A stretch of 64,000 nucleotides of DNA from positions 1 through 64,000 of the forward strand of contig JAUCBJ010001981.1 in the NCBI GenBank assembly GCA_032718475.1. The letters are read 5' to 3'. The notes under the pieces are model-generated. The model ran no database searches. It worked only from the letters and a program-made list of their open reading frames with translations, and was not told the origin of the DNA. Below are positions 1 to 64,000 of this stretch, piece after piece. Made by a program: the position numbers and the translations under genes. The DNA comes from Nemertoderma westbladi. Taxonomy: Eukaryota; Animalia; Xenacoelomorpha. The first letter of the stretch is position 1. Each line of letters begins with the position of its first letter.

Positions 1-130
1 CCAAGGCTCGCTAACTCTGTGTCTCGCCCCACAGTGCAGGTACATTTTGTGCGCGCCTATTTGCTGAATCGTGACTTTCGACAACTTCCCAAACCGCACA
101 ACCGCCACTTAGCCACCCACAACCCATCAA

Positions 131-2331
131 CTCACTAACTGAAGTTCATCTCGTACTCCTTACTTACTCCGCTCCACGTTGGTTCCACTCACTAACTGAA
201 GTTCATCTCGTACTCCTTACTTACTCCGCTCCACGTTGGTTCCACTCACTAACTGAAGTTCATATCGTACTCCTTAATTACTCCGCTCCACGTTGGTTCC
301 ACTCACTAACTGAAGTTCATCTCGTACTCCTTACTTACTGCACTCCACGTTGGTTCCACTCACTAACTGAAGTTCATCTCGTACTCCTTACTTACTCCGT
401 TCCACGTTGGTTCCACTCACTAACTGAAGTTCATCTCGTACTCCTTACTTACTCCGCTCCACGTTGGTTCCACTCACTAACTGAAGTTCATCTCGTACTC
501 CTTACTTACTCCGCTCCACGTTGGTTCCACTCCCTAACTGAAGTTCGTCTCGTACTCCTTACTTACTCCGCTCCACGTTGGTTCCACTCACTAACTGAAG
601 TTCATCTCGTACTCCTTACTTACTCCGCTCCACGTTGGTTCCACTCACTAACTGAAGTTCATATCGTACTCCTTAATTACTCCGCTCCACGTTGGTTCCA
701 CTCACTAACTGAAGTTCATCTCGTACTCCTTACTTACTGCACTCCACGTTGGTTCCACTCACTAACTGAAGTTCATCTCGTACTCCTTACTTACTCCGTT
801 CCACGTTGGTTCCACTCACTAACTGAAGTTCATCTCGTAATCCTTACTTACTCCGCTCCACGTTGGTTCCACTCACTAACTGAAGTTCATCTCGTACTCC
901 TTACTTACTCCGCTCCACGTTGGTTCCACTCCCTAACTGAAGTTCATCTCGTACTCCTTACTTACTCCGCTCCACGTTGGTTCCACTCACTAACTGAAGT
1001 TAATCTCGTACTCCTTACCTACTCCACTCCACGTTGGTTCCACTCACTAACTGAAGTTCATCTCGTACTCCTTACCTACTCCGCTCCACGTTGGTTCCAC
1101 TCACTAACTGAAGTTAATCTCGTACTCCTTACTTACTCCGCTCCACGTTGGTTCCACTCACTAACTGAAGTTCATCTCGTACTCCTTACTTACTCCGCTC
1201 CACGTTGGTTCCACTCACTAACTGAAGTTCATCTCGTACTCCTTAATTACTCCGCTCCACGTTGGTTCCACTCACTAACTGAAGTTAATCTCGTACTCCT
1301 TACTTACTCCGCTCCACGTTGGTTCCACTCACTAACTGAAGTTCATCTCGTACTCCTTACCTACTCCGCTCCACGTTGGTTCCACTCACTAACTGAAGTT
1401 CATCTCGTACTCCTTACTTACTCCGCTCCACGTTGGTTCCACTCACTAACTGAAGTTCATCTCGTACTCCTTACTTACTCCGCTCCACGTTGGTTCCACT
1501 CACTAACTGAAGTTCATCTCGTACTCCTTACTTACTCCGCTCCACGTTGGTTCCACTCACTAACTGAAGTTCATCTCGTACTCCTTACTTACTCCGCTCC
1601 ACGTTGGTTCCACTCACTAACTGAAGTTCATCTCGTACTCCTTACTTACTCCGCTCCACGTTGGTTCCACTCACTAACTGAAGTTCATCTCGTACTCCTT
1701 ACTTACTCCGCTTTCTGTACATTACATCTTTATCGTTGAGTCGGGCATTGTCACGCTCTCGGTAAAGTTGTACATGTACATAGTGTAATTACGTTTTATA
1801 TTGGTTTTAGGTTAGCGTAGTGTAATATTGTATTTGTAACCAAGTAACATAAAGGACCCCCTTGGAAATAAGCTGCAAAGCTTTAGGGGTAATCCTATAT
1901 GTTATGTTGGACAATACCTTTATACCGGTACATTGTTTGGTGTATTTGTTATTGTTTCTACATAATGTATAAATAAATCTATCTATCTATCCGCTCCACG
2001 TTGGTTCCACTCACTAACTGAAGTTCATCTCGTACTCCTTACTTACTCCGCTCCACGTTGGTTCCACTCACTAACTGAAGTTCATCTCGTACTCCTTACT
2101 TACTCCGCTCCACGTTGGTTCCACTCACTAACTGAAGTTCATCTCGTACTCCTTACTTACTCCGCTCCACGTTGGTTCCACTCACTAACTGAAGTTCATC
2201 TCGTACTCCTTACTTACTCCGCTCCACGTTGGTTCCACTCACTAACTGAAGTTCATCTCGTACTCCTTACCTACTCCGCTCCACGTTGGTTCCACTCACT
2301 AACTGAAGTTCATCTCGTACTCCTTACTTAC
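131..2331 (-). repeat. 57-bp minisatellite, about 34 copies, filling the start of protease intron 3
   Basis: Unit on the - strand is GTAAGTAAGGAGTACGAGATGAACTTCAGTTAGTGAGTGGAACCAACGTGGAGCGGA. The first unit begins at the donor after exon 2332-2419. Interrupted at 1713-1989. Confidence 0.97.
1713..1989 (+). mobile_element. 5'-truncated non-LTR retroelement 3' end (L2/CR1-group type) inserted in the 57-bp array
   Basis: Flanked by duplicated TCCGCT (1707-1712, 1990-1995). Ends in AATAAA followed by a (TCTA)n tail. Contains a stem-loop at 1854-1895. Confidence 0.75.
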
Positions 2332-4792
2332 CTGTGCCGCGTTGACATTGATAGTTTCCTCGTTTCCCTCGTTGTTGTAAAGGTGATGCTCCCCAACTAC
2401 TACTGTGATGCCACTAGTTCTGAAAATGAAAACCAATAAAACACTTTGTCAATACAAATATAATAATTTGATATTAATTATTTTCGAAATTAACAAATTC
2501 TGCTAAATTGTGGAGTTGAATAAAAAAAAAGAAATAAAAGTAACTCTTCACAGTTTTCTGGAAGGTTTGTAGTGTTTTCCCTATGTTTCACGGTTATTAC
2601 TTAAGGTGTGCTGTGCGAGGAGTACATTTATGAATACCAATTTGGAGTAGTGCATGACGTGTTAAATTTCCTGCTGATCAATATTTTCACTGTTTTCCTA
2701 GTGTTTTAATGGTGTTTTCCTAATATTGAACTATCTGTCAGACAATACCATACCAGAGCAGATCGGTCCACCGGCACCAGATCGGCCTACCGGTACCAGA
2801 TCGGCCTACCGCTACGCTACAATTTGATTCTAATCGATTTTGTGACGACCTATATACATACAAACAGAACAGATTTATATAAATTATACTGTCGATTAAT
2901 ACTCACGATTTGATACAATGAGCAGCAGTAACAACAACTTGAGGGTGTACCAAGGTGCCACCACACCAATGCCCGCCATACTGTAAAGTGATTTGCCAAG
3001 GATAAGAACCTGGAACGGCTTCAGATCCACCGACAATCCTTAAATTAACATCAGGTTTAATGGCAGGCACACCACAGCCAAGAGCCCCACCTGTAATTGA
3101 ATGCCACAAGCATTATAGAGCAGTGTGCAAAATCTTGGGTCTAAAATCGATCAGGTTCTCTGTTCGGAGAACAACGAACACATGGCCGACCATGTAGCTA
3201 GTCTGCCGGAGGAAGATGGAGATCATGGGTTTTCTAGGAGGAACCCTACCAGTAAGTAGTCCATGGGCCAGCAGGCGTTGTTTGGGATACTTAAAGGTAA
3301 AAAACCCATCTGGAATTGTATTTTTTGATAAACTTTTCTTTTGTTTTTTCATTTTGATATCGGTGAATCGGTAGCCACCAATACAACACCAAGTCAGTTA
3401 CCGATTCTTATGTGTTATCATATCAAAATGAAGGAAAAAAATCTGTTTAAAAAAATTAGATATATACCGTCTTGGACCATTGACTAAAGATATTCATTCC
3501 TAGTCCCCGCATAAAAATTAATAAAAATAATTTTTCCCATATTGTGTGAAGAGTTTACGGTTCTCTGTCGTCTGTCTACAAGCAATATGAGTGAGGTTTC
3601 CTAGCAACATGACATACATTTAGTATTAAAACTCACTACATTTTTCTCCCTAAAATTAATAACTTTGCGCAAAAAAAGTATTTTGTCTCTATAAATTTAA
3701 TTACTATCCGCAAAAAATGTATTTATTTTCCCTAGAAAGTAGCGTGAAAAAATTAATTTATTATCTCTAAAATTAACGAGAAATAATTTATTTATTCTCA
3801 CTTAATCTAGTTTATCTTTATTAATTAATAAATTTTTTCTCGCCACTTATAAGTATAATAAATTCATTTTTCACGCTATTTCTAGGAAGAATAAATTATC
3901 TTTGCATCTACAGTATATTTACCGGATATTGGTTTTAATAACGAGTTTCGTTTAATTCTATTTGAGATTTATCGAGTTTCATTTTCGGCCAATCAGAGCG
4001 TCCCAATCCTAGACCCCCGGTCGAACAGGATCTTGGCCCAACCAGGGTGTTGAGACTAAGGCTAAGGTGAGAGATGTCCCTATCGAGTATGGACGAGTTT
4101 CGTTTAATTCTATTTGAGATTTATCGAGTTTCAGTTACGGCCAATCAGAGCGTCCCAATCCTAGACCCCCGGTCCAACAGGATCTTGGCCCAACCAGGGT
4201 GTTGAGACTAAGGCTAAGGTGAGGGATGTCCGTATCGAGTATGGACGAGTTTCGTTTAATTCTATTTGAGATTTATCGAGTTTCAGTTACGGCCAATCAG
4301 AGCGTCCCAATCCTAGACCCCCGGTCCAACAGGATCTTGGCCCAACCAGGGTGTTGAGGCTAAGGCTAAGGTGAGGGATGTCCGTATCGAGTATGGACGA
4401 GTTTCGTTTAATTCTATTTGAGATTTATCGAGTTTCAGTTACGGCCAATCAGAGCGTCCCAATCCTAGACCCCCGGTCCAACAGGATCTTAGCCCAACCA
4501 GGGTGTTGAGGCTAAGGCTAAGGTGAGGGATGTCCCTATCGAGTATGGATCGCCCCTTGGGTCTAAAATTTGTGAGTGACCATACATTTGGCCTAATGTA
4601 TCTGTGGTCAAAAAAATCAGTAAAATCGTTAGAGCCGTTTCAAATTTGATCACTCACTCACTCAGTCAGTAACTCTTTGTCAACACGGTTATATTTTCTA
4701 GGATTCCTTACAGAAAATAAAAAGTAACCTGGCGGTTCCTAAGCATTGGAAAACTTACCAAGGAATAGAGTTATACCAATAAAAGACAGCAT
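2332..4792 (-). CDS. Trypsin/chymotrypsin-family (S1A) serine protease, 5' exons only; gene continues beyond the left edge
   Basis: Exons 4759-4792 (ATG, signal-peptide-like [12 protein letters not shown]), 2907-3090 (CGVPAIKP..R|IVGG activation site, WCGGTL, TAAHC catalytic His motif) and 2332-2419 ([15 protein letters not shown]). GT-AG boundaries with consistent phases 1,2,0. Catalytic Asp/Ser exons are not in the window. Confidence 0.9.
3941..4548. repeat. 152-bp tandem repeat, 4 copies, in protease intron 1
   Basis: ACGAGTTTCG recurs at 3941, 4093, 4245 and 4397. Each unit contains GGCCAATCAG. Followed by a (CACT)n microsatellite at about 4650. Confidence 0.95.
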
Positions 4793-6557
4793 TGTCAGTT
4801 TCTAATATCGTTAGTTTGTGAGAATAGTTAAAAATGTTTTACAACAACTGATGCCCATTTCTTACATTTTAGCCTATTTATTATAATTATGTGTGAATCA
4901 AACATATTTGGTGAACATGTAAGTGCTAATTGACGTTTTGATAACAAATATAAAACATGTATTGAAATGCGTCTGTAGCAGGATAATAGGGGAAATATAC
5001 TACAGTTTAATGGGGCGTTCTATTTATGGTAATGTTTGCATAATGTATGCATAATTTTATAATAATTAGGCCTTTATGTTATTTAGTTGTACAAATGCTA
5101 CCTAATAAATCTACTGTGAGCTGTCAGAACTGTCAAACTGTGTGAGGAGTGAGCCAACAAAGAAAGGTTAGGCTCGTTTTCAAAAAATGTCTTAGAGTAT
5201 ATGAGAGTTTACAACAATAATGGTTCCTACCATCTTCCACCTCCCGCACCTTACTTACCACACATTCACGTCTTCTAATCCCCACCCCTCCCCACCAAAC
5301 CTCCTTAACGCAAACCCGCACACACTAAACTCACCCAATTCTTCTATCACACTCACCCACCTTCTAAGCCCAAATCTCCACAGAACCGCCCACCTCCCCC
5401 CCATCCACTCATCAATCTTCCTTCCCCTCCATACAACACCTACCACTCACCCATTGCAGCTAAGATTGTACAATATTGCCTATAAGTACAGTACACATAA
5501 GAAACGAGGTGTTATACATCTATGGCAACATGTTATTGCCAAGACCCAGCATCACCCTGCAGTGCCCCGTCTGTAGCTTGCTGGACACTGTTTCTACAAA
5601 CAACTTTACGCAATGGCGGCCTGCTGATGCTGGCGATAATAGGTATGGTGCACAGCCAATGACTTTCCCCCCAGCGACTGCCCAAGCCGTAGAAACATAG
5701 CGGAAGGGTGTCGGCTAAGTCTGCCGACACTGCACATTAGTGCCAGCGGATCATCCAATCCATCCACCGACCCACTCCTTCCAAACCGCCGCCCATACCC
5801 TCTACCCACCAGATACAGTTAGAGAGTAATCAGCTGTTATTTGCGCCTAATTTCCCCTGGAGAGGGATGAATTTTTATTGCGTCCAGTCCCCCCCCCCCC
5901 CCCCCCCCTCCCCCCATCGCGCATACCGATACTAATTCGTTTTGGTTAGATTCAGCCCGTAACCTGGGTTTTTTTTTAAATTTAGTATTATTCACAAATA
6001 TCAGCAAAAAGTGGGGTATACTGCACAGCACATGGGTCAATTCACGAACCCACATTCTAGCCCAATAAACCTACCCACTCTCCCACCCACTTTTCAGCCT
6101 TGAAACAATCAGACAATATAACCCACATAAAATCCCACCTTTCGTTTACCGACATACCCAAAATTAACCCATCCACATCCACCTTTTAATGCCCATTTTT
6201 GTACTCCAAAAAATAAAACTGTAATAACGTCAAGATTGTCCTGTTTCATTTAAGTAGCAATTCTGTACTTCCCAATAGCTAAACGTTCCAGAACAATGTA
6301 TCAACGTTCAGACTGTCAGAGGAAACGGGGTGTTAAGAATTCAATCATACAACATTGACGTAGGTCAATAATTGTCGGTATAGGTCAATTCTTTACCGGA
6401 GTGTACCGGTACTGTTGTACCAGTACCGTACAGTAGTTGTGTGTAGTATGGTAGGCTTACTGTTGCAACCTGGATTCTTGACTATTACTGGAAATCGAAC
6501 ACCCTACATCAACAGTTCCATCTACTGATATATGCTGTGTCTCCTAATACAGTAATA

Positions 6558-7553
6558 ATGTCGAATTGGAAAGCATTGCAAGAAAAAATGGCGTTAGATA
6601 AGAAACCTCACTTAAAGGTGAAGAAGAGTCATCAAAGTATCACAAAATCGTCTCGGCAGCAGAAACAAACTGCATCAAAAAGAAGCATTGAGCCCGAAAT
6701 GTCCAGCGCTTTTAAGGGCTCAAATTATTCCAAGAGACGAAGATTCAACATGTCTGATCGGAATGGAGTTTCCATTCAATCAACCGATAAAGACGAGGAC
6801 GATTCTCTGTGGTTTCTGGACGATGTGAGTGTAGATGACATCGAGATGACATTAGGAGCTGAGGTTGCGAATCGCGCCCGTAAAAAACTAGCGCTGGGAG
6901 GTACCGGTAGCTGCACCGTGTCGAATAATACTGAATCGAAGGTAGTTGTAGATACTACTATCGGTACATTAAAGGTAGGCCTACCTTGTAAAGGGACTGA
7001 CTTGGTGACAGATAGCAGATACATCGGTTTAGATTGTGAGATGGTGGGAACTGGTGCTGAAGGAAAGGATAATATGCTAGCTCGCGTCTCATTGGTTGAC
7101 TCGGAGGGCCGTTGTATTTACGATAAATACGTTAAACCGCGAGATATCGTTACTGATTACCGAACCAACGTCAGCGGAATATCGAGAGAGACTTTAGTGA
7201 ACGCTGAGCCCTTCGAAAGAGTTCAGAAAGAAGTGTCGGACCTCATTAACAATAGGATTCTAGTCGGTCACTCTATAGGCAACGACTTGAAGGTTCTGCT
7301 ACTTTCCCATCCAAAGAACCGAATTCGTGATACACAAAATTTCAAACCCTTTAGGGATCGAAGTAAAACGGATAAACCATCGCTTAGCAAACTGGCCAAG
7401 ATTTACTTACGTACGACTATCCATACTCGTATAAAGTCCCACGACAGTGTGGAGGACGCCCGAGTGGCGATGTCTCTGTACAGACTGGTGCGCAAGGATT
7501 GGGAATCACTGAATAAATCATTTAAAGTTAAACATCGCAGGAAACCCAGATGA
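6558..7553 (+). CDS. REXO4: RNA exonuclease 4 (DEDDh), intronless
   Basis: N-terminal SNWKALQE motif, then DCEMVG, LARVSLV, YRTNVSGI, GHSIGNDLKVL and HDSVEDA. First in-frame ATG at 6558; AATAAA at about 7690. Confidence 0.92.
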   Translation: MSNWKALQEKMALDKKPHLKVKKSHQSITKSSRQQKQTASKRSIEPEMSSAFKGSNYSKRRRFNMSDRNGVSIQSTDKDEDDSLWFLDDVSVDDIEMTLGAEVANRARKKLALGGTGSCTVSNNTESKVVVDTTIGTLKVGLPCKGTDLVTDSRYIGLDCEMVGTGAEGKDNMLARVSLVDSEGRCIYDKYVKPRDIVTDYRTNVSGISRETLVNAEPFERVQKEVSDLINNRILVGHSIGNDLKVLLLSHPKNRIRDTQNFKPFRDRSKTDKPSLSKLAKIYLRTTIHTRIKSHDSVEDARVAMSLYRLVRKDWESLNKSFKVKHRRKPR

Positions 7554-8091
7554 GAACCATATTCTTCTATATAGTTCCAATTATTATTTTGTTTAGCCCT
7601 CACTCCCACCTCGTTATCTACAGTTGTTGTAGTTATACAACCTTGTGTAATGTGATTGATTAAATAATATATATATAAAGTTACCATTGAAATAAATTTA
7701 ATTTAAAGACGAACTTTCTTTCGTGAAATTTTTAAAATTAAAGGAATTTATATCGAGTGTTTATCACTACACCCTCTTTTTAATACCAAAATAATAGGCC
7801 AATACAAGATTATTTAATAACTAATAATATGTATAACTAAATAAATTATATTCTGTTAGTATTTACATTGCTTATGAATTATAGTACCATAATTAATTAA
7901 TTACCATAATTTTTCATTACAGTTCATTGTTGATGCTCATAGATATATCAAAAACTTCTATCAGTTTGGTTATTTAGGAAATATTAAATAAACTGGCAGA
8001 CTGGCTACATATTATTAACTTAAATTTATAATGACGGCCAGACGATTTTACTAATAAAGGTTTATTTACAATAACCAAATCAAAGATTGAC

Positions 8092-9369
8092 ATGTGGTTA
8101 TTTGAATTATTTTCTAATCTGATGGCCCAGAACCAAGTGTTTGGGGGCGGTTGCGGGCTGGCCGGTCTCGGAATGGCGGGGATGGCCGCCAAGAGACTAG
8201 CCAATCTGGGCGGGGTGGCCGCGAAGAGGCGCTACCAACTCCAGCTGGAGGTAACCAGTCGGGACAAGAGCTACCAATGGGTGTTGCTATGGGTGACCCG
8301 TACCGCTACCAGCACCCAGCACCTGAGTGTTGAGACCCGATATAGCCAGACGGACTCAGGCAGGGTGCACACCACGTTCGAACTGGTGCCCAGCCCAGGT
8401 ACCCACTTCTTTTGGTACCAAAATAAAATCCTAACAGTGGAGAGAACTCGAGAGAAACAACTGATCGATTTGCAACGATCTATTCCTTTCGAAACTGTCG
8501 TTCTCACCACATGGGGCCGCGATAAATCGTTATTTATCGATATTTTAGAGGAAGCTAGAAAGGAAGCTTTATTACTTACTGAGGGTTTTACTTTAACTTA
8601 CGTTGCAGTTGGTGGACACGAGTGGCGTTCTATAGGAGAACCCCGGACTATTCGTCCTTTGAGTTCGGTCGTTTTATCCGCCGGGGTCTCGGAGAGTTTA
8701 GTTTCCGACGTGCGGGAATTCCTCGAGTCTTCCCGATGGTATCTGGACCGCGGGATTCCGTACCGCAGGGGTTACCTCCTGTACGGGCCGCCAGGCTGTG
8801 GTAAGACGAGTTTCGTAACGGCGCTCGCCGGGGCGATTAACTACTCGATTTGCACGCTGAATGTAGGGGATCCCAGTATGACGGACGATAGATTAGCTCA
8901 TCTACTAACCGCGGCTCCGAGGGACAGTTTAATTCTTCTCGAAGACATCGACGCCGCCGGGGTTTACCGTCCTAGCAACAACGCTACAGACGAACTCCGT
9001 TACCAAGGACTCACACGACTCACCTTCAGCGGTTTACTCAACGCGTTAGATGGGGTCACTTCCTCGGACGGACGACTTCTCTTTATGACGACCAACTTCG
9101 TAGAGCGATTGGACCCGGCGATAATCCGTCCGGGTCGTGTCGACGTCCGCCAGTCTATCGGGTTCGCCTCCCCGGAAGTCGTCGTCGCGATGTTCGCCAA
9201 CTTCTACCCGACGGCTCATCCCGAACTCCCGTTGCGTTTCGCCGCCGCCGTTGTCGGCCCAGGTACCGGTTTATCGGCAGCCCAACTTCAGTCCCATTTA
9301 TTGAACTATAAAGACGACCCCGAAGGAGCCGTTACTAATGCCGCTAACGTTCATAAACAAACATCGTAG
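8092..9369 (+). CDS. BCS1L: Mitochondrial chaperone BCS1 (AAA ATPase), intronless
   Basis: N-terminal NQVFGGG..L..G and BCS1_N region, WY..RGIPYRRGYLLYGPPGCGKTS (Walker A), LLEDID (Walker B), TFSGLLNALDG, RPGRVD. Confidence 0.96.
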   Translation: MWLFELFSNLMAQNQVFGGGCGLAGLGMAGMAAKRLANLGGVAAKRRYQLQLEVTSRDKSYQWVLLWVTRTATSTQHLSVETRYSQTDSGRVHTTFELVPSPGTHFFWYQNKILTVERTREKQLIDLQRSIPFETVVLTTWGRDKSLFIDILEEARKEALLLTEGFTLTYVAVGGHEWRSIGEPRTIRPLSSVVLSAGVSESLVSDVREFLESSRWYLDRGIPYRRGYLLYGPPGCGKTSFVTALAGAINYSICTLNVGDPSMTDDRLAHLLTAAPRDSLILLEDIDAAGVYRPSNNATDELRYQGLTRLTFSGLLNALDGVTSSDGRLLFMTTNFVERLDPAIIRPGRVDVRQSIGFASPEVVVAMFANFYPTAHPELPLRFAAAVVGPGTGLSAAQLQSHLLNYKDDPEGAVTNAANVHKQTS

Positions 9370-10182
9370 TGGTTCCCGTAGTAACTGAGTAGCATATGAC
9401 CTTTTTGCCCATCACTACTTTTACTCACAATAATGTACGCGATTTCATTATTTTTTATTTTAAATAATAAAAAGTAATTTTTATATAAAATTACTTGCCA
9501 ACAACTTCAGCAACCAGTTTATAGAGTTCCACTAAGTGCTATAAAGCTTAAAATCCATGACATAAACGTAATTATTATGGTGTGAAATTTTTAATGTGAT
9601 TAAATTAATATCCAATATTTTACCAATCAGTTTAATAAAATTAATCATTACCTGGAACCTGGAAGGACCAGTTGTCTAAAGCACCCTCATAGCGGAGTAG
9701 ATTTAAACTCCCTCGCTGCGCTCGTTCGGTACTTAGATACACTCGTCTCATAACGTTCTCACAATGATGTACGCTGTTTTTTTTACATTGTCATGTCAAC
9801 TTATCGGGGTTCCACTCTCTTAATTAATCACTTTAATATTATTACGATAATTAGGAATATTACTGAAATTCTTATTAATTTGATGCAAGTAATTAATTGT
9901 AGTTTTACAACAACCTAGTGATTACTTTGCAGCGTTCAATTCTATAAGCCGAAAGTGCTTGATAAGTTGACATAATGTTGACAAATTTCTAAAACACCCA
10001 CCGTGTAGTAGTTCTAGTAGAGTGAGTGAATTGAGTGAGGTTTTACTTTGTGCAATGCAATTTAGTGTTACAGTATATATTCCAAAAATAGTAAATGATT
10101 CAATAAACGAAAAATTGTTTGTTTATTTTGCAATTGGTAGGGCAAAACTGAAATGTGTTAATCGTATCAACTATCACTTATT

Positions 10183-10546
10183 TATGGTGGCACTGAAGGG
10201 TCACTTTTAGACAATATATTTTTATATTTTGCTTAAAACGAATGTTAAGACCGAAAAAGGTCTTAAACTTCTTATTACGAATTTTTTTTATTTGGTTGTT
10301 TTTTTTCTTTTATTTGGTTTGAAAATTACGAAAAATACGAATTTTAAGACCTTTTTTATTTGGTCTTAAAGTTTGTAATACTAAGTTTTTGACCTTTTAT
10401 GGTCTTAAAGTTTGTAATACGAAGTTTAAGACCTTTTATGGTCTTAAAGTTTGTAATACGAAGTTTAAGACCTTTTTTGGTCTTAATATTCGTTTCAAGC
10501 AAAATATATAAAAATATTACCTAGGTGGTCCTCCAGTGCCACCATA
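10183..10546. mobile_element. MITE with about 70-bp imperfect terminal inverted repeats
   Basis: TATGGTGGCACTGAAGG... pairs with ...CCTCCAGTGCCACCATA. Internal GGTCTTAAAGTTTGTAATAC repeats. Confidence 0.75.
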
Positions 10547-10659
10547 CTTATCGTCTGCGTAAACAAGCAGTGTCTGTTGGTTGTTATACAGTATCTTTTG
10601 TATCAGATGATGTCGAACCATAATAATTAATCCATAAAAAAAAATCCAAAAAAAAAAAT

Positions 10660-10900
10660 TTAATTTGAATAACGCACAAAGTCTGAGGACTTATTTCCAG
10701 TGCGGTCCCCCCAGAACTATACTCCCCAGAGGAGACTCGAATACTCATTTAGCTACCACCATATAAGAATACAAGGCAGAGGCTGGCTAGTCCCTTCAAA
10801 GCATTAGTGCCGAAACGATAACTGCCTTGCCCCCATGCGGGGTTGAACCCACAACCTCCGAGAGATGTGAACTCAATGCAACCACCTCACCACGGTAGGC
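10660..10900 (-). mobile_element. tRNA-derived SINE
   Basis: On the - strand: A-box-like GTGGTGAGGTGG, B-box GGTTCAACCC, and a 3' stem-loop (10667-10709) matching the retroelement tail at 1854-1895. Confidence 0.65.
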
Positions 10901-11091
10901 CTTTGATGATAAGATACTGATATTCGGTTTGCACTTAGGTGTTGGCTCAGTAACATGCGACCCTTGAGTTAGTAAGTAAGCAAGATAAAATATTTAAATT
11001 AACCCACGATTTAACATTTAACTAATAATAAAGCGATTAAATTGTGTATTTTAGGTCTGGTCGTTCTCAGCAACCCTTAGAAGACGATTTT

Positions 11092-13534
11092 ATGGCAGGG
11101 ACATCCCCAGAGAGGCCCCCTACCGGTCCCGACAGGAACAAAGCCAGAGTTACAAACGAACCCGCGAAGCGGAAAAAAGGTAAATTTGGAGTAGCTGGTT
11201 AAATATATACTTTAGCCCTTTGCGTAACAACACTTATAAAGGTGGCACACTGCCGCCGTTTTCATTCTAAATAATTGAGGCTCATGCTCATAAAGGCGGC
11301 AGTGTGCCGCCTTTATATAATTATAACTTAACCCCCAGGGCGACAGTGTGCCGCCTTTATATAATTATAACTTAACCCCCAGGGCGGCAGTGTGCCGCCT
11401 TTATATAATTATAACTTAACCCCCAGGGCGGCAGAGTGCCGCCTTTGCAGATTTTATCCTGACCCTTTATTTAAAACCTCTTATAACTATTGGGGCGGAA
11501 AAATGGAGTTCATATTCGAGTAGGGCAGGAAAAACTGGTCTGGAAAAGTTCATTTAATATTGATGATCCGATATATTTATATCGGAGAAAAACTTGCAAG
11601 TAAAATTCCAACTACAGATAGACCCGTGGCCACATTCCTGAAAAACCCAACCCTAAATTCAATGTTTTTGGATACCATTTCTGAAAATGATTTACTGAAA
11701 TGTGCAATGTCTTTGAATAATAAAAAGTCAATCGGGCTTGATGGCGTTGATCCAGTATTAGCACGGTCAGCACTTCCAAAAATTGCAACTCCCTTAACGC
11801 ACATAATTAATTTATCTTTACTCACAGGTGTTGTGCCAGACCAATTAAAATGCGCTAAAGTTGTACCAGTATTTAAAAGGGGTAATAAAAATATAATAAC
11901 AAACTATCGTCCAATTAGCGTACTACCATATTTCTCAAAAATCCTTGAAAAAATTGTAAGCATACAACTCCTCGAATTTATTAAAAGAGAAAAAATATTA
12001 ACCTCAAAACAGTTTGGCTTCCAAACTAAAAAATCAACTGAAACTGCGCTTTCATCTCTGTTACATGACCTTTTGACTGAAAACGAGAATAATAATATCA
12101 CTGTGGGTCTGTTCCTGGACCTCTCTAAGGCGTTTGATACTGTCAACCATAAAATATTAATTCAAAAACTCGAACACTACGGTATTCGTGGGACGCCTTT
12201 GGATTGGTTCAGGAGCTACCTAACAGATCGTCGGCAAAAAGTGCTATTTAAATCGACCCTATCAAATTCTAGTACAATAACTTGTGGCGTTCCACAAGGG
12301 TCTATTCTTGGACCGGTACTATTTCTGATTTATATTAATGATATTACAGAATGTTCATCCATTCTAAATTTTGTTCTTTTTGCCGATGACACGAATATTT
12401 TCCACTCAGGATCTGACTTAAATATACTCATAGATCAACTTAACAGCGAATTACTTAATATATATAAATGGCTTGCAACAAATAAACTATCCCTAAATTT
12501 AGATAAAACTAAGTTTATAATATTTTCTACTAAACAATACAGCTGGGCAAACAAACACATTTTGATTAACGGAAACTTAATCGAAAAAGTAAATGAAATG
12601 AAATTTCTTGGAATTATTATAAGTAGTGATTTAAAATGGAACAAGCATATTCAATACATACGACTAAAAATAGCTAAAAATGTGGGAATTCTTGGTAAAC
12701 TTAAACATTTCATCCCGTACAAAATTCGCCTGACATTATACCACACACTGATCCGCCCATATCTCACATTCGCACTTACGGTATGGGGCAATGGTGCCAG
12801 TTCAAATAGTACAGCTACAAATTCATTACTTATTTTACAAAAAAGGGCAATTCGCTACATACACTTAAAACATTCACAATACCATACAGAGGAACTCATG
12901 AAAACCCAGAACGAATTAACACTATCTAATATATATAAATATCAATGTTTACTTTTCATGTACAAATCTATTAATGGAAAACTAGATCTTCCAGAAAATT
13001 TAAAATCTATTTTAATAGTAAATCGACAGTTTCACAATTACAACACTCGTACAATGTACAATATTCATCTTCCTCTATATCGCAAATCATTAACTCAAAC
13101 TGCAGTAACTTACCAAGGCCCACTATACTGGAATGACCTTCTCCCTGAAATACGCAGATCTCCTACATTAAATCAATTCAAAAATAATCTCAAAAAAGAA
13201 TTACTGACTTCCCAACACAAGGTAAACAAATAAAATACAGTATCTACTGTACATAAGCATAGATATTGTTCAATAAGGAATAAACAAAGACTGCCGAACA
13301 GTGTAATACCAAAATACCAATGAGACATAACTTTATTATTTTATAAGCTTTTTAAGTGCCAAATAAGCTTGCTTCCGGCACCTTAACTAGCACGTTGGTA
13401 CCAGGGGGGGGGGGGGGGGGGGGTGTAGTTTTTTTTTTTTTATATTAATTGCATGTTATAATTATTCACTAAACATTATACAACGAATATTAAAGGCTTG
13501 GGCGGGCCGCTAAACCGTGCCTTATTATTATTAT

Positions 13535-13570
<36 letters not shown>

Positions 13571-16500
13571 CTTGAAAAGGGGATTCCTATTGGTTTGAGA
13601 GTATTTTAATTTACATAATTTATGCAATTTAATTTCAATTTAGCCAATAATTTCGTTACAAAAAATTAAGGAGGCAGTGTGCCGCCCCATGGGGTTCAAA
13701 TGAAAGATTTAAAAATTTCGAAAATGGTTAAAGGCGGCGGTGTGCCGCCTTTTAGAGTAGGATAAGTAATAATCTTTATATAAAAATCTCTGGTACGACA
13801 AGAAAATAAACCTTGGTCCGATCAAAATATTTTTCTTGGTCCTTGGAAGTAAAAATTTATGTAATTTATCTTTGGTACGCAAAGTGTTAAAGCACTCAGT
13901 ACATTCATGACGCTAGAATTTCTATGAAACCCTATTTTTTTTACGAAACTATTACTAATCTATTACGAAACCCAGATTTTTTTATTGACAACGTCAAATA
14001 ATGTTTTTCTATTTTATTTATAATAAAATGAAGTTACTATGTTTAGCTTAAGCTAATACTTTTTACGCCCATTTGAAGAATACCAGGATTTCACTTTTCG
14101 GTCGACTTTTTATTGGAATATTATATATGAAGATTTTAATTTTTTTTATTTATCGTTTATTAAGTGATTTATAGCGCTTATTTCTGTCTTATGAACCTGT
14201 ACAGATACTAATTCGTTTATTGTTTTGGTTAGATTCAGACCTTCTGCATTCTGGGTTTTTAGTGAACAGAACACCTGGTATTCTAACTGCAAAGTGAAAT
14301 ATAACAGCATATAGTCTGGTGTAATTTACATGGGCCCTTTATTCCAGTGCTATTCCTTTAAAACGACTTCTACTCTAAAATAAAGTGATATATAGGCTAG
14401 TGCCTACTCGCTATTAATAAGGAAATCTTAAATTAAAAAAAATTATAATATCAAAAAATAACTGCTTTGCATTTTAGATTTGTCTGATTGGCTAGCTTTA
14501 ACAGAAAACAATGACGGTGCTGGTTCTTGGATTGGGTTAGCCAGACCGAAAACATCGAGTGGCCAATCGGAAGGCGGGTTACAACGTGACGTAACACCTA
14601 CGTCATCAGCCGGCGGTTCGCGAAGAGGGTCTTTTACTTTCAATATCCATGTAAGTCGAAGTCGTTATTGACTTCAAACATAGCAATAATATAGTTGACT
14701 TAGCAAAACAACCAACTACTTCCAAGTTAGCCATTAGCTGACTAAGATTACGCTTGCTGATCATTGACTCGTAATTTCTAGACCACTTAGATAATATTTC
14801 TCAATCTCCCCTGGTTCGTAATGAAAGAAAATGTTTTTTGTCACTCTGCTTTGTGAGATAAAACTCCTAAACAACCAGTTTTTTTTATCTATCATGTTGA
14901 ACAATAACACATTTGTTCATAAATTGTAGAGGAAGGTTTAAGCATTAAAAAAATTATTAATAAAAGTTTCACATCTTCCCATACTTTCTGTTTCCGATAC
15001 TCTCAAGTAATTATGTCGATGGCGGGAATTTCAAACTATAATTATAAAGGCCCCTATAACCTCAATCCTGCTCATGCTGCCTGCAGCGCACTTCTGCAAA
15101 CTTGTCCTGAGGTCAGACTTTATTCACATGTATAATATCATTGTAATACCTGTAAATTGTAATACTATCACAATCCTGCAAGTGTATATGCTGCCACTGC
15201 TCTCTCTCTACCCTGCTCCAACCGATACCACGCCCTCTCGTGTAGGTAGGCCTACCCCTTGCCCTTCAGTCCACCGTCCTGACCGCTCTGTCCACATTAT
15301 CTCCTATCATTAGGCCTATCTCCTAACCACACGCTCCTAACTTTTATTTTATTAACAATTTACCAATTTAAAGTATACCAATTTGAAATTTAATTTTTAC
15401 TATTTCTACTTTTGAGGTCTATCTTATTATTATAATACCTGTAATACAAATATTTTTAGACAGTTGCGGTAGTGTCTTTAGTTCTGTAATTTCATAGTGT
15501 CATATATTACCGCTATACCGGTAGATATGGAAGTTAAAGAAACCCATGAAGTTGATGTCGACACTGTATTTTATGAAATATTTCCGGTAACCGGAAACGA
15601 AGTTGACATCGAGACACTTCTCCTGGATATCTACGCGAATCTTCAGGATTTACTTAACGAGTATATCTGGCATTCCGAGCCGTTTTGTCTGTCAGTCACA
15701 GTCTGTACCGGTACCGGTACCGAGGCCTACCGGTACCTAACTGGACGCACCCACTTCGGCGACAATGTAGACGACGAATGGTTTATAGTTTATATTCTCA
15801 CGAGGTTGACGCGTTTATTCCCCGGTCTGGTCGCCCACGTTGCAGATGGCGACGGCTACTTCCTGCTGGTAGAGGCGGCAAACCTGCTCCCGTCCTGGAT
15901 GGAACCGTCTCGAGTCGGCAACCGGGTCTACCTGTACGCAGGGGCGCTGCACGTGTTGCCTTACGCGCAGCACCCCGGCAACCTGACGCAGTGGCCTTGC
16001 GGGACCCCTCCCTCCCCCGCACAGGGGGCGTTGTGTATCCCGGACAATGCGAAGGTTACCGTCTGCGACCCGTCCGTACAAACCTGTCTGCAAGATAAAC
16101 TCGATAAGTTCGACTCTTTTGATCAGCTTAGTCATCGCGCCGTCTGCTTCCTTCCCTTTGAGGTGGCCGCGGTTCTGGGCTCGACTCCGGGGCTGGTCGC
16201 GCACGCCGTTAACGCCTTCGTTAATCGGGATCCCGCGGATCGCCGCCGCTTCCGAAAACAACTCCGGTTCCGGCCGGAATGCCGCGTTCGCGCGCGGATT
16301 AAGTTCACGAGGTTTCTGTTCGCGCAGCTTCGGTCTCAGTCGTTCTGTGTGGAGCCGCCGTGGTCCGTGTGTGAATCGCGCCCTCCAGCGGCCGAGTCGC
16401 GCCCTTTAGCGGCCGAGTCGCGCCCTCTAGCGGCCGTGTTGCGCCTTCCAGCGGCCGAGTCGCGCCCTCTAGCGGTCGAGTCGCGCCCTCTAGCGGCCGA

Positions 16501-19500
16501 GTCACGCCCCTCAGCGACGGAGATTGAACTCGGCGTTCAGTTAACCTTCGGTTTCGTGTCTATCTTGTCTCGACTACCCCCCCGAACATTCGATGATCTC
16601 GACTTCCGGTTGTGGGACAAATACCTGGAGTCGTTGACCCGTTCCGATTACTTCCGCGGCCAAATGGAAGGATCGAAGTTGCACAGCGAGTTACTAAACA
16701 AAGCGAAATCGTACTTCGGGAAGAATTGCGCGACTATTAAAGGCGAAACGAGCAGATAATAATCCGGGTTTATTAATTAGCGAGGCGTTGGGATCGTTGG
16801 TTACAAGTTGGGAGGATTGGAGAGCGAAGGAAGACTCTGTGGGGCTGTCGGACGGTGAATCCTGGATGGTGGTGAGTAAGGAAGAGTTGGATGGAATGTT
16901 GGAGAGGCGGTATGGTGAGGTTGGGGAGACATCGATGGAGGATGGGGTGCGGAACTTCTTGTATGCGAGTTCGGGGTTCGAAGGGGCAGATTGTGTGGAG
17001 GAGGAATTCTATGGGACGCCGGGTGATTCAGATTCCGATGGAGATTGTGATGAAGTAGTTGGTGGATCCAAGTCTGTGCCGGTAGTTGGCGGATCCAAGT
17101 CTGCGCCGGTAGATATGCGCGCGTATATAGATCAATTGATTTCCGGAGGTTCTGTTCATCATAATCACTTTGGAGGCGTTATAGAAGGTGAGGATGATGA
17201 CAACTCTTCTAACTCTGGTGACTCGTCTGGTGATGTTGGAGACCCTGAGAACGAGGAACTATCCGAAATGTTTGAGTACATGGCCTCCATGGATAGGGAG
17301 TTAGCCGGTACTGCTTTGAGTGAAAGTTTTGTCAGAGTCGGGGATAACGCTCCACCTGTAACTCAATCTCGAGACGTTGCGAGTGCTTCCGGTCGCGTCG
17401 ATGTTGATATGAATTTAGTTAGTAATCTACTCGAATCGTTCTCCAATCAAGCCGGTTTACCCGGCCCAACCTCAACTCTCCTTCGATCTATTGGCGTCAA
17501 CATCGAGGATTATCGGAAACATTGATTCGGATATTTCGATTCAATTATATTATTATTATAGATTGATTTATTTATTATTTCTGAAAATAAAGAAAATAAA
17601 TGAGAATAAAATATTTTGCCTTATTTAAATAATTTTGTTTATATTCCAGTACCGTTTTCCACTTTTCATTAATTTGATTTCGAACATAGAGTTGTTAACC
17701 TAACTGCGTTTTAGGTTAAGATGGTCATTATCATTGGGAGTGTTAGACAATTTAATAGGACAGTTGTTACTAAGCGGAATTTATGAAAGAGGTTTTTGCA
17801 CGTGATGGCGAACGTTGTAGCGTACATAAAAACAGTTGAATGGTAGAAATGGAAATTCTGTAGGTTAAAGGCCTGTTATCGCTGACCTGAGTCAGTTATA
17901 CCTGAGTAATTTGGAATGTTAAAACCTAAAATATAGAATAAAGCTCCAAAACAGCTTTATAATAAAGCTGCATAAAAGTTAAAAAAAGCTTGAAAAAAGC
18001 TCAAAAAAAGGCTGTGTCGAATATCATAATTATCTAAATAAAAAACCCCAATTTATTTAATAATTATCTAATTCTAGAACTAATTCTTGAAAAAAAGCTT
18101 GAAAAAATCTCAAAAAGCATGAAAAAAAGCTCAAAAAGAAAATAGAAAAACAGCTCAAAATACCGCGCACATTAAAAGGCAGCGCGGAAACGGGCCTTGA
18201 ACCAAAAAGGCAGTTGATAGATATTAAGTATCAAACATTGAGACAGTCTGACTGGCCCCGTACAAATATTTGCTTAAATTTTATGCCAAGGCTCACTAAA
18301 TGCGTTACTGGTTGGTCCCTAGCTCAGCTCACAGACAATTGATAATTTCCTTTGATCACATGATAAGGTCGCTCCCATAGGTATGGAAATGTTTGCGGAA
18401 AATAATATCCGCCAATATAATTGGATATCTTAATTATGCTTGGCATTTGGCCATTAATAATTTTTGACTTATTACTATCGGCAGTGCATTGACATGAATC
18501 TGGGGTTATTGAGTCTCGGTATTATACGATTTGAGGGTTATTACATGGAGCACTGTAGCAGCCAACTGATGTTCTGAGCAGCCTGACAACCTTCGACACA
18601 CAATCAAACTCTCATAAAACCATTCGCATTTCCATGATATTCATATTCAGCCTTTTCATATTTTAATTTCCTTTAGGCCAACATTCGGTATTTTTGTAAA
18701 TAAAATTAATTACTTTAATTATATCCTAAATAAAAACACGCATGTCCTACCTAATCGTATGGAATTACTATAACACTTGAAGCCCTGTATTTTTTAAGTT
18801 GTAACACTGTGCAAAAGTTGGTAACACTGAATATATTATTTGTATATTGTTTAAAACTTTACTTTATTTCCTCGCTTTACACTATGCCCGGATTTAACAA
18901 GTCATTACAATATTTACTCCAACCCTACAACCGTAACACACACATCAACGGTGGCTTCAGTCGCCATCACTCCCACCCAGACAATCTAGAAACATTGCGT
19001 CGTCATAGCGATCACGTGACGTCATATGCGTCAGAATTGGATAGTTGCTCAGCAACCGATTCCGATATGACCTCAAATATTAATTACAACGATGAAACGG
19101 TAATAAATTTATTATTAAACATCTAAGTGACGAAAAGTTGCCACGTGTAAACAGGCCTAAATGACCTAGTGACGAAATTTAATTGAAAACGCATGTAATT
19201 CGATGGGATTCACTACTCCCCAGGAGAGGGTGAGAGAGTTCTTTGGTCACTAAACTCATCAAATGTATATTCCTTCAAATCATTTTAACTATGCACAATT
19301 ATTTATCCATGTCATGTAATTTTAATTATTAATTTTAAGTATAGTGCGATATACTTGTCGCCGCATTACATTAAATTATTATTATTGTTTATGAAAAGGT
19401 TTAAAACTACCAATGTCTGACTAAAGCGTTATGGTTTTGTTCTGGAATTGTTATATGTAAGCTACAAGTACTACTACATTTACATATTCGGTTTATACTA

Positions 19501-22500
19501 TTTTAGGAAGATGCTTCTAGGGATTTCGACAAGGCGAGCGTTTCCAGCAAGGATAGACGCGTTAAATCGGCACCGGAGAAATCAATGAGTGAATTGATGG
19601 GGTTAGGAGAGGAGGTCGATATAGATAGTTTGCTAAGGTTGGTTGGTAACACGCCAGTTAGTTATCTTGGGGAACTAAGCCTAGAGTATCTATAGTTGGT
19701 ACTAAATCGCTGCTAATCATTCGCATGAAGTCTTCTCCGTTTCAAGTAATGCAAAGAGCCAGAAGTTAACTATCTATTTGTAAAAGTATAATTTTTATAC
19801 TTCTTCTTTATTTAACCGTTTAATTTAATTCATAATAGTGACTGGCTTAAACATTTTATAGTAGGGCTACTCCTAATATCAGATGGGTGAGACTTTTGAC
19901 GCAATCAAAATCCATCCCTCCCCAGGGGAAAATCGACGCAAATAACAGCTGATTACTCCTGAAAATAAAATTATAACCTGTTCTATTGGGTTTGGTTTAT
20001 TGTTTTGGTTAGAATAACGTGTAATAATATGCTTTTTATAGTTATTCACTTCCAGAATATTGTATGGTAAGGTTATTTATTATAGGATTATAATAGGATT
20101 CTAATTGTAATAGAGACGAAAAAAAACTGTAAATCTATTGTTAAATATTAAATAATTTAATGTTATAATTTATTATAGTAGATCTTGATGCTTGTTAGCT
20201 GCACCTTGCAGAATGCTGCTGCTCACTCAAAGTCCTATTTATCGTCAACATACTATTTTGACATACCGGTTCTGTACTTTGACTAGGAAGGCCTACTGGG
20301 GCAGTATGAACTGCGAAATGAAAGTAATTGATGTTGTCCCTGTTCTGGGTGTACCAGTTTACTGGCCTAACTTTCTAGCTGTGGACGCTACTAGATTCTT
20401 ACCAGTAGCGTATAAACCATTCTCACTTTAAACTGTATAATGCTTTCCCATCAGCCATATAAAGTTGCGTACATTATACAGGGTACATATCTACTAAGTT
20501 TCGAAATATTTTCATTTACTAAAGAAACAATAATTAGTAAGTTGTTTTATTCGGTATATTATAATTTGTTTGTTGTCTAGGAAACAATCAGCACCACCGA
20601 CGGCTTCTGCTGGAGGGAAGCCCCCACGTACACCGTTGCCCCTACCAACATCCAATGAAAGCGCTTCCAGAGATACGTCGATCAAGGGAAGTGTCAAGTA
20701 AGTGTGAGCCTCTAGTAAGTGTGAGCCACTAGTAAGTGTGAACCACTAGTAAGTGTGAGCCACTAGTAAGTGTGAGCCACTAGTAAGTGTGAGCCACTAG
20801 TAAGTGTGAGCCACTAGTAAGTGTGAGCCTCTAGTAAGTGTGAGACACTAGTAAGTGTGAATCTCTATTAAGTGTGAGCCACTAGTAAGTGTGAGCCACT
20901 AGTAATTGTGAACCACTATTAAGTGTGAGCCACTAGTAAGTGTGAGCCACTAGTAAGTGTGAGCCACTAGTAATTGTGAGCCCCTAGTAAGTGTGAGTCA
21001 CTAGTAAGTGCGAGCCACTAGTAAGTGTGAGCCACTAGTGAGTGTGAGCCACTAGTAAGTGTGAACCACTAGTAAGTGTGAGCCACTAGTAAGTGTGAGC
21101 CACTAGTAAGTGTGAGCCACTAGTAAGTGTGAGCCACTATTAAGTGTGAGCCACTAGTAAGTGTGAGCCACTAGTAAGTGTGAGCCACTAGTAATTGTGA
21201 GCCCCTAGTAAGTGTGAGTCACTAGTAAGTGCGAGCCACTAGTAAGTGTGAGCCACTAGTAAGTGTGAGCCACTAGTAAGTGTGAACCACTAGTAAGTGT
21301 GAGCCACTAGTAAGTGTGAGCCACTAGTAATTGTGAACCACTATTAAGTGTGAGCCACTAGTAAGTGTGAGCCACTAGTAAGTGTGAGCCACTAGTAATT
21401 GTGAGCCCCTAGTAAGTGTGAGTCACTAGTAAGTGCGAGCCACTAGTAAGTGTGAGCCACTAGTAAGTGTGAGCCACTAGTAAGTGTGAGCCACTAGTAA
21501 GTGTGAGCCACTAGTAATTGTGAGCCCCTAGTAAGTGTGAGTCACTAGTAAGTGCGAGCCACTAGTAAGTGTGAGCCACTAGTAAGTGTGAGCCACTAGT
21601 AAGTGCGAGCCAGCAGTAAGTGTGAGCCACTAGTAAGTGTGAGCCACTAGTAAGTGTGAGCCACTAGTAAGTGTGAGCCACTAGTAATTGTGAGCCCCTA
21701 GTAAGTGTGAGTCACTAGTAAGTGCGAGCCACTAGTAAGTGTGAGCCACTAGTAAGTGTGAGCCACTAGTAAGTGCGAGCCAGCAGTAATTGTGAGCCCC
21801 TAGTAAGTGTGAGCCACTAGTAAATGTGAACCACTAGTAAGTGCGAGCCACTAGTAAGTGTGAGCCACTAGTAAGTGTGAGCCACTAGTAAGTGTGAGCC
21901 ACTAGTAATTGTGAGCCCCTAGTAAGTGTGAGTCACTAGTAAGTGCGAGCCACTAGTAAATGTGAACCACTAGTAAGTGTGAGCCACTAGTAAGTGTGAG
22001 CCACTAGTAAGTGTGAGCCACTAGTAAGTGTGAGCCACTAGTAAGTGTGAGCCACTAGTAAGTGTGAGCCACTAGTAATTGTGAGCCCCTAGTAAGTGTG
22101 AGTCACCAGTAAGTGCGAGCCACTAGTAAGTGTGAGCCACTAGTAAATGTAAACCACTAGTAAGTGTGAGCCACTAGTAAGTGTGAGCCACTAGTAAGTG
22201 TGAGCCACTAGTAAATGTGAACCACTAGTAAGTGTGAGCCACTAGTAAGTGTGAGCCACTAGTAAGTGTGAGCCACTAGTAAGTGTGAGCCACTAGTAAG
22301 TGTGAGCCACTAGTAAATGTGAACCACTAGTAAGTGTGAGCCACTAGTAAGTGTGAGCCACTAGTAAGTGTGAGCCACTAGTAAGTGTGAGCCACTAGTA
22401 ATTGTGAGCCACTAGTAAGTGTGAGCCACTAGTAAGTGTGAGCCACTAGTAAGTGTGAGCCACTAGTAAGTGTGAGCCACTAGTAAGTGTGAGCTACTAG

Positions 22501-25500
22501 TAAGTGTGAGCCACTAGTAAGTGTGAGCCACTAGTAAGTGTGAGCCACTAGTAATTGTGAGCCCCTAGTAATTGTGAGCCCCTAGTAAGTGTGAGCCACT
22601 AGTAAGTGTGAGCCACTAGTAAATGTGAGCCACTAGTAAGTGTGAGCCACTAGTAAGTGTGAGCCACTAGTAAGTGTGAGCCACTAGTAAGTGTGAACCA
22701 CTAGTAAGTGTGAGCCACTAGTAAGTGTGAGCCACTAGTAAGTGTGAGCCACTAGTAAGTGTGAGCCACTAGTAAGTGTGAGCCACTAGTAAGTGTGAGC
22801 CACTAGTAAGTGTGAGCCACTAGTAAGTGCGAGCCAGCAGTAAGTGTGAGCCACTAGTAAGTGCGAGCTAGTCCTAGTAGTAACCTGTGTACCGCCTGTT
22901 TATGATGACCAAACACCCCATACGTCCCACAACGTATCCATTGGCTGTTATGTAATTGATACACTCGTTCATTGGGTAAAGTTAATCAATGTAGACCAAT
23001 CAATAGGCGTCAATGGTTATTATTTATTTTACTATTTGATTTTTAGATCATTTAGTAGAAGTCATTTTGAAGACGACAGTGCAGACAGTATGGGCCCTCT
23101 ACCAAAGAAAGAAATACTGTAAGTTATTTAAATTCCTTGGGTTGGATAGGCGTATTATTCTTCTGGGTTTGTTTATCATACAATACGTTTACCAAACTCG
23201 AGCACCAAGTAAATAAATCAGGAGGCATCTTCTTCGAAACCTATTGGTTCCATACACAAGTATGACGTATGAACCACCTCAAATCTGTTCCTACAAATCT
23301 GAATCACATTTTCACGGAATTTTAAACAGAAATGTTTCATATTTCATTGCTATTATACTAAACTGTCAGGGCACTGTTGCCTTCGAAGATACCTTTAACC
23401 AATATGTTGCTCCCTCTAGCGACATGTATTCGGTATCGGATAGTGCTGAAGAGAGAAGAACATTAAATAGACGTCTGTCGGTCCCTCTTATATTAAGGTA
23501 GCCCCATCTCGTGTTAGAACTAAGCCACGCTTTGTTTAAGGCAATAACGCGTTGATGTGCATAGATTACAGTGTGTAATAATAATTATTGACTGTTAGAA
23601 TTGAATTAGCTAGAATTAGTCGTAACGCTTTATTTTAGTTGTATATTAGTTTAACAGAACCGTCGAAGAAACAAATATTTAATGATGTAATATTATGGTT
23701 TTGTTCAGAAATGGAAAAAAATTAGGAAGCACGTCACCTGGGGTTGAACCAGAGCTATACATACGTTTCGGCCTATCAGGCCGAAACAGGTAGCGTAGCG
23801 CTAACCAGTTCAGCCACTTGCCCCTAACACTTACTCTCCCATCTAATCCACTTCTATTGAACAGGCAGTCTTAAGTTGCATATGTTCCTCAGTTGCATCC
23901 TGAAGAGGGCTGATAGGCCGAAACGTACGTATAGCGCTGGTTCAACCCCCGGTGAAGTGCTTCGTAATTTTTTCCATTTCTGAGCAAAACCTTAATAATA
24001 TTATACATCATTAAATACAGTTGCATTAACAGCTCATATGTTTGTCTCTAAGAACCATTATTACAGTATTGTATTTTATACTATTTATTGTGCTGTTGTT
24101 TTGTGCTGTTAGTATTTAATGCGACTTTGCTGAGCCTTTGTTATCTGTTTCTTCTTAAAGCTAACTAACTATTTGCGGAATAATTATTAACACAAGTTTT
24201 GTAAATATATTAATTAATTTCGTTGTCTATCAAATTTACAATCACAAATTTAATTTTATGAAAGATTGACAAGCGGGTTAGTCAGAATTTACCAGACCTT
24301 AGGCCCACCGCTACCAAATTCAAACATTCTCGAATTTGATAGCCAAATATTCCGGCGACATAAATTACATGTACTCGTAATTTTACCCGATTTAACGATT
24401 AAACTACGCAGATCAGCTAAGAATCTCGGGTTTAATTATTCGATCTTATCCATCGATTGATCTAATACAGCTTTAGGCCCGTGTCACACATGAGCTTCAA
24501 TTTCAACTATCCTTTTTATGCCAAATTAAAATAACCATTGGCTTTGTCTATATTTCAATTTACCAGCTATAAAAATATCTCAGATAATGCATAATTCAGT
24601 TGAAATAGTTGTTATTTTTGATTGGTTGTCAATGATATCAACTTTCAAGTAAGATACAGTAGAACATAGGACTAGCGTATTTTGAAAGTACAAGGGCGAG
24701 AGGATAAATATTTAATTAGTAGATTAAATATGACTTCGTAACATTATATCTGATATATTGTTACTTAGTGGGACCCTTAGCGGTGATGACCCGCGAACGC
24801 AAAAGACACCTCAACTAGCTCCCGAGGCATTCCTTGACTTGGCCGTAGACAAACCACGAAATCGCAGGTGAGCGGATTCTTCATACCTAGCATTCTACCT
24901 CGGTAGGTTATTGATTATAATTATACTACGATGCTGTTTAATTAATATTAATTATTCTCCTGTATAATAATTTTTTATCGTTTTACTTATAAATTAGATA
25001 CCTGATAGAAGACGATGTTCAGTCTCAGCCCGCTGGGAGGCCTCATTCGTCAAGTGGAAGTCCAACCCGACACACAGCCATATCTCGTCTCCTAGACAAC
25101 CCGAGTTCTAGCGGACCAATCGCTGGGCTGGAAAGGTTGCGGAAGCCGATTCCAGCCACATCATTGGATGACTTTTCTCAACAGGTGGCTGTAGGGGGGG
25201 GGGGGGGGGGTCGTCCGCTTTAGCGTTTGTTTGGTCTGCTATTTATTGATTAAATATTCAATAAGCGTCTATGCATTCAAACATCTGATGATGAAAAACC
25301 AAGGGCTTTTTTATTTTTTTTTCTGGAAGTTTTGAGTTTACACTCACTGAAAATTTATATTAATTTCGATGTGTTTTGAACCCTCTGCGCAATTGTTTTT
25401 AATTTATATTTTGTTACATTTATTCATTATTAAATAGTGGCCTAGATTTTGTTTGCATGAGTTATGAGATGACGGTTTAGATTGGATCAGTTTGAGAGGT

Positions 25501-28500
25501 TATTTTAATTTTGTTGAATCATTTATAAAAATCGGCAATTAATAGGCCTAATTTATTTTAAAATTAAATTTTTTTTTTTAATTTAAATTTTTTTTAAATT
25601 CGTAAATGATTGGCTTTAGTGTCTGCAATACCGGCAGTCCTGTTAAACAGTTATAATTACGTTTCAGAAACGGAGTGGTGGTTTTTCTGTGGCATCGAGC
25701 AGCGCTGATATCGAACAATGGAGAACGAAGTTGGAAGTTACCAAACAACATCATCTGGAGGAAGTGAAACTAATTGAGATGAATTCGAAGAACAGACTGG
25801 AGGTTGGTCGCCGTTCAATTCGACTATCGGTATGATAACTTCGTCAACCTGCATTTAGTTTCATGATAAATCAATTGCTTAAACTCAGTTGCATAATAAA
25901 TTTAGATTTATCTACTTAAGAGTGATAATTTGTTGTTGTCTAACTGATACGCCATCCAAAGTCGTTCGATATTCAATTAGAGCAATCAACCAGCATGGCC
26001 TCAGCTGTAAAGTTTGTCATTGAGGGCTTTATAGATGACTTATATAGAAATATTGGGTATCTTTTTGGAGTTATTTCTGCCCTGGTGATTAAATGAGAAA
26101 ACAACAAGTTCTTTATTATCAATTAATTTCTGCCACTAGGACCATCTTCAGGATATAATTCAAACAGACGGAATTACACCAACTACATACAGTAGCTTAT
26201 ATTTACATGTTACATACTTGCATTACATACTTGATATTAATTGATAATAAAGAACTTGTTGTTTTCTCATTTAATCACCAGGGCAGAAATAACTCCAAAA
26301 AGATACCCTATATTTCCTATATTACGATGAATACTGTACCTAAAATCGGCTTGCCACGGACTGAATGTTATAGGTGACTTATTGTCACTAATCGTGTCAT
26401 TTTCAGTTTTCATATTATATACATACATACATACACCCACTCCAAAGTAGATTATCAAATTTACAATATTCTAGTGAAACTGAATGCTAAACTTTCAGTT
26501 TCGCAGATTTTCTTCTGCTGTGTGCACCGGTATAGCCCATGCTTAAACAATTACACTTGTTGTTTAGATTCTAGAAGAAAGTTATAAACGACGAGAGACG
26601 ATATTAGTGGACGAGAATAAATCGTTGGTTGAACAGTTGAGTAGATGTCAACGGCGGTGGGAGGAAGAGCGTAGCGAGATGAGCGAGGCCGCAAAACGAC
26701 GAGGAGAGAGACTGAACGAGGAGCATTCGCGAGAATTAATGAGAATTAGGGAGTTACAGAGGTTTGAAGGCTACAAATAATCGATGTGCCGCGAGTTCTC
26801 ACTGACGCGTTAATTCTGTGAATTCTGTAAATTTAATTTATTTATTTTATTAGACAATCTGTGGAAGAGATGAAAAGAGACCACGATAGCGAAATAGAAC
26901 GACTGAAAGCTATTCGGGATCACGAAGTTGAGGCAGTCAGGAGTGCCAACCAGCACTACAAGTCCGTCGCCAAAGTTATGGACCATATAGACAGCCAAGC
27001 TCAGGGGTTGGGCGACCTGAAGGCGGATGTGGAGCGAGCGCGTGCGTCTGGGTTGGATGCCCGGGATGTTGAGATTCGGGCGAAACAGCAGGAGCTTACC
27101 GGTAGGTGGATGGCTTACCGGTAGGTGGATGCCGTACCGGTAGTTGCGAGGTGGATGGCTTACCGGTAGTTGGATGGCTTACCGGTAGGTGGATGCCGTA
27201 CCGGTAGTTGCGAGGTGGATGGCTTACTGGTAGGTGGATGGCTTACTGGTAGGTGGATGGCTTACTGGTAGGTGGATGGCTTACCGGTAGGTGGATGCCG
27301 TACCGGTAGTTGCGAGGTGGATGGCTTACTGGTAGGTGGATGGCTTACCGGTAGGTGGATGGCTTACCGGTAGGTGGATGGCTTACCGGTAGGTGGATGG
27401 CTTACCGGTAGGTGAATGGCTTACTGGTAGGTGGATGGCTTACCGGTAGGTGGATGGCTTACCGGTAGGTGGATGGCTTACCGGTAGGTGGATGGCTTAC
27501 TGGTAGGTGGATGGCTTACTGGTAGGTGGATGGCTTACCGCTAGGTGGATGCCGTACCAGTAGTTGCGAGGTGGATGGCTTACTGGTAGGTGGATGGCTT
27601 ACCGTTAGGTGGATGGCTTACCGGTAGTTGGATGGCTTACCGGTAGGTGGATGCCGTACCGGTAGTTGCGAGGTGAATGGCTTACTGGTAGGTGGGTGGC
27701 TTACCGGTAGGTGGATGGCTTACTGGTAGGTGGATGGCTTACCGGTAGGTGGATGGCTTACCGTTAGGTGGATGGCTTACTGGTAGGTGGATGGCTTACC
27801 GGTAGGTGTATGACTTACCGGTAGGTGGATGCCGTACCAGTAGTTGCGAGGTGGATGGCTTACTGGTAGGTGGATGGCTTACCGTTAGGTGGATGCCGTA
27901 CCGGTAGTTGCGAGGTGAATGGCTTACTGGTAGGTGGGTGGCTTACCGGTAGGTGGATGGCTTACCGTTAGGTGGATGGCTTACCGGTAGTTGGATGGCT
28001 TACCGGTAGGTGGATGCCGTACCGGTAGTTGCGAGGTGGATGGCTTACTGGTAGGTGGATGGCTTACCGGTAGGTGGATGGCTTACCGGTAGGTGGATGG
28101 CTTACCGTTAGGTGGATGGCTTACTGGTAGGTGGATGGCTTACTGGTAGGTGGATGGCTTACTGGTAGGTGGATGGCTTACCGGTAGGTGTATGACTTAC
28201 CGGTAGGTGGATGCCGTACCAGTAGTTGCGAGGTGGATGGCTTACTGGTAGGTGGATGGCTTACCGTTAGGTGGATGGCTTACCGGTAGTTGGATGGCTT
28301 ACCGGTAGTTGCGAGGTGGATGGCTTACTGGTAGGTGGATGGCTTACCGTTAGGTGGATGGCTTACCGGTAGCTGGATGGCTTACCGGTAGGTGGATGCC
28401 GTACCGGTAGTTGCGAGGTGAATGGCTTACCGGTAGGTGGATGGCTTACTGGTAGGTGGATGGCTTACCGGTATATGTATGGCTTACCGAGGTGGATGGC

Positions 28501-31500
28501 TTACTGGTAGGTGGATGGCTTACCGGTAGGTGGATGGCTTACCGGTAGGTGGATGGCTTACCGGTAGTTGGATGGCTTACCGGTAGGTGGATGCCGTACC
28601 AGTAGTTGCGAGGTGGATGGCTTACTGGTAGGTGGATGGCTTACCGGTAGGTGGATGGCTTACTGGTAGTTGGATGGCTTACTGGTAGGTGGATGCCGTA
28701 CCAGTAGTTGCGAGGTGAATGGCTTACCGGTAGGTGGATGGCTTACTGGTAGGTGGATGGCTTACCGGTAGGTGGATGGCTTACCGTTAGGTGGATGGCT
28801 TACTGGTAGGTGGATGGCTTACCGGTAGGTGGATGGCTTACCGGTAGGTGGATGGCTTACTGGTAGGTGGATGGCTTACTGGTAGGTGGATGGCTTACCG
28901 GTAGGTGGATGCCGTACCAGTAGTTGCGAGGTGGATGGCTTACTGGTAGGTGGATGGCTTACCGTTAGGTGGATGGCTTACCGGTAGTTGGATGGCTTAC
29001 CGGTAGGTGGATGCCGTACCGGTAGTTGCGAGGTGAATGGCTTACTGGTAGGTGGGTGGCTTACCGGTAGGTGGATGGCTTACTGGTAGGTGGATGGCTT
29101 ACCGGTAGGTGGATGGCTTACCGTTAGGTGGATGGCTTACTGGTAGGTTGATGGCTTACCGGTAGGTGTATGGCTTACCGGTAGATGGGTGCCGTACCAG
29201 TAGTTGCGAGGTGGATGGCTTACTGGTAGGTGGATGGCTTACCGTTAGGTGGATGGCTTACCGGTAGTTGGATGGCTTACCGGTAGTTGCGAGGTGGATG
29301 GCTTACTGGTAGGTGGATGGCTTACCGTTAGGTGGATGGCTTACCGGTAGTTGGATGGCTTACCGGTAGTTGCGAGGTGGATGGCTTACTGGTAGGTGGA
29401 TGGCTTACCGGTAGGTGGATGGCTTACCGGTAGCTGGATGGCTTACCGGTAGGTGGATGCCGTACCGGTAGTTGCGAGGTGAATGGCTTACCGGTAGGTG
29501 TATGGCTTACTGGTAGGTGGATGGCTTACCGGTATATGTATGGCTTACCGAGGTGGATGGCTTACTGGTAGGTGGATGGCTTACCGGTAGGTGGATGGCT
29601 TACCGGTAGGTGGATGGCTTACTGGTAGGTGGATGGCTTACTGGTAGGTGGATGCCGTACCAGTAGTTGCGAGGTGAATGGCTTACCAGTAGGTGGATGG
29701 CTTACCGGTAGGTGGATGGCTTACTGGTAGGTGGATGCCGTACCAGTAGTTGCGAGGTGAATGGCTTACCGGTAGGTGGATGGCTTACTGGTAGGTGGGT
29801 GGCTTACCGTTAGGTGGATGGCTTACTGGTAGGTGGATGGCTTACCGGTAGGTGGATGGCTTACCGGTAGGTGGATGGCTTACCGGTAGGTGGATGGCTT
29901 ACTGGTAGGTGGATGGCTTACTGGTAGGTGGATGCCGTACCGGTAGTTGCGAGGTGAATGGCTTACCGGTAGGTGAATGGCTTACCGGTAGGTGAATGGC
30001 TTACTAGTAGGTGGGTGGCTTACCGGTAGGTGGATGGCTTACCGGTAGGTGGATGGCTTACCGATAGGTGGATGGCTTACTGGTAGGTGGATGGCTCACT
30101 GGTAGGTGGATGGCTTACCGGTAGGTGGATGGCTTACCGGTAGGTGGATGCCGTACCGGTAGTTGCGAGGTGAATGGCTTACCGGTATGTGAATGGCTTA
30201 CCGGTAGGTGGATGGCTTACTGGTAGGTGGATGGCTTACCGGTAGGTGGATGGCTTACTGGTAGGTGGATGGCTTACCGGTAGGTGGATGGCTTACCGGT
30301 AGGTGGATGGCTTACTGGTAGGTGGATGGCTTACTGGTAGGTGGATGGCTTACCGGTAGGTGGATGGCTTACCGGTAGGTGGATGCCGTACCGGTAGTTG
30401 CGAGGTGAATGGCTTACCGGTAGGTGAATGGCTTACCGGTAGGTGGATGGCTTACCGGTAGGTGGATGGCTTACTGGTAGGTGGATGGCTTACCGGTAGG
30501 TGGATGGCTTACTGGTAGGTGGATGGCTTACCGGTAGGTGGATGGCTTACCGGTAGGTGGATGGCTTACCGGTAGGTGGATGGCTTACTGGTAGGTGGAT
30601 GGTTTACTGGTAGGTGGATGGCTTACCGGTAGGTGGATGGCTTACCGGTAGGTGGATGCCGTACCAGTAGTTGCGAGGTGGATGGCTTACTGGTAGGTGG
30701 ATGGCTTACCGTTAGGTGGATGGCTTACCGGTAGGTGGATGGCTTACCGGTAGGTGGATGCCGTACCGGTAGTTGCGAGGTGAATGGCTTACCGGTAGGT
30801 GAATGGCTTACCGGTAGGTGGATGGCTTACCGGTAGGTGGATGGCTTACTGGTAGGTGGATGGCTTACCGGTAGGTGGATGGCTTACTGGTAGGTGGATG
30901 GCTTACCGGTAGGTGGATGGCTTACCGGTAGGTGGATGGCTTACCGGTAGGTGGATGGCTTACTGGTAGGTGGATGGCTTACTGGTAGGTGGATGGCTTA
31001 CCGGTAGGTGGATGGCTTACCGGTAGGTGGATGCCGTACCGGTAGTTGCGAGGTGAATGGCTTACTGGTAGGTGGGTGGCTTACCGGTAGGTGGATGGCT
31101 TACTGGTAGGTGGGTGGCTTACCGAGGTGGATGGCTTACTGGTAGGTGGATGGCTTACCGGTAGGTGGATGGCTTACCGGTAGGTGGATGGCTTACCGGT
31201 AGTTGGATGGCTTACCGGTAGGTGGATGCCGTACCAGTAGTTGCGAGGTGGATGGCTTACTGGTAGGTGGATGGCTTACCGGTAGGTGGATGGCTTACTG
31301 GTAGTTGGATGGCTTACTGGTAGGTGGATGCCGTACCAGTAGTTGCGAGGTGAATGGCTTACCGGTAGGTGGATGGCTTACTGGTAGGTGGATGGCTTAC
31401 CGGTAGGTGGATGGCTTACCGTTAGGTGGATGGCTTACTGGTAGGTGGATGGCTTACCGGTAGGTGGATGGCTTACCGGTAGGTGGATGGCTTACTGGTA

Positions 31501-34500
31501 GGTGGGTGGCTTACCGGTAGGTGGATGCCGTACCGGTAGTTGCGAGGTGAATGGCTTACTGGTAGGTGGGTGGCTTACCGGTAGGTGGATGGCTTACTGG
31601 TAGGTGGATGGCTTACCGGTAGGTGGATGGCTTACCGTTAGGTGGATGGCTTACTGGTAGGTGGATGGCTTACCGGTAGGTGTAGGGCTTACCGGTAGAT
31701 GGGTGCCGTACCAGTAGTTGCGAGGTGGATGGCTTACTGGTAGGTGGATGGCTTACCGTTAGGTGGATGGCTTACCGGTAGTTGGATGGCTTACCGGTAG
31801 TTGCGAGGTGGATGGCTTACTGGTAGGTGGATGGCTTACCGTTAGGTGGATGGCTTACCGGTAGCTGGATGGCTTACCGGTAGGTGGATGCCGTACCGGT
31901 AGTTGCGAGGTGAATGGCTTACCGGTAGGTGGATGGCTTACTGGTAGGTGGATGGCTTACCGGTATATGTATGGCTTACCGAGGTGGATGGCTTACTGGT
32001 AGGTGGATGGCTTACCGGTAGGTGGATGGCTTACCGGTAGGTGGATGGCTTACCGGTAGGTGGATGGCTTACTGGTAGGTGGATGGCTTACTGGTAGGTG
32101 GATGCCGTACCAGTAGTTGCGAGGTGAATGGCTTACCGGTAGGTGGATGGCTTACCGGTAGGTGGATGGCTTACTGGTAGGTGGATGCCGTACCAGTAGT
32201 TGCGAGGTGAATGGCTTACCGGTAGGTGGATGGCTTACTGGTAGGTGGGTGGCTTACCGTTAGGTGGATGGCTTACTGGTAGGTGGATGGCTTACCGGTA
32301 GGTGGATGGCTTACCGGTAGGTGGATGGCTTACCGGTAGGTGGATGGCTTACTGGTAGGTGGATGGCTTACTGGTAGGTGGATGCCGTACCGGTAGTTGC
32401 GAGGTGAATGGCTTACCGGTAGGTGAATGGCTTACCGGTAGGTGAATGGCTTACTAGTAGGTGGGTGGCTTACCGGTAGGTGGATGGCTTACCGGTAGGT
32501 GGATGGCTTACCGATAGGTGGATGGCTTACTGGTAGGTGGATGGCTTACTGGTAGGTGGATGGCTTACCGGTAGGTGGATGGCTTACCGGTAGGTGGATG
32601 CCGTACCGGTAGTTGCGAGGTGAATGGCTTACCGGTATGTGAATGGCTTACCGGTAGGTGGATGGCTTACTGGTAGGTGGATGGCTTACCGGTAGGTGGA
32701 TGGCTTACTGGTAGGTGGATGGCTTACCGGTAGGTGGATGGCTTACCGGTAGGTGGATGGCTTACTGGTAGGTGGATGGCTTACTGGTAGGTGGATGGCT
32801 TACCGGTAGGTGGATGGCTTACCGGTAGGTGGATGCCGTACCGGTAGTTGCGAGGTGAATGGCTTACCGGTAGGTGAATGGCTTACCGGTAGGTGGATGG
32901 CTTACCGGTAGGTGGATGGCTTGCTGGTAGGTGGATGGCTTACCGGTAGGTGGATGGCTTACTGGTAGGTGGATGGCTTACCGGTAGGTGGATGGCTTAC
33001 CGGTAGGTGGATGGCTTACCGGTAGGTGGATGGCTTACTGGTAGGTGGATGGCTTACTGGTAGGTGGATGGCTTACCGGTAGGTGGATGGCTTACCGGTA
33101 GGTGGATGCCGTACCAGTAGTTGCGAGGTGGATGGCTTACTGGTAGGTGGATGGCTTACCGTTAGGTGGATGGCTTACCGGTAGGTGGATGGCTTACCGG
33201 TAGGTGGATGCCGTACCGGTAGTTGCGAGGTGAATGGCTTACCGGTAGGTGAATGGCTTACCGGTAGGTGGATGGCTTACCGGTAGGTGGATGGCTTACT
33301 GGTAGGTGGATGGCTTACCGGTAGGTGGATGGCTTACTGGTAGGTGGATGGCTTACAGGTAGGTGGATGGCTTACCGGTAGGTGGATGGCTTACCGGTAG
33401 GTGGATGGCTTACTGGTAGGTGCATGGCTTACTGGTAGGTGGATGGCTTACCGGTAGGTGGATGGCTTACCGGTAGGTGGATGCCGTACCGGTAGTTGCG
33501 AGGTGAATGGCTTACTGGTAGGTGGGTGGCTTACCGGTAGGTGGATGGCTTACTGGTAGGTGGGTGGCTTACCGTTAGGTGGATGGCTTACTGGTAGGTG
33601 GATGGTTTACCGTTAGGTGGATGGCTTACTGGTAGGTGGGTGGCTTACCGTTAGGTGGATGGCTTACTGGTAGGTGGATGGCTTACCGGTAGGTGGATGG
33701 CTTACCGGTAGGTGGATGGCTTACCGGTAGGTGGATGGCTTACTGGTAGGTGGATGGCTTACCGGTAGGTGGATGGCTTACCGTTAGGTGGATGGCTTAC
33801 CGGTAGGTGGATGCCGTACCAGTAGTTGCGAGGTGAATGGCTTACCGGTAGGTGAATGGCTTACCGGTAGGTGAATGGCTTACTAGTAGGTGGGTGGCTT
33901 ACCGTTAGGTGGATGGCTTACTGGTAGGTGGATGGCTTACCGGTAGGTGGATGGCTTACCGGTAGTTGGATGGCTTACCGGTAGGTGGATGCCGTACCGG
34001 TAGTTGCGAGGTGAATGGCTTACCGGTAGGTGAATGGCTTACCGGTAGGTGAATGGCTTACTAGTAGGTGGGTGGCTTACCGTTAGGTGGATGGCTTACT
34101 GGTAGGTGGATGGCTTACCGGTAGGTGGATGGCTTACCGGTAGGTGGATGGCTTACCGGTAGGTGGATGGCTTACTGGTAGGTGGATGGCTTACTGGTGG
34201 GTGGATGGCTTACCGGTAGGTGGATGGCTTACCGGTAGGTGGATGCCGTACCAGTAGTTGCGAGGTGGATGGCTTACTGGTAGGTGGATGGCTTACCGTT
34301 AGGTGGATGGCTTACCGGTAGTTGGATGGCTTACCGGTAGGTGGATGGCTTACTGGTAGGTGGATGGCTTACCGTTAGGTGGATGGCTTACCGGTAGTTG
34401 GATGGCTTACCGGTAGGTGGATGCCGTACCGGTAGTTGCGAGGTGAATGGCTTGCTGGTAGGTGGATGGCTTACCGGTAGGTGGATGGCTTACCGTTAGG

Positions 34501-37500
34501 TGGATGGCTTACCGGTAGTTGGATGGCTTACCGGTAGGTGGATGCCGTACCGGTAGTTGCGAGGTGAATGGCTTGCTGGTAGGTGGGTGGCTTACCGTTA
34601 GGTGGATGGCTTACTGGTAGGTGGATGGCTTACCGGTAGGTGGATGGCTTACCGGTAGGTGGATGGCTTACCGGTAGGTGGATGGCTTACTGGTAGGTGG
34701 ATGGCTTACTGGTAGGTGGATGGCTTACCGGTAGGTGGATGGCTTACCGGTAGGTGGATGCCGTACCAGTAGTTGCGAGGTGGATGGCTTACTGGTAGGT
34801 GGATGGCTTACCGTTAGGTGGATGGCTTACCGGTAGTTGGATGGCTTACCGGTAGGTGGATGGCTTACTGGTAGGTGGGTGGCTTACCGTTAGGTGGATG
34901 GCTTACCGGTAGGTGGATGGCTTACCGGTAGGTGGATGGCTTACCGGTAGGTGGATGGCTTACCGGTAGGTGGATGCCGTACCAGTAGTTGCGAGGTGGA
35001 TGGCTTACTGGTAGGTGGATGGCTTACCGTTAGGTGGATGGCTTACCGGTAGTTGGATGGCTTACCGGTAGGTGGATGGCTTACTGGTAGGTGGATGGCT
35101 TACTGGTAGGTGGATGGCTTACCGGTAGGTGGATGGCTTACCGGTAGGTGGATGCCGTACCGGTAGTTGCGAGGTGAATGGCTTACTGGTAGGTGGGTGG
35201 CTTACCGTTAGGTGGATGGCTTACCGGTAGGTGGATGGCTTACTGGTAGGTGGATGGCTTACCGGTAGGTGGATGGCTTACCGGTAGGTGGATGCCGTAC
35301 CAGTAGTTGCGAGGTGGATGGCTTACTGGTAGGTGGATGGCTTACCGTTAGGTGGATGGCTTACCGGTAGGTGGATGGCTTACCGGTAGGTGGATGGCTT
35401 ACCGGTAGGTGGATGCCGTACCGGTAGTTGCGAGGTGAATGGCTTACTGGTAGGTGGGTGGCTTACCGTTAGGTGGATGGCTTACTGGTAGGTGGATGGC
35501 TTACCGGTAGGTGGATGGCTTACCGGTAGGTGGATGGCTTACTGGTAGGTGGATGGCTTACCGTTAGGTGGATGGCTTACCGGTAGTTGGATGGCTTACC
35601 GGTAGGTGGATGCCGTACCGGTAGTTGCGAGGTGAATGGCTTACTGGTAGGTGGGTGGCTTACCGAGGTGGATGGCTTACTGGTAGGTGGATGGCTTACC
35701 GGTAGGTGGATGGCTTACTGGTAGGTGGATGGCTTACCGTTAGGTGGATGGCTTACCGGTAGTTGGATGGCTTACCGGTAGGTGGATGCCGTACCGGTAG
35801 TTGCGAGGTGAATGGCTTACTGGTAGGTGGGTGGCTTACCGTTAGGTGGATGGCTTACCGTTAGGTGGATGGCTTACCGTTAGGTGGATGGCTTACCGGT
35901 AGGTGGATGGCTTACTGGTAGGTGGATGGCTTACCGTTAGGTGGATGGCTTACCGGTAGTTGGATGGCTTACCGGTAGGTGGATGCCGTACCGGTAGTTG
36001 CGAGGTGAATGGCTTACTGGTAGGTGGGTGGCTTACCGAGGTGGATGGCTTACTGGTAGGTGGATGGCTTACCGGTAGGTGGATGGCTTACTGGTAGGTG
36101 GATGGCTTACCGTTAGGTGGATGGCTTACCGGTAGTTGGATGGCTTACCGGTAGGTGGATGCCGTACCGGTAGTTGCGAGGTGAATGGCTTACTGGTAGG
36201 TGGGTGGCTTACCGTTAGGTGGATGGCTTACCGTTAGGTGGATGGCTTACCGTTAGGTGGATGGCTTACCGTTAGGTGGATGGCTTACCGGTAGGTGGAT
36301 GGCTTACCGGTAAGTGGATGGCGTACTGGTAGGTGGATGGCTTACTGGTAGGTGGATGGCTTACCTGGATGGGGGATTATCTGATTAACATCATAACCAT
36401 AATGTATTTTGTTATAGTTGTTAATGTTATTTTTTGTCCAACTACAGTAAAACCGGTAACCTACCTGCGCAAAGCAGTCTGTCAGACATGTTACTTCATA
36501 ATCTATTTGGTTATAGTTGATTTTTTGTTTTTGAAATTCTAATTTATTACTATACCCTCCGATAGTAAGACGGATTTTTGTCTTACTTCCGATTTTTGTT
36601 TTCAGTTTTAGAAGAAAAAATGAAACGGCAACTGGCGTCGGTTGATGAGGAACGTAAGTCGATGCAAGAATTGGTTGCTAAGCTGGACGCCAGTATGAGG
36701 GATCAAAATAGATCAATGGAACAGGAAAGATGGAATCTTACACAGGAACAAAATAGGTTGGCAAACATACCACTGGGAATACACGGAATCTTACACAGGA
36801 ACAAAATAGGTTGGCAAATATACCACTGGGCATACACGGAATCTTACACAGGAACAAAATAGGTTGGCAAATATACCACTGGGCATACACGGAATCTTAC
36901 ACAGGAACAAAATAGGTTGGCAAACGTACCACTGGGAATACACGGAATCTTACACAGGAACAACAAACATACCACTGGGAATACACGGAATCTTACACAG
37001 GAACAAAATAGGTTGGCAAACATACCACTGGAAATACACGGAATCTTACACAGGAACAAAATAGGTTGGCAAACATACCACTGGAAATACACGGAATCTT
37101 ACACAGGAACAAAATAGGTTGGCAAATATACCACTGGGCATACACGGAATCTTACACAGGAACAAAATAGGTTGGCAAACGTACCACTGGGAATACACGG
37201 AATCTTACACAGGAACAAAATAGGTTGGCAAACATACCACTGGGAATACACGGAATCTTACACAGGAACAAAATAGGTTGGCAAACATACCACTGGGCAT
37301 ACACGGAATCTTACACAGGAACAACAAACATACCACTGGGAATACACGGAATCTTACACAGGAACAAAATAGGTTGGCAAACATACCACTGGAAATACAC
37401 GGAATCTTACACAGGAACAAAATAGGTTGGCAAACGTACCACTGGAAATACACGGAATCTTACACAGGAACAAAATAGGTTGGCAAACATACCACTGGGC

Positions 37501-40500
37501 ATACACGGAATCTTACACAGGAACAAAATAGGTTGGCAAACGTACCACTGGAAATACACGGAATCTTACACAGGAACAAAATAGGTTGGCAAACATACCA
37601 CTGGGCATACACGGAATCTTACACAGGAACAAAATAGGTTGGCAAACATACCACTGGGAATACATGGAATCTTACACAGGAACAAAATAGGTTGGCAAAC
37701 GTACCACTGGAAATACACGGAATCTTACACAGGAACAAAATAGGTTGGCAAACGTACCACTGGAAATACACGGAATCTTACACAGGAACAAAATAGGTTG
37801 GCAAACATACCACTGGGCATACACGGAATCTTACACAGGAACAAAATAGGTTGGCAAACATACCACTGGAAATACACGGAATCTTACACAGGAACAAAAT
37901 AGGTTGGCAAACATACCACTGGGCATACACGGAATCTTACACAGGAACAAAATAGGTTGGCAAACGTACCACTGGGAATACACGGAATCTTACACAGGAA
38001 CGAAATAGGTTGGCAAACATACCACTGGGAATACATGGAATCTTACACAGGAACAAAATAGGTTGGCAAACATACCACTGGGAATACATGGAATCTTACA
38101 CAGGAATAAAATAGGTTGGCAAACATACCACTGGAAATACACGGAATCTTACACAGGAATAACAAACATACCACTGGGAATACACGGAATCTTACACAGG
38201 AACAAATTAGGTTGGTAAACATACCACTGGGCATACACGGAATCTTACACAGGAAAAAAATAGGTTGGCAAACGTACCACTGGGAATACACGGAATCTTA
38301 CACAGGAACGAAATAGGTTGGCAAACATACCACTGGGAATACATGGAATCTTACACAGGAACAAAATAGGTTGGCAAACATACCACTGGGAATACATGGA
38401 ATCTTACACAGGAACAAAATAGGTTGGCAAACATACCACTGGAAATACACGGAATCTTACACAGGAATAACAAACATACCACTGGGAATACACGGAATCT
38501 TACACAGGAACAAATTAGGTTGGTAAACATACCACTGGGAATACATGGAATCTTACACAGGAACAAAATAGGTTGGCGAACGTACCACTGGAAATACACG
38601 GAATCTTACACAGGAACAAAATAGGTTGGCAAACATACTACTGGGAATACATGGAATCTTACACAGGAACAACAACCATACCACTGGGAATACACGGAAT
38701 CTTACACAGGAACAAATTAGGTTGGCAAACATTCCACTGGGCATACACGGAATCTTACACAGGAACAAAATAGGTTGGCAAACATACCACTGGGAATACA
38801 TGGAATCTTACACAGGAACAAAATAGGTTGGCAAACATACCACTGGGAATACATGGAATCTTACACAGGAACAAAATAGGTTGGCAAACATACCACTGGG
38901 AATACATGGAATCTTACACAGGAATAACAAACATACCACTGGGAATACACGGAATCTTACACAGGAACAAATTAGGTTGGTAAACATACCACTGGGAATA
39001 CATGGAATCTTACACAGGAACAAAATAGGTTGGCAAACATACCACTGGGAATACATGGAATCTTACACAGGAATAACAAACATACCACTGGGAATACACG
39101 GAATCTTACACAGGAACAAATTAGGTTGGTAAACATACCACTGGGAATACATGGAATCTTACACAGGAACAAAATAGGTTGGCAAACATACCACTGGGAA
39201 TACATGGAATCTTACACAGGAATAACAAACATACCACTGGGAATACACGGAATCTTACACAGGAACAAATTAGGTTGGTAAACATACCACTGGGAATACA
39301 TGGAATCTTACACAGGAACAAAATAGGTTGGCAAACATACCACTGGGAATACATGGAATCTTACACAGGAATAACAAACATACCACTGGGAATACACGGA
39401 ATCTTACACAGGAACAAATTAGGTTGGTAAACATACCACTGGGAATACATGGAATCTTACACAGGAACAAAATAGGTTGGCAAACATACCACTGGGAATA
39501 CATGGAATCTTACACAGGAATAACAAACATACCACTGGGAATACACGGAATCTTACACAGGAACAAATTAGGTTGGTAAACATACCACTGGGAATACATG
39601 GAATCTTACACAGGAACAAAATATGTTGGCAAACATACCACTGGGAATACACGGAATCTTACACAGGAACAAATTAGGTTGGTAAACATACCACTGGAAA
39701 TACACGGAATCTTACACAGGAACAAAATAGGTTGGCAAACATACCACTGGGAATAAATGGAATCTTACACAGGAACAAAATAGGTTGGCAAACATACCAC
39801 TGGGAATACATGGAATCTTACACAGGAATAACAAACATACCACTGGGAATACACGGAATCTTACACAGGAACAAATTAGGTTGGTAAACATACCACTGGG
39901 AATACATGGAATCTTACACAGGAACAAAATAGGTTGGCAAACATACCACTGGGAATACATGGAATCTTAAACAGGAATAACAAACATACCACTGGGCATA
40001 CACGGAATCTTACACAGGAACAAAATAGGTTGGCAAACATACCACTGGGAATACATGGAATCTTACACAGGAACAAAATAGGTCGGCAAACATACCACTG
40101 GGAATACATGGAATCTTACACAGGAATAACAAACATACCACTGGGAATACACGGAATCTTACACAGGAACAAATTAGGTTGGTAAACATACCACTGGGAA
40201 TACATGGAATCTTACACAGGAACAAAATAGGTTGGCAAACTTACCACGGGAATACACGGAATCTTACACAGGAACAAAATAGGTTGGCAAACATACCACT
40301 GGGAATACACGGAATCTTACACAGGAACAAAATAGGTTGGCAAACATACCACTGGAAATACATGGAATCTTACACAGGAATAACAAACATACCACTGGGA
40401 ATACACGGAATCTTACACAGGAACAAAATAGGTTGGCAAACATACCACTGGGAATACACGGAATCTTACACAGGAACAAAATAGGTTGGCAAACATACCA

Positions 40501-43500
40501 CTGGAAATAACGGAATCTTACACAGGAACAAAATAGGTTGGCAAGCGTACCACTGGAAATACATGGAATCTTACACAGAAACAAGATAGGTTGGCAAACA
40601 TACCACTGGGAATACACGGAATCTTATACAGGAACAAAATAGGTTGGCAAACATACCACTGGAAATAACGGAATCTTACACAGGAACAAAATAGGTTGCA
40701 AGCATACCACTGGGAATACACGGAATCTTACACAGGAACAAAATAGGTTGGCAAACATACCACTGGGAATACATGGAATCTTACACAGGAACAAATTAGG
40801 TTGGCATATAGGATAAATAAGATGGCAAATAGGATACCACCTGGAATACACATTTCACAGCTCCTATAGCGAACCTTTTCTTTTTTTTATTTGTTTTTCA
40901 TGTCTAACTGTTTGGTTTTATTTTTTAGGGCTAGGGCAACCCAAATTGCATTGGATGATGCAAGACAGACACTGGCGGACCAATCGGCTGTTGAAAGGCG
41001 AGAAATTGAGAAAAACAAGGAGAGTTTGTTGGTGGAACAGAGAGAATTGATGCAGCAGATGTACAAGGAGAGACGGGAATTAGCTGAGGAAAGAGCGAGA
41101 TTGATCGCCTTGAAAACTGATCAGGTTAGTGGAGGGAAAGCGGGAGTGGAGAGTGGAGGACAAAGCGTTATTTATTGACTTGAAAGCATTGGAAAGAATG
41201 GTATTTATTGAAGAAATAGCGTGATTGATTGCATTTTAGAATTATGAGGGGTGAGGTACTGGTACATATGGAACTGAGTGAGATTGTGGGAGATGTACAA
41301 TGAAAGAGTTGAGTGTGATGCATAATAATCAGATGGGGTTGAAATTGTTTTTGCTCAAATTAGAAGGATTCCTCACCAGTTACATATGTTATTAAATGTC
41401 ATCAATGATTGATATTTGTTTTATTTTGTTACTCTGCAGAAGAAATTAATGGATGATGAAAGTTCACGTTATTCCGTAACAGAAGCTCATTTAGAAGGAA
41501 CATTGAAGGCGATAGGAAGGGAACAGGAAAGTTTAGCCAATCAGCTGGCCGATCTGCGAGTTCAAAAGGAACAACTCGAAACAGATAAAAAGTTAGAGCG
41601 AAAAGTTGCAATGAATATATATCACTAAAATATCACTGCCACTTTTATAAGTTGTTATATTATGTTATTGTTGAGGATACAGTTACATAATTATATTAAT
41701 TAATTATCGTAGGCCATTTACGATAATTTAATTTATTTTCATATGAACAAGATGAAAAATTTCTTCATTATTATTAAACCCGTTTAACACGTTAGTGTGG
41801 GAGCAAAACCATGTGTTGGGCCGTTAATGCGTTATGTGCACCGGTGCGCATTGTATGGCATTCCTGCTTGTGCGAACATAAATTCCTTGGTTTTGACACT
41901 TGGTGCGATTTGCGCACCATTTTAATCATTGGAGTTAATTGTTTCGCATACTATTTTCGGACATTTAAACTGTCCATTGTTTGTCTTTTTTTCTGTTCGT
42001 CACAGCAAAAACTTTGATGCCATAAAGTCTGGCTACATTTGCACTACTTTTTTTTTATTTGAAATGCCTGTGTCACCGCAAATATGATCAAATTGTTTTT
42101 GCCCTACTTTTTGTAATAATTATAGGAATCTGATATTAATTAACGACCCCCAGGTGTTTAACTTTGTACGTACGTACGATACAATGCACTCTGAAGGTTA
42201 GGCCTCTTTCATAGTTCCTGTCGCCAATGAGAATCTGGCTACTGCTATTTTGTTATATTTTACGTTGCATTCTAATAACAATAGCGTATTTCTTGGTAAG
42301 TGTAACTGATTATATTACACCTTACACCTGATCACTTCAAATTTCTCATTGAAACATTGCAATGACCTCATATTTGAGCTCCGGTGCTCATAACAACATT
42401 TGACACAAACTGGGCTTTGGGCACCGGTGCGCATTCCGCATTAGTTATTTCCTGTGTGACATAAGTTGACGCCATGGAAACCATATATGACGTCAGTTTT
42501 TTATAAAAAAAATGACGTATGAATTACGTCACTATACACATCCGCACTACGGGTAAACACTAATTTTTCCACCCACATTTCAGGACTGCACAAGGAATGC
42601 GCACCGGTGCTCAAACCGCATTTTCTATCCGATTGGCTATCCGATTAACGGGAATGTTTGAAATGCGCACCGGTGCCCATTTTGCACTAAACGTGTTAAA
42701 CTGAACTTATTTTTAACAATTTTAATATTTCTTCTCAGCGGATGCAGAATGTTAAAAGTTCTAGCTACTTCATTTTGTTCTTTCCAGGAACTTAGAGATT
42801 GAAAGACAGACTTTAGATTCTATGAAAGTACATCTCCAACAGCAAGATGTTGACCTGAAGAATAGACTGCGAGAAATTAACGACACTGCTGAAAGCGTCC
42901 AGGCGGCTCGAAAACAGTCCGCAGAAGCAGTGAGTGAAGCTAAACGAATAGAAAGCGAATACACACAGAGAATGGACTCAATTGCTCAGCAAATACAACT
43001 CCTTAGGTTAGCTTGGGTCTCAATCCAAATTATTTTACTGGTAAAATAAAGCTTATTTTTGTGATACATAATGTGAAGGCCTACCAACATTATTATTTTG
43101 TAATATTAAACATAAAAGTCGAACAGCTGTAAACATTATTTTCATGAATATTTTTTCATATTACATTATTATATATATAATTTTGAATATCTTTCAAATA
43201 ATTTGTATTACAGATATTTACTGTAAACTAATATACAGTGTCTGTAATGTAATTTACGTCGATCGGTACGACCTGCATTAAGGTAGACATCCTACACACA
43301 TGTACTACATACACCCTTCCCCACCGGCCACCCCAATTACTTATATTATAGGCAGCTACAGTTAGCTAATTATTACTAATTACTTTACTAATTAATGATG
43401 AACCGGAGAAGATCCATCCAAATCATTAGCTCCCTTCACTTTGCATCACATAAAGACTTATTTCTATTTTGTTTTTTATTACTCTTTTTTTTGTTTCCAG

Positions 43501-46500
43501 GGAAACAGAGAGGCACATCATGCAGGAGCGTTTATCGTTGGCCAAAGACAAGAAACTCCTTGAATCCTGTAAAGATGAGTTGCTCTGCTACAAATGTGGT
43601 AAAGCGATGAAAGACCGCGGAGGATTCGCAGATCATTTTATTGGACAAGATGGTATGTAATGAGGGGCGAGCCATCTAAACTGGCGTATATTTTACACAT
43701 AAGTATGTATTATTATTTATTTTTTTTAATTTTATCTGACTGATAGTTCAGTTATGGAAACTTGAAGATAATAATAGACCCCCCCCCCCCCCCCCCCCCC
43801 TACCGGCTATGCAGTAAAAATACCAAAATACACCATAAAAACGAAAGTAACACATTTTTTAGTTCGTAACTTTTTTTGCAGCTATTTCTGGTTCCTATAT
43901 CGGTGGCATGTACCCCGCAAATACATCCAAGTTGGCATGGCAACCAAATACGGGCAATGTTGGAGGTTCCGACGGACAGACTAATGTACCAGCGGAGAGG
44001 CCCTTGTCACTAGACCGAGGTGGGTGAACTAATAAAATAATATTGTAGCTAGTACTATGGATAGCAGTTTGGGGCTTACTCTTGTTCTTAATAACCGTTT
44101 GTAATTTCTTATTGAATAACACCAACACTGTCCTGTTCTTTAGTGTAATACCAGTAATGTAGTATCCAACGTTATTGCAATACGCCATCCATTTTTCTTT
44201 CTTCCTTATTTTGAAGCGATTTGTTACTCTGGTGTGCTGAACCGGTCGCAATGGCACCTTCGGGGGGGGGGGGGGGGGGGGGGGGGCTGCTGAATCTCAC
44301 GTTGACATTCTAGACTTTGTTTTTCGTGAAATATATCTAACTAACATTGCGTCGCATTCGGCACCACAAGTTTGCCTATATAATAGTGCGAATGGTCTAC
44401 ACATACTATTCAATAATTAATTGTTGGCACACTAAATCTATATCCATTGCGCTCTAGTCTATGGGTTTAAGTATTGCATTCATTGTGTCAAATATTTAAT
44501 ATTATAATTTATTGTGATATGAGATTAAATACAGTATACATAGAAAATCTATATACATTATTTGTATTTATATTTTACAATTAAATCATTGGTAGTTATG
44601 GTTATGGTTTGGGATTAATGTTTACTATCTTAGTGTCTTTGAATTAAAATTAATAATAATATTATATTAATAGTGTTTTTAAAATGTATGTAGCAGAAAT
44701 TCTCCATAAATAACATATAAAATATATAATGGAAACTCTTAATCACATCAATGTTTCGGAACATTTATACCCTGTATTGGTTTGTGTATCTGTTACCATG
44801 GTTGTATTTATTGGCTGCGTTATGTGTTTTAAGCGGCGGCGACACCGACGCCGGGTGAGACGACGTTCTCCCGTCCCTCCATCCGAATGGTGTCACTTCC
44901 CAACGCCATCTAGCGGAGTTACCCAGATAATTGATTCAGCCTTGTTACCACCGTTACGGACCTGCAGCAACCCGTCAATCGGCGAATTTTTATTGGTTCG
45001 GAGCGAATCTGATTTACCGGTACCAAATCGTACCGTATCTGATTTACCGGTACCAAATCGTACCGTATCGGATTTACCGGTACCAAATCGTACCGTATCG
45101 GATTTACCGGTACCAAATCGTACCGTATCGGATTTACCGGTACCAAATCGTACCGTATCTGATTTACCGGTACCAAATCGTACCGTATCTGATTTACCGG
45201 TACCAAATCGTACTGGATCGGATTCACCGATACCAAATCGTACCGTATCGGATTTACCGGTACCAAATCGTACAGTATCGGATTTACCGGTACCAAATCG
45301 TACCGTATCTGATTTACCGGTACCAAATCGTACTGGATCGGATTTACCGATACCAAATCGTACTGGATCGGATTCACCGATACCAAATCGTACCGTATCG
45401 GATTTACCGGTACCAAATCGTACTCGATCGGATTTACTGGTACCAAATCGTACCGTATCGGATTTACCGGTACCAAATCGTACTCGATCGGATTTACTGG
45501 TACCAAATCGTACTGGATCGGATTTACCGATACCAAATCGTACCGTATCGGATTTACCGGTACCAAATCGTACTCGATCGGATTTACTGGTACCAAATCG
45601 TACCGTATCGGATTTACTGGTACCAAATCGTACCGTATCGGATTTACCGGTACCAAATCGTACCGTATCGGATTTACCGGTACCAAATCGTACCGTATCG
45701 GATTTACCGGTACCAAATCGTACCGTATCTGATTTACCGGTACCAAATCGTACCGTATCGGATTTACCGGTACCAAATCGTACCGTATCTGATTTACCGG
45801 TACCAAATCGTACCGTATCGGATTTACCGGTACCAAATCGTACCGTATATGATTTACCGATACCAAATCGTACCGTATCGGATTTACCGGTACCAAATCG
45901 TACCGTATCGGATTTACTGGTACCAAATCGTACCGTATCTGATTTACCGGTACCAAATCGTACCGTATCGGATTTACTGGTACCAAATCGTACCGTATCT
46001 GATTTACCGGTACCAAATCGTACCGTATCGGATTTACCGGTACCAAATCGTACCGTATCGGATTTACCGGTACCAAATCGTACCGTATCGGATTTACCGG
46101 TACCAAATCGTACTCGATCGGATTTACCGGTACCAAATCGTACTGGATCGGATTCACCGATACCAAATCGTACCGTATCGGATTTACCGGTACCAAATCA
46201 TACTGGATCGGATTTACCGGTACCAAATCGTACCGTATCGGATTTACCTGTACCAAATCGTACCGTATCGGATTTACCGGTACCAAATCGTACAGTATCG
46301 GATTTACCTGTACCAAATCGTACCGTATCGGATTTACCGGTACCAAATCGTACCGTATCGGATTTACCGGTACCAAATTGTACCGTATCGGATTTACCGG
46401 TACCAAATCGTACCGTATCGGATTTACCGGTAGCAAATCGTACCGTATCGGATTTACCGGTACTGAATCGTACCGTATCGGATTTACCGGTACCAAATCG

Positions 46501-49500
46501 TACCGTATCGGATTTACCGGTACCAAATCGTACCGTATCTGATTTACCGGTACCAAATCGTACCGTATCGGATTTACTGGTACCAAATCGTACTCAATCG
46601 GATTTACCGGTACCAAATCGTACCGTATCGGATTTACCGATACCAAATCGTACTCGATCGTATTTACCGGTACCAAATCGTACTCGATCTGTTTTTCCGT
46701 CACCAACTTCTTCTACTGGATTTCTTCTTCCGGGTCCGTTTCAGCCCCATTTGAGGAGTAACTCCTCTCGTCTCTTCGATATCTACCCGGACTGCAGCAA
46801 TCGATCCCCTACAGATATGTCGTTGCCTAGCTACGACCAATCACCTCCCCCAGTGTATACGCCCGCGGAGTTGCCTAACTCACCCGCCCCATCCTACACA
46901 TCGGATTGGTTGGAAATAAGTGAAAACCGTTCTAGAACAGCAACCGAACTCTCACAGTCCCTGCTGTGAGACTGAGAATACAGTAATAATTATTGGTTTA
47001 ATTATAAATTAGCTACTTTGAAATTAAATAGTAAAACTGTGCAATTCACTCAGATATTTTATTTATTTAGAGGAATTTAATATATTTTCAGTTATTTCCC
47101 GAGATTATAATGCGTGTCATACAACTGTATTTGATTGGCCCAGATACCAGACTTTCTGCTGTTATTTCACTTTGCATTTACCCCCATATGAAGAATACCA
47201 GGTTTTCACTAAAAACACAGGTTACAGAAGGGTTGAAACTAACCAAAACAACAAACGAATTAGTATATGTACAGGTCATAAGACAGAGATAAGCGCTATA
47301 AAACACTTCCAGTAAAGATAAATAAAAAAAATAAAAATTCTTCATAGATATAATTCCAATAGAATTTCGTCCGAAAAGTGAAAACCTGGTATTCATCACA
47401 TGGGCGATGTGATTGCTGAGAAGTTAACTTTCACTTTTCATTTTATTTATTCGCTTATCGTGTCGCCGTCACAGGACGTGGTTATGTTAATATTATTTTT
47501 TTATACTTCTTGTGCGACGAACACATGCGCAGAAAGTTTGTTAGTGCAATACACGGTCGTATATCACACTTAATCATAGTAGGCCTCGACATGCGCCCAG
47601 TGAAGAATACCAGGATTTGACTTTTCGGTTGACTTTTTATTGGAATTTTTTTTACATATGAAGATTTTTTATTTTTTTTTATTTATCTTTATCAAGTGTT
47701 TTATAGCGCTTGGTGGGATAAATATTTCTCCATTTGACGCAACACCGCCGCGGCCGCTATGAGGGAGGTGAATACCGCGGCCGCTCCTAAAGCCGCAGGC
47801 CATCGCTAACTATATAGGTTAACTTGGGATTCTGGGGGACTTTTCGATGAAGGAACTGACCAATTTTTTTTATTTTCGCACCAGGGGAGCGGCTCGGAAT
47901 TCTAAGATATTAGCAACTCTAACATTAATAAATCTAACCCTTCGACGGACACGGCGGACAAAAATCCGTCATTTTTTCGACAATTTTAAAATTTTTTTGA
48001 AAGGCGCTCTACAGTGGCTCGAAAAAACCCTAGGTTATTGCTTAGCCGACGCCGGGATACCATAGAAGGGATTAATTAGTGAATTCGTTTTTTTTTTCAA
48101 AAAAGATTACCACGCCTTTTTTGAAAAAACGGACAAAATGACTTTGCGGGATCCGCTATAACTCGGCTAATATTAATCGTACGGGGACAAAAGTAACGCG
48201 GTTGGAAAGGGGAAGAGTGGTACTACCTTCGTATCGAATGGGGGTAAGATATTTATTAAAATTTCGGGTGGAAAAAGGGGCTGTAAATTTGTACGTTTTT
48301 GTTCGTCTTTTTTGGAAAACTTATTTCCGAAATGTTTAATTCGACAACGCGGGTAGGAATCCACTAATTCTTTTATGAAACTCGTAGAAGACCATTGGGG
48401 CTACGTTCCTATCGAATGGGGGTACAAAAAATATGTCGGCAATAGGGGCCAAAAAGAGCCAGAATTTGTAAAGTAGTTCTTATCGAATAATTTTTTATTT
48501 TTAACTTTAGTTGGTTAAGGTACATTCTATACAGTCAATATCCATACGGGGAATTCAAATATGCTATATAAAATGCTTCAAATATGCTATACAAATATGC
48601 TTCAAACTTGCTTCGCGGGAAATCGTCTAGCTCAAAAACTACTTAACTTACGGGAGATTTGTTTACACAGACTTATAGTGCGTTAAATTATCTATCTAAC
48701 AGCGTTAATCACAGCGCCGGAGGTATTATAAAACTGGAGCGGCAGGCGATCGTGTGAAATATAATATTTATAAAAAGGGACGAAAAATTTTTTTTTTTAA
48801 CAAATCGCTATTCCATTACAATTTAGCGTATTGCGCCAAAAGTACCTGTAAAAAGTATCAAATTAACTCCGCTATCTTTTATCTTAACATATATAATTAA
48901 AATTACGAATTTTAAGGGTCGAAAAATATCGCGTTATTTTGGCCCTTTTTTTTAATTTTTTTGGGGCCAAAAATAACCCCTTCTCAAAAGATTAAGAAAA
49001 AAATTACGGCAAAGAATATACCAATTTTATTGAATTTGGACCACCAGAACCGAAGTTAGAGCGATTTTAGTTAAAAAATAAAAATAATTTTTTTTGCAAA
49101 TAAATTAAGAATGGTCAGGTCAATATTGGATTTCGAACCCGCGAACTTAGGTTTCATTAACGTGATTGATAACCACTAGACTATGTGACCAAGAGAATAT
49201 CAAATTTTCGAGTGACTATTTTTAAACATCAATAACTTCGGTTCTACAGGGCCGTTTAATCTGAAACTTTTTTCATTGGATAGAGGATAGTTGTAGTGTG
49301 TGAAATAGGATAAAACTTGGGAAAAGACTTATGTGCACTTAGTGCAAAATGCACTTAAATAGTGAACATTTTTTCGATATTTCAAACACTGTTATTTCCA
49401 GTTCTATTCATCGTAGAATATTATTTTTTGGATTAAAATGTAGTTTGGAATGATTTCTAACTATAATCGTAACATTAGTTTAACTTTTTATGTCTATAAA

Positions 49501-52500
49501 GTGACTTAAAAATGTCCATGAATATGGTCTAAAATCGCAAATCCAGATTTATTAAATTGGATTTTTGACACTTTTAGCGACTGACACTTGATCATACACC
49601 ATCGTAGATCGGTAGAGGATAAACATAAGTTTGTTAAATAAGAGCCACCATTACGATCTGATAAAGTGCACTTGTACAAATAAGTGTGCAAAAGTGCAAA
49701 TTTTTTAATAAGGTCAAATTATATAGTATTGGGTTCTTTTCTTTGCAGATACTTTATTTTCATATTAATATGTTGTTTGAACCTTACTGAGCGCATTAGG
49801 GGATATGCGTACAAATAACCGGCCCTTATGAGGCTTCGATTGGGTAAATTAATAAAACATAAGGTTGTATAGTATTAGTATATTATATATTATTATTATG
49901 TATAGTATATTCTAAAAACCAGTGTGATATTAAATGCACTTTAAATAATAAATATAAATCAAATAACAATTGGACCACACAATTAAAAACTCGCACAATT
50001 TTGTACTTATTATATCGCTTCAAATTAATTCAACAGTGGATATTTGTGGGAAGGGGGAAGTTACAGTGTGCATTCGGGGGAAGTTTGGTGAACTGCATTT
50101 ATGCAGTGAATCCAAACTTCCCCCTTTGATTTATCATATACTTAAGACATGCTAGGGTGACGGGGAAATATTTGTTACTGTCACACTTTGCTTCCATTTA
50201 TCCTATCCTTTATTATTACCCCAGTCAGATAAGAGATAATAAATCAGTAAAAACTAAACTAAACTGTCTTTCATGCAAACAAATTTCTAACTAAAGACGG
50301 GTGAATGACCATGACCATGGAAATAATTTTAAATATAATTGTATATCAACTATTTGGGGAGGCTTCCAAGTTAAACCCGAAAACAATTATTTTGTTACAT
50401 ATAATATAGTAAATAACGTTGTATGTTCTTCTTCCTCTCATAATAAAATATAAATGAAATATCTCAGATAGCTATGCCCTGTAACATTTCACAACCAAAA
50501 TATTTAAGTGTGAAAAGTGTAGGCCTACCACACTCCGCCCAAACAACCGCAAACGCATAGCCAACAAATTTAACAAAAGGTTACATACATGTTGGGTTCA
50601 TGACGAGATGAGTGAAAATTGATCGCGTAATATAAAGTAAAAAATTAAGAGACGGGCTGGCTCCCCTCCACTTTCTTACCCAATGGATATGTTGTTGTAA
50701 TAATCTAATATTGGGGCGGCTTTCTCTCGTTTCTGTCTTATAACCTGTACATATACTAATTCGTTTATTGTTTTGGTTAGATTCAGACCTTCCGAAACCT
50801 GTGTTTTTGATGAAAACCTGGTATTCTTCACATGGGGGTAACTGCAAAGTGAAATATAAAGGCAGAAAGTCTGGTATTCTTCACATAGGCCTCGACATGT
50901 GCGCTACAGTCTACTATTAGTTGTGTATACACAACAGTATTGCAGGTTTCCTTGATAGACAAGAGCCGTTATATTATAAACATTCTATATTTAGTAGAAC
51001 AATTCATTTTAGTAAATTTTTTTATATACTTTTAATACTTTATAATATTATTATTATTATTATTATTATTATCGTACATGAAACAATAACCTTACAATTA
51101 TTGCAGAGTACAGACCTAACTACAGAGACTCTAGCACAAAAAAAAGAATAATAATTAAAGTAAGTAGATTTAAAAAATTCCAAATGTATGCTGTCAAATA
51201 AATCTCAAATCGCACGAAAGAAAGAATAATGTTAGTTAATATGCCGCTATAAATTCCAACATTGAGCGCAAATCGTCGTAACAGAAGTCATTAACCACAA
51301 CAACATCACCAGATAAGATGTTACATAATTCAATACATGCATTAACTCTCATATGTAAAGTTACTCAAATAAACTCCTTATTCAGTCAGGGGTTTGTTTA
51401 CTGAAAATCTTCATTTTCATGGTTATATTTATTAGTACGCGTTCGCTTCGTTGTATATAAAGGAGCTCTTTATACACTGAAGTAGTGAGTGAGTGCTAAT
51501 AAAGCAACCGGAATGCCAACACTGTTAAGTATTTTGCAATAATGCGGCCTCAGTTAGTTGTAGGCAGGCATATTATGTTCATTCGTGGCTTTATTCTACT
51601 GTAAACTTTGCATTTTCTAATGACTGCAGATGAAAAGCTGATAAATAGGATAAAAGTAACTTTATTGTTTAATAACTGTGATATTTTCGATTTTATTCTA
51701 AGAATTGAGGTGCATTAATATATGTATTGAAGTAAAAATAACGGATTGAAGACCTAGAAGGTTTTAGTAGCAGGTATATTGATTAGCTCTGTTTGAGTTT
51801 ACTGTAGGCCTATGTGAAACAAACTGCCAGAGGTGTAGCGAGGGGGGGGGGATGTTCCCCCGGACGCACTCACCCGGGGGCGCTGAAATTGCCGGCAAAT
51901 ATCAGGGTATTCTTGTAAAAATATGACAAATCAGTGAAAATTCAGAGATTGTGATACAGTATACACAGGACATGTGTCATAAGCGAAAAATGTAAAAAAT
52001 TTCTCTACTCGCTTCGCTAGCCATTCAATATACAGTATTATAATTTCACTATATCAAACTTGTTGTTCGCGCTTTTAGACCTTTAGCAGTTTAACCTGCC
52101 AATTTTAGGTGTCTTTTTGTATATCAATTATTTAATGTACTGAAGGTACATCAGCCGAAGCCAGCCTGTGCGCGACCATTCACCCACAGTTAAGGGAGAC
52201 TGGATTCGGATGCTTTGATAGTGATTGCAGTGTAGACCTACTGTATTATTCGATTGATCGTTAATATATAATCTCTGACAATATATTTACTTTAGGGGAA
52301 ATATTAACAGTTCCTTTAGGACGTGGCGCTTTAAGTATAAAACAGAGTTATGACTTATACTAATCACAACGAGATGGCCACAGAGTTTCGTAAATAGCGC
52401 ATTCTTTAGGAGATGCTTTATTAACCTTCACACTACTCCACACGACTTCACACTACTGTGCACTGATCTGCCGACCGTCACTGAATTTGATCATATATAA

Positions 52501-55181
52501 GGAGGATCGCAACTGACACATGTAGGGATTATGAAATAGCATTCAATTCACACAAAAACCACTATAATGTAAGTCGCAGTTGCTACCGGTAAACCTGTTC
52601 CTCTAACCTTTAGTAATCAAGAAGATTGGGGTTTTATGATTATTCATCGGTATTCTCCAAATATATCAGCAATATAAACCAACATAACACCAATTAATAA
52701 CAGAATCAAATAATGCGGTGAACAGTCAGTATGTGTTACTTATGCAGTGTTCCATGTGCAGCAATGTTGACTTGCGGTGTGATGCGGTAGTTGAATCGCG
52801 TTGCGTAGTGCCGCGGTGTGGCGTTAATAGTTTTACGTTCTTGTAATCAAAGCCATCTGATGTTTCTGAGGTTTAGGTCAAAGTCTGAAACTTCCAAAGA
52901 AGTACAGAAGAATCCTAAGCCGGTGTTCTGGGCTTAGAAAAGATACACACTGACTGAATTGCGTGGGTTTCTGTAGGCACTGTCCAACACAAAGTGAAAA
53001 TCGCTCTGATTGGCTGAGCCGAACAAAGAACAAAGAGAGGTTCAGGTTCCACGTTGGCAGTAAATCAGCTGACAGATTGCGTCATCTGAGTCATCTTTTA
53101 GAGTATTAAGCGCATTGCGGAGAAAATGGCTTGTTATGTCCGCTACAGCACACATGCAGACATAGCGGGTAAAAATGGCTTGTTATGTCCGCTAAAACAC
53201 CTACACGGTATATTGCGGAGAAAAATGGCTTGTTATATCCGCAAAAGCTTTTACACTTGTGTATAATAGATTTGATATAGTCATTGTTTTTTTTTAGATG
53301 TTTTTTTTAAATATTATATTCTTTTATATAATATTAAAAAAAACCGCCATAAATGAAAAGTTAAAATTATTGAATGGGGGGGGGGGGGGGGGGGTATCTC
53401 AGCTTCATTCCCCTGGGCGCCAGAAGGGTTCGCTACGCCCCTGCAAACAGCTGCGGGTTTGAATAAAGCGAGTAGTAAAGGAAGCAACAATCAGCAAAGC
53501 TCCTAAATTTAGTGGGCCAGTAATTTCTTTTAGATAGAATCCCAGAAACAATAGGACTTGACCCTAACTGAAATTATGTCCTGTATCAGATGAAGCTAAT
53601 AAAAATACTAACTATAGTTCATGTCATGTTATAGGATTTAGTGGATTAATAGATAGACATTCCGAATCCAACAGTCCCAGACTCCAGCCACCATCGGACC
53701 GTCTCGTCGATTTATTGGCCTCTACGGGAAGTGCAGTCGAGGACCGAAATACCTTGAGTAGGGCGATGGAGATCGAGATAACATTGAGGTCATTGCGGGA
53801 GCAAGCTGAGAAGGTTGGTCAGTCTTATAAGCATTAGTTTTGTTCTAAATTCTGTATTGAACAAGTATTTATTAAATTCATTAAATTTATGAATTCTGTA
53901 AATAGTGCTGCCTTGCAACGTTATGAAGGTGTATAATAATATATAAACATAAAAACAATCAATTTAAATATATCGGTCTACTGTAGGTACAGTTGTAAGT
54001 CTATTTACTGCTGTATTTGGCTGATATATTTACTGTGTTTGGTGGTGGTGCAGTTTAACTGTTTGTTGTATAAGTTTTTAAATTTCCCGCGTTTATATTA
54101 CATTATAGATGTTTATCGTACTGTTGCACTGTAAAAAAAAAAAGTATTTATTAAATTGATGCTACAAAAACTAAATGGACTTAACGATAGATACGACAGT
54201 TTGGTGATGAGCACTGAAATATAAATTAAACTGAAACTGAAATCCAAAACTGAAATTACTTAATTGAAATTATTGAAATATTTTCATATTTTGAAACTGC
54301 AATTATTTTTCCATTTTGTTGTCAAATTCATTTCACAACATGAGTTATTTCGATTCAACAAAATTACTCCACCTACATTCGTACTAGGGGATCAATGAAA
54401 TGGTTATTATTTCAGTGTTCAGCACTTACTACAGTTAATTAAGTTAATATATAACGTGTCCAGAACTACTTACAGATACGGTACGCAAATTTCCAATTGG
54501 GGTCGCGTTTCAGCCTTCCCATAGGGTTAATGTTAAATTAATATTGAAAAATTTGTGCCTAGAAGTAAAAATTGTACTGTAAACTGTGTTCCTAAATTTA
54601 GTTTATTGTTGTGGTTAGAAAAGTCTGCCATTATGACCTGCTCCTTTCTTTAAAAAGGCTCCTTAAATGGTGAATGTCGAAATTAAATATTCGCGAAATT
54701 AAGTTAATGTGCTAAAATAGTCTGAAGCGACACCCCAATTGGTAATATGCCTACGGACTACAGTGTACTGCCCTTGGTCGGCGTTTCATGCTGCGCACTC
54801 TACATATTGAGCCCGCTTGTATACTAATAGCGGCACTGTAACCAGCAAGGTGTCGTCCATTATTACTATTCTCTCGGCCTCAGCTACTGTAGGGGGCTCT
54901 TTCAGTGTCTGTCTGCTACAAAAAGTAATACCTTCCAAACAATTCACTTATTATTACGTAATTCCTTCCAAAACTTATTATTTTCAAATAACCGTTTGTT
55001 AACCGTTTTTGTTTTTTAACTTTAAATACAAATTGGTAATCTAGTTTTGTAAAGTACAGTTAGTTAGTAATAAATATTAATAATCAATATAATTATTATT
55101 GGTACATTTTATTTTTAGGATAAAATATTTTTAGAAGAGGAAGGCCAATACTTGGATTCAATAAGAAGCGGCGGTCACTGA
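11092..55181 (+). CDS. FBF1: Fas-binding factor 1 homolog (centriole distal appendage / transition fibre coiled-coil protein), 18 coding exons, about 897 aa
   Basis: Exons: 11055(ATG 11092)-11179, 14478-14650, 19507-19637, 20581-20697, 23047-23118, 24769-24867, 24998-25184, 25668-25802, 26568-26761, 26854-27101, 36606-36756, 40929-41124, 41440-41591, 42788-43006, 43501-43652, 43882-44019, 53635-53813, 55119-55181. All are GT-AG with matching phases and give one open frame. The C-terminal half (ILEESYKRRE, MKRDHDSEIERLK, EQERWNLTQEQ, LLVEQ, LREQAEKDKIFLEEEGQYL) resembles vertebrate FBF1 as recalled. The start codon and 5' exons are less certain. Confidence 0.85.
11216..13886. mobile_element. 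piggyBac-like non-autonomous element, interrupted by a LINE
   Basis: Ends are TTAG|CCCTTTGCGTA and TACGCAAAGTG|TTAA. The palindrome GGCGGCAGTGTGCCGCC is repeated on both sides of the LINE, including a 44-bp x3 tandem at about 11295-11445. Confidence 0.7.
11560..13567 (+). mobile_element. 5'-truncated LINE (CR1/L2-group); uninterrupted RT ORF 11560-13233
   Basis: YRPISVLPYFSKILEK, FLDLSKAFDTV, GVPQGSILGPVLF, LFADD, FLGI and HNYNTR motifs. No APE endonuclease. 3' UTR ends in (TTA)n plus poly(A) at 13539-13567. Confidence 0.93.
14066..14336 (+). mobile_element. MITE, dispersed family (other copies at 47140-47406, 47594-50890 split; fragments at about 5925 and 19975)
   Basis: TIR GCCCAT.TGAAGAATACCAG / CTGGT.T..T..ACATGGGC. 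Shared core GATACTAATTCGTTTATTGTTTTGGTTAGATTCAG. Confidence 0.75.
15527..17525 (+). CDS. ECD: Ecdysoneless (ECD/SGT1 family) homolog, intronless, nested in an FBF1 intron, with a +1 frameshift at about 16698-16757
   Basis: YIWHSEPF.L, G.THFGDNVDDEWFIVYIL, DGDGYFLLVEAA..LP.W, NRVYL..G.LH, F.RFLFAQL, ELGVQLTFGF and YFRGQMEGS in 15527-16759. EYMASMDREL and VDVDMNLVSNLLES...GLPGPTSTLL in the second frame, which is open from 16698 to 17525. Confidence 0.88.
20698..22872 (+). repeat. 17-bp minisatellite (GTAAGTGTGAGCCACTA), about 128 copies
   Basis: The first unit is the donor of FBF1 exon 20581-20697. Confidence 0.97.
23676..24017. mobile_element. Inverted-repeat element (about 105-bp arms) with a tRNA-like head and hammerhead-like core; Penelope-like remnant
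   Basis: Arms 23676-23779 and 23910-24017. CTGAAGA...GAAACGTACGTA at 23900-23931. A/B-box-like motifs on the - strand at 23818-23735. Confidence 0.55.
26047..26316. mobile_element. Inverted-repeat element (81-bp arms); Penelope-like pseudo-LTR remnant
   Basis: Arms 26047-26127 and 26236-26316 are near-perfect reverse complements. A hammerhead core lies at the inner edge of the left arm. Confidence 0.6.
26115..26156 (-). ncRNA. Minimal hammerhead ribozyme motif
   Basis: On the - strand: ATATC-CTGAAGA-TGGTCCTAGTGGCA-GAAA-TTAA-TT-GATAAT. Catalytic core intact; stem I TATC/GATA; palindromic minimal stem III; imperfect stem II. Confidence 0.55.
27094..36365 (+). repeat. 19-bp minisatellite (GCTTACCG|GTAGGTGGATG) with a 26-bp variant, about 9.3 kb
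   Basis: Each unit is the last 8 nt of FBF1 exon 26854-27101 plus the donor GTAGGT. Interspersed GCCGTACC..TAGTTGCGAGG variant. Higher-order duplication of about 2.45 kb. Confidence 0.97.
36732..40806 (+). repeat. 53-bp minisatellite with a 43-bp deletion variant, about 80 copies
   Basis: Unit GGAATCTTACACAGGAACAAAATAG|GTTGGCAAACATACCACTGGGAATACAC is the last 25 nt of exon 36606-36756 plus 28 intronic nt. A 149-bp higher-order unit (53+53+43) is visible as ORF-track spacing 38881/39030/39179/39328/39477. Confidence 0.97.
41788..42695. mobile_element. piggyBac-like MITE
   Basis: TTAA|CACGTTAGTG ... CACTAAACGTG|TTAA. Internal repeated palindrome GCACCGGTGC. Confidence 0.7.
44729..46969 (+). 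CDS. Single-pass membrane protein with about 56 decapeptide repeats (VSDLPVPNRT) and C-terminal PY motifs, nested in an FBF1 intron
   Basis: ATG-initiated 746-aa ORF: hydrophobic segment (aa about 13-33), a basic stop-transfer run KRRRHRRR, unique sequence on both sides of the in-frame repeat, and LPSY/PPVY/APSY near the C-terminus. Confidence 0.7.
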   Translation: METLNHINVSEHLYPVLVCVSVTMVVFIGCVMCFKRRRHRRRVRRRSPVPPSEWCHFPTPSSGVTQIIDSALLPPLRTCSNPSIGEFLLVRSESDLPVPNRTVSDLPVPNRTVSDLPVPNRTVSDLPVPNRTVSDLPVPNRTVSDLPVPNRTVSDLPVPNRTGSDSPIPNRTVSDLPVPNRTVSDLPVPNRTVSDLPVPNRTGSDLPIPNRTGSDSPIPNRTVSDLPVPNRTRSDLLVPNRTVSDLPVPNRTRSDLLVPNRTGSDLPIPNRTVSDLPVPNRTRSDLLVPNRTVSDLLVPNRTVSDLPVPNRTVSDLPVPNRTVSDLPVPNRTVSDLPVPNRTVSDLPVPNRTVSDLPVPNRTVSDLPVPNRTVYDLPIPNRTVSDLPVPNRTVSDLLVPNRTVSDLPVPNRTVSDLLVPNRTVSDLPVPNRTVSDLPVPNRTVSDLPVPNRTVSDLPVPNRTRSDLPVPNRTGSDSPIPNRTVSDLPVPNHTGSDLPVPNRTVSDLPVPNRTVSDLPVPNRTVSDLPVPNRTVSDLPVPNRTVSDLPVPNCTVSDLPVPNRTVSDLPVANRTVSDLPVLNRTVSDLPVPNRTVSDLPVPNRTVSDLPVPNRTVSDLLVPNRTQSDLPVPNRTVSDLPIPNRTRSYLPVPNRTRSVFPSPTSSTGFLLPGPFQPHLRSNSSRLFDIYPDCSNRSPTDMSLPSYDQSPPPVYTPAELPNSPAPSYTSDWLEISENRSRTATELSQSLL
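45007..46690 (+). repeat. 30-bp coding minisatellite, about 56 copies
   Basis: Unit ATCGGATTTACCGGTACCAAATCGTACCGT, quasi-palindromic (GATTT..AAATC around TACCGGTA). Confidence 0.97.
47140..47406 (-). mobile_element. MITE copy (family of 14066-14336)
   Basis: Reverse-complement match to 14066-14336 including the TIRs. Confidence 0.7.
47594..50890 (+). mobile_element. MITE copy split by an approximately 3-kb non-coding insertion (about 47711-50727)
   Basis: The left part ends ...TATAGCGCTT (47710) and the consensus resumes at TTTCTGTCTTAT (about 50729). Flanked by TAGGCCTCGACATG at 47580-47593 and 50886-50899. Confidence 0.6.
51828..53443. mobile_element. hAT-type non-autonomous DNA transposon
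   Basis: TIRs CAGAGGTGTAGCGA / TCGCTACGCCCCTG. 8-bp TSD CAAACTGC / CAAACAGC (1 mismatch). Subterminal G tracts. Confidence 0.8.
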
Positions 55182-57245
55182 TTGGTTAATTATAATAAGG
55201 TGCTAAGTATCATTGGACGGACGTTGGAAATCACTAACTGTTCATAATAGTTATATAATTTTATTTCGGAATTTACTGTGATGTGTTTGTAGATTATATA
55301 ATTATATGTTAATAATGTAACAAAATATATTTATTGAACTTTTTGCAACAATTTATGTGAGGTATTTTTAGTTTCTAGGTGCGTTCAGTTTTATATCATA
55401 TTGTATATTAAATAAATATTTTAAATGTAAAGGGATGCCTTTCTCTCCAGAGTATAAATAATATATTATCAATTATAAAACAAAAATAATAAATAATAAG
55501 TCAGTCACAGTGGCTGATTTAGGGGGGGGGGGGGGGGCATTGAGTCATGCCCCCCCCCCCTCCTCACAGCAAGGGCGTAACCACGGCACAGGGGGGTGGG
55601 GGGGGGGGGGGGGGGGGCACGTCCCCCCTGTTCAACTTTCAAGGTAGAGGGCGACGCTATATAATATGCCCACAGCACTTTTAAAAATCTATCAATCCAA
55701 ATTTAACTACAAACAATAAATAATTTAACTGAATGTATTTTATTGGTGGTAGACAGACAAGGATTCCCGCTTCGACGTGGAATACGACAAGGCGGAGTCC
55801 TTTCCGCGTGTCTGTTCAAATTTTTTACATTGCTGGACTTTTCCAAACCCTAGATGATCAATGACTAGGGCTGTGTATTGGAAGAGAATCCTACCCGGCA
55901 CTCGGATACGCAGATGATATTCTGCTGTTAGCAAATTTAGAATCTGATATCACAAAAATCATCAATACGTATGCATAACATAATTCAACACGTTCGTGGG
56001 GCCTTCGCGCAGCACGAGGCTCAGTTATGAGATACAAATTAAAATTGAGCAATTCTAACACAAAATCTGTATTTAAAAAATTAACCAAACCGCAAATAAA
56101 TCATAAGAGGGGAAAGTTGCTCGCTTTCAACCCCCTCCCCCCTTAATCTGCACCCCAACCCAAAGACACGCACAGAGGATTGTTCACAGGCAGGTATTAA
56201 CAGAAAATTTGTGTTTTAAAAGTAATAGGCGTGGAGGCGACCCAATTTATAAGAAATATTATAATTTACCTCATGACGTTTTAGTATTGATACTGAAATA
56301 TTAATTTACCATGTCGATGTCACAACAAAATTATTTAGCTATTTTTATTCTAAAGAATCTCCATTAAATACTCAGCCAAACAGTGTGCGAGATAAACAAT
56401 AAGCAAGCTGTCTTATTACTCTAGGGCCTACAGTGACACTATTGCATATCCTATAGAATTACACCTTGCTGGAAAAGTGGTGAGGTGGAACTGGTCGGAC
56501 TGATTGCTAGCCCGGCAAACACACCGGACATGTTCTAGCACATATCTGATGTTTCAGCTAAATCAGTGATTTTTTGCCCTCTAGCGGCAGACTAGAGAAC
56601 TGCAGACAGATGAGCCTCCTTTGAATGACACAGTTCATGGTCTAGTACAAATATGCCAAGTTTAGCTAGAACGGGTTTAAAGCAAAGAAAATGGGAGGAT
56701 ATTTAATATCTAGACATGTAGCCCTCTAGCGAGAGACTGAGGATTTGATGGTGTCTGGAAGTCCCGAAAAAACAAAACTGATGGTCTTATTGATGCCTAC
56801 TAATTTTAGACTCGAAAGCTTTAAATCCGACGAAATAAGTAAGTCAAAATCGTAGCGACGATGATGACATACAGTACCATTATTGAATGAACTACTGTAT
56901 TTGTCATAATTTACCTACCCCCCTAAGAGATAGCGTCAGTTCGCAAAGGCTCCGCCAACTTCCTGGCTCGGACCATATACCCCATATGCTATAAAATGTA
57001 TTCGATCGATATACAATTATATATGAATCCGCTAGGTGGTGTCAAATTATTATTCTGCAATTTCGTACTTGTACAGTACAGCAGTACCGTACCGGTAGGC
57101 CTGTGTCATTACTTCAGAGTCTTTAGCCGATCCCCAATTAAATGTCTTAACTTTTCAATTTCGTAGAAGATGGACTATGATTCTCTACAAGAAACCAAAA
57201 TTTCAGCTCTGGAAAATGAGGCGTTCCCGAGAAATGTTACATTTT

Positions 57246-60200
57246 CTAAAAACCACATATTCTGTCGTAGCTGACGTCAGACTGCATGAGTTCTGGCTCC
57301 CGTTGTAGATATGAAAGTATACGAATAGGCGATGCATTGATTATACGGGAGGAAAAGTGTATGTAGGGCTGAGGATATCGTGCTGAGACTGAGATAAGCT
57401 TACAGTTTAGTTTATTAAGATAATTAATAATCTCCTGAGAATGAAACTCTTTAGCATTATCAGAGACTAGGCCCCTGGGCAGTCCAAAGCCAGCGAAAAT
57501 AACATTTAGCTGTTGGATAATATTAGAAGATACTGACGATGATGATGGCAGGGGTATAGCTTCTATGTATCTTGAGCCATAATCAATAAGGGTAAGACAT
57601 TTGATGTGTTCGATCTCTGCACAATCAATAGCAATGCATTCCCAAGGTTGGAAAATTGCGGACTGGATCATTGGCTGAGGGACAGGCAAATCCGCAGCTA
57701 GTTTACATGTATGACAGTTTTCTACGAACAGTTTAGCAGCTCGAGTAATCCCAGGCCACCACACATTCATATTTAGCACATCAGTCGTCTTTGTTATGCC
57801 TGGATGACCTTCATGTGCTAACTGAAGCGTCTCTGATCTTAGTGAAAGAGGAATCACAATACGTGTATCACGAAGGAGAATTGGTAACCCACACACATAG
57901 TCGATACATAGTTCATTTCTAATAGTATGGTATTTACTGTCAATTCTGGAAAGAGAATTCCAATTCCCATCTGATACACTATTAATTATCTTAGATATCT
58001 CTGGGCATATTTGTGTTTCCTGAGCAATCTTGGTGGTATCCACAAACTTAGATTCCAATATAATGTTCACGAATATGTCAGAATGTGATTCAGAAGCAGA
58101 GGATGAGAATGCTGGGTGAGGCGCCCGTGAGAGAGTATCAGAAACAACATTATATTTCCCAGGAATAATTTCTAGAGTGAATGAGTATGGTTGGAGTACG
58201 ATTAGAAACCTTATGACACGGACAGGACACTGATCCAGTGGTTTATTAAATATGGCTTTAAGGGGCTTATGGTCATTGTAGACAGTAAACTGAAGACCAA
58301 TCAAATATTGCCGGAATTTATGAGCTCCAAATGTTATAGACAACATTTCACGTTCGATTTGTGGGTAACGACTTTCAGCTGGGGCCATGGCTCGGCTCGC
58401 ATAAGATACAGGTCTCATAATATTGTCTTTATCCTTCTGGAGCAATGTGGCCCCTAATCCTATTGGGGATGCATCACACTGTAGATAAGTATGATGGCTA
58501 GTGTTGTAGAGTTTGAGGACTGGGGCAGTGCTAAGGATCTCTTTGAGTTCGTCAAAGGCATCTTGGCATACAGTGGACCAATGAAATAGAATAGATAATT
58601 TAACCAGTTGTCTTATAGGGTATGTTATGTCACTGAAATTAGGAATACATTTTGCAAGATAGGTTGCCATGCCTAGAAATCTACGACAATCAGCTGCAGA
58701 AGTTGGTATTGGTAGGTTTCTAATAGCGGAAACTTTATCGGGGTCTGGAGAGATACCACTCCCTGTTAATAAGTGACCAAGATAGGTAATTTCAGTCTTC
58801 CGAAACTCGCATTTTGGAGGTTGTAACTCAATGTGGGAATCAGGACACCGTTTCAAAACTTTAGCTAAGTGCTCATCATGTTCAGTAAGGGTTTTACCAT
58901 GGACTAGGACATCATCCTCCAATACAATAGTACCTGGGATATCCTGCAAGGTTTCTGACATGATTTCATGGTAAATTTCAGGTGCGGACGTTACTCCATA
59001 GGGAAGTCGGACATAACGATAAGTCCCATTAGGGAGTACGAAGGTTGTTAAGCGACTAGAAAACTCATCTAGACGTAACTGATGGAACCCGGAGCGGGCA
59101 TCAAGTTTGGAAAAATACAGACTACCCCCTACTTTAGCAAATAACTCTTCGGGGGTAGGAATTAATACTCTTTTCCGAAGAACAGCTTTGTTAAGCAATC
59201 TTAAGTCAAGGCAAAGGCGCATTTTCCCATTCTTTCGCCTTCCTACCACTATAGGACTAACCCACTCTGCCGGAGGATCCGTTGTTGGAACTTTGATCAC
59301 ACTACCCTCAGCAATGAGGTTGGCGATTTCTTGCTCTAGTTCTGGAATGAGACCAAAGGGAACTCGACGTGGGGCTTGTTGAACAGGTACTGCATCCGGT
59401 TTTAGAGTAATATGGGCCTCAGGCACCCTCATTGCAGACAATTCCGTTACGCAAGGGGATGGAGAAACTTGAACTGTATTTACCAAAGCTTCATTGTTAA
59501 ATTTCCGTTGTAAAAGTTTCAGTTTAGTTATTGCATCTCTACCAAGTAGTGCCATTGTAGCTCCTTCAACGACATAAACATCCAGGGTAACATAACGGGT
59601 CCCGTAGGATAATGTAACCTTAGCACTACCAAGCAAAGGGAGAAACATTTTGCCCATGAAACCACGTAGCTTTTTATCAGTATCGGGTTTAACAATGTTT
59701 AGGTCGACATTCTGGCTTGGAAGAATGGTATGTTTGGTACCACTATCAACCAAGAAAATTACATTAACTGAGTAACTAGGGCTTGCGGCATTAATGAGAA
59801 TATGCCAAGGTGTAGGGAGAACTGGGCAAATCCCTTCTTCGCAGGCATTTAGATGAACAACATCACATTCCTCATTGTTCATGGTGCTATTAACTTCTTC
59901 AATAGTATATATCTCAAAGTTATTAACTGCATTGTCTATTTCGTCTGTAAGATCTACTTGTTCGAATTTATTGAAACACACTTCCTCTCCATTAGCTGTC
60001 ATACTCATATTCTTCATCCGCATAATCCATGACATTGTGTACATTACTGCGTGGCTGGACCCGAGCAGTTGGGAAAGATCGGTTAGGCCCAGCACTACTG
60101 CCACCAAAGCTGGGTTTCGGGTGGGACTTGCGTAGAAACGGTTTTGATTCTTTCTTGCAAAGAATAGAGTTTCCGGTATGATGTAGTTCGCCACATCGTT

Positions 60201-60957
60201 TACAGTGTTGTCCATAAGCAGGACAGGGTCCCTTTTTATGACTCTGGCAACAAAACCGACAATTTCGAATATAAATAGCTGTTGTTGTAGAACGGGGTGG
60301 TGCTTGTCTTATCTGCCCAGAAATAGGGCGGTACGGATATTGGGACTGTCGGCTTTGGACAGCCAACACATCTGAAGCGGTATTATTTGGGCTGCTGAAT
60401 CCAGAAAGCTCTTTGTGGCTTGAAACGGCAGCCTCATATGCAGAAGCCGCATTACGAATTAGTTGAAGTGTAGCGTCGGAAGGTTGTTGCAGTAACTGGC
60501 GACGGAGTTCATCATCTTTAATACCAGAAATGAATGTATCTCGAAGGCGTGTCTCTGGGGTTTCGCTTGCAAGGTCACAATGACTAGCCAGTTGGCTTAA
60601 ACTTGTGAAAAATTCCGGGATTGTTTCACCAGGTTGTTGACGCCTGTTTAGGAATCGATGTCTCATTACAAGGAGATTACGCCGGGGTGCAAAGTATCTT
60701 TCAAAATCCTCGAGGAGGTTATCCAGATTTTTAGGTCGTGCAATATCATAAACAAAGTTTTGTTGTGCTATTTTCTGTGCTGGTTTACCAATCATGGTCA
60801 TTAAGGCGCCGATTTGTTTGGCAATGCCATTGTCTTCATTCCGAAGTTCTGTTGCATCAGCCCAAAAATTAAAGGATTGCTTCCAGTCACTAAACTCGAG
60901 GACCATATCATCTGCAGTAGTATTAAGTTGCTAGGGGATTGGATACTTTGCAGCCAT
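57246..60957 (-). mobile_element. Ty3/Gypsy LTR retrotransposon, decayed and 3'-truncated (gag 59992-60957, pol about 57370-60000)
   Basis: Gag: RHRFLNRRQQPGETIPEF..L..LA..C, LRDTFISGI and Cys/His knuckles; in-frame TAG 9 codons after ATG 60957. Pol in PR-RT-RH-IN order: FLVDSGT, RLCLDLR.LN, KLDARSGFHQ, LPYG, LEDD, CDAS, DHKPL, H..GHPG..CHTC, SDN. The integrase breaks off after SARYPQ, before the catalytic Glu. No LTR pair identified. Confidence 0.92.
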
Positions 60958-61487
60958 GGTCCTGTTGTGCAATTTTTATTTATTTCTATTTTAATGGATA
61001 GCCTACCGGTAGCGCGGTAGGCCCTAGCCAATGTGGCCCTAGCAGATAGGATACTGGGATATCCAGGAATTATATTAAGTTTACGTTTACTATTTTTTTT
61101 TCCAACCAGTAGGCTCAGTCCTGTCAGAAATAATATTGCCAACAATCCATTTTTAACAGTTCAGTTTGGGCCTGTGGGCTGTAGGCCTATTGAAACACTC
61201 ACCAACCAGTGTAATAATAACTGAATAATCGCCAACCAGTGTAATACTAATCGCCAACCAGTGTAATAATAATCGCCAACAAATCAGTTTGTACAGTTCA
61301 GTCTGGGTCTGAGAGCTGTAATCCAATGCAGCAATACACGGTAGGCTATGTACCCAGTACCAGTACCGGTACACACTGCGCCAGTGTAGTATTGGCTAAC
61401 AATATGCAATCATATATATATATTCTGCTAGTCCCGTCCAGATACCAAGACCATAAGACCGTACTCGGTCATGGCCTATTATATATA

Positions 61488-63958
61488 CTACAGTGCCGTT
61501 CCCGGTTGCTCGCCCAACCTGATGGTGCTCCCCGCGAAATCCATCGCCGGCTCCTCATGCACCCAGGCCCGCTTGCCGGGTTTATCCCAGAGGGCCCTCG
61601 CCCCACTGGCCATCACCACTCTCCCGCCAACCCAGTCCGTGTCTGAGTGGCCGATCCTCTCGATGGGCGGCATCTCCCCGAACTCGTCGTCATCCTCATC
61701 CCCCGCTGGGAGTGGATCCAAACCCGGTATCCCGGCAGACCCACTGTGTCCCTTCCCACCTTGACTCTTGCCCGTAACTTTCCATCCTTCCAGTTCTCTC
61801 GGTCTCTTTCTCGCAAAATCGCCCTCAGAGCCTGCTGGCATGGGCATCGCTTGCAATCCTTATGTCGACTGTTTCGGCGATTCTTCCGTCCATCCCAACT
61901 CCTGCCCCAGAGACTCGCCCGAGCTCCCTGATCCCCACCGTAACTCGTCCAAGTTCTGGGCCTCGAACCCGTAGTCCTCTCCTCTAGCTTCCGCCTCTCG
62001 TCTGGCGATTTCTTCCAATCGCTTCTCCTCTAGTCTATCCGCCTCCAGCTTCTCCCACCTCTGATATGGTGTATCCACCTCCCTGTCTACTAGATATCGG
62101 CAGTTGTAGTATACTGACTCGCCCTTCAGCCCCGGGTGGTCCGCTAGACCCTCAAAGGCTACCTTGAAGGCTCTTCTGTAGTTCAGGGGTGATCCTGACA
62201 GCAGAAACGACGTTGGCTCTCTTCCGATAACCACGGCCATGAATAGGTTTAGTAAACCTATCATTATCCAATCCTCCTGCAGGATATATTGCTTCTGATA
62301 TATCTTTATCGCTCCTCTCCGGAATTGATACACCTCCTGTTTCCCTGGCCTCGCTCTCCACTTCAGTGAGTTCGCCAACTCCGCTCCGTACTCCTCCCTG
62401 AATTTACTCCAGTCCATCGGCTTGTGGCAGACGAGCCCCATGAGCTGGCCCATCGCCACTGCTCTGCAATGTCCTGTATTCTCTACTAATCCCAACCCGG
62501 CTGGCCCTGTCATGGCCATGTAGACCGTCTGCATGTCCAGGAGGTTGGGGGTTTCCGGTCCGACGATCCTCTCCGCATCGTCGCGGATCGCCGATCCCAC
62601 CTTCATTGTCGACTTCTCCCTTACTAGGTTCTGTACCGCCCTTGGCAACCGGTTCAACTTTGGCCCGCTCTTCTTCCCATACGTTCCCAGATCAAACAGG
62701 AATATATCCCCATTTGGCGCAGCCAAATGTAGAAGTATGGTTCTGGCCGACCCCGCCGACCATCTTCTCGAACCCTCGTCGTCTTCCACGGTCCCTTCGT
62801 CGTCTAGGACCATGTATCCTCCCCTGCTGACAGACTCTACGAACCTCTTCCAGTCCTTTCTCGGTGGTTCCCTCGGATACTTCGGTATCCCGAACTTCGC
62901 CTCTCTACTCTTTGCGCTCATTCTCTACTCTCATCTCTCGCTCTTTGCGCTCGTTCTCTACTCTCGTCTCTCGCCCCTCGCGCTCTTTACGCTCACTCAT
63001 CTCTCTTTCTTCCCGCTCCCTACAGTTTCTCGCCACCCTCTCGGCCCTCTCTCTACACTCCTTCGCCAACTCCCTCTCTTTCTCTAACAATGCAGTTCCC
63101 TCATCCAACTGCCTCTCTAATTGTTTCTGGTCTAGCGCCACCATGTCTAATTGACACGCCAGATCTATCTCCAACACCCTTCTTGCTTTCGCGGAGGATG
63201 TAGCGGACTTATCGGTCGCGACGGACTCCCGTCGCCTCTCTGTCCTACTAACTTTCCCCCGCTTTCTGGGGTTCTCGCTAACCGACGAGACCGAATCCTT
63301 GGGGTTAACCTCGGGTTCGCCCTCGTGCGGATCCGCCCAACCAACTAACTTAATTCCCCTGGCATCCACTAAATACGTCACTACGTACACTACTTCAGGC
63401 TCCATAACCCCGGATCACCACAGTTTGAATAGTTCGGTGGCGACCCCCCTCGCTCTCTCACTCGCCAGTTCTCCCTGCCCAAAACGAACTAGATACCGAA
63501 AGTGTTTATTCGACTCACCTAGCCGTTTGGTGTAACTTGGCCTGGTCTACCTTTCATCCCTCTCTGGCCTCCTTTAACTGTTTCTTCGTGGCGTTGTAGG
63601 CCCATCGTAGCCGATCGCTGGTCCCGACGTCCTCTTCGCCAACATCTCCTCCTCCTCTCCTGGTTCGGCGTCGTACCGGCGGTCCCACCGTCGCCGTTCC
63701 GGTGGGCCGTCCATCGCCCTCTGCCTGTGGCTGGCCGGCGAATTTGGTACTCCTACCGCCGTCGTGCGTCGACTCGTCCCTCTCTCGTGGTTGACGGCCG
63801 CCCTCCGCTTGGGGTACCGGATCGTCCCTCGTCAGCGAATCCGGCGTCGCAGGTCGATACCGTCTCGTCGCGGCCTCGCGGATCGTTTGGTTGGTGTCGT
63901 CCGGGGTCCGCGGCGGCGTCCTCTCTCCCTCTGATAATCGGGGTTCCCCTGTGCTCAT
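61488..63958 (-). pseudogene. Decayed long ORF: low-complexity N-terminus, coiled coil and DEDDy (WRN-exo/RNase D-like) 3'-5' exonuclease; probably transposon-borne
   Basis: Segments 63554-63958, about 63550-62905 (internal stops at 63547 and 63415), 61860-62921 and 61488-61856 (same frame as the previous segment, across one TAA). Motifs MVLDDEG, LLHLA..G.IFLFDL, LP.AVQNL..EKSTMKVGSAIRDDA, NLLDM and QYILQED. GC-rich and intronless. Confidence 0.6.
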
Positions 63959-64000
63959 CTTTTCTTTGTCTCTGGCGTCTGGCAGTCACGGTTCAGTTCA

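Follow-up and report, generated by a model that had tools for sequence, protein, structure and literature searches.

Tandem repeats that reiterate a 5' splice donor are already known from human genes: PMC1557585 describes VNTRs in F7 intron 7 (37 bp, 5–9 copies), the interferon-inducible gene 6-16 (25 pseudo-sites), CBS intron 13 (15–20 copies), LMNB2 (100 bp, 10–15 copies) and PDGF intron 4 (81 bp, 16–18 copies). For F7, the same source gives experimental evidence that the most upstream of the identical donors is used (Borensztajn et al. 2006, PMC1557585); for 6-16 and CBS it states that the nearest pseudo-donors are used as well (PMC1557585). In lancelets, 'mirage' minisatellites are described in Adh3, troponin C, the globins BflGb6 and BflGb9, and PGBD5 (PMC3087553, PMC3902484). 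They are reported to leave splicing undisturbed (Ebner et al. 2010, PMC3087553; PMC3902484), and the mechanism that generates them is called unclear (PMC3087553).

We analyzed a 64,000-nt stretch of DNA (the window), using array coordinates and copy numbers from a TRF run on its full length; all donors are modelled. Four minisatellites with units of 57, 17, 19 and 53 bp (arrays 1–4) span 2.2, 2.2, 9.3 and 4.1 kb, the first in an elastase-like protease gene and the other three in FBF1. As originally predicted, all four bear donors in transcript sense, as seen from TRF and the donor positions, with the modelled 5' splice donor contained in the first unit of each. The predicted lack of unit similarity was also borne out, as blastn-short at E ≤ 0.05 matched no unit outside its own array; a common origin of the four arrays from one mobile unit was rejected on this absence of cross-matches.

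The layout matches that of the human VNTRs as described in PMC1557585: the first unit takes in the junction of exon and intron (here in arrays 3 and 4), further donors follow in sense into the intron, and no copy lies upstream of the real donor. With the lancelet mirages as described in PMC3087553, the locus shares several unrelated junction-spanning repeats in an invertebrate-like genome, signs of repeat turnover, and units within the reported range of 10–160 bp. The original prediction did not recognise the arrangement as a named system; on the cited descriptions, its architecture is that of the F7, 6-16, CBS, LMNB2 and PDGF VNTRs and of the lancelet mirages (PMC1557585, PMC3087553, PMC3902484), and what is unusual here is size and crowding. 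Reaching ~468 copies of a donor and placing three arrays within a single gene, the locus is an extreme case beside the 3–25 copies of the published cases as cited, and it thereby puts the choice of the first donor to a demanding natural test. Compared with the human VNTRs in PMC1557585, the arrays here have 34–468 copies, extend over 2–9 kb and occur three to a single gene, and two of them contain 0–1 nt of exon, so that no copy in these two matches the real donor in strength. The BflGb6 mirage is described with 3–6 units (PMC3087553), far below the copy numbers found here, and the lancelet mirages strike both 5' and 3' boundaries (PMC3087553), whereas here arrays are seen at donors only.

Array 1 (130..2331, minus strand; ~34 true 57-bp units) begins at donor position +1. 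The protease exon that ends at its donor, CAG/GTAAGT (slash, exon/intron boundary), lies at 2332..2419 on the minus strand and shows a weak match to elastase residues 55–76 (E 0.06); the intron reaches an in-frame stop after 30 nt, and the following exon lies beyond the window. The exon carrying the IVGG start and the His-motif region (2907..3040, minus strand; Pfam Trypsin 1–46, E 1e-15; 5' limit not fixed) has the donor TC/GTGAGT and no array. The array copies, GGA/GTAAGT, form 7/11 U1 pairs compared with 10/11 for the real donor, and the last 19 nt of the unit may resemble the end of the protease exon (P 0.07–0.12), as decay of a once longer exon part would predict. The array is split by a unique insertion of 278 nt (1713..1990, one copy in the window) with an (ATCT)n tail on the plus strand and a flanking duplication of 5–6 nt, features that suggest it is likely the 3' end of a truncated retroelement. 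Since array 1 shares 0 nt with the exon, it does not span the boundary; it works like a mirage or F7-type minisatellite and is not counted here as a strict member.

The FBF1 gene model (18884..55181, plus strand) comprises 17 exons, the first and last of which are tentative; arrays 2–4 account for 15,519 of its 36,298 nt (43%). The exon at 20581..20697 (plus strand) ends in phase 2 at CAA/GTAAGT, matching the next exon at 23047, and the intron behind it meets a stop after 1 nt. Array 2 (20697..22868, plus strand; 17-bp unit, 127.8 copies) includes that last exon nucleotide, a single shared position that could arise by chance, and is followed by 178 nt of unique intron. Its copies, CTA/GTAAGT, form 8/11 U1 pairs, compared with 9/11 for the real donor; the copies in arrays 1 and 2 are weaker than the real donor because their units hold only 0–1 nt of exon. 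Array 3 (27094..36365, plus strand; ~460–468 units of 19 bp, 8 nt exon plus 11 nt intron) follows the exon at 26854..27101 (plus strand; Pfam FBF1 101–181; donor CCG/GTAGGT), contains 26-nt variants and recurring blocks of up to 19 units, and leaves 240 nt of unique intron downstream. Array 4 (36732..40806, plus strand; ~79 units of 53 bp, 25 nt exon plus 28 nt intron) follows the exon at 36606..36756 (plus strand; Pfam FBF1 184–232; donor TAG/GTTGGC) and precedes that at 40929..41124 (plus strand; Pfam FBF1 236–292); 14 of its units measure 43 nt and have no donor, and a degenerate copy lies beyond its distal end. In arrays 3 and 4 the 8 and 25 exon nucleotides are identical in copies, so both span the boundary. 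The expectation that every array starts precisely at the donor and runs only into the intron thus holds for the 57-bp and 17-bp arrays (0 and 1 nt of exon) and fails for the 19-bp and 53-bp arrays (8 and 25 nt).

We next consider which donor copy would be used. A 15-exon FBF1 model with the array donors reads through 790 codons with no stops, and Pfam FBF1 positions continue over both coiled-coil junctions (101–181, 184–232, 236–292). Among homologues from a HMMER search (37 hits), 28 of the 31 that cover the junction at the 19-bp array align without gaps within 6 residues of it, as do 26/26 at the 53-bp array; at the 17-bp array junction, in a poorly conserved region, 4/9 are gap-free, an uninformative count. 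A word-index search with the exon 26854..27101 against longer proteins gave 0/225 candidates at E ≤ 1, and metagenome contigs contained 0 exact matches to a 30-nt pattern taken from the same exon, which precedes array 3. From the sequence, we favour splicing at the first donor, which would keep the FBF1 frame open and would fit the homologues at two junctions. The intron of each array reaches an in-frame stop early (after 30, 1, 20 and 103 nt in arrays 1–4), and no downstream copy keeps an open frame (0/38, 0/127, 0/467 and 0/79 cut pieces; the 38 of array 1 include some derived from the insertion, and there an in-frame stop precedes any second copy). Productive alternative donors were rejected on this ground, and the earlier suggestion that the copies serve as alternative donors gains no support. 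The use of nearby pseudo-donors in 6-16 and CBS, and the better-pairing GT sites held by arrays 3 and 4, stand in some tension with a first-donor reading.

The authentic donor hexamer is found in 26/33, 103/127, 319/460 and 52/79 parsed units of arrays 1–4; the claim that nearly every unit carries the real donor is therefore right for the majority and overstated as worded (66–81%). The complete −3..+6 donor occurs 1, 1, 184 and 53 times. As in mirages and F7-type repeats, the signal is present in many but not all units and the arrays bear marks of tandem-repeat turnover: higher-order blocks of 5, 9, 19 and 6 units recur, and array 4 has its degenerate distal copy. Each array holds 14–36 distinct unit types. 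Mutation events fall within the donor 9-mer in 3/11, 6/14, 18/31 and 6/29 cases (binomial P > 0.15 in both directions), so that by this test of low power the donor is no better conserved than the remainder of the unit, and purging of pseudo-donors is likewise not significant. Variants that destroy the donor have spread: in array 3, 47 units carry a +1 G>T change and 53 units an insertion of 7 nt, and in array 4 a deletion of 10 nt is shared by 14 units. More U1 pairs than at the real donor are reached by 7 GT sites in array 3 and 21 in array 4, and sites with 4–7/11 pairs are present as well in unrelated arrays and on the antisense strands of the units.

Based on these observations, we consider it probable that the arrays are tolerated by-products, duplications of the junction that ordinary turnover has enlarged. 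Slippage or repair would first duplicate 17–57 nt around a donor. First-site choice in the 5'-to-3' direction, as in the human F7 experiments, would then keep the mRNA correct; a leak to a downstream copy gives a frameshift or stop, and such a transcript would be degraded. Because duplication would leave the real donor most upstream, as the predicted winner in splicing, the array could grow by turnover. Unequal exchange or slippage may then have expanded and homogenised the units, taking introns of ~150–260 nt to 2.3–9.5 kb; turnover and age are evident from the recurring unit blocks and from the insertion that interrupts array 1. Homogenisation would finally reach the GT and stop at the exon, since selection protects the exon, and older arrays would therefore seem to start exactly at the donor. 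As the first donor would still be used, the arrays are likely harmless.

A second reading, which we regard as possible though unlikely, is that co-transcriptional events at the 5' splice site (a polymerase pause, an R-loop on a G-rich non-template strand, or breaks and their repair) seed the duplications or speed their expansion, the arrays themselves being functionless but marking by their position where the process acted. It is suggested by the excess at donors. Among 18 modelled donors, 17 modelled acceptors and 18 non-coding TRF arrays with a period of at least 10, 4/18 arrays start at a donor and 0/18 at an acceptor; 0.28 donor starts are expected (P(≥4) 0.9–1.3e-4, in a window picked for the pattern). 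Two other nulls give P 1.3–2.5e-4, with expectations of 0.28–0.35 across nulls. The donor arrays are also the four longest of the 18 (P 3e-4; P 8e-3 among the 9 inside split genes). All these P values leave the choice of the window out of account. In addition, the sense strand of arrays 1–4 has a G skew of +0.42, +0.21, +0.47 and 0.0, array-free introns are richer in G at +7..+46 than in their interior (0.24 vs 0.18; Wilcoxon P 0.04, n=12), and two arrays begin no more than 1 nt from the GT. Against this, array 4 has no skew, two introns account for most of the G excess (G+C not significant, P 0.23), none of the 14 other donors shows a seed duplication (best 14-mer match 7–9/14), and the case comes from one hand-picked window of a very large scan.

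Within the window, the original prediction's idea that some process seeds amplification at donors, or tolerates it, is supported (4 vs 0.28), with human F7 as a direct experimental precedent for tolerance. It is likely that arrays are born or grow with a mild bias towards intron starts. The earlier tally of 4 in 20 donors and no acceptors keeps its four and its zero, with 18 donors modelled here; its asymmetry is not shown, because zero acceptor arrays has a probability of 0.75 under the null. The statement that every non-coding array above 1 kb sits at a donor depends on a 30-bp array at 45007–46683. The ORF around this array has 746 codons and encodes a hydrophobic helix and PY motifs; frame-specific synonymous bias was not seen in the array, and no atlas match at ≥0.9 was found. 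If the array is coding, the statement stands; if it is non-coding, 4/5 such arrays are at donors (P 6e-6).

Carried further, co-transcriptional seeding would make the 5' splice site a mutational hotspot in this lineage and donors a main engine of intron growth (43% of FBF1 here), which we hold to be doubtful; equally tentative is its reading of several-kilobase length as the preserve of donor-anchored arrays. A genome-wide donor-enrichment test was not found in the literature covered (titles and abstract openings, most subscription journals being outside the search). Were an excess specific to donors to hold across this genome, it would tie splicing to local instability of the DNA and to the growth of introns; no such excess would mark the arrays as ordinary tolerated repeats. 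Tolerance alone predicts no excess over the intron interior, and the finding is 4 vs 0.3, the four being the longest arrays.

The original prediction also offered roles for the copies as U1 decoys or in telescripting. Selection on a U1 platform, in which extra donors suppress intronic polyadenylation, strengthen upstream exon definition or tune expression as decoys, would license arrays to reach kilobases. Telescripting of long genes is established (PMC7544216, citing Kaida 2010, Berg 2012), and, as described there, it likewise involves numerous potential U1 sites along a long pre-mRNA (PMC7544216). The transcript sense of all four arrays, the 66–81% of units that keep the hexamer and the restriction of non-coding arrays beyond 0.7 kb in the window to donors are consistent with such a role. 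Unlike in telescripting, the sites here bear no sign of selection, with donor positions unconserved and donor-loss variants spread, and the arrays are almost free of poly(A) signals: AATAAA/ATTAAA occurs 0, 0, 0 and 2 times in arrays 1–4, compared with 3.0 per kb in the rest of the FBF1 introns. The introns were also short before expansion (122–240 nt of unique sequence remain), a donor array is absent from the longest FBF1 intron (9615 nt), and GT sites of 4–7/11 U1 pairs are also a feature of antisense strands and unrelated arrays. With frames closed, donors neither conserved nor purged and poly(A) signals almost absent, a selected U1 role is unsupported, and we judge it improbable.

Somewhat less probable still is that arrays arise anywhere in introns and that four happened to sit on donors: a window singled out among some 250,000 could reach P ~1e-4, but most windows would lack four multi-kb arrays in genes, and the size ranking is a second signal. 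Mis-assembly of the arrays or their lengths, hinted at by a split ECD frame near 16750 that may reflect local indel errors, is scarcely credible given the 14–36 unit types per array, the structured higher-order blocks, the unique insertion with its flanking duplication, the degenerate distal copy and the intact flanking exons. Rolling-circle copying of a small lariat, considered since two arrays start at +1 or −1, was rejected by reasoning: the other two include part of the exon, and a lariat loop of 17 nt would seem too small.

Relative to 30 shuffled-unit controls, the RNA structures of three arrays lie within ~1.2 SD and that of array 3 is ~2 SD more stable. The animal is not itself a lancelet: identity of its BCS1 is 52% to Branchiostoma floridae and no higher than 55% to any of the matches listed.

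TRF reports 35 rows of tandem repeats in the window, and five arrays exceed 1 kb. Four of these are associated with modelled 5' splice donors: array 1 (57-bp unit; 130–2331) within a minus-strand gene for an elastase-like protease, and array 2 (17 bp; 20697–22868), array 3 (19 bp; 27094–36365) and array 4 (53 bp; 36732–40806) in FBF1. The three FBF1 arrays now make up 43% of that gene, and since only 122–240 nt of unique intron follows each of them, the host introns were formerly short. The fifth array (30 bp; 45007–46683) lies within a 746-codon ORF (44729–46969, plus strand), a single exon nested in a 9.6-kb FBF1 intron. The ORF is plausibly coding. Its N-terminal hydrophobic helix is accompanied by a basic region, a 10-residue repeat present in about 56 copies, and the motifs LPSY and PPVY close to the end; database searches for its relatives gave none convincing. 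TTACCGGTA is common to the 19-bp and 30-bp units.

When every array's first donor is used for splicing, the 15-exon FBF1 model contains no stops in 790 codons, and Pfam FBF1 positions are gapless across the junctions at arrays 3 and 4. Among 37 homologues, alignment is gap-free at the array 3 junction in 28 of the 31 that cover it and at the array 4 junction in all 26. The array 2 junction, in an unconserved region, is gap-free in four of nine homologues; the reading frame stops 1 nt beyond this donor, the phase agrees with the next exon, and U1 pairs at 9 of 11 positions. The modelled protease donor pairs at 10 of 11, with a stop 30 nt downstream and the next exon beyond the window; these scores are based on the U1 consensus. 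At 790 codons and a tentative first exon, the FBF1 model is shorter than most long homologues (~1050–1450 aa); exons at its N-terminal end (around 18884–19637) are perhaps lacking or lost, so that the donor count may be slightly low. Eight of the 18 modelled donors, all in FBF1 (19637–53813), start with GTT (GTTGGT three times, GTTAGT, GTTAGA, GTTAGC, GTTGGC and GTTTGA), one of which (41591) was picked to preserve frame. Such starts are unusual against the GTR donor consensus, and possibly reflect a lineage-specific preference.

Identity with the exon end covers 0, 1, 8 and 25 nt of the unit in arrays 1–4, respectively. Consequently, the whole donor is repeated in arrays 3 and 4 (184 and 53 copies of the −3 to +6 nine-mer), whereas in arrays 1 and 2 just the intronic half recurs, all copies being weaker than the real site. 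The original observation of arrays beginning exactly at donors largely holds, except that arrays 3 and 4 carry exon sequence. The authentic hexamer is kept in 26/33, 103/127, 319/460 and 52/79 parsed units, that is, in most rather than nearly every unit as had been claimed, and cross-comparison confirmed that the four units are mutually unrelated. Donor-destroying variants have spread: within array 3, 47 units have a +1 G>T change and 53 have a 7-nt insertion, and within array 4, 14 units share a 10-nt deletion. Mutation events in the donor nine-mer match the share expected from its length in all four arrays, at low power. The mutation pattern and the spread of donor-loss variants present a picture of neutral turnover.

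We propose that the arrays are probably a tolerated by-product. A short duplication across a donor would leave the exon untouched and the real donor most upstream, and the most upstream donor is predicted to win splicing, as in human F7. In 50 constructs of F7 intron 7, identical downstream donors are functional yet stay unused, as the choice falls on the most upstream site (PMC1557585). No downstream copy in arrays 1–4 keeps an open frame, so leaked splicing would be non-productive and its products likely degraded. Homogenisation may spread as far as the GT yet stop short of the selected exon, which would give the exact GT start of arrays 1 and 2 without a special process; in array 1, an exon-decay test of likeness between unit end and exon end gave P = 0.07–0.12. 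Tolerance leaves the excess over the intron interior unexplained; a bias of array birth or growth towards intron starts is plausible, as a lead only. Sense-strand G skew is +0.42, +0.21 and +0.47 in three arrays but 0.0 in the fourth; array-free introns are G-richer at their starts than in their interiors (P = 0.04, n = 12), an excess driven by two introns, and for G+C P is 0.23.

Donor-reiterating arrays are a known kind, of which the present ones are extreme, although the pattern had originally not been recognised as a named system. The F7, 6-16, CBS, LMNB2 and PDGF minisatellites have the junction inside the first unit and 5–25 copies (PMC1557585), and lancelet mirages, minisatellites reiterating a splice junction, occur at both kinds of boundary, leave splicing unaffected and are of unclear origin (PMC3087553, PMC3902484). 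Arrays 3 and 4 span the junction as in these systems, whereas array 1 does not and array 2 shares a single exon nucleotide, as chance might produce; the latter two work like mirages but are not counted here as strict members. Human repeat length has been tied to splicing, in a study whose portion covered here holds no test of donor anchoring (PMC10078293), and a search of titles and abstract openings, with few subscription journals covered, found no genome-wide test of donor-anchored repeats.

Rather less probable than tolerance is donor-coupled mutagenesis, in which co-transcriptional events at splice donors would seed the duplications or speed their expansion. A seed duplication was looked for at the remaining 14 modelled donors and none was seen.

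We regard a selected U1 platform, under which donors should be conserved and there should be poly(A) signals in need of guarding, as unlikely. Seven GT sites in array 3 and 21 in array 4 outpair the real donor with U1, and splicing in 6-16 and CBS does use the nearest copies (PMC1557585). However, donor positions are not conserved in arrays 1–4, AATAAA/ATTAAA hexamers number 0, 0, 0 and 2 in the arrays versus 54 elsewhere in FBF1 introns (18,155 nt), and the longest FBF1 intron (9615 nt) lacks a donor array; the suggested role as U1 decoys or in telescripting (described in PMC7544216) is thus not upheld.

Chance placement is very unlikely. Taking all 18 donors and 17 acceptors modelled and the 18 non-coding arrays of the window, four arrays begin at donors, where 0.28 would be expected (P ~1e-4, in a window that a very large scan had singled out for this pattern; 1.3e-4 with the fifth array added, 2.5e-4 with exon interiors excluded). 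They also rank as the four longest (P = 3e-4 among the 18 arrays, 8e-3 among the nine in genes). The noted concentration at donors is supported within this window, but the asymmetry with acceptors is unproven, as zero acceptor arrays has a chance probability of 0.75. An artefact is highly improbable, since (i) 14–36 unit types per array, (ii) recurring higher-order blocks of 5–19 units, (iii) an insertion of 278 nt, bordered by a short duplication, inside array 1 and (iv) a degenerate copy at the end of array 4 argue for real, evolving arrays.

A fourfold 152-bp array (3941–4549, plus strand; 98% identical), away from modelled junctions, carries AAG|GTGAG on the plus strand, for which a matching exon was not found. 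Many G or C homopolymers of ~12–25 nt occur (5889, 13405, 25191, 43779, 44262, 53378, 55520–55620), that near 25191 a few nucleotides past the donor at 25184. Outside the arrays there are 10 copies of the palindrome TACCGGTA versus ~0.5 expected, 22 of ACCGGT versus 7 and 19 of AGGCCT versus 6.

The window is animal DNA, and a close relative is absent from the protein collection searched; identity of its BCS1 reaches no more than 55% with any of the 120 matches listed, and is 52% with lancelet. Intronless genes of the plus strand lie beside intron-rich ones: a putatively named REX4-like exonuclease (6561–7553; Pfam RNase_T), BCS1 (8092–9369) and ECD/SGT1 (15527–17525). The last is split at 16698–16760 into two overlapping frames (Pfam 1–266 and 371–566), possibly by an assembly indel, a tiny intron or a real frameshift. 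A LINE reverse-transcriptase ORF (11524–13230; Pfam RVT_1) with a (TTA)n and poly(A) tail is flanked (11295–13750) by a 44-bp array at 11295 and, near 13670–13750, by more copies of that array's motif, and by eye looks as if inserted into another repeat. Long minus-strand ORFs at 57249–63400 (57249–60308, 59995–60930 and others to ~63400) appear, also by eye, retroelement-like and of LTR type.
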